NCBI RefSeq assembly: GCF_000372725.1
Contig: NW_005201392.1
Location: 1,183,184-1,247,183, forward strand
Length of the DNA stretch: 64,000 nt
Reading direction: 5' to 3'
Origin: Emiliania huxleyi CCMP1516
Taxonomy: Eukaryota
Translations under genes and position numbers: made by a program
The notes under the pieces: generated by a model
Told to the model about the DNA's origin: nothing
What the model saw: only the letters and a program-made list of their open reading frames with translations
Database searches by the model: none
Shown here: one piece after another, positions 1 to 64,000 of the stretch
Layout of the letters: the number at the start of each line of letters is the position of its first letter
Numbering within the stretch: the stretch's first letter is position 1

Positions 1-62
1 TCTACAATGCTGTCTTAAGGTCCGACAGGTTCGGCACCGGGCACCGCCTCGGTATACAAAAT

Positions 63-140
63 CACGTTCGGATCGCTCCTCATCGCAAACCCTGTCAGCA
101 GTTCACCTACGGGTATGTTCGTAAGAGCTACATACACTGA
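63..140. repeat. 78-bp dispersed repeat; inverted copy at 27727-27804 and degenerate copy at ~27900-27960
   Basis: cacgttcggatcgctcctcatcgcaaaccctgtcagcag...catacactga is the reverse complement of 27727-27804. Confidence 0.9.
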
Positions 141-292
141 ATGAAAATGCGCCTGCGGGCGGACCCTCACAGATCACAGATCACAGATCACTAACCGCCG
201 AGTTTTTGGCGCGCGTTCGGACGCTGCTCAAGTAGTAGTTGCACTTGTTTGCGTACAGTTGTAATAGATCGCGCCGGTGCTGCTGGCATGCA

Positions 293-3200
293 ATGACGCG
301 GGGGCGTCGTGGCCCGAGCGGCAGTGGCCGCGCAGTGCAGGCCGCCAGCTTTGCCCTGCTACTGTCGGCGGCACCAGCAACGGCGCAGGACCCTTGTGTT
401 GACGCTGTGGTCAACAAGGACCCGCATCTCCACTTTGCGCATGGTGGCACTGCAGACTTTCGGGGGCAAGACGGGCGCTACTACAGCATGTTGTCGGCGC
501 CTGGACTGGCAGTCAATATAAAGACTGAGGACGCCCGCTTCCTGCTTCGCGGCGGCAGGTTGACGGTCGACGGCTCCTTCATCACCGAGGCTCACATGTC
601 GGCGCGCTTAGGTGACGGGGGTAAGAGAGCTGTCGCATCCTTCTGGGCATCCGAGCTGAACGAAGAGAACTGGGGCTGGGGAATAATCAACGGCTCGTGC
701 TTTTTGCGAGCCGACATCCCACGGCCCTTCGTGCTTGGCAAGCATGGGTCGAGGGAGTGCCTAGGGTTCTCGATTGATGTGAGCATGTCGAGCGCCTACT
801 TCAGCCTGCGCAACTGGACGGTGATCGTGCGGGGCAATCATGTCTACGACTGGATTTCTGGCCCAAAGCACCGACTGGACGTAAGCTTCAGCGCGAGAGG
901 CGATGCAGCCGCGCGAGACCTCCCACACGGTCTCATCGGCCAGAGCTTTGCGTCGACGGCTCCGCGCTTTGGCATGGTGGACGAGTACCCTGAGGCAGGG
1001 CACTTTACAACCAGTGCGATGGCGGAAGGCGCGATCGAGGGAGAGGCCATGCAGTACGAGGTCGCCTCGCCGTATGCCACCGACTTTGCCTTCTCGCGCT
1101 TCCTCGCAAGCGAGGAGGCTGCCCTCAGATCGGATCTCCGAGCCATGCTCGATGCATCAACCTCGGAGCGAGTGGCTTCATACACGCCACGGAAGCATGC
1201 TGAGCTGCGACGACTCTCAGAAAGCTATCCTCCCTGCTTGCCCCCGTCGCCATCGCTGCCCCCCCCTCCCTGGGGGTCCCAGGGCATGGATCCCGAGGTG
1301 TTTTGGGATCAACCGGGCATCCCAAATTTGGACAGGTTGGGGGGCCCCCCCCCCCCCCCCCCCGCGCCCCGCATCTTCTGCCGAGATTGAGAGGCACGCT
1401 GTCAGATTGACAGGAGCCGTCACACCCATGCGCGTGCTCTTAGGTGACAACCGCCGACGACGGGACTTGCTGCGCGCAGAGCAACGCCGATGAGAGCATC
1501 TGCGGTTTCGAAGTAAAGGCTGAGCAGTGCCTGCTCTTTTCCGGATCCAGCTGCACCATCACCTACACCGAACGCCGCCGAAGACTTCAACTTGGAGCCT
1601 CCCCCGACATCTTCACGGATCCAGATGCCACGTACCTCAAAGCCCGAACGATAACGTTTGACACCAAACCCCCTCCGTCACCAATTCCCTACCCGCCCAC
1701 CAAGGCGCCAAGCCCGCCGCCCTCGCCGCCGCCGTACCCGCCCACCAAGGCGCCCTCGCCGCCGCCCTCGCCGCCGCCGTACCCGCCCACCAAGGCGCCC
1801 TCGCCGCCGCCCTCGCCGCCGCCCTACCCGCCCACCAAGGCGCCCTCGCCGCCGCCCTCGCCGCCGCCGTACCCGCCTGCCAAGGCGCCCTCGCCGCCGC
1901 CCTACCCGCCGCCCTACCCGCCCACCAAGGCGCCCTCGCCGCCTCCCTCGCCGCCGCCCTACCCGCCCACCAAGGCGCCCTCGCCGCCGCCCTCGCCGCC
2001 GCCCTACCCGCCCACCAAGGCGCCCTCGCCGCCGCCCTCGCCGCCGCCGTACCCGCCCACCAAGGCGCCAAGCCCGCCGCCCTCGCCGCCGCCGTACCCG
2101 CCCACCAAGGCGCCAAGCCCGCCGCCCTCGCCGCCGCCGAACCCGCCCACCAAGGCGCCCTCGCCGCCGTCCTCGCCCACGTCGTACCCGCCGTAGNNNN
2201 NNNNNNNNNNNNNNNNNNNNNNNNNNNNNNNNNNNNNNNNNNNNNNNNNNNNNNNNNNNNNNNNNNNNNNNNNNNNNNNNNNNNNNNNNNNNNNNNCCCC
2301 ACCGCCCTCGCCCGCGCCCACACCGCCATTCCCGCCTGCCAAGGCACCGACCCCTCCGCCCTCGCCGCCGCCCTTCCCGCCTGCAAAAGCGCCGCTCCCG
2401 CCACCCTCGCCACCGCCGTACCCGCCTGCCAACGCACCGATCCCGCCACCCTCGCCACCGCCGTACCCGCCTGCCACGGCACCGACCCCACCCCCCTCGC
2501 CCGCGCCCACACCGCCGTACCCGCCTGCCAAGGCACCGACCCCTCCGCCCTCGCCGCCACCGTACCCGCCTGCAAAAGCGCCGCTCCCGCCACCCTCGCC
2601 ACCGCCGTACCCGCCTGCCAAGGCCCCAACCCCTCCGCCCTCGCCGCCACCCTTCCCGCCTGCAAAAGCGCCGACCCCACCGCCCTCGCCCCCGCCCTAC
2701 CCGCCGACCAAGGCGCCGACTCCACCACCCAAACCGCCGCCAGCCCCGATGCCTCCACCGTACCCGCCAGGCAAGGCCCCAACGCCGCCGCCCTCGCCGC
2801 CGCCGCATCCGCCAGGCCTGGGACCGACGCCACCTCCCCCCTTCGCCATCGAGCCCAATGCCACCGGCACCGCCGGCGCCACCGCCGACGCCACCCTCGC
2901 CACCAGCGCCCCCTGCACCACCCCCGTTCGCCACGTGCGTAAAGACCGTGTCAACGACTGCCTCCGCCATCAACATTCCCTCGGGCCCTGTCGGCACCTG
3001 CTACAGATATCTGCCCGTGGACCATGTGGACATGTCGGCATCAGACCCAGCAAAGGCGCGGGCCGATGGAGGCTGGTACCAGCATTCCTACCATGGCGCG
3101 TACCACCCTCCTGTCGACCGAGGCTTGGGCTACGAGAGGTACTACACAAATAGCCCCTACACGATGACCTATCAGGGAAATGGCTACATCTACATCCAGA

Positions 3201-6142
3201 ACACCCAGAACTGCTGTTACGGTGGGTGTTCGCCGAACTGTTGCTGGCGGAAATGTGGGATTGGCACGATCTACATCGTCTGCGACGACCAAGTGTGCGA
3301 CCCACCGTCGCCACCTCCGACGCCGCCATCGCCGCCTGCACCCCCGGCCTTGCCGCCGGCACCGCCGTCGCCGCCCGCGCCGCCTATGCCTCCACCGCCA
3401 TCGCTGCCGCCGCCGTTGCCATCGCCATCGCCGCCAGCACCACCGGCGCCTCCCGCGCCACCCGCGCCGCCACCGCCGCCGCCCACGCCCGACCCGCCCC
3501 CCGCGCCGCCCCCCGCGCCGCCCTCGCCCCCCGCCCCGCCCTCGCCCCCGCCCGCGCCACCGTCGCCACCCGCGCCGCCCTCGCCACCGCCGTCGCCGCC
3601 GCCATCGCCATCGCTCCCGTCGCCCCCGTCGCCGCCCCCATACACGTGCGAGACCTTCTTCTCGTGCCCGATGATCTACTCGTCCTATTCCAGCTCCGGG
3701 ACGCAGAACGTCGCCGCCGAGTACTCCTTCGACAAGCTGGCGAGCTACAACTACCCGATATCGCCGCCGCCGTCGCCGAGCGCTCCGGCCTCGTTCGAGA
3801 CCTTCTACTCGTGCCCGATCGGCTCCTCGTACAGCAGGTCGCACTTCGAGTTAGCGGCGAGCTACGGCACGAAGAACAGCGACGACTGCTGGTTCGAGCG
3901 CATCCCGTCGGACGGGACGACGAGCAGCGGGCTGGCGATCCGCGCGACGGTGTCGGGCGGGTCGTGCGGCAGCAGCCCGACGACCATCGAGTTCACGGGC
4001 GCCACCGACGCCGCCAAGACCAGCCTGTACAACTACTTTGTGAGCGGGACCCAAGTAAGCTGGCAAACAATCGACTCGACGTTGGTCTCCGGCTCCGTCC
4101 CGAATCTGCCGACCAACTTGTATGCTGGATCAGGCACCAACTACGGCTGGATTTTGGGAAGCTCGTCAACTACAGCGACGGTATTTGCAAGCGGCTACAA
4201 CCTAAACAATGGTTGGGACCGCTGCAACAGCGCGGCGCTGCACGGCTCAAACGAGGAGATTGTCGAGCTGTCCTACATTTCGGTGCCTCCGCCCGCCCCG
4301 CCGAGCTGCTGGTTCTACCGGCTGCCTCAGACCACCGTCGACTACCCCTTCATCCGTGCGACGGTGTCGGGGGGCGTGTGCGGCTCGGAGACAAACACGA
4401 TCGAGTTCCGAGACGCGTCGACCACGTCCACGGCCGTGCGCGACTACTTTGTCGACGGGACGGTGAGCAAAGACGACTGGCACACAATCACGTCGACGGT
4501 AGTCGAGGGCACGGTGACGCGGGTGCCTACCTACATCTACATCGACGCCACTTACGGCTTCATCTTGTCCGCCCACACCAGCAGCCAGGGCTACGGCTAC
4601 GCGGTGGCACGGTCGTACAATAACTGGCAGTACTGCGACGGCGCCGGGAGCTTCACGGGCGAGGAGCGGCTCGAGCTCTGCCTCGTCCCGCCGCCGCCAC
4701 CGGCGCCGCCCCCCTTGCCGCCGCCGCCGCCGCCGCCGCCGCCAATGCCACCCCCCGCGCCACCCTCGCCGCCGGCCCCTCCCGCGCCACCGCCGTCGCC
4801 CCCATCACCGCCCGCGCCCCCGTCGCCGCCGCCGTACCCGCCTGCCAAGGCACCCTTGCCGCCACCCTCGCCACCGCCGTACCCGCCTGCCAAGGCACCG
4901 ATCCCACCGCCCTCGCCCGCGCCCACACCGCCATTCCCGCCTGCCAAGGCACCGACCCCTCCGCCCTCGCCGCCGCCCTTCCCGCCTGCAAAAGCGCCGC
5001 TCCCGCCACCCTCGCCACCGCCGTACCCGCCTGCCAACGCACCAATCCCGCCACCCTCGCCACCGCCCTACCCGCCCACCAAAGCGCCGGTGCCGCCGCC
5101 CATGCCACTGACCTCACCACCCTACCCGCCTGCCAAGGCACCGACCCCGCCTCCCTCGCCGCCGCCCTACCCGCCTGCCAAGGCACCCTCGCCGCCTCCC
5201 TCGCCGCCGCCCTACCCACCCGCCAAGGCGCCCTCGCCGCCGCCCTCGCCACCGCCGTACCCGCCTGCCAAGGCACCGATCCCGCCACCCTCGCCGCCGC
5301 CGTACCCGCCTGCCACGGCACCAACCCCACCGCCCTCGCCCGCGCCCACACCGCCATTCCCGCCTGCCAAGGCACCGACCCCTCCGCCCTCGCCGCCGCC
5401 CTTCCCGCCTGCAAAAGCGCCGCTCCCGCCACCCTCGCCACCGCCGTACCCGCCTGCCAACGCACCGATCCCGCCACCCTCGCCACCGCCGTACCCGCCT
5501 GCCACGGCACCGACCCCACCCCCCTCGCCCGCGCCCACACCGCCGTACCCGCCTGCCAAGGCACCGACCCCTCCGCCCTCGCCGCCACCGTACCCGCCTG
5601 CAAAAGCGCCGCTCCCGCCACCCTCGCCACCGCCGTACCCGCCTGCCAAGGCCCCAACCCCTCCGCCCTCGCCGCCACCCTTCCCGCCTGCAAAAGCGCC
5701 GACCCCACCGCCCTCGCCCCCGCCCTACCCGCCGACCAAGGCGCCGACTCCACCACCCAAACCGCCGCCAGCCCCGATGCCTCCACCGTACCCGCCAGGC
5801 AAGGCCCCAACGCCGCCGCCCTCGCCGCCGCCGCATCCGCCAGGCCTGGGACCGACGCCACCTCCGTCCCCGCCACCGTACCCTCCTGGCCAGGCGCCAA
5901 TCCCGCCTCCCTCTCCGCCGCCGTACCCGCCTGGCAAGAACCCGATGCCTCCACCGTACCCGCCAGGCAAGGCCCCAACGCCACCGCCCTCGCCGCCGCC
6001 GTATCCGCCAGGCCTGGGACCGACGCCACCTCCGTCCCCGCCACCGTACCCTCCTGGCCAGGCGCCAATCCCGCCTCCCTCTCCGCCGCCGTACCCGCCT
6101 GGAAAGGCCCCAACACCACCTCCAAGAGAACCTGCGCCGTAG
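293..6142 (+). CDS. Very large secreted extensin-like (SPPPYPP-rich) glycoprotein with N-terminal DPH/VWD-like domain and Cys-containing globular domains; spliced, interrupted by assembly gap
   Basis: Signal-like FALLLSAAPATAQ, then DPHLHFAHGGTADFRG domain (ORF 239-1390). Exon from ~1444 follows a TAG acceptor. PPSPPPYPP(T/A)KAP repeats occur on both sides of the N gap, globular domains lie at ~2925-3300 and ~3640-4690, and the stop is at 6142. It could be two genes, as there is a TAG just before the gap. Confidence 0.6.
2197..2296. other. Assembly gap (100 N)
   Basis: Run of N in the sequence. Confidence 1.
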
Positions 6143-6210
6143 CTCCGGGACGGGGACCGCCGCCAGAGAGAGTTGTTTTGATTAACTTTCTCGCGGGGCA
6201 ACACATCAGC

Positions 6211-6276
6211 GAGGGAGGGCGAGAGACGATCGAGGGGTCCCGTACCATGCGGAATCGACCCTATCCAGTGCTCAAG
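6211..6276. repeat. Dispersed short repeat (ggggtcccgtaccatgcggaatcgaccctatcc); other copies at 9698-9751 and inverted at 49597-49640
   Basis: Direct sequence identity seen at three loci. Confidence 0.85.
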
Positions 6277-6593
6277 AGGGCGGGGCGGGACGGGGTAGGG
6301 CGGGGCGGGGTGGGGTGGGGCGGGGCGGGCGCCGGAGTGGGAGTCGGATGGCGGTTTCTGTGGCGAGGGCGAGGGCCGGGCCGGATGATCGGCATCGGGC
6401 CGCTGCTGGCAAGAGAGCCCTCTGAGAGCCCTGACCCTGACTGGGAGGATTAAATTCTTTTCTCGGCCTCGTGTTCTGAGAGTGATTGGTAAGCCAAGAA
6501 ATTTCCGGAAAGTGCCCTTCGGCCTCTCCAAAACAAGCACCGCGCTGGCCTCTGCTCTAAAGGTCAACCAGGGTGCAGTGGCCCTCGACAGTG

Positions 6594-8922
6594 ATGGATA
6601 GCAGCCGCGAGTGCACGGTCAGCCAGCAACTTGACGACGAGCAGCGGCCTCTCGCCCTCGCCAGCCTCCCGACCGATGCCCTCGCTCACATTTGCTCCCT
6701 CCTCCCGGCACCCGAGGACCTCTCGTGCGCCGAGCGCACCTCTCTGCACTTTCAAGAGGCCGTCGTGCGGGCGCTGCGTGCGAGGCGGTATGGCTTGCCG
6801 GCTCTCGACACGACTTGCGAGCCGTCGTGGACGCAGGCGGCCCTCTGGGAGGAGAGGCGGGACCGGGTGCCGGCACAGCCGATCGCTGTCGGCTTCTCGC
6901 ACGTCACGTTCGTGGATGACTCGGGACGCCTCCTCTCCTGCGGGACCGAGGACTTCGATGCCGGCGTCGACCGGCCCGGCCTGCTGGGTCACGGCGAAGG
7001 TGTCCGGCGGCTGGCGCAGCCGACTCGCCTGCCCGTCACTGGGCAGCGCGTGCGGTTCCGGTCCGTGTCGTCGGGCGTGGCGCACACGCTCGCAGTGAGC
7101 GAGCGGGGCGATGTCTTCGCATGGGGAGCGCCGGCGCCGGCTCCGCCTCTTTGTTGATTCGTGAGATCAGTCGTCGGTATTAATTCATAGGCATCGGGGC
7201 TCGGGGCCGGCTCGGACTCGGCAAATGAAGACCCTCGCCACGCGCATGTCGAGGACGCGTCCACGACACGTCCACGGCACGTCTCCGTAGGGGAGGAGGA
7301 GGACCGCGCCTCGCCGACCATCGTCGCAGTCGGCTCCGAGAGCCGTGCAGTCGCCGTCTCGGCGGGCGGCGCGCACACAGCCTCGCCGGCGAGGCCCGTT
7401 TGCTTATTTGTTGATCCGCTGCGGAGTTGTGAATAGGCGCACACAGCCTCGCCCTCACGGCGGAGGGGCACGTCTGGAGCTTCGGCGACGGCTCTCTCCC
7501 CTCCAGATGCTCAATAGCTCTCCCCCGCACTACCCACCTCTCCTCTCAACTCTGCTCTTGTGGCAAGCACTCTGGACGGCACGCACACGGCTGCAGTCCA
7601 CTGTATCCGCTGCCGTCCACCGAATCCGCTGCCACGCCCTTGGCTGCCTGTGTCACCACGTGCTACCCACATAGGCGCTCTCGGCCAGCTGGGCCACGGC
7701 GACCTCTCGAGCCAGCTGCGGCCAAAGAGGATCGAGGACCTGCGTTGGTCGCGCGGCAGCGCCCTCTCTGCCTCCACCGCCCCTTTCTTGGTTGCGGGCC
7801 ACAGCGGTGTTGGTAAGCCGAGGCGTAGGCACCGCCATCTCCGCCTGCGTCGTCCACAGCCTCGTCGCAACGTCGGACGGCGCCGCCTACTCCTTCGGGC
7901 ACGGCAACAGCGGCAGGCTCGGCCACGGCGACACCGCGCGGCAGCCGTCGCCAAGACGCATCGGCGGGTTGCGCTCGGAGCACATCTCGGCGCTAATTAA
8001 GGGAGGCCACCGTTTGTCGTTGGAACGACTCACGGCAGGCGTCTGATGCAGGCGGTCGCTGCCGGCGCAAGGCACAGCCTGGCCCTCTCCTCGGGCGGCA
8101 GCGTGTTCAGCTTCGGGTGGGGCGTGTGCGGGCAGCGGGGGCGCGGGCGACAGGGTGGCGTGTTGGTTGGTGGCTCATTAGTGGCAGTGATGAATAGGCA
8201 TCTGGAGCACTGGCGGTGAGGTTCGCGTCTCGTTCGCGAGCGACTCAGCGTGAGTGAGTGAACAACAGGCAGCTCGGCCACGGAGACAAGCGGAGCAGGC
8301 TCGTGCCCGAGAGGATCTGCGGCGCGCTGGCGGCGGTGCGGGCGGTTGCGGTCTCTGCGGGGTGCGAGCACAGCTTGGTGCTGGCGGCGGGCGGGGCCGT
8401 CTACTCGTTTGGCTACGGGAGCCACGGGAGGCTCGGACACGGCGACGAGGAGGCCCGCTGCAACGCCACGCCTGCCCGCCCCCCCTTCCCCGCCCCGCCA
8501 CGGGCACCCCCTCCCTCCGCCACCAGCCCCCCGGAGCACGGCGGAGCGGCAGACTGCACTCGCGGCGAGCTCACTGAGGGCAGCTCACTGAGGGCAGCTC
8601 GCTGGGGGCGAACCAGTGTCGCGGACGCTTTGAGGCTCGCGGCAGAAGGCGCTGTCCCCCCGCCCTGGCGCAGGAGCGACTCGAGCCGCAGCCGATCGCG
8701 AGCTTGGGCGGCGGCCGCACCGTTGGCGCGGGCCAGTATGGCCTCGCCGCCTATTCGGTGGCGTCCACCGCCAGCGGCGACGCCTTTGCCTTCGGATGTG
8801 GCGAGGACGACGCGCTCGGTGTGGGTGCGCGTTCGGAGAACTTGCTGAGGCCGCGGCGGTACCCGCATCTGCGGCTTGCTGGAGAGGGGCGAACGGAGGA
8901 GTCGCCGCGAGAGTGCTGTTGA
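6594..8922 (+). CDS. F-box-like + RCC1-repeat protein (multi-exon)
   Basis: LASLPTDALAHICSLL (F-box-like), then repeated RCC1 units: VSSGVAHTLAVSERGDVFAWG, HSLVATSDGAAYSFGHGNSGRLGHGD, AGCEHSLVLAAGGAVYSFGYGSHGRLGHGD. Confidence 0.85.
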
Positions 8923-9156
8923 CGGGTACACCCAGAGGAAAACTGTCTCATTGTGCGAGGCCGAGGGGGGCGGCTCGGCTCTGATGAGATGCCCCCACCC
9001 CGAAGACGCTTTTTTGAGACACGGGTGTACTCGCCGAGGGCATCGCGCCGAAAACCCCGCGCATTCCGCCCCAGCAGAGGCTGCAGCCGATGCGCAAGCT
9101 ACACCACTGTAAGAATGGTGACTATATAAGCGTGGGTGGGCTTGCTTGCTCCCTCA

Positions 9157-10300
9157 GCGAGCGGGTTCTTTACCAGGTTGCAACACCTGTTCCGCACACT
9201 GCTGTGAACGCTGCTGGTTGCCGCCGGTTGAGCAGCACCCCGTCCCCATCCCAAGCTGCAGAAACGAGCTTTTAGTGCTTATGAGCATAAGCACTGGATT
9301 CTCATGCGCGCGGAGCGCGCCGGTGCTCTACCCGGACGCTGCAGAACACGCGCGGAGCGCGCCGCTGCATGGGTAGGCGCGGAGCGCCGCCACTCGAGAT
9401 TGGGCCTGTGGGTGGGCCGATTGGTTCCAGCGTGTGAGTCAAACTCTTAATAGAAATCGCATCTAGCCCTCCACAACCCTCAAAATTTTCTTCGGGGCGC
9501 GCTCCGCGCGCGGCGCTCCGCGCCTACTCCTTGAGCGTCATAGGCACTGGTTCGCACATGTTCTGCAGCTTGGGTCCCCATCCAGGTTGTTGGTTGCTGC
9601 CCCAGGTCCCGCACTATGTAGGTGCACTGCTTCAGCAGCGTACACCTTGATCCTGTACCGTGTTTGTTATATAAACCCCCCCAATGAACACACCAGTGAG
9701 GGAGGGCGAGACGATCGAGGGGTCCCGTACCATGCGGAATCGACCCTATCCCACCAGTGCAACAGTGCGGGTGGAATGCCCCGTTCTCAGTGCTTGTTCG
9801 GGTACGTGGCTCGCACGTCCCTTCGAGTCGCTGTGTCCCGTCCACGTCGCCCGTCGGTCGGCAAAGCCGACGACCTATGGTGCAATACAGGCCGCTCGTA
9901 GGGGAGGCCGCAAAGATGCGCGAGGCCGGCGTAAATAAGTTGAGCCTCTTGGCGGCCAGCTCGAGCACCTCCCCCTTGGTGTCGGGTCGCGCGACCTTTT
10001 TGCCGACCTCCGAGCCCAGATAGCGCACCGTGATCCTCGTCGGCATCCGCGCGGGGTTGCCCTGCTGCCGGCCCCTGGCGGCCCGCCACGTAGTAGGTGC
10101 GACGTGCCCGCCGAAACATCGGTTCAAAACGACGTCACAGCGCCAATTCGGCCCCCGTCTTCGGCTCGCTCCGCTCGCCGGTGAGTTGGTTGGTTGCTGG
10201 CAGCACCCCAGCACCGGGGGGTCCTGAGAGCTGTTGGTTGCCGCTCGATTCACAGCACAGTGCGGAACAGGTGTTGCAACCTGGTAAAGAACCGGCTCGC
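9157..10300. mobile_element. ~1.1-kb segment bounded by ~52-bp imperfect inverted repeats (non-autonomous DNA-transposon-like)
   Basis: 9157-9208 gcgagcgggttctttaccaggttgcaacacctgttccgcac..gctgtgaa versus its reverse complement at 10249-10300; no clear TSD. Confidence 0.5.
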
Positions 10301-10620
10301 AGCCGGGAGGGAGCAAAAATGCAAGAATTAACGTGTGTGTACAGGCTGTACAGCTGTACGCCCCTAAAGCCGTACAGCGGTCAAACGCCGTCAAAAGCCG
10401 CGCAGCTATCGCCGCTAAGCTAGGGCTGGGTCGAGGACAGACACGTCCCCACCTTTGCAGGATTTTGCAAAAGCGAGGGGGGAGGGCGCATCGCTGCGCG
10501 GAGAGGGCTGGGCACAGGGCACAGGGGATCTCTCTCGCATAGGATATGCACTCGGCGGCACGAGGGCAAGGCTGGGCGTCCTATGTTTGTGCTCCCCCCC
10601 GGACCCCTCGCTCTCGGGCA

Positions 10621-11765
10621 CTAACCATCTGACCACTCATCGACGGGGCTTGGCGAGCGGCCGCGCTGCGGGGTAGGGCTGGTGAGAATGGGCTCTGGCC
10701 ACTCGCCCGTGCGGTTGTAACCCCGCATCTGTCGGACAGAGGCCTCGACCGCCCCTCGCGGCAAGCTCTCGAGCATCTCGAGCAGCTCGCCCGCCGCCAT
10801 CGCCGCCTCGAACTGCTCCCTCATGCCGAGCGCGCCGCATACCCTGCGGACCGCCTCCTGCTGCACCTCGTCCGGCGTATCGGTTTCATAGCCGGACGAG
10901 TCAGCGGAGGCGGCCCGCTTGGCGGGCGGAGAGTCGGGCGACGGCGAGCGCGACTGGCGCGAGGGCCCGCTGCCGCGCGCGGACAGCGCGTTCTTGTCAA
11001 CGAGGCGGGGTCCATCATCGGCACGGCCCCTGGCACCGCGGCCCTTGCCGCGCTGCTGCTGCCCACGCTTCCTGCCCGGGTTAGGGACAGTGAAGGAGCA
11101 GCCGCGCACTCCGCCGCCGCTGGGCGGCGGCGGCACGCGCGCGGCGGCGGCCGGGCCCGCAGGCGCGGCGGGCTGGCCACCCGCGGTGGCACCCTGCGGC
11201 TGCGATGCGGCTGCGGCGGCGTACGTCTTGGGCGCCGGCTCCGCGGCTGGCGGCGCGGCGGCAGGGGCGGGCGGCGCCCGAGGGCTCGCGCTCGCAGGCG
11301 GCTCCGTGGCCTGCGCCTGCCGCTCGTGGCGCACAGCTCGCTCGAGCTGCGAGTGCGGGTGCAGCTGTACGATGACGTCGCCGCTCTGCGTCGCGGTGAA
11401 GGAGCCACCTCGCCAGTGTTGTGCGACGGCGTTCGTAGAATTCTTTTTCTCAAGGACGCTACCCGGTGGCATAAAGTCCCACTCGAAGGTCGTCATCGAT
11501 GGCCTCTTAGACTTACACCACTTATCCCACAGCACATCCGCCGGCGATCCTTCCGCGTCGGCGCAGCAAAGACCTGAACGCTCGGCTGACACTCGACTCT
11601 TGATGCACGCGCACCCGGCGGGTACAAATAGCACCGCGTGCTCTCCGGCTGAGCCGAGAAAGTGGGGCTGGTGTTCCGATTCTCACCCGGCCACACCACC
11701 ACAGGCGACAAGGCGAAGGCTGGTCCGAAAAACCAGTTCGCGCTGCACGAGGTGCCGCGCCGCAT
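10621..11765 (-). mobile_element. Intronless, probably frameshifted ORF resembling a retroelement ORF1/gag-like remnant
   Basis: ORF 10621-11634 with a low-complexity Ala/Pro/Arg/Ser C-terminal half; upstream part in another frame (11493-11765); no recognisable cellular domain. Confidence 0.3.
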
Positions 11766-11770
11766 TGTAC

Positions 11771-14157
11771 ATGACGTGCAGCGCGGCTCTGCTCGCCGCG
11801 ACGGCGGCCGAGGATCGGTGCGCGTACGTGCAGGCCAACTGCACTGAGGTTGGCAACGCGTACTTTGGCTCGTACGTCGAGCACTGGCACTGCACCTTTG
11901 GCGAGTCGCCCATGGCGCTGCTGCCGCTCGGTGTGTGGCTGGCGATGCTGATCGCGGCGCTGTGCAGCACGGCGGACACCTTCCTCATCCCGCAGCTGAG
12001 CTACATCTCCACCTACCTGCGGCTCAAGCCCGACGTCGCGGGCGTCACCCTCCTCGCGTTTGGAAACGGCGCGCCCGACGTCTTCACAGGGATCGCCGTC
12101 GCGACGGCGCACCCCGAGGAGGTAGACTTCTCCTTGCTGCTGGCCGACCTCGTGGGCGGCTCCATCTTCATCATGACGGTCGTCGTCGGCGCTGTCGTGT
12201 GGGTCCGCTGCACTCTCCACCCCCACCCTGCACCCTGCACCTCTTGCACCTCTTGCACCTCCACGCCCTGCACCTCCACCCTCCACACTGCACCATCCAC
12301 CCTCCACACTGCACCATCCTCCACACTGCACCCTCCACCCTCCCCCAGGTCGCGGCGAGCCACTCGCCCGGGTGGCGGCTGAGCCGGATGCCGTTCTACC
12401 GCGACACGATCTCCTTCTTCGTCGCGATCACGCTCGTGCTCGCCGTGGCGTCGAACGGCGTGGTCCGCCCCTGGGAGGGCGTCTTTTTCCTCCTTAACTA
12501 CCTCTTCTACGTCGCCCTCGTCATCGCGATCCGGTACTACATACAGCCCTGCTGGCCGGAGGACACCTTCGGCGTCTACCTGCGCGGCAAGGCGCAGCCC
12601 GTCCTCCAGCGCGCGGAGCCAGCGCTGCGCGCCATCAGCCGCCGCGCCACGCCGCTCGCGAGGGGCGCGGCAGAGCGCGCGAAGCCAATCGCCCGGCAGG
12701 TGCGTCACCGCGCCTCCCGCGCCTCCTCCTTCTTCAGCGCGGCGGGGCAAGGCCTGCTCGCGCAGGGCAGCAGCGTCGCCGGCGCGCCGCCGCCGCTCGC
12801 CGCCCCCGCGCCTCCGCTCGTCGCCTCGCCGCCCGTCGCCTCGCCGCTCGTCGCGTCGCCGCTCGTCTCCTCCACGCCGCTGCTCGCCGCTCCGGCAGCC
12901 GCCCCAGGCCGGGGTCCGTCGAGGCCGGCGTCCCCTCGCGGCGTGAGCCCGACGCCGCCGCGGCAGGTGGAGATGGTCCCGGAGCAGGCGCCGCCGCGCT
13001 TGGACGGCAGTGAGGCGCCGGAGCGCGGGACGCCGCACGTGGCGCCGGAGAGCGGCACCGCGCCGCTGGTGGCGAGCGGCGCGTCCGCCCTCGGTCTCGG
13101 AGGGGGGGGCGGCAACGGCGGCGCGGCGCGTCCTGTGGCGGCGCATGCGGTGTGTGGGGAGGAGGCTGAGCGCGGCGGCGGGCTCAGCGCGGTTCAGGTT
13201 GCGGTGGCGGTGGCGCAGGGGGAGGATCCGACCAACGACAACGGCGGGCGGCTGATGGGCTCGGGTGGCGCGGCGGCGGAGGCGGCGGAGGAGGAGCGCT
13301 GCCCGATGGCAGGGCTCGAGTGGGACGCAGGTGCATCGCGGCTGTCAAAGGCCCTCTGGCTCCTCGAGTGGCCCCTGTCGGTGCTGCGGTGGGCAACCAT
13401 CCCGACGGATTCGGAGTGGGACGCGCGCCGCCGCTGGACCGCCGCCACGCCGCCGTTCGCCGCCGTCCTCCTCCTCGTTCGCTTCTCGGGCGGTGTGGGC
13501 GACGCGGCGGCTGCGCGCGCGGGGCCGCTCCCACTGCTGCTGCTGCTGCCGCTCTGCTGCGCGCCGCTCCCCTACGCGCTGTGGAGGCTAACCCGCGACG
13601 ACGTGCCGCCGGCGTGGCAGCCGGCCCTCGTCGTGACGGGCTTTTGCTTCTCCATCGTCTGGCTCGACCTCGTCGCTACCGAGGTGGTAGCCCTCATCGA
13701 GACGGCGGGCTTCCTGCTCGGCATCTCGACCTCCATCCTCGGGCTCACCGTCATCGCGATCGGCAACTCGGCGGGCGACCTCGTCTCTGACATTGCCGCC
13801 GCCAAGGGGGGCGAGGCGAAGATGGCCGTGGCGGCCTGCTTCGGCTCGCCGCTCCTCATGAACATCATCGGCGCCGGCGCGTCGCTCACGGTGCGCGCAA
13901 TCATGACGGGCGGCGCCGACACCGAGTCGTCCGTCTCGCAAGTCTGCCGCATCGCCTACCTCTTCCTCTACACCGCCCTCTTCTCTCACATGGTCGTCTT
14001 TCCGCTCGGCGGCTACTCCGCCTCGCGCGGCTACGCCGTCTACCTCTTCGCGCTGTACGCGGTCTTTATGCTGCTCGCGCTGCTTGCCGAGAGCCGGAAG
14101 CTGGGCGACTTCCTCTGCCCGGCCTCGTCGCCCTGCCCGCCGCCCGTGGAGGGATAG
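11771..14157 (+). CDS. Cation/Ca2+ exchanger, CCX/NCLX-type (CaCA superfamily); exons 11771-12202 and 12349-14157
   Basis: alpha-1 repeat VAGVTLLAFGNGAPDVF, alpha-2 repeat LGLTVIAIGNSAGDLVSD, multiple TM helices; phase-0 GT-AG intron 12203-12348 joins the two frames. Confidence 0.92.
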
Positions 14158-14275
14158 CTCGTGCGTGGTGGACGCGGTGCTCTGGGTGTCGGGCCGGGCG
14201 GGGGTGGGTGTGGGGAGGGGGGGGGGGGGGGTAAAGATGTGTGCCGAGTTGAATATTTTGTTCAAGACCTCAACT

Positions 14276-14671
14276 GGCGTTTATTTTTGCTTGGCCGGGT
14301 ATCATGCCGGGGTAGGTAGGGTAGGGTCTGGGCCCTCCCGTCGGGTTTTTCCCTCTCTTCAAGCTGGAATTTTCAGAAAAAGAAATTTTCCGCGGAAATC
14401 ACGATGTCAACCCTCCCCAAATGGGTGATCTGATGCTTGTAGGGCTTGAGAGTGGCCTCCCATGTCACAAGAAGGACTGTGGATGCAGGAGAGTACCACC
14501 AACCATCACTCTAGTTGGTATAGTACCACACCTTCACCCCTCCCATGATTTCTTTTTTAGTTTCCCATAGGTAGGGTAGGTAGGTAGGTAGGTAGGTAGG
14601 GGCACCGCAGGGGCCGGCCAGGGTTTTTGCAGAATTTCAGCATGATACCCGGCCAAGCAAAAATAAACGCC
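14276..14671. mobile_element. MITE-like element (396 bp) with 32-bp perfect terminal inverted repeats
   Basis: ggcgtttatttttgcttggccgggtatcatgc (14276-14307) and its reverse complement (14640-14671); AT-richer non-coding interior with (ggta)n. Confidence 0.65.
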
Positions 14672-14726
14672 CCACCTGAAGACCTCGCGATACAACAAAG
14701 AGACGCCGTGTGTTCTCTCGCAAAAT

Positions 14727-16358
14727 ATGCCAGCAACCTTCAACTGGAGCAAGGGCTCGACCAAGCACAAGATGCCGAACCAGCCGCGCGCAGGCGCTCC
14801 GTACCGGCTGAGCGGCGCCGGCCAGCGGCCGGTCTCTGCGCGATCGGGTGTCCCTGCCAGCGGCAGCCGAGGCGGCGGCGGCTCACTCGACCTCGTTGCC
14901 CTCTCCTCCGAGACGCTGAGCGCGGCGTGCCCACGATCTGAGGAGCGATCCGGCTCCACACACCCCTCCTCCCTCCCGAGGCACCACCACGCGCTGTCGA
15001 GCGCGTCTGCGGGCGGGCCTGGTGCGCCGCAGCAGCTTGGCTACGCCTCTCCCTCCAAGCCGCGCTCGCCGCCGCCACTGCGCTTCGACGAGCCCTTCGA
15101 AGAGCACCCCGCCGCGTCCGAGCTCCTCAACCCGCGCTCGCCACCGCCGCTGCGTTTCGACGAGCCCTTTCAGGAGCACCCGTCCACATCCGAGCTTCTC
15201 TTCTCGCGGTCCCCAGAGGCCGGCTCCCTGCCGCACCTGCGCACCCCGCTTCACCCCCGGGGCTGGCCAGACGCGGCGGAGACCGAGGACTCGGGCCTGC
15301 ACTTTGGGTCTGCCCTTTCGCCCTTCACCGGGGGTGGCATCAAGACTGTTGGCGGCGCGCGGCGCGGGTCTGAACTCTTTCGCGAGCAAGGGCACATGAG
15401 CTTCGACTTCCCGCCGGCACCGGCGAACCCCCTGATCTCGGCAGCGGAGGACGATCCCATGAGGCAACAGCGCGCCAGCAGCCACACCAGCAGCTGGGAG
15501 CGCGCCGCCCGCCCCGACCACAGCGCAGCCTCCTCAAGCTTCGCGGCCCGCCTGTTTGACGTCGACCTTCACGGTGAAGGCGAGGCGGTGGTCCCCGCAC
15601 GTCGCGCGAGCCAGCACCTGCTCTTTGACGAGCCCCAATACCCCGACGGTCACGACGCGAGCATGGGCTTCTCGTTACCACTTGGAGGAGGACGCGGCGG
15701 CGGCTTTGGCGGGAGTGCGATCGCGTTGCGTGGAGGCATTCAGCCGAGCCAGGCGGACACGCTCGTCACGCACGAAATCGAGCATCGCAGCGGACCGGGC
15801 CTGGCTCTGCGGCCGCACGCGCGCGCATCGCCCACCGCCTTTGCCGGGGAAATCCACCCCTCCCCTGCCGACACCGCCTGCATGCCCGCGGACACGGGCG
15901 CCTCCCTGCTCAAGCGCGACGTGCGCGCCTCGATCCCCGACGGGCGCCTTCCGGACAGCTCGATCCCGGCGCCGGCGGCTCCCTCCCTGTTTCCTCCGCG
16001 CGTCGGGAGCTACCCGTCACCCGTTTCCAAGGAGGCGGGGGGCGACTCGGAGCCAGGGGGCGGCTCGCTGGACCAGCTGGTGGACCACCAGTACGGCTCC
16101 TTTCTGGTGCAAGACGCCAACGGCATTGCCAATGGCGGCGCACGGCGCGATGCTCGCACGCAGACGTATCCGCCGCCGAGCCAAGACGCTGCCACTCAGA
16201 CTGAGGAGCCCGCCTCGACATCGCGTCGCACGCCCCACCAGTACCAGAGGTGGAGGCTGTGGCAGCCCGGCAAGCCCGCCTACAGGTCCCTGTACAAGAA
16301 GCGCCTCGCGGCGAACGCGCGGGCGCTGCTGGCGCAGGCAAGGGCGCTGCCCCGATGA
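14727..16358 (+). CDS. Hypothetical disordered protein (543 aa) with duplicated PRSPPPLRFDEPFxEHP motif
   Basis: ATG-initiated intronless ORF; internal repeat; no known domain recognised. Confidence 0.5.
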   Translation: MPATFNWSKGSTKHKMPNQPRAGAPYRLSGAGQRPVSARSGVPASGSRGGGGSLDLVALSSETLSAACPRSEERSGSTHPSSLPRHHHALSSASAGGPGAPQQLGYASPSKPRSPPPLRFDEPFEEHPAASELLNPRSPPPLRFDEPFQEHPSTSELLFSRSPEAGSLPHLRTPLHPRGWPDAAETEDSGLHFGSALSPFTGGGIKTVGGARRGSELFREQGHMSFDFPPAPANPLISAAEDDPMRQQRASSHTSSWERAARPDHSAASSSFAARLFDVDLHGEGEAVVPARRASQHLLFDEPQYPDGHDASMGFSLPLGGGRGGGFGGSAIALRGGIQPSQADTLVTHEIEHRSGPGLALRPHARASPTAFAGEIHPSPADTACMPADTGASLLKRDVRASIPDGRLPDSSIPAPAAPSLFPPRVGSYPSPVSKEAGGDSEPGGGSLDQLVDHQYGSFLVQDANGIANGGARRDARTQTYPPPSQDAATQTEEPASTSRRTPHQYQRWRLWQPGKPAYRSLYKKRLAANARALLAQARALPR

Positions 16359-17045
16359 GGCTTTGCGCCGGCCACGGGCGGGCGCGAGAGGGCCGCGCCC
16401 AGAACGGTCTGCGCGGCGGTGTGCGCGGACCAGAGCAGCGCCGCTGCGGTTCACGGTTGCCCCGGAGGTGGACTCGGCGCACATGGGACGCGAGACGCAA
16501 CATCGCTGGCGAGGGTGTGTTGCACTGTGTGTGTGTGTCACTAGAAAAAGAAAGAAAACCGCAAAGGCAATGCTGCCCCCCCCAAAGGTGAGTGCTGACA
16601 GGAGACTGTGCCCGTGGAGCCATCCCTATAATTTGTTGCGAGGGTCGTTCGTGGTCCTCCACGCCGCCTCGGCGGCCCGCGCGCGCGGCTGAGCCTAGCG
16701 CAGCGCGAACTCGCTCTGAGCCTAGCGCGCGAACTCGCTCTGAGCATACGCAGAGCTGGCGCAGTGCGGGATTTGGCAGCGACCCGGCAAAAAAATTAAA
16801 CGTCAAGTGACAGGAGACTGCCCGTCGCTGGAGCCCGTGGAGCTAGCCCTTCCTCCACTTCGGGCGAAAATTTGTTCTCGGGTCCGTTGGCCTCTTTGTT
16901 CAAATTTTGATACCCGTCAAGACGCCTGCTGGGGGCAGCTTCGTAGCGAACGAAGCCAAATCACCAATTTGTTTTCCTGCGCGGCGCCTCTAGACCAATT
17001 CGTCTTCCTTCGATACCGCCCCTCGGTCCGCCCTCCAAACAAAAC

Positions 17046-17620
17046 ATGTCGAACCTCTTCTCCTACGGCTTTGGCCAATCCACGTCCACCGCCGCCTCCG
17101 GCTCGAGCTCGAACACCTCCCTCGTGCTCGACCCTGAGAAGCCCGCCGCCCCCGTCGTGATCGTCCTTGACAAGGAGCCCGCCGTCGAGGAGCCCTCCGA
17201 TGTTCCCGTCCAGGTGCGCGTGCAGCACCAGACGGCACGCTTCGATCCGCGCGCCTGAGCGTGCGCATGGCGCTGACCGCGCCCGGACCCCCGCCCGTCG
17301 CGCAGATGCTGCCCGACGTCAAGAAGCGCAAGAACCGTCGAGGTTCCACCTGCTCGGCGTGCGGCGCCCGCGGCCACACCGCGCGCTCTCTGTCCTGCCC
17401 GCGGGCCAGTGCTTGCACTTTGAATGCCGTGCCGGCTCCTGCCCGTGTCCGGGCGTGGAGATGCGAGGGCTGCCTTGACCCTTGCCCCACCACTTTGTGT
17501 GTGTGGAGAAATTTACCGTACCGTACCTTACCTCGTGCGCTGTAGGCGTGCCTGGCTGCGAGTGGCCACGCGATGGCGACAAGCCACGCCCGCCCGCAAT
17601 CCGCCCGGAGCAGCACACTG
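17046..17620 (+). CDS. Small spliced protein with zinc-knuckle-like motif; 3' end uncertain
   Basis: MSNLFSYGFG...VPVQ, GT..AG intron (~17214-17305), then MLPDVKKRKNRRGSTCSACGARGHTARSLSC (C-x2-C-x4-H-x6-C). Confidence 0.4.
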
Positions 17621-18440
17621 TGTGTTCATCAGCCCCTCCCTGTTATTGATCGCAGGCGGCCGCCTCCGCCCCGTCGATGACTGCGCAGCAGCCGCCGCCG
17701 CCGCTTCCCGCCGCGCCGCCCCTCCCTTCGCCTCCTGTCGAGACCTCGGGAGGGCACCACTTTGTTAAGGTGGAGGTGGCCGCCGCCAGCGCGCCCGTCA
17801 TCGCAGCCGTCATCGCTCGGAGCGACGCGAACTGAGGCGGCAGCGGGCCAGCGGGCGCAGATCCGGGACACGGGACAGCCCCGGCGGCCCGGGACACGGG
17901 GCACTTGTCTGAGAGGTGTCAGCAGTCAGGCAGCAGTCAGGTGAGTCACAAGAGGGGAGTTGGAGCTGCAGCTTGCACAGGTAATCGTCGGCTAATGGTA
18001 ATGCGTAATGCGTCGGCCGTCGCACTGTCACTGGAGTACGGCTTTATCGTTACAGTAATCCGCTCGTGGTGGCTGGTGGGCCTGCCGACGCGCCACGCCG
18101 GGCGCCCGTGTCGCGTGTGCCTCGCCGGCCGCGTCCGGCGACGGCATCGATGCTGTCCGCACGAGCGTGACTCGCCACTCCACGACCTCCACGACCCTCC
18201 GCGACCCTCCACGACCCACTCACTCTGCCCCAAACCTAAATCCTCTCACTAGTTACATACATATTCTAAAAAAGTTGATGTGTTCACGAATGGCGACATG
18301 TATTTTCTCACTCTCTAGATTCTCTCTGCGGCCACCAGTCTTGCTCCTGGAAGTGCTCAGTGGTCAGTGGTCAGTGCACGCCGCACAGAGATCACTCATT
18401 GCAGCGACGCGGCGGCAGACTGTTATATTTACAAAAAGGG

Positions 18441-20290
18441 TCAAAGCCGCGGCTTCGCGGGCAGCGACACGCCCACAGCCTCCTGCGTCGCCGCCACCCC
18501 GCACAACCGGTCGAGGGCTGCAAGCCCTCGCCGCAGCAGGTCGGTGCCGCGCCCGACGAGCGTGGCGCCAGCGCGCGGCGGCTCGCAGCCGCGCCTCGCC
18601 TCGAATGCCTCGACGCACTCGCAGACCGTCGCCGGGTTGAGCACGTTGATCTGGTGCAGCGCGCGCGTGACGAGCGTGACGTCGGCGGTGGGGAAGGAGG
18701 CGCGGAGGCCGTCCGCAGGCCGCGCCGCGACGAGGTCGTCCTGGTGCATGAGTGTGGGTAGTTGAGGGTGGGAATAAAGCATCGTGCAGTGCATTCAGAG
18801 CGCCGCGTGAATACGAGGGCTAGTAATGCAACACGGCCAGGGTGTCTTTTCGAGTGCTAGTCGGAATACACAGACACTGCGCTCAGCATCTAGGGACGCC
18901 GTCCCACGCGGCGAAGATGAGGTTGCAGGGCGGGTCGGTCAGCGGCGTGGCGGCGTGGCGACGGCGGACGAGGCGGAGGTACGACTCGCCCGACCAGAGG
19001 TTGACTGTGTTCGGGGAGACAAAGACCCCGAGCAAGGCCGGTCGGACGAGCCTGCAGAGAGAGGCACGGAGCACTCACTAATCAGCACCGTACACGCATC
19101 CGTACATTCAGGGCGACCATGGGCATCAGCGTTCGCCGGCGCCCGCACCAACACAGAGAACCCATCCGCACAAGGGACGGGCGCTGGCTCGGGGGGCATG
19201 GTCAGTACACCAGTGTGGTGCGGCGAACACAGCCGAGTGCGTGTCTTCGAGTGCCCCGTCGGAACACAGGAGCTGCATTCAGCATCTACCGCGGCGAACC
19301 GGGCGGCGGCGCGCAACAGTGGCGCGGCGAGCTGCCGGAGCAAGCGCGCCGTCCGCGCCTACCGGTGCCGCCGCGAGGTCTGGAGGAGGAAGCGCGAGGC
19401 GGCACTGCGCTACTGAGGGGGCCCTTCCCCCGGCCGCTCTAGAGGTGCGACACACGGGTCTGTCTGCCTGTCGGGACAGCGGCCGCTGCGGCAATGTGCT
19501 CGGTGGGCCCCTTGAACCCCGAGGGGGCGGCGGAGGGCTCGGTGGGATCGGGCTTGGTGGCGGCGGTGAAGGCGGCGGTGGCGAGGGCGGCGGAGGCGAT
19601 GGAGGAGGCGGTGACGGCGGCGGCGGCGAGGGAGGAGGCGGCGAGGGCAGCGGTGGGCTCGGTGGCGGCGGTGAGGTGCGGGGGAGGCGACGAAAGTGGC
19701 GGGCTGGCTTGGAGCGGAGCGGAGCGGCCGTGGTGCGCTTGAATGCGACGCACAGCCGCGGCACGGGCTCCAAGCCTCCGAAGCGAGTGCAGGGAGGCGG
19801 ACAGAGTGCAGGGAGGCGGGAGCCTCGGCGGCGGAAGCCCTCGCCGATGGCACGCCAGAGAGGCGGGCCGCGCTGGCGCCGCCCGGCGTTAGGAGGTGGA
19901 CGTGCCGCACCTGAACGAGAATGGCTCACGGCTTGAGCGTTTCGTCATGAGTGCCGCCCGGTCTCCGTCTGTATGCACCGCTCCTTCGGCGCCCTCCTGG
20001 CGGGCCAGCTCGAGCGCCACATTTGCGCCGAAGGAGTGGCCGAGCAGGTCGACCTAGGCGCGGGAGCTGGATGAGGTGTCGCAGAGAGTGGGAGAGGGAA
20101 AGAGAGAGTGGGAGAGACAGAGAGAGGGTGGGGGAGATGAGATATTTGACAGAGCGGGCCGACCTGCAGCCCGGAGCCGGAAGGCGCCAGCCGCGAGACG
20201 AGCCACGCCACGGCGTCGATGCTGCCTTCGGAACCAGCGTATTCAGGTGAGCGCCAAACAGGTGAGCCAGATACTCAAGACATCGCCGAC

Positions 20291-20331
<41 letters not shown>

Positions 20332-20342
20332 GTGTGCATGTG

Positions 20343-20383
<41 letters not shown>

Positions 20384-20388
20384 ATGTG

Positions 20389-20463
<75 letters not shown>

Positions 20464-20486
20464 ATGTGCATGTGTGTGTGTGTGTG

Positions 20487-20529
<43 letters not shown>

Positions 20530-20817
20530 GATATGTGATGTGTGATATGTGATGTGTGGCTGTGCCTATGCTTGCGCCGCTGCTGCTGCCTGGTGGTGGC
20601 TGTTGGTGGTGCTGATGGCGGTGGTGGCGTGTGCCTGTGTCTTGGTTGTGTCTTGGTGATGTAGCGCGGTGGAGCGCGGATCGGCAAGCGCGTGCCTTCG
20701 AGCGAGCACGGGCGCGCTCGGCCGTATCTCGCCGGCCGGCTCGTCGAGTAGCTGTAGTCCATGCCTAGAGGAAGGCTCCGGGAGGCTCCGAGAAGGCTGG
20801 TAGACGAGAGAGCGCGC

Positions 20818-20877
<60 letters not shown>

Positions 20878-21856
20878 ACACGCGCGCGCGGCTGTGTGGT
20901 TGAGTCTTCAGAGGCACACATCACACGCGGGAAACCGGCACTCCCCCGACTCCACTGGACGCGTCTCAAAGGCAGGGCACACATCACACACCCCCTGGGC
21001 CGGCGCGGGCCCCCTAGAGGGCCTAGAGGGCCCTGATGCGCGACCCGCCTAGAGGCCCTTGAGGCGCGACCTCTCACATTAGCCACGCTATCTCGGCCCT
21101 CATCTCGGCTGTATCTCGGCTGTATCTCGACTGCATCTTGGCCCTCGTCTCGGCTGTATCTCGGCTGTATCTGGCGCCCGGCAAGTCGACCACCAACACC
21201 CGGCGCGACGAGCGCAGCAGCAGCGCGAGCGGAGCGAGCGAGGCGCCCGTGGTGAACATGCCATGGATCAGGAGGAGTGGGGGCGCCGACGCACCGCCAC
21301 CCCCCGCTCCCGAGTCGTACCAGTGCAGCCGGCAGCCGGGCGCGTCGCCGAAGCGAGACTCGAGCCCGAGCGCGTTGAGCAGCCGGCGGGCGGCGGCATA
21401 GCCGAGTGTCTGCGCCGCCTCGAGCCAGCAAGGCGGGTGCGTGGGCGGCAGATTTGGCCACTCCGGCACCGGTCGCCACGGCAGCCGGCCCGGAGCGTCG
21501 GCGGCGGCGGCGGAGCGGCCGGCCGACGCGAGCACTTGTCTCGCGATCAAGCGGCAGTCCGCTTCGCTCCAGTAGCCCTCGTCGGAGGCTGGCAGCCGAG
21601 GGTAGAGCAGCGTTAGCAGGCGTCGGACGCCCTCGGTGGCGTCGTCGAGGGCGAGCGGGACCTCGCCATCGAGTGGCCAGCCGAGCAGCGTACGGAGCTC
21701 GTCGAGCAGCTCGGCGCCAGCGACGCCCGGCAGCGGGACAGTGCACGAGGAGGAGTGCAATCCGCCGCCATACGGAACTCGTCGGGACCGCCGCAGCGCG
21801 GCGATGGCGGCGTCGGCATCGGCCGAGAAGTGGCGCTCGGCCGGGTTCATCGCCAT
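18441..21856 (-). CDS. Alpha/beta hydrolase (multi-exon) with N-terminal extension
   Basis: PLLLIHGMF...VLVVDLPG (exon 1), VDLLGHSFG nucleophile elbow (exon starting 20053), VRHVHLLTPGG, NLIFAAWD/DLV (catalytic Asp) and ALHQINV (catalytic His) occur in order across exons. Confidence 0.8.
20293..20530. repeat. (TG)n microsatellite, intronic
   Basis: Direct observation. Confidence 0.98.
20819..20876. repeat. (CA)n microsatellite, intronic
   Basis: Direct observation. Confidence 0.98.
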
Positions 21857-22350
21857 TCTGCGGAAAGCCGCCCGAGCGCTACTCGAGGCACGGCTTTCTT
21901 TACGGATTACATGTACGGGCGGCCGGCGAGGCGGACAGAGGCGGCGGCGACGGCGACGCGGACGGAGGCGGCGCCAAAAAGGGACAAACTAAGTTGCCGT
22001 GATCTTCAAGCACCCCCCCCACGCACCTGGGGACCCCCCTCTAGGTCGACGGTCTGACCAGGTGGAGGTGGGGGGGGTACCTACACCCCCCTGTCGCTCA
22101 GCGGTCCCGAGCCAGCGGCAGCTGACCCCCCCTCCGGGTAGCTTACCCCCCCCTCGGTCCCGCCCCCTCGCCAGCTTGCGGAGCTGACCCCCCCCTCGGT
22201 CAGCTAGGGTCCGGGGCGGAGCCCCGGCGGGGTGCGGGGCGGAGCCCCGCGAGGAAAATTTTGCGTCTTTGCAAGCAAAATATCGGTCGTCGGCCCTTGT
22301 GCTTGAAGACTTGTCGCCTGTGCCACCGCCGCGGCCGCCCTGCTCCCGGT

Positions 22351-22795
22351 GGCAGATAATAGCCCAAGTCGAAGAGTGCGCCCAGCTCTCGGTATCTGGG
22401 TGGGCAGGCGGGACTAGAGAGGCACGCTGGTGCACGGTTGGGGGCGAGAGCCGCGCCATCTTGGACCGTCAGGCGAGTATTTGCAACCGGGAGCTCGCTG
22501 CCGCCCCTACTCCGCCGCCGCCGCCCTCCCGAGGGCAGATAATAGCCCAAGTCGAAGAGTGCGCCCTGCTCTCGGTATCTGGGTGGGCAGGCGGGACTAG
22601 AGAGGCACGCTGGTGCACGGTTGGGGGCGTGAGCCGCCATCTTGGACCGTAAGGCGAGTATTTGCAACCGGGAGCTCGCTGCCGCCCCTACTCCGCCGCC
22701 GCCGCCCTCCCGAGGGCAGATAATAGCCCAAGTCGAAGAGTGCGCCCTGCTCTCGGTATCTGGGTGGCAGGCGGGACTAGAGAGGCACGCTGGTG
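22351..22795. repeat. Tandem repeat, ~182-bp unit, ~2.4 copies
   Basis: ggcagataatagcccaagtcgaagagtgcgccc recurs at 22351, 22534 and 22715. Confidence 0.95.
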
Positions 22796-23150
22796 TGGGC
22801 GAGGGCACTGACGGCTGTGAGGCGCTGCCACGCCCATGGAGGCGGAGCCGAACGAAGTAACCACACACACCAACCACACGACCACCACCAGGCGAGGAGA
22901 CGCCTGCCTCGCCCTGGTGTGGGGAAGGATAGGCGCCGCCACCTCTGTGAGATGGAAACACAGAAAAGCGCTGGGCTGCCCGGGCGAGGGTCAGGGAAGG
23001 AGCCACCCTGGTAAGGGCGTCGGCTCTCCCTTCATAAGCCCGGGCAGCGACAGCGCGGTGGGGCGCCTCACCGTCCCGAGCCCCGCCCGCGGTGCGTGAG
23101 GGTCACGCGGTGCGAGCGAGGCAGGTCGGCGGGGCTAGGCCCCGCGGGCG

Positions 23151-23342
23151 TCAGTTGCCGCCCTTCTTGACCTTCGGGTTTCCCGCGAGGAAGACGGGGC
23201 ACTCAGGCTTGACGTGTCCCTCCTCGCCGCACCAGTAGCAGGTTTTGACGCTGGACTTGCCCGCCCGCTTTGCCGCCTCCTCGGCCGCCGCCGCCTTGGC
23301 CTTGGCCTCTGCCGCCGCCGCCTCTGCCTTGGCGAGCCGCAC
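23151..23342 (-). pseudogene. Orphan C-terminal fragment with CCHC zinc knuckle (gag-like or RNA-binding protein remnant)
   Basis: KTCYWCGEEGHVKPEC (C-x2-C-x4-H-x4-C) preceded by an Ala/Lys/Glu helix; no convincing start. Confidence 0.5.
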
Positions 23343-24296
23343 ATGTCCCCGTTCACAGATGAACTAATTCTCACGGCTGTAGCCTGTACACTGTTGTACT
23401 AATTGTTTTGCCGTCCGCGAGCCCCCAGCTCGCCGGCGGCGAGAGAGATGCCACGAGGGGTCGCGGTGGCGTCCATCGCCAGGCTCCCTAGCTCAACCGA
23501 CGACCCTTCGGGATCGACGGCCGATCGTCATCGCCTAGGTGGGTAAGAGATGAGGAGATGCATGGAACAGCCCGAGGAAGAAGCTAACTCTGCACACCTC
23601 GCCGGTCTCCCGCACGCTCCTGAGGGCCGAGAGGGCCGAGAGGCGGGGTCGGTGACCCGGGGGCATGGGCGGTGCGGCCCGCGCCGCGCGCGGGCGCGTG
23701 GCAGCCCGTGAGTGCCGAGATCGGGTCGACGTAGAGCAGGGCCCCCGGGGGCCTCCACGATGGGGGACTAGCCCTAGCCGTCTTCCACGTGGTCCCTCGG
23801 GTCCCTCGTGCGCTGCTCCTAGATCTCTTCGTACATCCTCCTCCCTCCTGGGTCCTGCTGATATCTCCGCGAAGTCCTGCCTCCTTCCCTCGTCTCGCCC
23901 TGCGCGTCTGCCCTAACTCTCCCCCGAGCCCCGTCGTCTGCCGCTCTGCCCTGCCCCCTGCGTCGTCTGGCGACGGGTCCTCCATAGTCGGTTGAGGTCG
24001 CCGCCCTCCTCGTGGTCGTGCCCCGTTTGTCGTTTGTGTACAACGCAAGGTGTATGTTGAGAACTTTTATGTTGAAAAAATGGCATGCGTGGACAGTGTT
24101 TGTAAGTGCGCAGTATTGGCCATGTGTACACGAATCGTACTGCTTGTGGTGAGACGGCACAATAAACCATCGCCCCCGCGAGAGTGCACAGCGAGGGTGT
24201 GCAGCAGAGGGCGGGGGGTCAGAGCGAGAGGGCGACTCGGAGCCGGCTCACCGCGGCCCCATCTCCTTCGCCGCCCTCCTCCCGCCGCCCGCCGCC

Positions 24297-25598
24297 TCAG
24301 GCGAGCGCCATGGGCGGCTCCGGGCCGTCCCCCTCGCCGCCCTCGCCGCCGCTCTTGTCGTCCGCGCCGTCGCCCTTCTTGCCCTCCTCCTCCTCCTCGC
24401 CCTCCTCCACCCCCTTGGGCGCCTGGTCCTTGATCTGCTGCAGCCGCTCCGCGCGCGCCGCCGCCTTGGCCTCCTCCTCCTCCTGCCTCCGCTTGGCGTT
24501 GGCGATGCCGTCGAGGCGCGCCTGCTCGAGCAGCTTCTTCAGCTCCGCCTCCCTCTCCTCGGCCGTCTGCTGCGGCAGCTTGGCCTCCTCGCTGTCCTTT
24601 TTCGCGGCCGTGGCGGCGGCGGCGGCGTCCACGGCCGCCGTCTCGCTAATGACGCCATCGAGCAGCGCCTGAGGTGTGGGGGAAGAGGGGGAGGGCAGCG
24701 GTGGGGAGGCGGCGTGAAGAGGGCAGTCTCGACCCTGGCTCCCTCGCCACTACCCGGCTTCATCTCGGCTGCACCTCACGTCGGCTCCGTCTCGGCGCCT
24801 CGGCTGCCTCTCGGCTGCCTCTCGGCTCTCTCTCGGCTGCCTCTCGGCTGCACCTCGGCTGCACCTCGGCTGCACCTCGGCTGCATCTCGGCTGCATCCC
24901 GGCTGCATCTCGGCTGCACGTCGGCTGCATCTCGGCTGCATCCCGGCTGCACCTCGGCTGCACGTCGGCTGCATCTCGGCTGCATCCCGGCTGCACCTCG
25001 GCTGCATCCCGGCTGCATCTCGGCTGCATCCCGGCTGCACCCCGGCTGCTGCACCCCGGCTGCACCCCGGCTGCACCTCGGCTGCACCTCGGCTGCACCT
25101 CGGCTGCACCTCGGCTGCACCTCGGCTGCACCTCGGCTACCTCTCGGCTGCATCCCGGCTGCGTCCCGTGCCTTGGCCTCCTCGCGGCGGTCGCACCCCG
25201 CGCGGCGCATCTCGCGGAACTGCGAGTCGTCGAGGTTGGGGCAGAGGGAGAAGAGGCGGCCGGACGCCTCCGGCAGGGTGAGCGCCTCTGTGATGAAGCG
25301 GAAGACGTCGTCCTTCGGGAGCTCTGCGCAGGTCGGCTCGTCGAGCGCCTGGGACGGGAAGGGTGCTCCCTCCAGGACTCGTCTCTTCTCTGCTTGCGGG
25401 AACGCGCCCGGGCGGCTGGGCGGCGAGGCTCGGGAGAAGGCTAAGAGCAAGGTGAGGAGAAGGGGTCGACGAGGGTCAGAGAGGTGTTGCGCGCAGGTCG
25501 GCCTCGTTTCCCGTTTGCGATAGGAGAGAGGGAAGGGAGAGGCAGGGAGAGGGCGAGGGAGGGAGGGAGGGAGGGAGGGAGGGAGGGAGGGAGGGAGG

Positions 25599-25639
<41 letters not shown>

Positions 25640-26314
25640 GTCAGGGCAGGGATGTGAGAGAGAGCGCGCACAGAGAGCTTCAGCCCACCGCCGAGCCCGC
25701 CCGCGGTGAGCGAGCCGGCGCGCATCACCGTGTACTCGGCCCCGCACGCCTCGAGCGCCGAGTGCAGCGCCTACACACATCGGCATGTCGCGGGCGCGTC
25801 GTGGACATGTCCGGGAAGCGTCCTCCCTCGGCGGGCCGCACGGCCGCGCCTCTTGGTTGGCGACGGTCGGGCTGGGGCCGTCGGCGCCGAGGTGGACGAA
25901 GACGCGCCGCACCCCCGCTGCCTTGGCCTGCGCCAGCTGCCCCTCCAGCGCCGCCTCCTCCGCATTGACCGCGAGCCACGTCGTCGCGCCCGCCATCGTG
26001 TCGCCGAGCGGAGACTCGCTGAAGTGGAGGACGTCGATGAGGCCCGAGTAGCGGGCCTGCCGCGAGAGGAGCATCTTCTTCGCATCCGCTGTCGACGACG
26101 AGCACGCCGTGATCTTATCGAACGCGCCGTGGTCGTGCAGCAGCTGGAAGAGGCCGCGGCTAGCGTAGAAGGAATCGGTGCCGTCCGTCACGACGATCGA
26201 CTCTGACATGAGCGAGACCGCGTGCCGCTGCGGCACGAGGAGGCGCCGCGGCGCGGGCCGCTGCTGCGAGGGCGCCAGCAGCAGGCCTGCGAGCGCGCCA
26301 CTGATGACGAGCAT
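24297..26314 (-). CDS. Probable plastid-targeted NAD(P)-binding Rossmann-like protein with acidic/coiled-coil C-terminus (multi-exon)
   Basis: Bipartite-like leader MLVISGALAGLLLAP...; AKAAGVRRVFV, AEYTVMRAGSL and DDVFRFITEALTLPEASGRLFSL resemble atypical SDR/NmrA-like folds; last exon 24297-~24669. Confidence 0.65.
24760..25160. repeat. Intronic 10-bp tandem repeat (ctcggctgca)n; related arrays at ~21090-21170, 31230-31300, 31420-31475, 31600-31650, 35150-35205, 50690-50740, 61965-62030, 62670-62700
   Basis: Direct observation; all copies fall in inferred introns. Confidence 0.95.
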
Positions 26315-26589
26315 CGATCGCTATAGCGTCCTGTGCCAAGATGCTCTGTAGAGCGATCCAGAGTTTCTTTCTTCCTTAATGTCCCAGCCCTTGTCCAACC
26401 TGAGGGTTTTCTTTCTGTCTTTTCAAAGGGCCAGAGTGCAGGTGCAGAGAGAGAGATGCGACAGTCCTCTGCTGTGAGAGGGGAGGAGGATGCTGCTTGT
26501 CTCTGTAGAACTCTTCTTCTGCGCGAAGTCTTTTTTAAGAACCTGCAACTCTCGGTTCGCTCTCTCTGCTGCAACTGTCTCCGAGAAGA

Positions 26590-27546
26590 TTAAATGTGGA
26601 AGAAGTGTAAATTACCAACAGAGTCGAGGACCACGACCTCGTCCTTGTCCTCATTTGCCGGAACGACCACCGCTGTAGATATCGGAAACCCCGTTTCGAG
26701 CGTTATGCTATGCCTCAACTTGCCGTCCGCCGCATTGACCACCTGGAGATCAGACGACTCCCTGCAGCACACAAGGAGCAGGCCGTTGTGCCATGCCAAG
26801 TGCATACATGAACTTGGTAGCTCGATCTCCCGCTGAAAGGCGTAGCCCTTGCCGACCTCTGTCGGATCCTCCTCGCCCATGTAGCTTTGTACGGATGTCA
26901 CGGCAACCAGGTCTGTGCGCTCCTCCCTTGAAAAGACCTTGGCCGCCACCTTCGCCTCCGTGCCAGTGACAACGAAGGCCTCCTCGTTGCTCAGTGCAAG
27001 TCCTCGCACGTGCAGCCCGGGCGGACCGGAAACAGGGGCGCCGAGATCGGAGGCTGGGATGTGGCCGGTTTTGGTTCCGGTTGCGGCCTGCACCACTGTG
27101 ATGAATGGCTCGTGGTTGTCTCCGCCTCTCACGATCCACAGCTCTCCCCGGCTTAGGCATAATTTGTTCGGCTCCGTCATCTCGGCTGAGCCTTCATCCC
27201 CGAACGATCCACCACGCTCGACTACGAATGGTTCGTGTGATGTGCCCTTGAGCTTGCCCCATTTTACGTGGTCGTATCGGCCTTCTGCGAGGAAGAGCCG
27301 GTCCTCTCCAGTTACCGTGCCACACGCCATGCCATGCGCACGCGGGAAGGGCGTCTCCATGTCGCTCAGGCCTGGCACTTGGCGCAGCTTCAGAGTAGCA
27401 CAGTCAAGGACGAAGAGATTGGTGTGGTGATCGGTGTTGGCGAGCAGCAGGCAGCCACTCGCTGCCCCGCTCCCGGCGGTGAGGAACTCGCACCTTGGCA
27501 CTGGGTCCAAGTCCTTGGCGAGCAGGAGGCGCGTCCGGGTGGGCAT
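26590..27546 (-). CDS. Hypothetical intronless protein, possible beta-propeller (NHL/YVTN-like)
   Basis: ~318-aa ORF with repeated beta-strand/hydrophobic patterns (RLFLAE, ELWIV, EAFVVT, LLLVCC, VVVLDS). Confidence 0.55.
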   Translation of the reverse strand: MPTRTRLLLAKDLDPVPRCEFLTAGSGAASGCLLLANTDHHTNLFVLDCATLKLRQVPGLSDMETPFPRAHGMACGTVTGEDRLFLAEGRYDHVKWGKLKGTSHEPFVVERGGSFGDEGSAEMTEPNKLCLSRGELWIVRGGDNHEPFITVVQAATGTKTGHIPASDLGAPVSGPPGLHVRGLALSNEEAFVVTGTEAKVAAKVFSREERTDLVAVTSVQSYMGEEDPTEVGKGYAFQREIELPSSCMHLAWHNGLLLVCCRESSDLQVVNAADGKLRHSITLETGFPISTAVVVPANEDKDEVVVLDSVGNLHFFHI

Positions 27547-28471
27547 ACACACACGTGCTGGCCCCACGGCGACGTCGCGCCACTGGTCCGCCCTGTCGCT
27601 CGCAGCCTACCCAGGTACGAGGCTGATTCGTAACGCCAGTGCCCCATGTTTGCTCAAGGCTGGATGAGGGTGTTTGAGTTTCCCGGTCTTTTTCAGTGTA
27701 TGTATGTACTTTTAGCTCTCTCTCTCTCAGTGTATGTAGCTCTTACGAACATACCCGTAGGTGAACTGCTGACAGGGTTTGCGATGAGGAGCGATCCGAA
27801 CGTGGTATTCGGGTGATTAGATCACTACCGCCGAAACGCAAGAGCACTGCGACGCATCGATCGTTTTTCAGTAACTGTAGCTCTTTTCACTGTATTTTTC
27901 TCTTACGTACATTCCCGTAGGAGGACTCTGCTGACAGGGTTTACGATGAGGAGCGACCAGAAGGGTTTTTTGTTCCCGACTTCTCCGCATGGGGAGCCCC
28001 GGGTATACTCTTTAGCTGTCTCGTCTAGGCAGGGGTTCCGGCTTTTCCCGCCCGCGCTTCCACCCCTCTCTTGCCCTTTTTCTTTTTGTGCGACTCTTTT
28101 TTTACCTTTTAGTTACTACCTTTCCCGGAGGAGGCGCTGCTGACCGGTGAGTGCAACTTTTCCAACAATCGCTGTCGTGGGATCGCTTGTCATGTGAGGC
28201 CGAGCGTGAGTGAGTCACTGCGGAACTGGGAGTTTACCTTGTGCAGGGCGTGAGCTGCCGCCGGACCCGAGGCGTGAACCACCGCCTTGGGCCCGCGAAC
28301 CGGCGATATGCAGCGTGTTCTGCAGCCTTTGACGCAGGTCGCAAGAAGAGCGACTGCCACTCCCCGGGCCGGGCCCTAGCGAGCGGGCGCATGGCGCCCG
28401 ACGCTCTGCCATGACCTCCGGGAGGTTGAGTGGCGACCTCGGTGAGGTTTACTTAGTTTGTTCTACGGAGT

Positions 28472-28557
28472 GACAGCACCTCCGGGCGGTATTAGAACTT
28501 TGATTGTTACTCAAGACAGCACCTCCGGGCGGTATTAGAACTTTGATTGTTACTCAA
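28472..28557. repeat. Perfect 43-bp tandem duplication
   Basis: gacagcacctccgggcggtattagaactttgattgttactcaa twice. Confidence 0.95.
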
Positions 28558-28992
28558 GCCACACAGAACACCCGCTTACTAGCCTACTTTTCAGCGTTTC
28601 CGGGCTCGCAAAACCCGGCGGGTGCAGCGGCGCAAGACCTCTCGGAGGTCGCAGGCCGACCTCGGGGAGGTCGGGGAAAACCCCCGTTCGGCTATCTACT
28701 CGCTCCCCTCACTATTCACAGACACTACGGCTGTACTCACAGTGGCTACTGAGACTGTTCACACGTGACGTTCACACCTGGGGGACCAGGGTGTATCCGC
28801 AACTTGCGCAGAGTCACACACACACACACACACAGGCCGCGCGCTGTGTTCTTGTTTCTATCCTTGTCTTTTTTCTTTTTCAGTCTTTTCAGTTACCTTT
28901 CCCGGAGGAGGACGGACAACGCCGTGTCAAAATTCTTCTCTGCTCTATCGGCGCCGGCCGCAAACCACACCTGCCAAGAGCGCTCGCGCTCC

Positions 28993-31900
28993 ATGGCGCA
29001 GAAGAACGATGTCCGGCAGACGCTCCAAGCCTCCATCCTCGCGGCGCTGCGTGGCGTCACCGGCGAAGACCAGTTGACCGTCCTCCTGCTCGATGACACG
29101 ATGCGGCGGGTCGTCAGCCGCTGCTGCCGGCTCTCTGAGGTGATGGCGGACGCCAACATCACGCTGGTGGAGCACATCCTCGCGCCCGAGGCGAAGCGCG
29201 CGCCGCCGGCGATGGCGGCCCACCTCTCCGCCGTCTACCTCATCGCTCCGACCGAGTCGAGCGTCTTTGCGCTCGAGCAGGAGCTGACCACGCGCCGGCG
29301 GCTCTACGGAGGCAAGAGGCACATCCTGGTCTCCTCGGCGCTGCCGGGCCCGCTGCGGGGCACGCTGCGAGTCCTCTCCGCCGGCGGTGCGCTCGCTTCG
29401 CTCCGCGAGGGCGTCGCGGTGGAGGCGCTGGCGCTGCACGCCGGCGCGTTCTCACTCGACCGGCCGTCCGCGCTCCGCCGGCTGTACGGGCCTCCGCCCC
29501 CGCTCAACGAAGACAACATCGAGGCGCGGCTGCTGCAGGGCGAAGACGAGGCGGGCGGCGAGCGCGCGGCGGCCGTGTCTCATGCAGCCGAGCAGCTCGC
29601 CAAGCTCTGTGCCTTGCTCGGTGACGCGACTCCGTCGGTGCGGTGATAAGAGAGAAGGCGGATAGAAACCAAGAACACAACACGACGGTGGCGGGGGAGC
29701 CTACACGAGGGGTAGAGGGGCACGCCCGCGCAACTAGGCGACACAGGCACCCCAAATGGCGGCCGTGCCAGAGGGACACCGAGGCGAAGAGCAGCCCGCC
29801 GGCTAGTGGACGCCGGCGCGTTTAGGGTTGGGGGTGGTGGGCAGAGGAGGACGTCACGCTGGAGCCGCACACACACACACGAGCTCGACACTCATCCTCA
29901 TAGGTGCGGTACCGGGCGCGTGACCACCCGGTGTCCAAGGCGCTCGCCGCTGCTAAAGCTGCCTGCCTCCCTCCCTTCCCCTCTCCTGCCTACCCGCCTC
30001 CCTCTCCCTGCACGCACACACACGCACACACACGCACGCACGCACGCACGTAAACCCGCCTGAGCGCACGCACGTTTGTCCAAGGCGCTCGGCGTGGCTC
30101 TGGTGGCGGCGACGCCGGCAGCGCGCGCGGGAGCCGGAGGGGAGGCGTCGGGAGGGGCGGGCGGCGAGGCGGCGGCGGCGGGGCGCCGGAACGTGTCCGT
30201 GTTGCTCGTCGATCGCTCCTCCGACCTCTTCACGCCGCTGCTGCACGATTTTGGACTCGAGGCGCTCGCCGAGGCGCGGGGTGTGCTGCGGGAGGGTCGC
30301 TTCCGGTGCCGAGAGGAGCCGAGAGGAGCCGGGAGGAGCGGGGAGTAGAGAGGAGGGCTGCGGAAGGGGCCTTCGGGCGCCGCGTCTTCGGCTTCAGCCT
30401 CAGCAGCCGCGGCCGAGCCTGTGCGCGACCTCCCATTCTTGTCGACGTGTCTCTACTGTGGCTAGGCGCGACCCGACACGCAAGTCTGCGGCGGAGGAGA
30501 GGTCGCAGCATTCTTCTCCCACCGACCGCCGACAGCGAATCCTCTGTCCACAGGTCTGCGGCCAAGAACGGCCCGTCCCAGGTGCTGCTGGGGGGCGGAG
30601 GCGGCGACGAGGTCTGGGAGGGGATCCGCTTCCAGACGCTCGACACCGTGGAGGAAGCGCTGTTCGCGTCGACGCGCGCCTTCGTCGCCGAGAACAAGGC
30701 GGTGGAGGAGGCGCGGAGCCGCGTCGCGCCCTGACATCTCCTAGACATGTCCTAGACATTGCCTAGGCGGTGGAGGAGGCGCGGAGCCGCGTCGCGCGTG
30801 GCGAGGAGCTCTCGACCAAGGAGATGGTGCAGGTGAGCCGGCCGGATTCATCAATGATTAAATGGTTCTCCTCCCCCCCCTTTGAGTGCCGTGCGGCTCC
30901 TGTCGTCTAGACGTGGAGTCGCGAGGGCTGCCTGGCCCTTGCCCCACCACCTTGTGTGGTGTGGAGAAGTGTACCTCACCTCACCTTACCTGGTGCAGGT
31001 GAACCGGCGGCTCGCGTCGTTGTCGTACAAGCGGAAGGAGGAGGCACTCAAGGCCGCGCAGCAGCTACGAGGAGAGGACGGGGCTCTGCGCACCCCTCCC
31101 GCCCCTCACGCCTCGACTCGTTCACACCTCAGGTCGCGGACGAGGTGCGGGAGAGCGTCATGTCGCTGCTGATCGCCCCCGCGCCGCTGCCGACGATCGG
31201 AGGTCCGCAACTCCGCCCCGCCGCGGGGCATCAGCCGAGATCAGCCGAGATCGGCCGAGACTAGGCCGAGATCGGCCGAGATCAGCCGAGATCGGCCGAG
31301 ACTAGGCCGCCCTCCGCCCGCCGCGGAGGACACGCCGCTGTACAAGCTCATGATGCTCGAGCAGGATTTGGCCACTGGCCGCGACGGCGCCACCGGAGCA
31401 GCCATCAAGCAGGCACGATCTCGGCGGATCTCGGCGGATCTCGGCGGATCTCGGCGGATCTCGGCGGATCTCGGCGGGTCTGTCAGCAGGCCGAGACCCT
31501 CTCCCGCATCGTGGGTACCCTTGTCGACCCTCTCTCCGCGCCGCCGCCGAGCGCCCGCAGCACCACGCGCGCTTCGACCGACTCGGCGCCCTTTCCTCGC
31601 GCCCGAGATCGCCCGGAGATCGCCCGGAGATCGCCCGGAGATCGCCCGAGCTTAGGCGCGCGCGGCGTCCTTCTCTGCATCCGCGCCCGCGGCCGAGTCG
31701 ACCGGCGGCACGGAGGGGGCGGGGGCGGAGGCGGAGGCGCCGAGGGCCGCGGAGGTGGAGGTGCTCGAGCGGCAGCTGTGGGTGTGAGCAGCGTCTCTTC
31801 ACACCTCCCCGTTGGTGTGTCGACAGGCAGAGGAGGTGCTCGAGCGACAGCGGCTGCTGTTGCTCGCGTCGCTCGCGCTGCCGCTCAGCGACAGCGCCCG

Positions 31901-32845
31901 CCGCCCCATCACCCGCGCGTCGGCCCTCGACAGCGAGCAGCTCGAGGCGGCGTCTCGCGCGGCATCTCCTCCTGCCTCGCGAGTCGGGCGAGGTGAGCCG
32001 AGGTGAGCCCAGAGTAGGCCGTGTCGCGCGGCCTCTTCTGCCTCGGGGCGCGCCCCGGCCGGCGAGGCACTGGCGGGGCCCCGAAGCCTCCTCCGCCCCC
32101 CGGCACGGCGCTGCTCTGCCGCCACACCCCCGCGCTGGCGCCGCTGCTCCGCTCCGCGCTCGGAGGGGGGAGCGGCTTCACGTGGCCGCTGTCACGCCGC
32201 GTGCGGGGGTGCGCGTGAACGGCGTCTCTTCACACGCGGGTGCGCGTGTGTGCAGGTGGCTGCGCCGCCGCGTAAGAGAGCCGGGAGACCGCGGCGCGGC
32301 GGGCGGGTCGGCGCGGCCAGACTTGGCCGCAGGTAGGGTGGGCTCGTGGGCGCTGCGGGGCAAGGCTGGCTCCGACCGGCCCGGCAAGCCGCTGGTGCTC
32401 GTCTTTATGGTGGGCGGCGCGAGTCACGCGGAGGTGAGGAGTTGGAGTGGGCCTTGAAATGGCGTCCAACACTTGAAATGGCGGGGGGGGGGAGGGGGGG
32501 GGGGGAGGCTCTTGCCTGCTGTCGTGGAGACGCGAGGGGGAGGGCCCGAGTCCTTGGCCCCTCACGCGCGCGCGCGGAGACGGGTACCCGACCCCAACCC
32601 TCCCTCAGGTGCGGTGCGTGCACGAGGTTGCTGCGGCGACACACCACTGTGACCTGCTCTTCGGCGCGACGGCGCTGCTCACGCCGACGCAGTTTGCGCG
32701 CGAGCTGGTCTCCGCTGCGACCTGCGGCGCGCTGCCCTCTCACCGCTGAGCGGCGCCCCGTCACGCGTCGAGCTGTGAACAGGTCTCGATGGAGCGGATG
32801 CCTCCGCTGAGCGCCGCACCGGTGTCTGACGATGAGGCGGAGTGA
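28993..32845 (+). CDS. Sec1/Munc18 (SM) family protein (multi-exon)
   Basis: VLLLDDTMRRVVSRCCRLSEV..NITLVEHI, AVYLIAPTESSV, LLVDRSSDLFTPLLHDF, LEQDLATG, LVFMVGGASHAEVR and LFGATALLTPTQF are SM-family hallmarks. Confidence 0.88.
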
Positions 32846-33129
32846 GGGAGGGCGACGAGGCGGAGGGAGACAGCGCTCGCCGACCCTGGGAGAGGAAAGG
32901 ATGACAAGGCGAGGGGTAGTTAGTGTGGGACAACCATGGTTGCTCATCCACGTGCGCCGGGCCTTGCATTAAATGCACCGCGCTCCGCGGGGCTCCTCCT
33001 CACGCGCATACACACATGACACTCGGGCGGCCTTACTTACCATCCACCTACCTACCTGGGGTGCGTTTATGTGAACATCAACAACGCTGCCCGCAACATG
33101 CGTGTCGCGCGCACTCATATTCATGACCG

Positions 33130-33255
33130 GTCTCAATGTCCCACCCCCCTGCGCGCGGGCCTTCTAGGCCCGCGCGCCGCGGGTAGCCTCCCCCCCATCC
33201 GCATCCCCGGGGCGGGGGGGCCTCCAGGGCTCGCACCTCAACCTCTCACAGAGTA
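33130..33255. repeat. Dispersed repeat; copies at ~49420-49520 and partial at ~49650-49690
   Basis: cccacccccctgcgcgcgggccttctaggcccgcg...gggcctccagggctcgcacctc shared. Confidence 0.8.
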
Positions 33256-34079
33256 GGCTAAATACACTATATAGACCTCAACCTCTCACAGTACGCAGAG
33301 TAGGCTAAATACAGTGTGATCTGTGATCTGTAAGGGTCCGCCCGCAGGCGCATTTTGTATACCGAGGCGGTGTGCCCGGTGCCGAGCGCAGGCAGAGCCC
33401 ACAGGTCGGACCTCTTAAGACAGCGTTGTAAGATCCCTGGGCGAGGCGGCGAGGGTGGTGGAGGGGGGGGTCCGGCGGCGGAGCAACCACCTCCTCCCGG
33501 CGTGCCGGGAGGCAGGATGTCATCCCCCGTGATCCAGACCGCCCCGTTGGAGGTAGACCGCTCGTCTAGCCAATCAGCCTTAAGCGAGCGGTCTGGCCGT
33601 TGGAATGGCCGAGTTTGGTGTGGACTTGCGTCCTCGCATCGATCGTGGTTACAAGCACCACTCAGGGAGGCGGCTGTCCCCGCAGGCGAGCCTCAGTTAC
33701 AAGCCGCCTCCCCTCCTCACGGCGTCACGGGTTGTAGACGTGTGCCGCTGGGATCAAGCCAGTACGCCCGAGGGCGACGGTCCCCCGGTAGTAGACGTTG
33801 GCGCCGAGGAGGGAGGAGTCGCTGAAGGACGGGTAGTCGTCGATCATGCGGGGGGAGGAGGAGTCGGCGAGTAGCGGGGATGAGAAATGCCTGAGAGGGT
33901 GGGGAGGGAGGCGTGAGGCGCGAGGTGAGGGGGCGCGGGGCGCGGGGTGTGCGTGGGACGCGCGGCGTGAGGCGCAGGGCGTGAGGCGGGAGGGCGCGGG
34001 GCGCTCGAGTGAGGGCAGGGTGTGTTTTGTGTGTGTGTGTATGTGTGTGTGTATGTGTGTGTGTGTGTGTTGGTTTGTT

Positions 34080-34122
34080 TGAGAGAGAGATTTTTAGCAA
34101 TACCAAACAAATCTAACACTCA
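34080..34122. repeat. 43-bp AT-rich repeat, inverted copy at 60625-60666
   Basis: tgagtgttagatttgtttggtattgctaaaa(a)tctctctctca on opposite strands. Confidence 0.85.
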
Positions 34123-34324
34123 TGCGAGGGCTGGGCAGGGCAGGGCAGGGCGGCGGCGAGCGGCGAGCGGCGTCGGCGAGATCGGCGACGAAGAGAGGCG
34201 ATGGTGACGTACACGGCGGCAGTGTTCACGGCAGCAGCGCCGGTGGCGACCCCGCGCAGCGGCGGCAAATTGTTCCCACAGCAGGCTCCGTCACGGTGTC
34301 GCCTCTCAGGCCGGCCTCTCAGAG

Positions 34325-35779
34325 ATGTCCGAGCGACAGCTCCGTGCGACTGGCGTCCGCGTGCTGCGCCGGTGCCCTCTCGCTCACGGCGAGCTCGTCG
34401 TCTCCGCCGGCAGCGTGCTCGACTTTGGCGGCGGCACCGGCTGGCCACCATCATCCATCGCCATCGTGAATGCAGCAAACTGCGGTGCCGCACCACCACA
34501 GACGGCGAGTTCCCATCCGCCTTCGACCGTCTGAGCGCTGGCGATCCACTCTCAGGCGGGCTCGGCGGCGGCGGCGTAGATGGAGCCATCACCAGCGCCG
34601 GCGGAGCAGCGCTCGCCGCCGACCGGCGGGCACTTCCCATCCTGCCTGGCACTCGCTTGGCGAGGAGTCCTAGATGCTCGCATCCGCTATCAGGAGCACT
34701 ATTGCTAAAGACGTCGTACTGATCATTCAACCCGCTATTCCTGGCTGCGTATGACGTAGTCAACAGATCGCGCCATTTCGCCACGCGCAGGACCGGATCG
34801 CCACGGGCGGCGCCGTGCTGACCGGGCCAAGGAGCTGCGGCTCGCTGCAGGCCGAGCTGCGAGCATGCGAGTCGTCTCTTCACGGCTGTGCGTCTGTCCG
34901 ATAGAAGCTACGGCTCGCTGTACGCCGGCAATGTCATCCACGCCGTCGGCCCAAACTACCGCGTGCTCGTCGGCTCGGGGCGGTCGGCGGAGGAGGGCGA
35001 CAAGCTGCTGCGCGACGCCTACCGCACCTCGATGGCCGCGGCAGCCGCTGCCAGCGTCGCGCACCTGGGCTTCTCTCTGCTGTCCGCGGGCATCTTCCGC
35101 GGCCCGCGCTCGCTGAGCCACGTGCTTAGGCGCGGCTGCTCATTTCGGCGGGTCTCGGCTCACTTCGGCTCACCTCGGCTCACCTCGGCTCACCTCGGCT
35201 CACCTCCGCTGCGTGCCCAGGGTTGGGATGGAGGCGGTGGCGGAGGGGGCATACCCGGGGCTGGCGGAGGTGCACCTCGTCGCCTTTCTGGAGTCGGAGC
35301 AGCGGGAGCTGCTCGCGCTCCTCGCCGAGCTTAGGGCTGGAGGCGGCGAGGCTGGGGGAGGCGAGGCTGGCGGCAGCGAGGCTGGCGGGAGCGAGGCTGG
35401 GGGAGGCGAGGCTGGCGGCAGCGATGCTGGCGGCAGCGATGCTGGCGGCGATGCTGGCGGCGATGCTGGAGGCGGCGCTGGAGGCGCCTTCTCACCGGAC
35501 GAGGTTCGAAGAGCCGGCCAGCTGCATGTTGTCCGCCACGAGTGTGCCCAGCGCCTCTTCACACTTGCAGGCATGAACAGGTGCTGGCGGACCGAGCCAA
35601 CCACGTCTCCGCGTCGGACGCGGCGGGCAGGCTCCCGCCTCTGCTGGTGGCCACTCTGGAGACAGTCGACACCGCCGCCGCCGCCAACGCCGCCAACGCT
35701 ACCGCCAATGCCGCCGCCACCAAAGACGCCTCCTCTGCCGGCTCCGCTGCCTCGCCCTCCGCCGCTGCCTCCACCTCCG

Positions 35780-35816
<37 letters not shown>

Positions 35817-36838
35817 GCGGCCGCAACGCAGCAACAGGCGCGCACACGCCTCCGCTGCCAGCGCGAGGGCGGCGGTTTTGGCGGCGGCGGAGGCGTCGGA
35901 GGAGGCGGCGGAGGAGGCGGCGCAGGAAGCGGCGAGCGCGGAGGGGGAGGGGGGCGGAGAGGGCGACGGTGCGGCGGAGGCGGAGCAGGCATGGCGTTTG
36001 GCTGACGCGCCGTACGCCTGGGCCGCAGCTCGGCTGCATTGCTTGTGGGCCGCGTCTCTCCACAGGTTGAGCTCTGCGGGTAGGTGTACCTGGGAGCACC
36101 TCGACCACACCGCGGACGTGCAGCTGCACGCGTGGGGCACTCGGCTGGAGGAGGCGTTCGAGCAGTGCGCGCTCGCGATGTTCGCACTGATGACGGAGCT
36201 CGAGACAGTCGGTGTTTGGCTCCCTCCCTCCCCCCCACCCCACCCCCCCACCCCTCTCTCTACGCCGGTCGATGCCGTGCGAGTGCGAGCCGCGTCTCTT
36301 CACAGCTGCTCCTGTGAACAGGCTCGTGCTCGCCGTGACGGAGGTGTGAGTGAGAGCAGCGTCTCTTCACGCCTCGAGGTGTGGGCAGGCGTGGGGCTGC
36401 CGGCAGCACCGCCGGTCGAGGTGTGCGCCCAAGGGCACGACCTGCACTCGCTCCTCTTCCAATTCCTCGACGAGTGCGCGCTCCTCGCTCCGCGGGGCGC
36501 GCGGGGGTGAGCGGCGTCTCTTCACGCCTCGAGCCGTGAACAGGTGGCTCTTCCGCTTCACGGGCGGCGGCGGGTTCGTGCCGCGGCGGCTTCGCGTGGT
36601 GTCGTTGGATCGCGCCGCCTTCCGCGTGCGCTCTCTCGCCGTTGGAGAGTGCTTCGAGCTTGGCCGGCACCCGCAAGGCACAGCGGCCGCCGTCCGGTCG
36701 GTTGGGCGGGGGAGGCGCGTCTCTCTTCACACCTCCGGCCTTGTGGTAGGGACCGAGGTCAAGGCGATTACCTACTCCGCGATGCGCATCACAGAGACGC
36801 CCACGCGAGCGGATCTTCTCGTCATCGTCGACATCTAG
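34325..36838 (+). CDS. Macrodomain (MacroD-type) - archease fusion protein (multi-exon)
   Basis: AIVNAANCGGLGGGGVDGAI, VIHAVGPNY, LLSAGIF (macro); WEHLDHTADVQLHAWGTRLEEAF, GHDLHSLLFQFLDEWLF, GTEVKAITYSAM..VIVDI* (archease); joined in frame by GT-AG intron 35504-35580. Confidence 0.85.
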
Positions 36839-37099
36839 TCAGTTTTTCTCACCACGCGGTCTTTCTGTTTTTTTTGTCCTCGCCCCGCGCCGCCGCAGCG
36901 CGCCGCCTGTCGCTGTCCATGCTTTTACGTTTTAGCTTTTTCTCTAAAGCCGTACCTAATAAAAGACAAATCCTTACATCCAGATTTTTTATTTATTTTT
37001 GCGCCAGTCCCGAACAAACAACTCTCTCTCCCAGTCCCGTGCCTAGTGTCGTGCGAGGGAGTCTTGGAGCACTTGGAGTGCACGGTCATGAACCTCACA

Positions 37100-39480
37100 T
37101 CCAGGGCCGGGGAGCAAGAAGCGCACCCAGCGGGCCGGATGATGATCGGTATCGGGCTACGGGCAAGAGAGCCCTGACCCCTAAGGGGGGGTGCGCGTTC
37201 GCAGGGAAAGGGCCGTAAAAAGTAAACACGGGTCTCCGAGGGTTGGCTCCGCGCTCCGGGTTTCCCCCTAGCAGCAGAACGCCCCCTCTAGTACGACTCG
37301 TACTAATGAACACGCGACACACCATGGACACGAGACGACACGCATACTCCCACTCGGCGACGGCCTCGCCGCTCAGGATCCCTCCGCCCGGTCTCCTTGC
37401 CCCTTTTCCGGGGAGGTTCCCCTCTCCTCTCGGCCCTTCCTCTTGTTCGCATCCCGATGGTCATGCGACGGGCGCTTCTGGTAAAATTCTTTTTCGCAGT
37501 CCCGCCCGGGGCCCGTGTAAAAGAATAATTTTGTTACTCGAAGAAAACACAGAACCAAACGAGGGATGGGAAAAGAAAAGAAAGAACCCAGACAACCCAA
37601 GGGAGGGATGGGAGGACGGCACGCCGCCACACACAGGGATTTTAAGGAGAGGAGTGTGGTGCTAGCCGTCGCCCACCCTAATCCCTTGGTCGTCTGCCTC
37701 TTCCTATCTCTCTTCGCAGTCCCTCGCCGATTCTCGCTGCAACCTTCATGCCACCTCGCGGTCGTCCCACTCTCGTCGTTCTCCCTCCTGTCGTTTCCTC
37801 CTCTGTCGCGTCGCTCTCGTCTGCCTCGTCCTGCGACGCCGCCGCCGCCTGCCGATCCCTTGCTCTTGCGGCTTCTCCCGCCTTTCGGCGCAACTCTGCC
37901 CTCCTCGCGGCATATTTTGGCCCCTCGAGTTTATCGAGCTCTCCTCGCGCAAGGACGACTCTTCTGACGCCCACTGCGATCATTTGCCGCCAAGTCATAT
38001 CGTTGCTCAGGTCCACTCTCTCTTTGAACACTTGTACGTCCACCGAAGCGATGATGTTGGCGCTGGGGTCCCCTTCGGGTGCATCGTTACAGCTGACGAC
38101 GGGATTTCAGTTGTCAATTTGCGTGCCCGTCCGGTACGTTGCGTCGTTCGCCATCGCTCTCAGGTCTCGCCCCGCTTCATTCAGCATTCCGTTGAACATC
38201 CTGTCCGAGAGAGTCCGTTCCTTTTGCCTCTGCCTCGTAGGAAGGCCTCCGTCTCGGCGTTGAAGTCCCCACCGATAATGTATTCTCCATGGATTTTGTC
38301 TAGCTCGTCACTTAAACTCTCCCACGCGTCTTGCGCGGGGTCCTTTGTTTCTGTCGTCTGAACCACAGCGTGTCCCGACTCGACCGCCGGCGTCCCGGTC
38401 CGGGGGTGTTTCTCTTCTTATCCGTTACCATGTAGAGCAAGGTCGAGGGCGGGCCCTTTCGGGCTCGGGCCGCCCTCTCGCCCGCACCTCTGCGGGGCTT
38501 GCACGTGGTAGCGGCGGCTCAAGATCCCAGCGATCTCGAGTTCTTCACGCTATCCACTGCGCCGCGGCTTCGCCGCGCCCATCCAAGCCCAGGGCTTGGT
38601 TTGCTGATAACCGCATCTCGCTCTGCGCATCTCTGAGGCTACCCGCGCGCCGACTGCTACGCGCGCGGTGAGAGGCGCACCCCATTGGGGACAGGATTGA
38701 GGCCCCTGTACAAGCTCGGCAACGCTGCCGTCGTTGCCCTCCCGAGCCCTCAACACGATGCCGCACATTGCGCAACCCGTTCTGCGCACATGCCGCAGGG
38801 AGGAGTTTTCACTCTCCCGTCCGAGTTTCTCCTTCCTGCAGGGCGAGAGACATCAGCCTCTCTACTTCCAGGAGAACATCTACGCCACACGCTATCCCTG
38901 GTGGGACGGTCCACAACCCACACTCTCGCTGCAGTCGATCCAGCCCTCGCACTCCCCACTGGAGATCTAGCCGAGGCCCCGGCGGACAGGATTGGAGCCC
39001 CTGTGCTGCGTCTGTGGTGATATGTGGGGGACACTTTCTCCTCCCTATTCATGTCAGTCACTCGACTGCGTCGAGGGGGGGGACGTCTGAACCACAGCGT
39101 GTCCCGACTCGACCGCCGGCGTCCCGGTCCGGGGGTGTTTCTCTTCTTATCCGTTACCATGTAGAGCAAGGTCGAGGGCGGGCCCTTTCGGGCTCGGGCC
39201 GCCCTCTCGCCCGCACCTCTGCGGGGCTTGCACGTCTGTGTCGCCCGTCCCTCCGCTCGCCGCGACCGTTATCTTAGCCTGCCCCCTCACTGGCATGTAC
39301 CGGTAGACCCCTATCTGTGTCCATTCCAGTCCGCTTGCCACGTCCTCCATCTCCACCCTCACGACGCGACCTCTCTCCACCTCCTCCATGGCCACTTCTC
39401 GTTCCCGTCTCTCTTTGCTTGCAGGTGGTCCGGGTCCCACACAATCAAAAACGCGCTGCTCTGTGAAGCTGAGAGGTAAA
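37100..39480 (-). mobile_element. Degenerate, rearranged non-LTR retrotransposon (LINE) fragments with APE-endonuclease motifs
   Basis: YIIGGDFNAE (38181-38366) and WTQIGVY..MP (~39290) are EEP-like; many stops and frameshifts; 152-bp duplication 38355-38506 / 39084-39235; related inverted copy at ~63590-64000. Confidence 0.7.
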
Positions 39481-39575
39481 CTGCGAGCGTGGAGGCCCTG
39501 GGGTTCACAACGACGCTGGTTGTCCTGCCCGACTGCGTCGTCACCGCGTGGATAGGAGCCTGCTTTTCTGGGGCG

Positions 39576-40468
39576 ATGCTGCTCCTGGCCATCTCCGCTC
39601 TCGCCTCCGTCACTGCTGCGCCGAGCACTGGCATCGTCGTGCACGGCTTCCACTGCAACGCTCCGCGCTGGGAGGAGGTGGTGTGGGGCGACGAGGCGGC
39701 ACAGCGGCTCGGGCGGCTGCCGCACGCAGCGCTCCTCGCCTGGCAGGCACGGCACGAGCTGCAGGCCTTCATCTGCGGCTCGGGTGCCTCGCAGACCGCA
39801 AGCGGCTCTGCTGAGGCGGACGCACTGATCTCGCTGCTCTTTGAGCGGCTGCCGTCCCTCCTCTCCTTTGACGCCTTTCGAGGGGTCGACCTGGAGGCGC
39901 TCGAGGCGCTGCTCCGCCGCACAGTCTCGCCGACACCGAGTCGCTCAACACGCAGCAGGAGGTGCTCGCGGCGCTCGCGCGACTGTCGCGGCTGGGCGTG
40001 CAGCGGGCGCTGCTGGTCTCCTCGCCGACGCACATGCCGCGCTGCCTCCGTGATGCGAGCGTCGCGGCGGTGCGCCTGGGCTACGAGGTGCGGGCGGCGC
40101 TCTCGGGTCCGAGGCCCTGCCAGCGGACACGCACACACCTCTCTCCTAGGGCACCGTTCTCGCCTCCCCCTGCGGCACGTCCTGGACCGAGGAGACAGCT
40201 GTCGTGGTCGAGCCGCCCCACAGGCCGGACGGAGGCGCCTCCGCGGCGCTCTTCGGCTTGGGTACCATCCACCACCGTAGCCCGCCTCCTCGCCCGGCCT
40301 CTCCGCTCACCACGCCACTCTCCCGCCCGCCGTCCCTCAGTTCGCCGCGCCGCTGCCCTCGCCTTCGGAACCACCGCGACCGAGAGCGGGAGGCGGCCGG
40401 CTGAGTTCCTCGCCGCGTTCGAGCGGCTGCTCGCATCCTTTGAAAATAGGAAATCGAGTACTGTGTGA
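39576..40468 (+). CDS. Secreted/targeted DUF218 (YdcF)-like protein with apparent 1-bp frameshift near 39925
   Basis: Signal peptide MLLLAISALAS; FICGSGAS...AEA; after a frame change DTESLNTQQE and LLVSSPTHMPRC. Confidence 0.6.
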
Positions 40469-40974
40469 CCTCTGCGTATCGCTCTACGTAGCTAACTGCA
40501 GAGTGGCGGCGGCGACCGGCGAGGGGAGGGGGGAGCGGTGCGTCGCGAGCGGCGCGGACTGGTGCGCGCCGGCTGGGCGCGCGGTCACCCACACACCCAC
40601 ACATCAGGCTTGGCCGGAATCTTTTCCTCGGGACCTCGCTTCTCCTCGAAGAGAGCTCTCAAAAAAGTAATGGTGAACACCGCGGACCGCGCGCCGTCCC
40701 CGCCGAGCGCGAGCCGGCTGTAGCCGCTCTACTCTGATCTCTGTATATAGAGCGAGCGCGTTTGCCGTGGGCTGGGTGGCCTGGCCCCCTGGGGTTCTGG
40801 AACGCCCTGAGAGGAATGATATCGCGAGAGCGAGAGACCCCACCACGCGCCGACTCGTGACTGCGCGCACGCGAGCGCTCCGAGGCCGCGCCACGAGTCA
40901 GGGCCGCGCCACGCCCGCACTCACGCCTGTTCTGGCGCGGCCCTGCGCTCTAATCCGCGCGTATCCGCGCACAC

Positions 40975-42006
40975 CTAGGTGGATGAGGCCGAGCTGCCGT
41001 GCCGGTGCTCCCTCAGCAGGCGCTGCGCCTGCTCGAGCTTCCACGCGCGCGCGGCATCCTCCTTGTGCATGTGCACAAACGGGTTCGGGTCGTCGGACGC
41101 CATCGAAGCAAAGGTGTGGTTGACGTCGCGGTGATGAGACTCGTCTGCGTAGATGCAGCGGAGGGTGTCGAGCCACGTCGCGTCGTCCGGCAGCTTCCAG
41201 TAGCCTTTTGCGATCTCGGGGGCTGGGAGACCCGACCACTCGGCGTGCAGCCGCGTGCCCGGCGTCTCCAGGTGCGAGATCACGTTGTGGTACGTCTCGC
41301 ATGCGGTTTGCTCGAGATAGCCGACGAACCGGTGCATGGCCTTTGGGTTCACGACGTAGATCATCATCAGGAAGGGCGTCATCGAGAACTGCGCGCCGAT
41401 GCACATGAGGCGGGTGACGGGACCCGCTTGGAACATGGAGAGGCAGGTAAGCAGGTGCATCCGCTCGTTCTCCGCCTCCTCTAACAGCGTGTGAATCCAG
41501 CCGTAGTCGCGCTCCAGCGCCCGCAGGGAGTGGAAGTGGCGCATGCCGGCGGCCACGAAGCCGGGTACGCCAGCGAAGGACTCGAGGACGATGAGGCGCC
41601 ACACCAGCGACGAGGGCGAGGGGTCGTGGTGCGTGTAGCCAGTGATGAAGTTGAACGGGTGGTAGAGGCCATAGTACATGAAGCCGTGCATCACCTTGTC
41701 GGAGAGCGTCTCTGGCACGTGCTTGTCACTGAAGGTGGCCAGCGCCGAGTCGAGCTCGTCCTTGGACCAGATGTGATTCTGCTGCCGCCCAGTCTTGTCG
41801 GCCATCTCCCGCTCCATCGCCAGGTACTGCTTTTGCGGCAGAAGTGGGTGCACTGTGTTGCTCGCCTTGAAGTGCTGCGTGCTCAATGAGCGGAGGGCGC
41901 CGGTGGATAGCGGCAGCCGCAAAGTCGAAGGAAGAAGATGAGGAGGAGGAAGAGATGGACTCAACCACTTGCGGCTGACACGGAGCACGAGAGAGGAGCG
42001 ATGCAT
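40975..42006 (-). CDS. AOX: Alternative oxidase (di-iron ubiquinol oxidase)
   Basis: LESFAGVPG, WIHTLLEEAENERMHL, HRFVGYLE, ADESHHRDVNH; Arg/Ser-rich mitochondrial-type leader. Confidence 0.95.
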   Translation of the reverse strand: MHRSSLVLRVSRKWLSPSLPPPHLLPSTLRLPLSTGALRSLSTQHFKASNTVHPLLPQKQYLAMEREMADKTGRQQNHIWSKDELDSALATFSDKHVPETLSDKVMHGFMYYGLYHPFNFITGYTHHDPSPSSLVWRLIVLESFAGVPGFVAAGMRHFHSLRALERDYGWIHTLLEEAENERMHLLTCLSMFQAGPVTRLMCIGAQFSMTPFLMMIYVVNPKAMHRFVGYLEQTACETYHNVISHLETPGTRLHAEWSGLPAPEIAKGYWKLPDDATWLDTLRCIYADESHHRDVNHTFASMASDDPNPFVHMHKEDAARAWKLEQAQRLLREHRHGSSASST

Positions 42007-42511
42007 CGAGCCGTCGGCGATGCCTTCTGACCAAGGCTCCGGACGCGTCCGCTGCCCGACATTTCTTTTGACTTTTCCTTGTTTGTATGGTTACTGGTTC
42101 TGTCGCAGTCCCTTTGATGGGCGGCCCTTGGGTGGGGCCACCTCGTGACCTCGAACCCCAAGCAGCCTGGGCATCGAGTGGGAGGGAGAAAAAGTGGAGG
42201 GTGTGGGTGCCCGGTTAATCCATTCCTCGGGCCCCGGTACTCTCATTACGTCATTGCATGTACATGTACAAACTGTTCACATTGCGCAGCTGCCGTCCCT
42301 TCGCCGTTCTCTCCGCGGACGGCAGAGCGCTGCGCTGTCGCCCTGTCAAGCACGCGCTCGTGCTTCGTTGCGGTGACACACCCTGTCCCACCCGTGTGTG
42401 TGATCAGTGTCTATTACAGCACATTTCTCTAGGCACAAAATTCTCTCGCATCGAGGGAGGGACGTCCGAGTTTGATTGGCGGGCGGACGTCGACGCAAAG
42501 CGACGTCGACG

Positions 42512-43132
42512 ATGGCTGTGCTCTTGCGAGGCTCGCTGCGGGCGTTCTCGGCGTGGGGGGAGCGGAACCCGTCCGCACTGAACGTTATGGCCGCCACCAC
42601 GCTCGGCGGCGCCGGCGATGTCGGCGCGCAGCTGATCGAGGGCGCCGATGGGCTCGGCGCGCTTGACGCAAAGCGCACCGCCTGTGTGTGCGCGTGGTAC
42701 GCGCCGGCGGCGCTATTCTTCTGGACGCCGTTCATGGGCGGTGTCGAGCGCACGTTTGGGACGAGCGGCGCCAAGTCGGTGGCAGCCAAGGTCCTCTGCT
42801 ACAACCTTGCCATCAGCACGGTCGACATCACGGGCTTCCACCTCGTCTCGCTCACGCCGCAAGTGGGGGCCGAGAAGGCGGTGCAGACGCTGCGGGAAGG
42901 GTACGCAGACGCCGTCGCCGCGGGGTGCAGCTTGTGGGTGCCCGCGATGACGCTCATCTTCTGGCGGGTTCCTGCACACCTGCGGCTGAGCACGAGCTAC
43001 GCGCTTGACGTGTGCTGGGCCTCCACGATGTCCTTCCTCAGCAACCGGAGGAAGAATCTGGTCGAGGCGGCGCCACCGCCGGCGCCGGCATGGAGCGGGA
43101 AGCTTGGAGTGAGAAAGAGCGTCATTGACTGA
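42512..43132 (+). CDS. Mpv17/PMP22 family membrane protein
   Basis: NP..NVMAATTLGGAGDVGAQ, KRTA, VAAKV, LWVPAMTLIFWRVPAHLR, WASTMSFLSN. Confidence 0.85.
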   Translation: MAVLLRGSLRAFSAWGERNPSALNVMAATTLGGAGDVGAQLIEGADGLGALDAKRTACVCAWYAPAALFFWTPFMGGVERTFGTSGAKSVAAKVLCYNLAISTVDITGFHLVSLTPQVGAEKAVQTLREGYADAVAAGCSLWVPAMTLIFWRVPAHLRLSTSYALDVCWASTMSFLSNRRKNLVEAAPPPAPAWSGKLGVRKSVID

Positions 43133-43280
43133 GGCTGAGACTGCATGAACGTTGTGCTGGTGCGTCACTTGTGCCCCACAGTACTTATGTTCATGTCGAG
43201 GGGGCAGGGGCCAGGACGAGCGTGACGGCGGGCATGTCCGGGCGCGTGGGCGCGTTGATTCATTCGGTACAAAACCACTA

Positions 43281-43316
43281 CTCCCTCCCTCGCTCTCTCT
43301 CTCTCCGTGTGTCTCT

Positions 43317-43350
<34 letters not shown>

Positions 43351-43353
43351 CCC

Positions 43354-43392
<39 letters not shown>

Positions 43393-43395
43393 CCC

Positions 43396-43444
<49 letters not shown>

Positions 43445-43530
43445 ACTCACTCACTCACTCACTCACTCTCGCTCGCTCGCTCGCTCGCTCGCTCTCTCCG
43501 TCGCTCCGTCTCTCCGTCTCTCCGTCTCCC
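43281..43530. repeat. Compound (CT)n/(CTCA)n/(CTCG)n microsatellite
   Basis: Direct observation. Confidence 0.97.
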
Positions 43531-43600
43531 TCCTCCCGACTTCACTGTTCGATATTTTTTGAAGGTGTCTCGGCCTTCACGGCGGCTTGTCGTCACAAGA

Positions 43601-45322
43601 ATGCCACGCGTGTTTGGCCTGGTCAAGCCGGCAACCGAGCCCAGCCAGGGAAAGGAAAGCGTCTTCGACCTCTTCGCCAGCCTCAAGGCGCCGGGCATGC
43701 GTGACTGGAAGCTGGTGGATCCTGTGAGCCGGCCCGCGCTGCTGCCGCCGTCAACGCCGGCGCTGCTGCAGCCGACTCGGCATCATCAGCCATCGCCGCC
43801 GCCGCCGGGCCACCCTCCTCGCGCGCCGTCGCAGCTCCACCCACCACCACAGCAGCCGCCGCAGCCGCCGCGCCCGCCGCCGCCACAGACGCCGCGCCCG
43901 CCGCCCGCCGCCCCGGAGCTGTGCTACACGGACCTTCACCGCCGGTTTTCGTGGCTCAACGTGTACACGGCCCAGTCGCTCGCCTCCACCTTCTCGAAGA
44001 AGGAGCTGAGCTTCATTCTGCGACGCCACTCGATCCAGCGGGGCGGGAAGAAGGAGGACCTTGCCCTCGAGCTCATGGCGTTGATAAGGTCCGACGGTCT
44101 TTCGGCGCCCGACGATCCCATCGTGGGGTTGTTCGCTGCCAACGTCGCGCCTGCCGAGTCGCAGGACGAGACCCAGGCGCCTCCCGGCTGGCTGGCCGAC
44201 GGCGGAGCGGCGTGCAGCCAGAGCTTGGCGGCCGCTGATGCACCGGCTTCGTTTGGCTTCTCAAACGGCAACGTCGAGTCGCAGACAGAGCAGCAGTCGC
44301 AGTCGCAGCAGTCGCCCTGGATGGGCATCGACCGCGTGCCATCACAAGCGGCGGCCGTACAGCCAAAGGCAACCCTCCCGTCCACGCCCAGGACGGTCGT
44401 GCCGAGACCCTCGTCGCAGCACCCCGACTGCATTACGCCGCCGGATTTGGCACGAGAAGCGGTTGCGGTGGTGCATCCGCCACGCCGCACGATCGGTCTG
44501 AGCGCCGCGGAGCGGGAGCTGATCGATCGGCTCAAGAGCGAGGCCGCGGTTGCGGGCGCCATTTGGCCAGACTTTGACGCCCTGCGGTTGGACTTCTCGC
44601 TGATGCCGCGCAAGGCGAGCCGGAGTGACACTCTCTGCTCCAAGGTCGCTGCGTCTGCATCGCGTGGCGTCGATCGTGGCGGGGCCCTCTCCCCGAGTGC
44701 CGTGGGGCCACTCGCCCATTCGCCTCCGGCGGCAGCTTCACTTGGTGCGCGGTCGTCCGGCGAGCCCGGCGTGGAACACTCTGCGCTCGCTCCAGAGCCA
44801 GCGCCGAAGCGGCCACGGCAGGGAAAGAGTGCCGAGGAGGTGAGCGATCTGATCAGCAAGGCACGGAGGATCGTGCGCGGCGTCAGCGAGCAGCAAGCGG
44901 CTTCCGCGCTCGCCGCGGCCGACTACTGCCTGGGGCCAGCCTTGGCGGCGTTGCGGCGTGCACTCCAAGAGCAGCTGCGAAGCCGCGACGAGGCCGACGA
45001 GTCGAGCTCCTGTGTCGCCGCCGCCGACCGGAAGCGCCGCCCCGTGCAGCGCTCCCTCGGGCTCTGCTTCGCGGGCGGGCCGTCGCAGACGGCCGGCCTC
45101 GAGGACAGCGCCGGTTCGGGCGGCGGCTCTCGGAGCTGTGTCGGTCTCGAGCGACTGGAGCGGGGCGCAAGCGAGTGGCGCGATGCGTGTGACTCGGGCT
45201 CCGAGACGACGATGGGGGAGCGCTCGGACCTCGATGATGGCGATGCCACCGAGCGGGAGGCCCGGTCAGATGACGGCTCTGACGACGGGTACCACGCAGA
45301 CGGGTACGGCTCGCTGTCGTGA
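43601..45322 (+). CDS. Intronless disordered protein with SAP-like DNA-binding motif and possible UBA-like motif
   Basis: FSKKELSFILRRHSIQRGGKKEDLALELM (SAP-like); GVSEQQAASALAAADYCLGPALAAL (UBA-like); multiple SQ motifs. Confidence 0.6.
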   Translation: MPRVFGLVKPATEPSQGKESVFDLFASLKAPGMRDWKLVDPVSRPALLPPSTPALLQPTRHHQPSPPPPGHPPRAPSQLHPPPQQPPQPPRPPPPQTPRPPPAAPELCYTDLHRRFSWLNVYTAQSLASTFSKKELSFILRRHSIQRGGKKEDLALELMALIRSDGLSAPDDPIVGLFAANVAPAESQDETQAPPGWLADGGAACSQSLAAADAPASFGFSNGNVESQTEQQSQSQQSPWMGIDRVPSQAAAVQPKATLPSTPRTVVPRPSSQHPDCITPPDLAREAVAVVHPPRRTIGLSAAERELIDRLKSEAAVAGAIWPDFDALRLDFSLMPRKASRSDTLCSKVAASASRGVDRGGALSPSAVGPLAHSPPAAASLGARSSGEPGVEHSALAPEPAPKRPRQGKSAEEVSDLISKARRIVRGVSEQQAASALAAADYCLGPALAALRRALQEQLRSRDEADESSSCVAAADRKRRPVQRSLGLCFAGGPSQTAGLEDSAGSGGGSRSCVGLERLERGASEWRDACDSGSETTMGERSDLDDGDATEREARSDDGSDDGYHADGYGSLS

Positions 45323-47567
45323 CTGTGAGCGGTCCAGTATGATAGGGGTGGGAGAGGGGGGGGGTTCTCGCGGTCTTTGCATGGCGCACGTTTTGGGGCA
45401 GCGTTGAGCGATCACACTTCGTGGTGTGTGTGTGTGTGCGTGCAGCCGCGTGTGTGCAATGCGCGGTGACTCTTCTTGACGTTGGAGTCAACGTATCCTT
45501 TTTGCAGACAGACAGAACTCACTACTCAGTCTCAGAAGTTTCCCGGCACGCACCGACCGCCGGCCCACGTCGCCAGACGGTCCACGCGGCAGCGCCTCCT
45601 CGCCGCCCGCCGGCTCAGACAGGGAGACGAGGCGGTGGAACCCTGAGATCGACAGTCGCTTGGTGGCCGGCATGTGTGGCGGCCCGGAGAGTGCCGGCGC
45701 CCAAACAAAAAGTTTTTCGCCAAGGCGTGGGGGCGCGGAGGGCTTGTTGGTGAGCCAAAATGGTGATGTCCGATGCGCTGCGCTAGGCTCAGAGCGAGTT
45801 CGCGCTGCGCTAGGCTCAGACGGCGAGTCAGACGGCGAGTTCGCGCTGCGCTCTAGGCTCGCGATGGCGAATGCGCATTCAACCTGCGATAGAATTTCAC
45901 GACAAAAGGCGGTTGCACATGCACGATTCACACGCAAGACAAGGCGCAGACGACGCCCGACGGCTTCCGCGATAGAAAGAATTTTACAACGAAATTCCCT
46001 CGCACGACACTGGGCACGGGACTGGCGCGCACTGGCACTAACACGGTACACAAAGAAAAGGACGGACACGACAACCGAATGGAGGGATGGGAGCTGGATT
46101 CACCCCTTTGAAAACTTTTAATTTGTCATTTTTAGCCCCTTTTCTTCTTTGTGGAGCATCCCGCGCCCCGCCCCGCTCCGGCCTGAGCTAGCCCTCGTCG
46201 CGCACCATCCGCTCCTCCGCACCTTTCTCGCCCTCAAAGAGCCACGCCATGCCGCTGGGAAACTCCGCTCGCACCACCCGCTCCGCCCCTCGCTCGCCCT
46301 CAAAGAGCTCGAGGTCCTCCGAGCACCGAGGAAGGAGCGCAAGCAAGAGCGCGCCGCAGGCGAAGCGATTTTTAGCCCCCCGCTACCCGGTTGCACTCGT
46401 GCGACGTAGCGGGGGGCCACGACTACGTTTACGAAAACATAATAATTCCGCGAGGATTCTTTTTCCGCCCCCATAACCCCATTTAGCAGAGGGCCCCCTT
46501 CGTGGCAAACCTCGTCACAAGCTTTGGCGCCAAAGCAGATTCACGGGCGTTCGAAGTGCCGAGCTCAAACCCGTCATGCTTTCCTTCGAGCTCGACTTGA
46601 GTGCCGCTCGACTGGCCGATGAAGAGCGACCCGTACACCGCGCACTTGTCGTCCTCCCTCCTCGCCACATGACGGCCGCCCTCCGACACCGACAGTCGCG
46701 CTCCGCACGCCTTCGAGGTCAGCTGCGGCCGAGCGACGATCGGCTCGCTCCAATCGCTGGGCGCGGTCACTCTGCGGCCCATCACCCGCCTGCCGATCAC
46801 CTGTCCGCCTCGCCGCGCGCGGGCCGCTCGCCTGCTCGCCACCGCCGCCGCGCGTCCCCGCGCCGCCACGCTTCCCTGTGCACCTGACGGCGCTCGAGCT
46901 GCGCAGACGGCGCGCGCTCTGGCAGACAGAGCAGCGGCCGCCCAGGCGGTCGCTGCTCCGCCCCGTCCGAATCCGTCCGCCCGCGCGTGCTGCTGCCGCC
47001 GCCGCCGCCGCTCCACCCGGTGCCCGTGAGTCGTGAGAGTTGCTTTGTGTATGTCTATGTGTGTATGTCGTATGATACGCCGTATGTGTGTGCGGACTTA
47101 TGTCACACTTGAGCCCTCTATCTATGATAGTAGACGGGTACTCGGGTTTGGATGGTAGCGGGGGGCCCCGCCGGAGGCTGGTTACTGATTGGCGGCAGGG
47201 CTCTTCCAGGTTATCTTCGTGATCACGCGCGAGCCTGTGAATAGGCCCCGAATATAAACTAAAGGGCTGACCTGACCCGGGGTACGGTGCCCACCCCGCG
47301 CCCCCGGAGCCCGAAAACGGGGCGCCGCGAGCTCGCAACGCCGAGTTTACAGTTTTCCTCGAAATCACACCACATACAGGTGGGGTTGCCCCTTCCTATC
47401 AACCGTCAACAGGATGGGGTTGAGGGTCGCCTGAGCCAACATCGCTCTGAGTGAGTGCTCAGCCCGTATTGGGGCTTGGAAGCTCAAAGCTCACTCACTC
47501 CCGGCTGTCGGCCCATGGGCGTGTGGGCTCCTGCGGCACGCTGCGCTTCGGCGCGCGTCTTTCGCAG

Positions 47568-48491
47568 GAAGTGCTCGACACGCTCGTGAATAAGCTTGCG
47601 GCTGACGTTGAGAATCGTTACCTGGAGCGCCAAGATGAGGGCATGTTCCAACACACCTTCGTCCTCGGTGGGTCGGACGATGAGGAGGACGATGGCGCGG
47701 TGAGTCTCGAGGACCTCAACAACCGGCTCGACTTTTGGCTCAAGATGCATCGTGTCCAGCGCTCACTGCTCGTGATGTCGGCGGGCGTCGGTATCCCCGG
47801 GAGCCCGCTGCGCCTGCTGGACGGCAAGCCGGAGCTGCTCAAGATGGTCTTCCACTCGCTGATGCCGGTCAAGGCGCCGACGCTCAAGTCCCTCGTTGAG
47901 AAGGCGGCGGCGGCGGTCAAGAAGGAGGCGACAGCGGAGCCGGCGCAGGCCGGTGAGGTCGAGGACGCGCCGGCCGAGGACGCGCCCGAGAAAGCGCTCA
48001 CGCTCTGCGTCCGCGGCTTCGGTGCCGAGCCTGTGGACGCGGCGGACCTCCCATCCTGGCGTCACCAGCGCGAGCTGCACGCCCAGTTGTGCTCGCTGTA
48101 CCGAAAGCGCTACCCGCTCGAGCTCGAGATTGACTTCGTGACCAAGTTCGAGGGCTACGGCCAGGAGCTCCCCTTCTACATCCTCGGAGTGGCGGGCGAG
48201 CAGGACGCGCCGCACTTCTCAGGCGAGAAGAAGCTCGGCATGTGGGACAACGACGACGGGTCCTCAGGCGTCGATTTCTGTGCTCCAATCGGCACGTTCT
48301 CGGCACCCGAGGGCGGCGCGGAGAAGATCACGACCGCCATCGACGCCCTGCGCGCGGGCGGCATGCTGCCTGCGGAGCCGACGGCTGCTGAGATGGCGGA
48401 GATGAACGCCAAGGGGCTCATCATCATGCCCAACATCCCGTACGTCGCCGAGGTGGGGTGGAATGTCGTCGGGCACTCCCACGTCGGCTGA
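47568..48491 (+). CDS. Hypothetical acidic protein (5' end uncertain, probably spliced)
   Basis: Long ORF with strong GC3 bias and globular-looking composition after a CAG acceptor at ~47567. Confidence 0.6.
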   Translation, partial: EVLDTLVNKLAADVENRYLERQDEGMFQHTFVLGGSDDEEDDGAVSLEDLNNRLDFWLKMHRVQRSLLVMSAGVGIPGSPLRLLDGKPELLKMVFHSLMPVKAPTLKSLVEKAAAAVKKEATAEPAQAGEVEDAPAEDAPEKALTLCVRGFGAEPVDAADLPSWRHQRELHAQLCSLYRKRYPLELEIDFVTKFEGYGQELPFYILGVAGEQDAPHFSGEKKLGMWDNDDGSSGVDFCAPIGTFSAPEGGAEKITTAIDALRAGGMLPAEPTAAEMAEMNAKGLIIMPNIPYVAEVGWNVVGHSHVG

Positions 48492-48781
48492 GCACGCCGA
48501 GCGGCGACAGCGTGCCCACCCGCGCAATGCGCGCTGCGCGGCAGACGCAGAGGCGCCGGTGGAGAGCGTGAGGCGGGTGGCACCGTCCCGCGTCCGGAGC
48601 GCGGACCGCGGAGGCGCGTTGCGCCAACACGCTCGTGACCGGAGCGAACAGCGAGGAGAGTGACCACGGTGAAACAAATATTTTGCTGCTCCGGTTGCCG
48701 ACAGGGTACACCGTGGCAAAAAGGAAAATAATAATCGCGTGGCTGTCAACGTATTTTCTTCTCCATAACACGGCTGTGAAC

Positions 48782-49750
48782 CGGCGCACAGCGCCATATA
48801 AGGACGTATTTTCTTCTCAATAACAAGGCTGTGAACTCTATCCTGGGACCCAGCGCTGACTTCTGACTGTCGTTGCTGTCTCTCTCCCTTCTCGACTGTC
48901 TGTGCTTGTGCGTCTTGGGTCCGGGGTTGTTTGTGTTTTTCTGTGAATGAACTATCGGTACTCGGCCCCCGCCCGACGACCACCAGGCGCTAGACGTTTT
49001 TGGAGCCTGGCAGCGGTCTATCGGCACTCGTGAGTTCGACCCTGCGAGCAGAGAGTACAACCTCCTCAGCTCGCTGCTCCGCCGCGCGCTCCCTCGCCCA
49101 GCCGTCTTGCGTTGGGCGGGCCCGCGCGCCCGGGCCTTCCGCCCTGGGAGGCAGAAGACCTTGGCGACTACGACCTCCTCACTCAACCCCTCGTCTGCAG
49201 CGTGCCGCAAGCAGGTCCTCCTGGAGGAGGGCTGGCCTCGCGGCGAGTTGCCTTCCAAGGTGGGGTTGCGCGAGCATATGCAGGCTCCTCGCGCTGCGCT
49301 GGGGTATAAGGTGGGCCTGGCCTACCATGGCAATGCCGCTGAGACCGGTGAGTACTTGTACGACCCGAGCTACGCGCGACATCGGACAAGTAATCCACAC
49401 GCTGAACAGAATGTTCAATCTCAATTTCCCACCCCCCTGCGCGCGGGCCTTCTAGGCCCGCGGGTAGTCTCCCCCCATCCCCAGGGCCTCCAGGGCTCGC
49501 ACCTCTCAAAACCTCTCATAGACCAGCGCACAGCGCCATAGGACGTATTTTCTTGTCATAATCTTGTCAATAACAAGGTCTGTGAACTCTTGAGCACTTG
49601 AGCACTGGATAGGGTCGATTCCGCATGGTACGGGACCCCCGGTGTGAACAGGGCCTCCAGGGCTCGCAGTCGCACCTCAACCTCTCACAGCCGACCAGCG
49701 CACAGCGCCATAGGAGGTATTTTCTTCTCAATAACAAGGCTGTGAACTTG
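48782..49750. repeat. Repeat cluster: gcgcacagcgccata...gtattttcttctcaataacaaggctgtgaact at ~48782-48840, 49525-49590 and 49695-49750, enclosing a degenerate coding-like fragment
   Basis: Three near-identical copies seen directly. Confidence 0.8.
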
Positions 49751-49846
49751 GGGTGTCGCTAGTAAATTCTTGAAGTTTCCGCCCTCGTGGCATGTTGGAT
49801 TTCCAAAAGTCCGCCCCTGCGTGTGTCGGCCGCTCACGTCGACCGC

Positions 49847-51491
49847 TCACGTCGACTCTCCGGCTGCGTACCGGCGCATCCACGCTAGGATGTCCCCCGC
49901 GATGGTCGAGCGCAGTGGCTCCGGCTCGCAGAGGAGCGCGTGCAGCGCGTCGTACCGCTTCAGCGTGCGGTCAGCCGCGGGCGTCGCCGCCACCTCGCAG
50001 AGCCTCTCGGCCGCCTCGCGCGCCGCCTCGCTCAGCACCAGCTCGCGGTCGGCGAGGAGGCAGAAGAAGGGGCAGGCCAGGCCGGGGAGGGTCGCCTCAC
50101 AGGCGGCGCCTGTGCGGAGATGCGCCCGGCCAAGAGGCTTTAGCCGAGATGAGCCGGCCCGCGCTCTCACTCCCGGGCAAAGCGGGCCGGGAGCCGGGAG
50201 ACCGGCCCGAAGCAGGGAGAGCGCGCGGAGGGAGGAAGGGAGAGGGGGGAGGGAGGGAGAAGAGAGCGCGCGGACCGAGCGAGACGCACGCGCTCGCGCT
50301 GCCGACGCGCAGCGCCCCCTGCAGGCGGGCGGGAGAGAGCTTAGCCGATTCGCGGGGTGACATCCCACCGGAGGGAACCCGAGCTGTGTATGCGCGCGTC
50401 TGTGCGCGTGTGGGACAGACGTTGTTGTCCTCTGCGCGGGGCTTCCCGCGGGGACCAAAGACGGACCGCCGCCGCCGAGAGTGAGTGAGCCGGGTCCGGG
50501 ATAGGAGGGGCGGCCAGGATCTAAATCTCTCCCGAGATCGCACAACCCGCCCACAACCCGCCTCGCGTGCCTGCCCCGCAGCTGCTGCCCCGTGTATGTT
50601 CCGCGTGTGCCCCGCGCTAGGACGTGTGCAAGACTGACTGACTGCCGGGGTCGAGCCTCGCCTTGTAGGAGAGCGACCACATCTCGACCATATCTCGGCT
50701 GTATCTCGGCTGCATCTCGGCTGCATCTCGGCTGTATCTCGCCTTGTAGGAGAGGTGGTCCGCGTCGACCCGCTTGATGATGGCCTCGTCCGAGTACTGC
50801 TTTGCATTGTCGGTCGCGGACGACGGGATGAGCGGCAGCCGGCAGAGGGGCGTGTACCTGTGCACAGAGGCGCGGGGTGTGAAGAGACGCTGCTCTCACG
50901 ACAGGAGCGCATGCCCGCAGAGAGGAGGCGGGTACGACAGGGCGGCGAGGAGGTATGCGGCGGCGGCCGACGCCGGAGGCGCGAGCATCGGCGCAAGGAG
51001 GACGAGACCGCTCACACCGTCGAGCCTTTCGCGACAGAGCGAGTCGGTAGTTGAGGAATGAGACGCCTGGCGTGCATCGGGCTCGGACGGTGTCTGTTGT
51101 GAGCTCACCGCTGCGCGACGCGAAAGGCAATGGCGCCGCCCATCGAGCTGCCGGCGAGGAAGAGCGGCAGGCCCGGCTTCAGCCGCCGTGCCTCTCTTGC
51201 GAACGCCTCGCCGTCCTCCTCGAGAGCCTCGCTCGAGAGCAGGAAGCCGCGCAGGCCGTCGCTCTCGCCGTGGCCCGGCATGTCGGGCGAGCACACGGCG
51301 AACCCACCAGCGGAGAGCACCTCCGCCGCGAGCGAAGTCGACGGAAAGCGAGCGTGCGAGCCCATGCCGTGGAACAAAACCACCAGGCCGACGGCGGCCG
51401 TGGGCGGCTCCCAATGCCAGAGTGCGCAGCGCACGCCCGACGGCGCGTCGAGAGCGCTGCGCGTTGGAGTGCTAGATGTCAAGACTACCAT
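49847..51491 (-). CDS. Monoacylglycerol lipase / lysophospholipase-like alpha/beta hydrolase (multi-exon)
   Basis: VVLFHGMGSH, DMPGHGESDGLRG, PLFLAGSSMGG, GLVLLAPML, YDALHALLCEP..DILAWM. Confidence 0.88.
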
Positions 51492-51813
51492 CGGAGGCTC
51501 AGATAGGGGATCTCCCCGCGCTACCTGGCTACCTATCCCCAGGCCGCGCAGCGAAAATAGGGGGGTACCTACGTGTTGCAGGGCGGCCCTCTGGGCGGTC
51601 AAAACCGGACCTACCCACCTATTGCATAGGGTGTCACGGGGGTCAACAGACCCCCTATCTGGCTAGGAGCCGGAACCCAGCCCAGCCAGCCGAGCGGCCC
51701 TTTCACGCCGCCGCAATCCGAATTTTCCCACGCACCAAATGTGGTGAAGCCTCTGGGGGGGGTCGGACCCCCCCCCTAGCATGTGGTGTGAAGTTAGAAG
51801 TGCGCCCTCCTCC
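51449..51813. repeat. Direct repeat copy 1 (copy 2 at 56955-57354)
   Basis: cgagagcgctgcgcgttggagtgc and ctacctatccccaggccgcgcagcgaaaat...agaagtgcgccctcctcc shared. Confidence 0.93.
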
Positions 51814-52502
51814 CTGGAACACGGCACATTTAGCGGGCTCGAGCGGCACACAGTGGCTGCCGGGGTGTGCCGAGGCGGGGGGCTGGGAAGGCGGTAAGCC
51901 TTCGTCGCCCCCTGCTTGCAGCTCCGCGGCGATGAGGCCAAGAGGTCCTGGCGGTGCGGCGAAACACACACCGCTTTCAGACCCGCCCCCTTCACACACC
52001 GCCTCCCTGGCTTGGCGCCCGGAAAGAAAAAAAAGGAACCGCCTCTCTCATCGGCACACGTGTCGAGCACCAAGATGCAAGAAAATAGTGTGCGACACGC
52101 ACGGGTGTCGGTGGTAGCGAGAGAGTGAGCCGCGCGGCGCGCGGTGGGAGTCAGTTGCTTGTTACAGATAGTACAAGAATAGACCGTCGGAACACCAAAA
52201 GAGCGCGGATACTACCGCAATCCCGAAATAAGACGCCGTTCTGGCGTCGACAGGAATAATATAGGTGCTATCGTGGATAGAGTAATGCTCATTAAAGCGT
52301 GCTCCGCTCTCGCGCCCAGGCGCGCTCATGGCGCGATATTACGTCCCATTTGGGACGGTGTGAACTCGCCTGTCTGGCGCCATGGCTCGTTCATCATTGA
52401 GAGGTCTGCCCCTCGCTGGGTGTCACTCTAAAGAAGGCGATGCGCCGGCAGGTGCGAGTCTCTCGCCCCTGCGCGCCTCGGCCAGCCCGCGGCGGATCGC
52501 AA

Positions 52503-54260
52503 TCACGTGCTCGTGTGCTCGGGGAGAAGGCGCCGATCCAACTCGGCGGGGGGTTCGGCGACGCGCTCGACGGATGACGCGTCAAGTACGTCCGTGGTGC
52601 TCCTGGCGGCGTCTGCCGACGCGGGCTCGATCTTTGGAGCGTCGAAGCGCGAGTAGAGAAACTCGGTGGCGTGCGCGCTCTGCGCCTCATAATCCGACGC
52701 CTTGCCAACTATGGCGCCCTCTGCCTGGGCGGAGGTGGTATAATCTCCAGCAACTGGGTAGTGGTCTTGCTTGCCGTTGCGCTTCAGGGACGGCGTGGCA
52801 AAGGACTGGCCTACTGGCAAACGAGTGCGTCAGGCGCGGCGAGGCACTTCTCTGCTGCGTCCGGCGACGGCAGCAGTAGCCGCGTGCCGATGATGCCGTG
52901 CGGCCTGTCGCGAGCCGGTGCGTCACCTCTCGCAGTGAAGCTCACATCGATCCGGTGCGCTGGTCCCTTGATGAGGCAGTCATGGCCGGTGTCGCAGGAC
53001 GGCATGCCCTTCACCGCCACGGTCCAGTTGCCCAGCTCAAAGGTGGCGCTCGAGTAGTCCATCGCCATCTTGAGGCCGAAGCAGTCCTTCTTGCCGTGGA
53101 GCCCGAACTTGAAGGGGCGGCCGACGCAGCTGCCGTTGACCACGCGCCAGCCAAAGTTGTTGGGGTCGAGCTCTGATGCCCAGAACGAGGCGGTGGCGAG
53201 CTTCCGCGGGGAGAGCTGTGCTGTGATGTGCGCCTCCGTCAAGAAGGTGCCGTTGACTGTGAGAAGGCCGTGGTGCGCGAAGAAGAGCGCCTGGTCGCTT
53301 GGGCGTGGATAGGGGTCAGATCTGAACTAATATTGCCTAAGACTACCAAGACGAGAGCGCCTCCTCCGTCTTGACGTTGACTGAGATGCCCGGCGCGGAT
53401 AAAAAGTTGTATAGCGCGCCGTGGCGGCCGCGGAAGTCGGCGGAGCCTCCAGACGCGAAATTGACGTGCGGGTCGCGAGCGACCTTGCCCGTCGCAGCTG
53501 GCGGGGGGGCAGGGGGGGACAGCGCGGCGCAGCTGCTGCTCGCAATCCAGATTTCCTCGTATTCAGCCCTGCACTTCCTGCGGTACACGGCTGCCGCATC
53601 GGCGCTGTCCGCTGGGACCCGCATCCCGTTCCCGTACGAATTGCACTCCGCCTCACACTGGGCATATGTCGTCTTGTCCTTCTCGAGGCGAACTGCACAT
53701 GAACTCTGAATAGTTGTGCATGAACTCTGCTCCGGTGGATCTCCGGAATTGCAAATCGCGAGTGCACTCGTGCGGTCGCTGGCCACGCAGGAACAGAACG
53801 CCTTATACTCTTCTGCCTGTTCTTCACCTCCCAGGTCGTTATTGACGGTCTGCTCACTCGCAACCCATATTTCAGGGTAGTCCTCCAGACACAGTTCGTT
53901 GTCATTGATGTTGTACACGAATGCCAGGTCGGCACCGTCCCTGGGAATCCGCGCCACCAGCCGGCTGCACTGCGCCTCACACTGTGCGAACGTCATCTTG
54001 TTTTGGTCGATTAGGTGTGGGGCGGGGCAACCTTTGTTTGTACCGCACGAACTCTGCTCCGGTGGATCCCCGACATTGCAAATCGCATAGGCTTGATCGT
54101 AGTTGAAGAAGTTTGCAGCCGCACCCACGCAATGACAGAACGCTTTGTGGTCGTCTGCATCCACCTCAGTTTCGATCCACGTCGTCAAATCGTTGTCAAT
54201 GGTGCACGTACCTATCACGGTCGTCATTTGGAGCACGACGGCGAGAACGACTGCACGCAT
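52503..54260 (-). CDS. Secreted protein: two Cys-rich (C-type-lectin-like) repeats + C-terminal DPH/VWD-like domain; exons 54260-53361, 53290-52888, 52810-52503
   Basis: Signal peptide MRAVVLAVVLQMTTVIG; duplicated KAFCxCV..AICNxGDPPEQSSC..TxAQCEAxC..EIW; DPHVNFASGGSADFRG; two GC-AG introns restore the frame. Confidence 0.82.
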
Positions 54261-55215
54261 TCTGCCCGGCCCGCGCCCGACGAGGCTTATTCGCGTTGGA
54301 GGGCTGGTCCCAAAATCAGGATGAAACGAAATGCATTACTAGGCTCGCCATCGTCATGGTGCAGGCTTGACCCCAGTTGGCCACGGTGAGTAGGTGTGAA
54401 TGGGGGAGTTCGATATTCACAGTCGTTTACACTGAGGGAGCAATGGCTATTATTATTCGAGTTGCTTTGCCGTCATCATCCATCCAGGGGGCGGCAAACT
54501 ACCAATCAATCAATCAATCAATGACTGGCGGCTCAAGTCAATCAATTATTAATATTGCTGGTGTCCGCCGTGCGAGGCGCCGTTCCACTTCAGCGCCGCC
54601 GGTCTGGCGCGGTTTCCTATTTGCAATTATTGCACGCCGCGCCGCCGTCGGGCGAACTTATCGGCAGCACGACTTTGCATTTTGGCGCGGTTTTCGCGAT
54701 GTCTCTCATAGCTCTGCCTCTGGGTCGCAATGGGCGATCCCAGGCGGGAGCAGAGGCCAGTGGCCTCGATCCCTCGATTCTCTGATGGGCTGGGCCTACA
54801 CTCCGATCGAGTTCATGTTATTCCGAGGGGAGAGACAGACAGACGGATCGATCGCAGGGCAGGCAGGCAGGTCTGTCTGCTTGCTAGGGGCGCTGCGAGA
54901 GTCCGCGGCTTCCTTCCACTCACTGACTGCACCCCGGACGGAGATATCTCCAGGGCCCGTCGCCCCCGGGGCCCCACGCCATGTGACACCCCATAGGAGC
55001 AGCTTGGCTTTCGCAGCCGGTGCCTTTCTGGTGTCAGAAGCGGGACGCAACTCGGGGTGGTCGCAGGCACAAGTCTTTTGGCCAATTTACCGATTGAGGG
55101 TGGTGCGCGCTGGCGCGCGAGCTTTCCCAGAGCAACAGTACAAACGAGGGCGACGCCCGCGCGTGCGGTTGCCGCGGCCGCCTCCCGGCTGCCAGCCCCG
55201 CTCTTGGGCGGCATT

Positions 55216-56709
55216 ATGTCGTTCCTGTTGGTCAATCACTGCAGCGCCACCAATCCAATATCAGCGGCCTGTGCGGACCAAGACCCGCACCTCCGCTTTG
55301 CCTTTGGTGGGAGCGCCGACTTTCGAGGCCGCCACAACGCGCTGTATAACTTCCTCTCCGCGCCAGGCCTCGCCCTCAACATCAAGACGGAGGACTCGAC
55401 CTTCAAGATGCACGGCGGGAAACTCACTGTCGACGGCTCCTTCATGACCGAGGCGCACCTGACTGCAGTCAGTTTGCCCAAAAGGAAGTTTGCCAACGTG
55501 TCCTTCTGGGCGGCCGAGCTGAACGAGTTTAACACCGGCTGGCGCGTCGTCAATGGTACCTGCGGGGGACACTACTTCAAGCTCGGGCAGGGAGGCCGCA
55601 AGACGTGCGAGGAGATGTCGTTCGTCGTCGGCTACTCGACCGCCACGTGGACCACCCGCGACTGGGTCATCCAAGTGCACGGCAACCACGTCAACGACCG
55701 TGTCTCGGGCCCAGAGCACCGGCTCGACATTTCGCTGAGCGCCAAGGGCAGTGCGACCGCAGCAAGCCTGCCGCACGGGCTGGTGGGCCAGTCCTTTGCG
55801 ACCGTCGGCCTGCCCCGCCTCGGCCGGAAAGACGTCTACCCCGCCTCGGGCCACATCCGAACCGAGTCGATGGCCGAGGGCGCCATCGATGGAGAGGCGC
55901 ATATGTACGAGGTCTCATCGGCCTTCGAAACCCGCTTTGCCTTCTCCCGCTTCGCCACGGTCCCCGCCAGTGCGTCTTCGCTTCTCCCTCATACGGACGC
56001 CCCGGACGCCGCCCTCGCCCCAGCCCCCACGGCCGCGTTTGAGACTCCCGGGCGGCGTCTGGCGGACGAGTGCACTGACTGTGTCGTGATCAGCGACATC
56101 ACAAACGCAGATCTGGAGGCCACACACACCTATCTGTGCACGTTAGCGCAAATGGGAAGCAACTGCCCGGCGGATCCAAGGACCTTATCCCAGGACTGGC
56201 ACCCACCCCTGGACGCAAGCATCGTGAGTGTGACAGCAGTCAAGCTGCAGGCCTACTGGCGTGAGAACTTCGTACAAGGTCTCGGAGTGTATACGCTCGA
56301 TCAGCTCGAGGGGCGTGCGGTGTCTACCGGCGCCGGGCAGTTCTCCTACAACGGCGGATCATCCACGTCCGCGCACTTTTGGGTGGCAGGTGCAATAGAC
56401 GACGTGCAACAAAAGCTTTTGCTCGCCAAGGTGGTCGCGTTTGTGGACTCCAGCAACTCTCTGTACCTGGGCGGGGCTTCCCCTTCTAAATCGGTGAGTT
56501 GCGACGCGCTTTCGGTGGAGTGCAACAACACCAACATCAACCAGGTCGACCTCGTCGAGTTCTATGACAACTGCGACACTCACGGCGGCGACTGCAATGT
56601 TGCGGTCTACCACGGCGGCACAGCATGGCCAGATATTGACAACACCGCATACCAAGGAAGCATCGGCGTCGCTAAGATCTCGCACAGCCTGGGCGTGTCG
56701 CTGTGCTGA
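55216..56709 (+). CDS. Secreted protein: N-terminal DPH/VWD-like domain, RRL motif, unique Cys-containing C-terminal domain (start may lie upstream)
   Basis: DPHLRFAFGGSADFRG, SFWAAEL, HRLDIS, PHGLVGQSFA, AEGAI, FAFSRF, GRRLADEC. Confidence 0.85.
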   Translation: MSFLLVNHCSATNPISAACADQDPHLRFAFGGSADFRGRHNALYNFLSAPGLALNIKTEDSTFKMHGGKLTVDGSFMTEAHLTAVSLPKRKFANVSFWAAELNEFNTGWRVVNGTCGGHYFKLGQGGRKTCEEMSFVVGYSTATWTTRDWVIQVHGNHVNDRVSGPEHRLDISLSAKGSATAASLPHGLVGQSFATVGLPRLGRKDVYPASGHIRTESMAEGAIDGEAHMYEVSSAFETRFAFSRFATVPASASSLLPHTDAPDAALAPAPTAAFETPGRRLADECTDCVVISDITNADLEATHTYLCTLAQMGSNCPADPRTLSQDWHPPLDASIVSVTAVKLQAYWRENFVQGLGVYTLDQLEGRAVSTGAGQFSYNGGSSTSAHFWVAGAIDDVQQKLLLAKVVAFVDSSNSLYLGGASPSKSVSCDALSVECNNTNINQVDLVEFYDNCDTHGGDCNVAVYHGGTAWPDIDNTAYQGSIGVAKISHSLGVSLC

Positions 56710-56954
56710 GCTCTCCTGCGGTTGCCGCTGCCTTTACGTCGGATGTGGTCTCCTGGTCTCTCCATCCACAGATCACAGTTCGGCGCGGATCTGAGGGAAA
56801 GGACCCAGGAAGACCCAGGAAGGAGGATGAATGATAAACGGAGCCCCCATACTCAGGAGGGGGGGAGGAACACGGCACACAGACCGGACGCGCAGGCGCA
56901 CGGCGATTTCTTCTTGTGAGTCAGGGGTGGTTACGCTCGTGCCAACGCTTGATC

Positions 56955-57354
56955 CGAGAGCGCTGCGCGTTGGAGTGCGATGTCGCGCCTGGCGCCGCCA
57001 TCGGGCGTCAGGCTTAGATAGGTAGGGGATCTCGCGCACCAATCAAAAAGCCCTACCTACCTACCTATCCCCAGGCCGCGCAGCGAAAATAGGGGGGTAC
57101 CTACGTGTTGCAGGGCGGCCCGCCTCCCTCTGGGGCGGTCAAAACTGGACCTACCTACCTATTGCATAGGGTGTCACGGGGGTCAACAGACCCCCTATCT
57201 GGCTAGGAGCCGGAACCCAGCCCAGCCAGCCGAGCGGCCCTTTCACGCCGCCGCAATCCGAATTTTCCCACGCACCAAATGTGGTGAAGCCTCTGGGGGG
57301 GGTCGGACCCCCCCCCCCCCAGCATGTGGTGTGAGTAGAAGTGCGCCCTCCTCC
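56955..57354. repeat. Direct repeat copy 2 (copy 1 at 51449-51813), immediately upstream of Ariadne
   Basis: Near-identical to 51449-51813. Confidence 0.93.
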
Positions 57355-57414
57355 AGGCGCACGGCGATTTCTTATTGTGAGACCGCCTCTCAGGCTGGAC
57401 CCGGCCGCCTGGAG

Positions 57415-59057
57415 ATGAGCGAGGCAGGCAGCTCTGATGGGTACGACGAGATGTCCTGCTCCCAGGAGGACACCTCGGATCCCGAGGAGGAGATCTTCGA
57501 CTCGGAGCCCATTCGGCAGCAGACGCAGACCTTCACCGTGCTCGACGCCTCCGAGTGCCTCGCGCTCGCGCAGAAGGAGGTCGATGAGGTGAGGGAGCTA
57601 TTATGCTGCAGCGAGGAGGTGGCCAGCATCCTGATGCGCCAGTTCCGCTGGAACCGCGAGAAGCTCACCGAAGGCGAGGAAGCGCCAGCCGCGGAGGCGT
57701 GCCTTCTAGCCTTGCGCTCACAGCGGCCTGCCACCCGCGCGCAGAGTACCTTTGCGACGCAGACAAGGTACTCAAGCGCGCGGGCATCCACCAGGGCGAG
57801 AACCTCGAGATCGTCCACGCCGACGGCGCTGTGGCCGTCGGCGGCACGTCTCAGCCGCGCGGGTCGCTGCCGGACGTGCAGTGCTTGATATGCTACGAGA
57901 CGTCGGCCGACTACTCTGCGCTCGGCTGCGGGCACCAGTTTTGCAACACGTGCTACACCACCTTCCTGGCCCACAAGATCACCGACGAGGGCTACAACTG
58001 CGTCTTTGCTACGTGCCCAAAGCCCGAGGTGTGCCCAGCCCCGCTCAGCCGAGGCCCGCCTGCGCGCGCGCTCCCGCAGCCCGCGCTCTCTGCTGCCCGC
58101 ACGGCTCGCGCGCGCTCTGCTGACCGCCGGCGTGGCGGCGCGGCGGCAGTGCTCGCTGGTGGTCTCGGAGCGGCTGGTGCACTCGCTCGCGCTGCCGGCC
58201 GACAAGCGCGCCATCTTTGACAAGGCGCGGCGCATCGAGCGGTCTTACGTCGACGACAACCCAAACCTCAAGTGGTGCACGGCTGCCGGGTGCGGCAACG
58301 CGATCCGCGCGCCAAAGGGGCACCTCGGCGTCAAGTGCTCGTGCGGGCAGCGCTTCTGCTTCAAGTGCAACGACGAGGACCACGCGCCGTGCTCGTGCGA
58401 GGAGCTGGCCAAGTGGATGGTCAAGTGCCGCGACGACTCGGAGACGTACAACTGGCTGATGTCCAACACAAAGGCGTGCCCCAAGTGCGCCACCTCGATC
58501 GAGAAGAATGGCGGCTGCAACCACATGACGTGCAAGAACTCCTCTTGCAAGTTTGAGTTTTGCTGGGTCTGCCTCGGCCCGTGGAAGGACCACTCGGGCT
58601 CGACTACCTAGATGCAGAACACGTCTCCTTGTCTCCCAACTCGCGCTCGAGAGGACATGGATTCCACTGTAAAGCGTTGTCGGCCGTATTCACTGTATTC
58701 GCCTCCCTCGTACTCACGCGGTGCTCTGAATACGCTGCACAACACCGTATTCCCGCCCTGAAGTTGGCGTATCCACCGCGCAGGCTCGTACTACTCGTGC
58801 AACCGGTACGACCCGGAAAAGGAGAAGGAGAACCCCGAGGCCAAGAAGAAGGACTCGTCGCGCGCCGCCCTCGAGCGGTACCTGCACTACTACACCCGCT
58901 TCACAAACCACCACAACTCGCTCAAGTTTGAGGTCGAGGCGAGGGCAAAGATGGAGGAGAAGATCAAGGAGATGGAGAAGCAGGGCGACAAGACGTGCGC
59001 GCGCCGCGTCGCCGCCCCGCGGCAGCCGCTCCGCCCCCCCCACCACCACCACCACCG

Positions 59058-59100
<43 letters not shown>

Positions 59101-59548
59101 CACCCTCCACGCCCCTCCGCCTCGCGCACAGGTGGATCGACTGCACCTACCTGAAGGATGCAAACGAGGCGCTGTACGAGTGCCGGTACGCACTGCAGTA
59201 CACGTGCGTCCTTCCCCCTCCCCCCCCCGGCCCCGGCCCCGGCCCCTGCCCGGGCACCGCTCCGAACCCCCCTTCTCGCCGCGCAGGTACGTCTACGCCT
59301 TCTACTTGCCGCAGGGCGGCAACTTCCGCACGCACTTTGAGATGAACCAGACCGAGCTCGAGCAGCAGACAGAGCAGCTGTCCGAGATGCTCGAGAAGGA
59401 CGTGTCGGAGATCCACCGCGCAGAGGTGGTGCACTGCTTCACGATGGCAAAGACGAGGCTCACCAACTTGCTCGAGCTCGTCGCCGTCCGCGGATCGGGC
59501 TCCGCGACCGACACCTCGGGCGGAGCTGGCAGCAGCAGCGACCCGTGA
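57415..59548 (+). CDS. ARI: Ariadne-family RBR E3 ubiquitin ligase (multi-exon)
   Basis: Acidic N-terminus, LMRQFRWNREKL, RING1 CLIC..CGHQFCNTC, IBR LKWC..CSCGQRFCFKC..HAPCSC, RING2 NTKACPKC..IEKNGGCNHMTC..FEFCWVC, Ariadne domain LERYLHYYTRF..H. Confidence 0.96.
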
Positions 59549-59882
59549 CCGCGGGGAGGACCCGCGGCGGCAGGGCAGGCGCTGAATGCATGGGGCGTGC
59601 GTCGAGGGGCCGGCGCCTCGCCGGCTGCTCGTCCTCGTCCTCGCGCCCCTCACAGTACTCTGACACCGTCTGACAAAACCATGGAGAGAGAGCTGAGAGA
59701 GAGAGAGCCGAGAGGGAGCAGAGAGAGTTCGTCCAATGAGACCGAGAGTCTGGAGAGAGGGATATGTACGAGAGTCGCGGTTGAAAAAAATCTAGGCGCA
59801 AAGCGCCGTATTCAAACACGACCAACGCTCCGAAGCGCAGCCCCCCGTTTCAGCAGAGCACCGACGCACGAACACCCACAAA

Positions 59883-60177
59883 CTATCCTTTCAGCGCTTT
59901 GAGCGCGGCCACTTCTTGCTCGAGTGCCTTTACCCGCTTCTGCATCGCAGCGACGGAGCTGACGGTCTCGCTGCCGAGCGCTTCGATCCGCGCGTCTACT
60001 GCTCCCGCCGCAACGTAGATGTCCTGGTGCACGCGGTAGTAGCCAAAAGCGAGCGCGACGACACCGCCCGTGAGGAAGCTCTGGAAGTTTTGGCGGAGCT
60101 GCGGAGGCGGGGGAGGGGCGGGCTCGGGCGGGGCTGCAAGAAAACATGCCGCTACGCAGCGAGCGCACCATCGCCAT
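59883..60177 (-). CDS. Small (74 aa) single-TM + coiled-coil protein; exons 60177-60169 and 60098-59883
   Basis: MAM|LRQNFQSFLTGGVVALAFGYYRVHQD...MQKRVKALEQEVAALK via GT-AG intron 60099-60168. Confidence 0.65.
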
Positions 60178-60289
60178 CGCTCGGAGCGAGCAGCCCCAGG
60201 CTCGGCGTCCGACTCGCTGAGAAAAAGAATTGTGCGCGTCGTGCGCACTGGCGCTCCCCACGCTAGTGAGGAGGAGGAGAGCCCCACCT

Positions 60290-60495
60290 GTGCCCCTGGT
60301 CGTCCTTCCAAAATCCTGCTCGTGCAGGTGTGGACCCGGTCCTCCTCCCCCATCCCTCGTTTGGGTTGAATCTCTTCTTTCTTTCTCTCTCTCTTTGGCG
60401 CTCCCCACTCCCGTTCCCCTGTGTCCCTGATCGTCCTTCCGAAATCCTGCTCGTGCAGGTGGGGAGCCTGTCCTCCTCCCATCCCTCGTTTGGCA
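60290..60495. repeat. Two ~70-bp related units ending in cccatccctcgtttgg, matching the 3'-flank motif of the LINE remnant (ccaaacgagggatggg, ~37555)
   Basis: tcgtccttcc(a/g)aaatcctgctcgtgcaggtg recurs at ~60300 and ~60431. Confidence 0.7.
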
Positions 60496-61211
60496 TGCCT
60501 GTTTTCTTTCTTTTCTGCCACGAACACAGAAAAACAGAAAAACCGCGCCATTCGCTCTCACCTGGCAACCCTGTCTGCACGTCTCGCGCGCGCGTGAACA
60601 GGGCTCCAGGCCCCAAATGACGTGTGAGTGTTAGATTTGTTTGGTATTGCTAAAATCTCTCTCTCAGAAAAAGAACTAAAAAAATGGAGAACGAAGTGAC
60701 TAAAACAACACTGGGCACGGGACTATCGCGCGGTGTTGCAACGGGGGTTGCAACAACGACGCGTGACGCGCCGTTTCGCGTTTGGATTTTTGGAATTGTC
60801 GCTGACGCGGCACGCGGGCGGCGGGGTGAGACTGAGATCGTGTATGACGCGCGAGAGACACGAGATAGACGTGTCGAGACTCGCGAGTGACGCTGACGGG
60901 CGCGCGGCGGTGGATCGTGGTCTGAGAGAGAACATAGCTCGTCGGGTCTGTCATTTTTTATTGGCATGAGAGCCATTCGTTGACACGCACCGTCTGTCTC
61001 GCTCCTACCAGCTGCAATCCGAGTGTCACTGCTCGCTGGCTCTCGCTCTCGCGCCCTCCCGGCTGGTGCCTAGCGCGGCACGGAGCCTCCCAGAGACGCC
61101 TACATGTCCTCGAGTGCACGCGCACCGCCTGGATCTGGCGAGCTAGGGTTGGCCGCGGGCGGCTCGTGTAGTGACAAGGTCGGGAGGCGTGAGAGGAGAG
61201 GGCCTGCGTGA

Positions 61212-63330
61212 TCACTCATCATCCTCTGGCATCAGAAACCTCTGCCAGTCCTCGCGGTAGCACTCGCCGCCGCGGATGGGGTCGAAGCCGCACTTGTAAA
61301 AGGTGCCGTCGGCCGAGACGACGAGGAAGGAGTTTGTGTTCTCCGGAGCAAAGGCGCAGATCGTGCGGGTCAGCGCGCGCTCGGAGCCTAGAGAGGCTCG
61401 CCGCCGTGAGCACACCGTCCGCACTGGGGGAGGGGGAAGACGTCGCGGCGGCGCGCGTGGGGGAGGGCGGGGCGGTGAGGGCAAGCGCGAAGAGGAAGGG
61501 CCGCGAGAAGGGAGGGGGGGAGTGCGGCTCAGTGGAGGGGCGGGAGGAGAGGGCGGGGCGGGGCGGGGCGGGGTGGTTGGGGCGGGGCGGGGTGGGCCGG
61601 GATGGGGCGAGGTGGTTGGGAGGGGTGGGGTGGGGCGGGGTTGTTGGGGCGGGGCGGGGCGGGGAGCGCCTGGCATCCGGAACTGCGCAAAGCTCCACTG
61701 GGACTGGATGTAGGTTGGCACGAGCGACTTTGGCAGCAGCGAGCCGAGGAAGGAGAGGCTCGACCTGCTCGGGAGAGGGGGGGGGGGGGGATGGGGGAAA
61801 GGGGGGGGGGGGGGGAGATGTCGCCGAGGAAGGGGAGGCTCGACCGAGGGTTGTCCGGCGTGTCGGACGGGTAGGCGAGCGTAGTGGCGGGCACCGGCGG
61901 GGTGAGCTCGGGCGCCTGGTCGGCGTCGCCCTCCTGCAGCCGTGTATGGCGGCGTGGTGTGAGAGACAGCCGAGAGACAGCCGAGAGACAGCCGAGAGAC
62001 AGCCGAGAGACAGTCGAGAGATGCAGCCGAGAGACGGCCGCCCTCCTGCAGCTTGAAGACGTGTATGGTGCCGTGGTCCGAGCCGACGAGCAGCCAGCTC
62101 GAGTCGGCGTGGAAGTTCATGCACTGTTCACAGCTGCAGGTGTGAAGAGACGCCGTTCACAGCTCCGGAGGGACCACGCCGGTGTACTTGGATGGCGGCG
62201 GGCTCGGCGCCACGTCGCAGCTCCATCAGCCGCTGCCCCGAGCGGGTGTCCCAGACCCGCACCAGCGTGCCTATGCGGGACGTGTCGCGGACGTGTCCGA
62301 GACCGGAAGGGGACGCGTGCCCGCACCCCCCGCGCCAGCGTGCCTCGCTCCGACGCCGTGGCGAGCCGCGTCCCGTCCGGGTTGAGGGCGATGCAGGAGA
62401 GCGAGGCCTATGATGTTACACCAGAGTGTGTGATGTCGCATTGCATACGAGCTGAGGGCGATGCAGGAGAGCGACGCCTCGTGCGCGGAGATGAGGGTCG
62501 TGCGAGTGATGTCGAAGAGCTCGGCGCGCACGTGACCCTTTTGCAGCCCGCAGCAGGCGATGACGCACGCGCGCGAGTCCGCGCAGAGCGAGCAGAGCCC
62601 GCGCGGGTTCGAGATTGTCTCAATCGTGTGCAGCAGGTTCAGGTCTGCAAAGATGTGCACGGAGGTATAGCCGAGGTGAGGTATAGCCGAGGTGCAGCCG
62701 AGATATGGTCGCCCTCCTGCAAAGTTGTACACGTAGATCCGGTACTCGAGGACAACCACGACTCGCTCGCGGCTCATGCGGACCGCCTTGACCTCCGACC
62801 GGAAGGAGAGCTCGCCTAGAGAAGCCAGGGCTCGGGATCGAGTCCGCCTCCGCCTCCTTGACCCCCCACACCAGGCACGGCTCGCCGATGCAGCGGTTTT
62901 GGTGGTCGTCCCAGATCATGACCTTGTTGGGCGGGTAGCGCGGGTTGCGGCCGCCGCCGACGAGGGCGAGGATGTTGCAGCGGAAGAGCATCTCGACGAT
63001 CCCAATCCCGCCGTTGGTAAAGTCTGCGGCACGACCGGCCAGCTCACGTCGCGCGTGCGGCTCCGGTGTGTGTGGATCCGAGGAGGAACGCGTGAGGCGG
63101 ATAACTGTGAGGCGCGCACCTCTGCGGTAGGTCTGTCGGAAGGGGTCGCAGTTGAAGATGCGGAAGCCCGAGTCCGTCCCGCACGCGAAGCAGCCATTGT
63201 CCTGGTTGAAGCCGACGTATAGCACTGCGGGGCCGCAGCAAGCGTCAGGCAAGCACATGGGCGGCAACACGGGCGCGCGCGGTGGCGGCGGCTCACATTC
63301 GGAACACTGTTGAGAGTCGAGGCGCAGCAT
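61212..63330 (-). CDS. ATG18: PROPPIN / ATG18-WIPI family beta-propeller (WIPI3/4-like, LRRG motif; multi-exon)
   Basis: [83 protein letters not shown]. Confidence 0.95.
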
Positions 63331-63589
63331 TGTTTTGCGAACAACGTCGCTGACGGCCGGTGAATTGGGAATACCCCCGTCCGCTGTCTGCTGCTCGGAG
63401 CGCAACCGGCCAAGCTGAGCGGGCGGGCCTTGTTGGGCGATCAGAAAACAAATGCAGTCGGCCAGCCGCCCTCGCTTTTGCAAAGCGCCTGTTCACGGCA
63501 TGGAGGGTGAGCCACACCGAACGTACCGAGCGAAGGGCCGAGCGGAAGGAGGACGGGGAAGATGACTCGGAGGAGGACGAACCAGTGGA

Positions 63590-64000
63590 AATTCAGTTGT
63601 CAGATGTCACGATGCACCCGAAGGGGACCCCAGCGCCGGCATCATCCGTAGAGGCACGAGTGTTCGAAGAGAGAGTGGACCTGAGCAACAACATGACGTG
63701 TAGGCAAATGATCGGAGTGGGAGTCAGAAATGTGGTCCTTGCGCGAGGGGAGCTTGATAGACTCGAGGGGCCAGGATACGCCGCGAGGAGGACGGAGTTG
63801 CGCAAGGCGAAAGAAGCCGCGAGAACAAGGGACCGGCAGGCGGCGGCGTCGCAGGACGAGGCAGAAGAGAACGACGCGACAGAGGAGGAAGTGACAAGGG
63901 AGAGACCGACGAGAGTGGGACGGCCGCGAGGTGGCATGAAGGTTGCAGCGAGAAGCGGCGAGAGACTGCGAAAAGAGATACGAAGAGGCAGACTCCCCAG
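63590..64000 (+). mobile_element. LINE-derived fragment, inverted homolog of ~37690-38110; runs off the window
   Basis: ERVDLSNNMTCRQMIGVGVRNVVLARGELDRLEGP.YAARR matches the 37678-38043 minus-strand ORF. Confidence 0.75.

What the first reader, a model, noticed from the sequence alone, without database searches (positions are those of the whole stretch)
31791..62153. Conserved intronic motif GCGTCTCTTCAC followed by a variable hairpin just before the 3' AG
Seen: about ten copies, always on the sense strand of an inferred intron and ~17-25 nt before an AG. Sec1 has them at 31791 and 32222; macro-archease at 34873, 35551, 36292, 36359, 36514 and 36717; the lipase at 50879 (minus); ATG18 at 62142 (minus). 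Degenerate copies occur at ~32755 and ~24714. In most copies the spacer differs in sequence but still pairs with the motif end: ttcacg/cgtgaa, ttcacag/ctgtgaa, cacacgcg/cgcgtgtg, cacacc/ggtgtg. Several end in TGAACAG. Inference: either an extended branch-point (TTCAC) element with a structure that presents the acceptor, or the 3' end of an introner-like mobile intron family spread across unrelated genes.
Basis: partly seen in the sequence, partly recalled or inferred. Interest (0 to 1): 0.75.

Follow-up and report, generated by a model that had tools for sequence, protein, structure and literature searches.

The report
Algal introns made by duplicate-and-fill insertion
In the bloom-forming alga Emiliania huxleyi, many unrelated introns end in the same ~40-base piece and begin with a ~25-base copy of the exon that follows, which likely marks new introns being made by insertions that duplicate their target site.

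Summary
The motif is real: 7 exact copies against 0.01 expected. Twelve copies lie on the sense strand of four genes, 18-24 nt before an AG. RNA contigs or a transcript-derived protein support 8 of those acceptors; one AG (36321) is not used. The window is E. huxleyi. The hairpin is not conserved: no compensatory change in 77 copies, and real copies fold worse than column-shuffled ones. The unit is 62-74 nt, not frame-preserving, with GC/GT/GA donors taken from the copy, and copy and module age together. Two loci hold inverted copies of a neighbouring module flanked by 24-26-nt repeats. Other fillers show the same layout. Best reading: intron gain by templated insertion at staggered breaks, the module supplying branch site and acceptor, the duplication the donor. 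Enzyme, template and strain-level presence/absence are untested.

The parts
62124..62163 (-). Near-perfect ~40-nt module: 11-nt direct repeat at both ends, core 12-mer (62142-62153), quasi-palindrome, ends in the acceptor AG
   Evidence: (column majority of 63 metagenome copies)
62124..62187 (-). 64-nt GT-AG intron of ATG18/PROPPIN with the module but NO exon duplication; followed by T (counter-example)
31749..31826 (+). Sec1 intron with motif 31791-31802; 5' part copies the next exon (17/20); donor not fixed (31749, 31752 or 31755 all fit)
   Evidence: acceptor only by record arithmetic
32182..32255 (+). Sec1 74-nt GT-AG intron with motif 32222-32233 and decayed exon-start duplication
   Evidence: homology to P0037, arithmetic, score p=0.002
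32753..32782 (+). Degenerate module at the end of the last Sec1 intron; donor not fixed
   Evidence: RNA pieces start at 32782 in X11, X12, X13
34832..34904 (+). 73-nt GA-AG intron in the macro-domain region; motif 34872-34883; 16/20 copy of next exon start
   Evidence: RNA piece starts at 34903; intron total 275 = 275 required; open macro frame
35551..35580 (+). Module at the end of an intron; donor not determined, no clear duplication
   Evidence: RNA piece starts at 35579 in X13
36012..36083 (+).
   Evidence: joint in 4 runs; p=0.048
36212..36388 (+). 177-nt GT-AG intron holding two modules 67 nt apart (36292, 36359); only the second AG is used
36474..36543 (+). 70-nt GT-AG intron with motif 36514-36525 and decayed duplication
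   Evidence: joint in 4 runs
36678..36749 (+). 72-nt GC-AG intron with motif 36719-36730; no significant duplication
   Evidence: joint in 4 runs
50858..50935 (-). Predicted 78-nt GT-AG intron of the lipase (Hydrolase_4) with motif 50879-50890, in-frame stop, ~25-nt decayed duplication
   Evidence: frame only
30699..30766 (+). 68-nt GC-AG Sec1 intron without the module: 33-nt perfect repeat across the junctions plus a repeat filler (same layout, other filler)
   Evidence: joint in X11, X12, X13, absent from DNA run X5
62408..62477 (-). 70-nt GC-AG ATG18 intron without the module, ~25-nt exon-start duplication
61765..61844 (-). 80-nt GT-AG ATG18 intron without the module, 22-nt exon-start duplication

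Best explanation
The motif is the core of a ~40-nt intron-end module that likely enters exons by templated insertion at staggered DNA breaks, duplicating ~25 nt of the target so that the copy would supply the splice donor and the module the branch site and acceptor. Steps. (1) Shown: the layout exon | copy of next exon start (median 25 nt) + module (median 41 nt) ending in AG | exon, 62-74 nt in all, and splicing of such units in RNA. (2) Shown by sequence: cutting from the first G of the copy to the AG restores the reading frame exactly. (3) Inferred: copy and module arrive in one event. (4) Inferred: the template is an existing copy, so introns seed introns; synthesis is by an end-joining or template-switching polymerase, since two inserts are inverted copies of a neighbour and one spans an intron-exon junction with short homologies at both ends. 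(5) Inferred: selection keeps only inserts that splice out (G at the start of the copy, AG at the end, length above ~62 nt), which gives the sense bias and GC/GA donors. The hairpin is the inherited, decaying palindrome of the founder, not a selected structure. The two direct repeats then let units expand in tandem.
For: 43 of 83 testable module sites match the first 20 nt of the next exon at 15/20 or better upstream, against 8 of 821 control pairings; 47 of the 49 sites at 14/20 or better sit at 62-74 nt. Lengths mod 3 are 13/12/12; donors GC 19, GT 13, GA 4, GG 1 of 37. Duplication median 25 (12-36), insert median 41 (37-58) at 31 non-tandem sites. Removing the unit gives the best coding join at 27 of 39 sites, 13 expected; downstream DNA scores as sense coding at 64 of 84, with a method that is right on 109 of 131 known pieces. 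Duplication identity and module divergence correlate, rho -0.44, p 3.5e-4, n 61. L082 and L005 hold inverted 44- and 40-nt copies of a neighbouring module inside coding frames, flanked by perfect 24- and 26-nt repeats. 14 of 26 window introns, 9 of 18 without the module, exceed the 95% null for exon-start duplication; repeat periods in the algal loci peak at 60-79 nt, 75 of 111. ATG18 introns 1, 2 and 10 lack long duplications and match insertions seen in other haptophyte gene calls, which read through most of the other positions. Young sites carry 12 different spacers among 14, so there are many source copies.
Against: 40 of 83 sites lack a clear duplication; the ATG18 intron has a pristine module, no duplication and T after the AG; 3 of 8 scored module introns in the window are not above the null, and exact repeats in the window alone show no 60-79 peak, 5 of 36. 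Same-locus modules are not more alike overall than cross-locus ones (25 pairs; p 0.66, 0.21, 0.046), so local copying is shown only by cases. No intron-less allele was seen (DNA run X5 lacks the listed joints). L082 and L005 are metagenome contigs without RNA support. The metagenome set was selected by the pattern and by my filter (39 of 133 hits dropped). No enzyme or template was identified.
Confidence: 0.6

Rival explanations
1. Same intron gain, but by target-primed reverse transcription: a retroelement enzyme nicks at G|G sites and copies the 3' ~40 nt of an intron-end RNA (or a tiny SINE-like RNA), leaving a long target-site duplication.
For: Exact 3' end at AG|G in 92 of 94 copies, ragged 5' end with short homologies or extra bases: the pattern known from LINE insertions (own knowledge). 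Strong sense bias.
Against: No poly(A) or tail; no longer parent element among the upstream sequences; L005 copies across an intron-exon junction and L082 drops the final CAG, so the template is not an excised intron end; many unrelated quasi-palindromic fillers share the layout.
Confidence: 0.2
2. Old introns remodelled: a spliced-mRNA or cDNA template partly overwrites the 5' end of an existing intron with the next exon's start (aborted intron loss), and the module spreads among intron ends by gene conversion because it is a good branch/acceptor.
For: The copy starts exactly at the splice junction; the ATG18 intron has module without duplication; L088 seems to carry a whole unit from the L063 site.
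Against: Does not predict that copy and module age together, nor inverted inserts with flanking repeats inside coding frames; other haptophyte gene calls read through most ATG18 positions that show duplications (records of unknown splicing status).
Confidence: 0.12
3. One reading: an extended branch-point element with a selected hairpin that presents the acceptor, evolved convergently or kept by selection.
For: TTCAC positions are the most conserved when copies are anchored on the 3' arm (26-30 of 30 against 15-23 for positions 2-4); a YTVAY pentamer is mildly enriched near other acceptors, 8 of 18 against 4.2, p 0.03.
Against: No compensatory change at the stem pairs in 77 copies; one pair is paired less often than shuffled (13 against 20); mean fold energy -5.38 against -5.85 for column shuffles, all 30 shuffles lower. 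A 40-nt shared sequence with matching age cannot be convergence.
Confidence: 0.05
4. A non-autonomous DNA transposon (classical MITE-type introner) whose transposase makes the duplication.
For: [quoted passage not shown]
Against: No terminal inverted repeats (the ends are direct repeats); duplication length varies from 12 to 36 nt and the left end is ragged, unlike the fixed 2-8 nt figures in the papers read.
Confidence: 0.03

Closest known systems
Introner elements (Gozashti et al. 2022, bioRxiv 10.1101/2022.06.06.494994 / PMC9860276; 2025, PMC12130899)
   Same: A repeated sequence that makes introns; the 'carry 3', co-opt 5' from the target-site duplication' class; GC and GA donors; marine protist. 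Both papers' tables list E. huxleyi CCMP1516 families (2022: five families of 19-308 copies; 2025: three of 5, 6 and 45 copies, mechanism unknown or LTR). The 2025 fam24 (5 copies, 70 nt, 'co-opt 5' carry 3'', '10bp terminal direct repeats') may be part of this family; its sequence was not in the files I could search.
   Different: Their definition needs similarity up to both intron ends; here only the 3' ~40 nt is shared and the 5' ~25 nt is site-specific. Duplication is ~25 nt and variable, not 2-8 nt; no inverted termini; sources are many and some are local.
Intron gain at staggered double-strand breaks in Daphnia pulex (PMC4202315) and Drosophila (PMC2809761, PMC3296678)
   Same: Insert flanked by a direct repeat of the adjacent exon end; AT-rich and repetitive fillers.
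   Different: Daphnia repeats are 4-12 bp and the source of most inserts is unknown; here the repeat is ~25 nt, forms a third of the intron, supplies the donor, and one filler recurs at many loci.
Tandem genomic duplication model of intron gain (AG|G inside a duplicated segment; listed in PMC3296678)
   Same: Splicing between two copies restores the exon; L005 and L082 would use an AG|G inside the repeat.
   Different: A foreign ~40-nt filler lies between the copies and usually brings the acceptor.
Polymerase-theta-type templated insertions (own knowledge; only search listings seen)
   Same: Short inserts copied from nearby DNA in either orientation with short homologies at the junctions.
   Different: Not tested; no polymerase was looked for, and the constant ~25 + ~41 nt sizes may come from selection.

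Membership tests
Introner (sequence-similar, insertion-derived introns) | Family of introns at unrelated positions sharing sequence | tested here: met
   86 distinct sites in 78 loci plus 12 window copies
Introner (sequence-similar, insertion-derived introns) | Similarity reaches near both splice boundaries | tested here: not met
   Columns upstream of about -11 are not conserved; 5' parts match each other across loci in one pair only
Introner (sequence-similar, insertion-derived introns) | Spliced out of mRNA | tested here: met
   (8 of 12 acceptors directly; one not used)
Introner (sequence-similar, insertion-derived introns) | Absent at the orthologous site in relatives or other alleles | tested here: inconclusive
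   Only protein-level hints from gene calls of unknown splicing status; DNA run X5 shows no intron-less joint among those listed
MITE-type DNA transposon introner | Terminal inverted repeats | tested here: not met
   Ends are 11-nt direct repeats; the inverted repeat is internal
MITE-type DNA transposon introner | Short target-site duplication of fixed length | tested here: not met
   12-36 nt, median 25
Non-LTR retroposon / SINE | Fixed 3' end, ragged 5' end, variable long duplication | tested here: met
Non-LTR retroposon / SINE | Tail, tRNA/5S-derived head or partner LINE 3' end | tested here: inconclusive
   No tail seen; no Rfam match in 78 kb; no whole genome to search for a partner
Break-repair intron gain | Direct repeat of adjacent exon flanking a filler | tested here: met
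Break-repair intron gain | Dependence on an end-joining pathway | not testable with these tools
   needs experiments
Structured branch-point element | Compensatory base changes in the stem | tested here: not met
Structured branch-point element | Branch maps to the A of TTCAC; pairing with this species' U2 | not testable with these tools
   only contigs available; no U2 gene in the sequence held

The most novel reading that the evidence does not exclude
E. huxleyi builds a large share of its introns without any transposon: a repair process fills staggered breaks with ~40 nt copied from other intron ends while duplicating ~25 nt of exon, so a self-seeding branch/acceptor module spreads as a gene-less, enzyme-less 'half-introner'; this would explain at once the ~70-nt intron size, the majority of GC and GA donors and the repeat-filled introns of this species.
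Probability: 0.4. Interest if true: 0.88.

Novelty: new variant of a known kind. Interest (0 to 1): 0.74.

Why it matters
Where new spliceosomal introns come from is a long-open question, and sources are rarely visible. Here each young intron keeps its own record: the duplicated target, the junctions and sometimes the neighbouring template, with a built-in clock (divergence between the two copies). Pipelines that need end-to-end similarity would miss this family. It offers a mechanistic alternative to the 'high GC content' explanation of E. huxleyi's 56-65% GC donors (PMC4028052) and can be tested now with existing genomes and strains. It also gives a practical rule for fixing this species' gene models: the donor is the first G of the upstream copy.

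Tried and rejected
No whole genome is held, so no genome-wide count. Hairpin as a selected structure: rejected. 24714 and 30226 as copies: rejected. Viral source: 2 hits in viral contigs, one site twice, with no 3' arm, treated as chance. Rfam: 0 matches in 78 kb. A 29-nt tandem array as master template: none found among pairs closer than 110 nt in 111 kb. Whole-intron transposition: 5' parts had one cross-locus match (L063/L088, possibly an assembly chimera) and none for the ATG18 intron. General local copying: not significant (the filter removed the L059 pair, L082 and L005). The lipase search used a wrong frame and was uninformative. The first codon-model run had training genes in wrong frames and was replaced; searches used a mis-indexed Sec1 donor, corrected; Sec1 donors at 31791 and 32753 stay ambiguous (23 solutions). 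Archease search returned only unspliced or partial gene calls. The joint table was cut at 15 rows, so Sec1 module joints were not shown directly. Earlier findings of the scan: nothing returned.
Full report
OBSERVATION. The 12-mer occurs 7 times exactly in the window against 0.01 expected; with two mismatches there are 18 hits against 8.45, of which 11 are true copies, and a degenerate twelfth lies at 32753. All are on the sense strand of Sec1, macro/archease, Hydrolase_4 and PROPPIN genes, 18-24 nt before an AG. An ATG18 exon is 100% identical to EMIHUDRAFT_426412 of Emiliania huxleyi CCMP1516, so the window is this species or an extremely close relative. RNA contigs give introns 36012-36083, 36212-36388, 36474-36543 and 36678-36749 (4 runs, 3 studies) and pieces that begin at the AG of 32782, 34904 and 35580; a transcript-derived protein places 62187-62124. 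The AG at 36321 is not used; 24714 is not a copy.

THE MODULE. A scan of metagenome contigs (8 of 64 parts read, about 1000 stretches estimated) gave 121 loci with 133 hits. I kept 94 (span 29-36, last 10 nt within 2 mismatches of the common end, GC at least 0.57) and dropped 39; 86 distinct sites remained. The species of these contigs was not determined; they share the window's GC level and repeat types. Column counts show a ~40-nt module from about 11 nt upstream of the 12-mer to the AG, represented almost perfectly by 62163-62124 (-). It has an 11-nt direct repeat at both ends and an internal quasi-palindrome. The next base is G in 92 of 94 hits (15 of 39 among dropped hits). In the flanks 27 further copies occur against 1.5 expected, 24 on the seed's strand. 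Downstream DNA scores as sense coding at 64 of 84 sites; the method is right on 109 of 131 known pieces.

THE HAIRPIN IS NOT SELECTED. In 77 copies with an 18-nt spacer the outer stem pairs are no more often paired than after shuffling one side, one pair is paired less often (13 against 20), and only the two innermost, loop-sized pairs reach p about 0.04. Real copies fold at -5.38 kcal/mol against -5.85 for column-shuffled ones. Among the 12 window copies one has z below -2. Copies are related, so these are not independent tests, but the direction is against compensation. The T.CAC core is the most conserved part when copies are found by the 3' arm alone, as expected of a branch site; this is inference.

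THE DUPLICATION. At 43 of 83 testable sites the first 20 nt after the AG recur upstream at 15/20 or better (control 8 of 821), and 47 of 49 sites at 14/20 or better have the copy starting 62-74 nt before the end of the AG. At 37 strong sites the unit lengths are flat mod 3 and begin GC 19, GT 13, GA 4, GG 1 (a starting G was required in that script). At the 31 non-tandem ones the duplication is 12-36 nt (median 25) and the rest 37-58 nt (median 41). Removing the unit gives the best coding join at 27 of 39 sites. The better the duplication, the closer the module to the majority form (rho -0.44, n 61). Even the youngest sites differ at 0.28 per site in the spacer, so there are many sources. Some sites are expanded to tandem units, which fits the 67-nt pair at 36292/36359. 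In the window the copies are older: 5 of 8 scored module introns exceed the null; the GA donor at 34832 predicted from the register fits the RNA record exactly (275 = 275; that donor was chosen from the register, then checked).

IT IS NOT ONLY THIS FILLER. Nine of 18 window introns without the module also exceed the null, among them 30699-30766 with a 33-nt perfect repeat across an RNA joint. In the algal loci exact repeats of 14 nt or more peak at periods of 60-79 nt (75 of 111); without module-bearing ones 32 of 96 fall at 65-74; the fillers are AT-rich palindromic runs, GCCGAGAT-type repeats and others. The window alone shows no such peak (5 of 36). ATG18 introns 1, 2 and 10 lack long duplications and coincide with insertions in other haptophyte gene calls, which read through most of positions 3-9; whether those records were spliced is unknown, so this is a hint.

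HOW IT LIKELY WORKS. L082 holds, about 15 nt from a module intron, an inverted 44-nt copy of that same variant between perfect 24-nt repeats; L005 holds an inverted 40-nt copy spanning a neighbour's intron-exon junction between 26-nt repeats, with 3-4 nt homologies at both ends. Both lie in coding frames, break them, and could be removed as GC-AG introns of 68 and 66 nt (no RNA test). This points to templated insertion at a staggered break from DNA or unspliced RNA, followed by selection for inserts that splice out. Against: same-locus copies are not more alike overall; the ATG18 intron has a pristine module and no duplication; no empty allele was seen. Odds: repair-type templated insertion 0.6, target-primed reverse transcription 0.2, remodelling of old introns 0.12, selected hairpin 0.05, MITE 0.03. 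That the module arrives by insertion with a duplication, whatever the enzyme, is about 0.8.

WHAT IS KNOWN. Gozashti 2022 (parts 1-2 of 5 of the preprint read; supplement rows) and 2025 (passages; supplement rows) define introners by similarity to both ends, report duplications of a few bases, and list small E. huxleyi families, one annotated 70 nt, 'co-opt 5' carry 3'', '10bp terminal direct repeats', 5 copies. A search of the 14 supplement files of the 2025 paper for the core motif found nothing; figures and alignments held as pictures could not be seen, so overlap with that family is open. Daphnia neointrons show 4-12-bp exon repeats (passages); Drosophila papers (passages) and a review (passages) describe the same short repeats. 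Feldmesser 2014 reports 56-65% GC donors and ascribes them to GC content (passages); Skeffington 2023 has nothing on this in its main text (passages). Nine searches found no description of ~25-nt exon duplications or of this module in E. huxleyi; the library lacks most subscription papers, and I did not see the 2013 genome paper or its supplement.

VERDICT. Real, spliced, not a structured splice element, and not a classical introner: a new variant of intron gain by insertion with a long target-site duplication, with a recurring acceptor module as one of several fillers. Interest 0.74.

Noticed in passing
L082:374-465 and L005:417-508: Inverted copies of a neighbouring module inserted in coding frames with 24- and 26-nt flanking repeats; predicted GC-AG introns.
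   Followed up: partly
L022, L119, L120, L023, L115: Nearly pure A/T palindromic fillers of 35-55 nt between 16-40-nt direct repeats in a ~65-70% GC genome; several in one locus.
   Followed up: partly
L063 and L088: A 66-nt duplication+module unit of one site appears inside the intron of another; cross-locus copying or assembly chimera.
   Followed up: partly
window 34325-36838 (+): Macro domain and archease in one apparent reading frame joined by a long Ala-rich linker; no single RNA contig listed spans both, so the fusion is unproven.
   Followed up: partly
window 7371-7453 (+): 17-nt repeat with 66-nt period and a filler ending like the module's 3' arm; probably another such intron.
   Followed up: no
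window 35504-35580 and 31749-36749: Ten of the twelve module copies lie within 5 kb, seven in the macro/archease region; clustering suggests local spread but was not tested genome-wide.
   Followed up: partly
window 33100-34120, 49400-49800, 60500-60660: High-copy intergenic repeat with shared ends and very high depth in DNA run X5; looks like a transposon remnant family.
   Followed up: no
window 24760-25160: Long array of 10-11-nt CTCGGCTGCA-type repeats inside a minus-strand gene, probably an expanded intron filler.
   Followed up: no
table 5c (run X5): Contigs with module-copy-module layouts for sites that are single in L090 and L097, hinting that tandem expansion differs between strains.
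   Followed up: no

What the first reader, a model, noticed from the sequence alone, without database searches (positions are those of the whole stretch)
34325..36838. Macrodomain-archease fusion: a possible RNA-ligation / ADP-ribose coupling protein
Seen: a complete MacroD-type macrodomain (NAAN, GGGGVDGAI, VIHAVGP, SAGIF) and a complete archease (DHTADV, LEEAF, FLDE, GTEVKAITY) on the same strand. A phase-0 GT-AG intron (35504-35580) joins them with no stop through a Gly/Ala-rich linker, and there is no ATG between that acceptor and the DHTADV motif. Known: archease activates RtcB RNA ligase in tRNA splicing and RNA repair and is normally a small standalone protein. MacroD domains hydrolyse ADP-ribose-1''-phosphate, a by-product of the Tpt1-dependent tRNA-splicing route, and remove ADP-ribose from proteins or RNA ends. 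Inference: this protein may unblock ADP-ribosylated RNA ends, or clear the by-product, while activating RtcB. I know of no described fusion of this kind.
Basis: partly seen in the sequence, partly recalled or inferred. Interest (0 to 1): 0.87.

Follow-up and report, generated by a model that had tools for sequence, protein, structure and literature searches.

The report
Macrodomain-archease fusion in a coccolithophore
In the alga Emiliania huxleyi, spliced RNA joins the exons of a macrodomain (predicted to handle ADP-ribose) in frame to the linker of archease, the helper of the RNA-sealing enzyme RtcB, so the two likely form one protein; related algae carry other enzymes in the same slot, so this is likely a lineage-specific partner swap and not a conserved RNA-repair machine.

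Summary
Ten exons give one 559-aa frame, macrodomain (aa 2-215), Gly/Ala linker, archease (aa 416-559), with no in-frame ATG between aa 180 and 447. No contig crosses two repeats in the linker, so one mRNA is inferred, not seen. The archease stretch is identical to an E. huxleyi record annotated as partial, and its RtcB-activating residues are intact. The macrodomain keeps the catalytic Asn and Asp, but has Ser for the adenine-binding Asp and GIFR for GIFG, as does its subfamily. The coupling idea gets little support. No other macro-archease protein appeared (0 of 29 long archeases, 0 of 150 macro homologs, 0 of 80 loci). The nearest archeases, one from Chrysochromulina parva, are fused to a TrhO-like rhodanese and/or FSH1 at the same point, upstream of a conserved LPQRxNRR motif. 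This macro subfamily fuses with many unrelated domains. Verdict: a likely real, undescribed fusion whose halves probably work independently; RNA-end unblocking remains possible (about 0.2).

The parts
34325..34484 (+). Exon 1: ATG, macrodomain start (GSVLD strand, NAAN)
   Evidence: Contigs begin at 34277-34325 and splice 34484/34556 in 4 of 4 runs; homologs align from aa 2-4
34556..34659 (+). Exon 2: GGGGVDGAI loop; followed by a GC-AG intron
   Evidence: Joint in 4 of 4 runs; Pfam Macro E 0.007
34791..34831 (+). Exon 3 (41 nt)
   Evidence: Joints on both sides in 4 of 4 runs
34832..34904 (+). GA-AG intron with CTCTTCAC branch-like motif at 34876
   Evidence: Joint 34829/34903 with 2 ambiguous letters in 4 of 4 runs; only the GA..AG placement ends in AG
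34905..35129 (+). Exon 4: VIHAVGP, SAGIFRG; followed by a GC-AG intron
   Evidence: Pfam Macro E 2e-8; joints
35221..35503 (+). Exon 5: end of macrodomain (about aa 215), then Gly/Ala/Glu 15-nt and 45-nt repeats
   Evidence: Joints on both sides; repeats
35504..35580 (+). The joining intron, GT-AG, phase 0, 77 nt
   Evidence: Spliced in 4 of 4 runs from 4 studies
35581..36011 (+). Exon 6: Ala-rich linker, GCC run, conserved RPQRSNRR motif (aa 351) and WRLADAP; archease N-terminal extension
   Evidence: Open frame kept with in-frame indels in two other alleles, P0003 and P0004; motifs shared with related archeases; no CTCTYCAC inside
36084..36211 (+). Exon 7: archease start, DHTADV (H423, D426)
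   Evidence: Joint 36011/36084; 100% identical over 42 aa to EMIHUDRAFT_62827
36389..36473 (+). Exon 8: GHDLHSLL, FLDE
   Evidence: Join to exon 7 inferred from exact contig lengths in 2 runs, 345=345 and 213=213; joint 36473/36544
36544..36677 (+). Exon 9; followed by a GC-AG intron
   Evidence: Joints in 4 of 4 runs
36750..36838 (+). Exon 10: EVKAITY (K535), C-terminal VIVDI (D558, I559), TAG stop
   Evidence: Joint; alignment to human archease

Best explanation
The locus is a 10-exon gene that likely makes one 559-aa protein whose C-terminal archease is predicted to activate RtcB in the usual way, and whose N-terminal macrodomain likely binds or hydrolyses ADP-ribose adducts as a largely independent passenger that likely entered a fusion-prone slot filled in related algae by a TrhO-like rhodanese and FSH1. 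Shown: the splice junctions, the open frame, the conserved residues and the alternative partners. Inferred: one continuous mRNA across two repeats; that the archease tip (H423, D426, K535, free C-terminal D558-I559) enters the RtcB active site and promotes guanylylation; that a 200-aa low-complexity linker leaves both halves free; that the fusion is tolerated because archease needs a free C-terminus but not a free N-terminus. Which partner came first is not resolved.
For: Eight junctions in 4 of 4 runs, ninth by length; single 559-aa frame. Archease residues match those needed in P. horikoshii, His9, Asp12, Lys117, Asp141, Ile142 (PMC3973293, passages; human alignment). 9 of 29 long archeases carry TrhO-like and/or FSH1 domains, 4 of 29 ankyrins, 0 of 29 Macro; one cluster holds a Chrysochromulina parva protein. 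The window archease groups with 10 such fused rows and one unfused row at 93/93, unstarred (27 rows). The PQR..RR motif is in 18 of 27 long archeases and lies 8-12 aa from the N-terminus in 7 unfused ones, marking the old gene start; 0 of 116 mostly animal archeases have it (pattern written after seeing the sequences). 14 of 73 macro homologs scanned carry other domains (PARP/WWE, phosphatase, ubiquitin, lipase, Ulp1, RING, C2, EF-hand, UCH, WD40 and others), none RtcB, Tpt1 or archease.
Against: No contig spans the whole transcript. The usual partner, TrhO-like, also acts on tRNA in E. coli (PMC10135228, passages), so partners in this slot may not be random, and that would favour a functional link. 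The negative searches are partial: 150 of 450 macro hits, 80 of 243 loci, word-limited protein searches, and many records are gene calls that stop at an intron (P0222 appears cut). No named Isochrysidales or Coccolithales protein other than E. huxleyi was recovered, so the fusion could be conserved in a wider clade. RtcB itself could not be looked for in this genome.
Confidence: 0.55

Rival explanations
1. Coupled end-healing: the macrodomain removes ADP-ribose from 3'-phosphate RNA ends and the tethered archease activates RtcB to seal them.
For: MACROD1/2 and viral macrodomains remove ADP-ribose from 5'- and 3'-phosphorylated RNA (PMC6582358, passages). E. coli RtcB does not ligate 3'- or 5'-ADPr RNA (PMC9458441, passages), so a decapping step would be needed. 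The catalytic-loop motif Nx6GGV (N52), D62 and F166 are kept. Unchecked AI notes report another RNA-end enzyme, a 2H phosphoesterase, fused to archease in chlamydiae.
Against: No second macro-archease fusion (0 of 29, 0 of 150, 0 of 80). In 102 archaeal genomes with both genes, 32 on one contig, the closest pair is 10.4 kb apart (one phylum only). In the human complex archease sits in the RTCB active-site groove (PMC10944509, section 9 and passages), so activation and RNA binding are probably successive steps (inferred). No enzyme that ADP-ribosylates 3'-phosphate RNA was shown for this alga.
Confidence: 0.18
2. One reading: the macrodomain binds ADP-ribosylated proteins or free ADP-ribose and so localises or gates the archease, tying RtcB activation to NAD/PARP stress signals.
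For: The subfamily differs from catalytic MacroD at two positions (Ser for the adenine Asp in 99 of 107 rows with a residue; Arg after GIF in 136 of 150) and occurs with PARP, WWE, RING and ubiquitin domains.
Against: Loss of the adenine-binding Asp would be expected to weaken, not strengthen, binding (PMC10878246, passages, names this contact). The fusion was seen in one species only.
Confidence: 0.15
3. Two products: archease is made mainly from a shorter transcript that starts inside exon 6 and uses a non-ATG codon near the PQR motif; the fused message is minor read-through.
For: Contigs break inside exon 6 just upstream of the motif that marks the ancestral archease start. The public model is archease alone, though flagged partial.
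Against: The breaks coincide with exact repeats that split short-word assemblies. The macro exons are spliced into exon 6 in all 4 runs and meet no stop before 36836, so a macro-only message would lack a stop codon. There is no in-frame ATG, and the linker frame is kept in three alleles.
Confidence: 0.12

Closest known systems
Eukaryotic archease (human ZBTB8OS, name recalled; PDB 8BTX, 8ODP), activator of RTCB
   Same: Full-length match at E 1e-45; H-T-A-D, the Lys of VKAITY and the C-terminal Asp-Ile are kept.
   Different: Carries a 415-aa N-terminal addition with a macrodomain; less acidic (net -7 against -16 and -18 in two vertebrate and -10 to -14 in seven related archeases).
MacroD-type macrodomains (E. 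coli YmdB, O. iheyensis MacroD, AF1521, human MACROD1/2)
   Same: Best profile hits are YmdB (E 2e-35) and MACROD2; the model of a 75%-identical homolog matches these folds; Nx6GGV and the helix-1 Asp are present.
   Different: Ser for the adenine-binding Asp of GDIT, GIFR for G[VIA][YF]G, Thr for the His after GAI; these mark a marine-protist subfamily with dinoflagellate and diplonemid members.
TrhO-like rhodanese (TSTD2 type) +/- FSH1 - archease fusions of related algae (P0212 Chrysochromulina parva, P0127, P0154)
   Same: Same C-terminal archease clade, same LPQRxNRR and WxxxDAP linker motifs, same fusion point.
   Different: N-terminal partner is a TrhO-like enzyme (NCBIfam TrhO 154-174 bits, cut-off 170) and/or a serine hydrolase, not a macrodomain. 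I found no paper on these either, but did not search for them by name together with archease.
Archease-rtcB operon of archaea and bacteria (PMC3973293)
   Same: Archease linked genetically to RNA-repair function.
   Different: Separate genes with RtcB as neighbour; no macrodomain. No RtcB is near this locus as far as my scans of the flanking frames show, and none was looked for genome-wide.

Membership tests
Archease (PF01951) | Profile match over the whole domain | tested here: met
   Pfam E 5e-13 on exon 7; own HMM E 3e-62 on aa 415-558
Archease (PF01951) | His and Asp of HTAD, conserved Lys, C-terminal Asp-Ile with free carboxylate | tested here: met
   H423, D426, K535, D558, I559-stop; required residues from PMC3973293 passages
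Archease (PF01951) | Stimulates RtcB guanylylation and multiple-turnover ligation | not testable with these tools
   Needs an in vitro assay
Archease (PF01951) | Co-occurs with an RtcB in the same genome | not testable with these tools
   No whole genome is held; paper search gave nothing relevant
Macrodomain superfamily (PF01661) | Macro profile and fold | tested here: met
   Pfam E 2e-8 on exon 4; fold tested on homolog P0222, Foldseek E 5e-12, not on the window protein itself
MacroD-type class | Nx(6)GG[V/L/I] catalytic-loop motif (PMC10878246) | tested here: met
   At N52
MacroD-type class | G[V/I/A][Y/F]G motif (PMC10878246) | tested here: not met
   GIFR(G); Arg in 136 of 150 homologs
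MacroD-type class | Adenine-binding Asp of the GDIT strand | tested here: not met
   Ser30; Ser in 99 of 107 homologs with a residue there
MacroD-type class | Hydrolysis of ester- or phosphate-linked mono-ADP-ribose | not testable with these tools
   Needs an assay; filed as MacroD-like, not as a member
Conserved macro-archease fusion family | Same architecture in other species | tested here: inconclusive
   0 of 29, 0 of 150, 0 of 80, but searches were partial and recovered no named close relative of E. huxleyi

The most novel reading that the evidence does not exclude
Haptophyte archease is a carrier with a swappable N-terminal RNA-enzyme slot. In E. huxleyi the slot holds a macrodomain that strips ADP-ribose from broken 3'-phosphate RNA ends and hands them to the RtcB that the same polypeptide has just recharged: the first genetic link between RNA ADP-ribosylation and RtcB repair.
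Probability: 0.18. Interest if true: 0.8.

Novelty: new variant of a known kind. Interest (0 to 1): 0.47.

Why it matters
The biological role of RNA ADP-ribosylation is open, and whether RTCB with archease can deal with such ends is named as untested in PMC9458441 (passages). A natural single-chain macro-archease offers a direct cis-versus-trans test. Even if the halves are independent, the work corrects a partial public gene model, shows that archease tolerates large N-terminal partners, and exposes a wider TrhO-like/FSH1-archease fusion and a conserved LPQRxNRR motif in algae. It also points to an uncharacterised macrodomain subfamily with Ser at the adenine site.

Tried and rejected
No RNA holder is listed on record; the runs are guesses by the tool. 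A second laying of reads on the linker gave no result, so bridging of the two repeats stays open. Contig depths differ along the gene (for example 60 on macro and 321 on archease contigs in one run, 24-27 against 24 in another); not used, because contig depth cannot rank parts of a gene. The search with linker plus archease start returned 1 protein among 7987 candidates, a midge archease-helicase record that I did not test and suspect is a merged gene model. The metagenome scan gave no full transcript of this species; L013 is its DNA, from 36239 on. No TrhO-like or FSH1 gene lies in the window, so a macro insertion between TrhO and archease at this locus is not seen. The prokaryote scan gave only 7 archaeal loci, so bacteria were not tested for neighbourhood. 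The Atlas search on linker plus archease start gave only archease clusters under 0.9. Rfam found 0 matches in the window. A first tree of 52 rows did not finish its careful search (same grouping, SH-aLRT 93); the 27-row tree leaves out locus rows, ankyrin fusions and near-duplicates and cannot order the fusions. A comparative review on RNA repair that I recalled was not held and may list archease fusions. No complex prediction was run. No supplements were read.

Full report
Observation. The region holds a macrodomain and an archease on the + strand. The 42 archease residues of exon 7 are identical to EMIHUDRAFT_62827 of Emiliania huxleyi CCMP1516, a 141-aa record flagged partial that has no start Met, so the window is from this species or a very close one. 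Fourteen runs hold 46-52% of the sampled words, as expected for exons only; none is on record as RNA. I laid 4 of the 14, from 4 studies. All four remove eight introns at the same places, among them 35504-35580. The ninth intron, 36212-36388, is not in the printed table, but the lengths of two contigs fit it exactly (345 and 213 letters). The ten exons give 1680 nt and one frame of 559 aa with no internal stop.

Is it one message? No contig spans the gene. Macro contigs end at 35375, inside an exact 34-nt duplication (35346/35391); the next contigs carry the end of exon 5 across the joining intron to about 35804; the archease contigs start at about 35783. Both last ends lie in a GCC run. Such repeats split short-word assemblies, both breaks lie inside exons, exon 6 has no branch-like CTCTYCAC (7 of the window's 16 matches lie in this gene's introns; 5.3 expected by chance), there is no in-frame ATG from aa 181 to 446, and a message ending in exon 6 would lack a stop. 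Two other alleles keep the linker frame, one with indels of whole codons. I put one fused protein as the main product at about 0.88.

Archease half. It aligns over its length with human archease (E 1e-45). Residues needed in P. horikoshii (His9, Asp12, Lys117, Asp141, Ile142; PMC3973293, passages) correspond to H423, D426, K535, D558 and I559. In the human structure the conserved tip enters the RTCB active site (PMC10944509, section 9 and passages). The C-terminus is free here, so normal activation of RtcB is the natural prediction. RtcB, Tpt1 and a second archease could not be sought genome-wide; the protein searches returned no second E. huxleyi archease, which is weak evidence.

Macro half. 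Profile hits are YmdB, MACROD2 and MACROD1; a model of the 75%-identical homolog P0222 (pLDDT 84.5) matches MacroD-type folds. Of the signatures given in PMC10878246 (passages), Nx6GGV is met and G[VIA][YF]G is not (GIFR); the adenine-binding Asp is Ser. Both changes are subfamily-wide, so they are not decay after fusion. D62 and F166 are kept. It probably works like a MacroD enzyme, but I do not file it as a member. Named subfamily members come from dinoflagellates and a diplonemid.

Comparison. Among 29 archeases of 248 aa or more, none has a Macro domain; 9 have TrhO-like and/or FSH1 domains and 4 have ankyrins (the two own-species read-throughs were not rescanned). One of these clusters (57 members) includes a Chrysochromulina parva protein; the rest are unnamed, and calling them haptophyte rests on the tree. 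Of 80 metagenome loci kept from 243, 0 show a macrodomain and 4 show TrhO-like sequence upstream, 3 in the same open frame. The window archease falls with 10 TrhO/FSH1-fused rows and one unfused row (93/93, unstarred). All share a PQR..RR motif 45-93 aa before HTAD and most a WxxxDAP motif. In 7 unfused algal-type archeases the motif is 8-12 aa from the start, so fusions happen upstream of the old N-terminus. From the other side, 0 of 150 macro homologs (of 450) have archease, and 14 of 73 scanned carry unrelated domains. In 151 genomes of one archaeal phylum, 102 have both genes and none within 10 kb. Gene calls cut at introns weaken all these negatives.

Mechanism. Two domains that each fuse readily, joined by 200 low-complexity residues, with no second example, point to a lineage-specific swap whose halves act mostly alone (0.55). 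It has no comparative support (0.18). The by-product version is weaker, since that by-product belongs to the Tpt1 route (recalled). A reader role (0.15) and separate products (0.12) remain. That the common partner is related to a tRNA hydroxylase (PMC10135228, passages) keeps open that the slot is selected for RNA-related enzymes.

Novelty. Five full-text searches found no macro-archease fusion: archease + macrodomain gave 2 papers (one read in passages, no fusion; the other seen as a listing only); archease + macro domain + fusion 0; archease + RtcB + fused + eukaryotes 10, listings only; archease + macro + RNA repair + Tpt1 0; RNA damage + biological conflicts + archease 2, listings only. 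A 2026 review of the ligase complex has no occurrence of 'fusion' or 'ADP-ribos'. PMC7050489 was read in passages for MacroD background. The library lacks many journals. Both domains are known, so this is a new variant of a known kind. Interest 0.47.

Noticed in passing
window 34832-34904: A GA-AG intron spliced in 4 of 4 runs, in a gene that also has three GC-AG introns. One paper search for GA-AG with Emiliania gave 2 papers; the one read mentions GA-AG introns for Symbiodinium only.
   Followed up: partly
P0122, P0127-P0132, P0154, P0212; L004, L005, L007: A widespread TrhO-like rhodanese (+/- FSH1)-archease fusion, often one long open frame on the contig, joining a likely tRNA hydroxylase to the tRNA-ligase activator; it may deserve its own study.
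   Followed up: partly
window about 35818-35841 (aa 351-358): Conserved basic motif (L/R)PQRxNRR in the N-terminal extension of algal-type archeases, absent from 116 mostly animal ones; possibly a nuclear signal or RtcB contact (inference).
   Followed up: partly
window 36322-36343: Possible 22-nt alternative mini-exon inside intron 7, with a GAACAG acceptor, a GT donor and two branch-like motifs (36296, 36363); with a donor 4 nt upstream it would add 6 residues in frame. Two runs fit the direct join instead.
   Followed up: partly
P0002 against window 36084-36838: The public model EMIHUDRAFT_62827 lacks the macro exons and linker and differs from the RNA-supported splicing at two joins.
   Followed up: yes
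P0143, P0145, P0147, P0148: A separate ankyrin-archease fusion in an unnamed eukaryote lineage.
   Followed up: no
window upstream of 34277: One contig (run X3, record 12) has 45 further letters beyond 34277 that the table does not place; a 5' exon or a skipped repeat is possible.
   Followed up: no
window 32230-32457 (+) and 38184-38417 (-): Neighbours: a weak Sec1-family C-terminus upstream (E 0.002) and a weak retrotransposon-type endonuclease fragment downstream (E 0.035), with high-copy repeats on both flanks; neither suggests RNA repair.
   Followed up: partly
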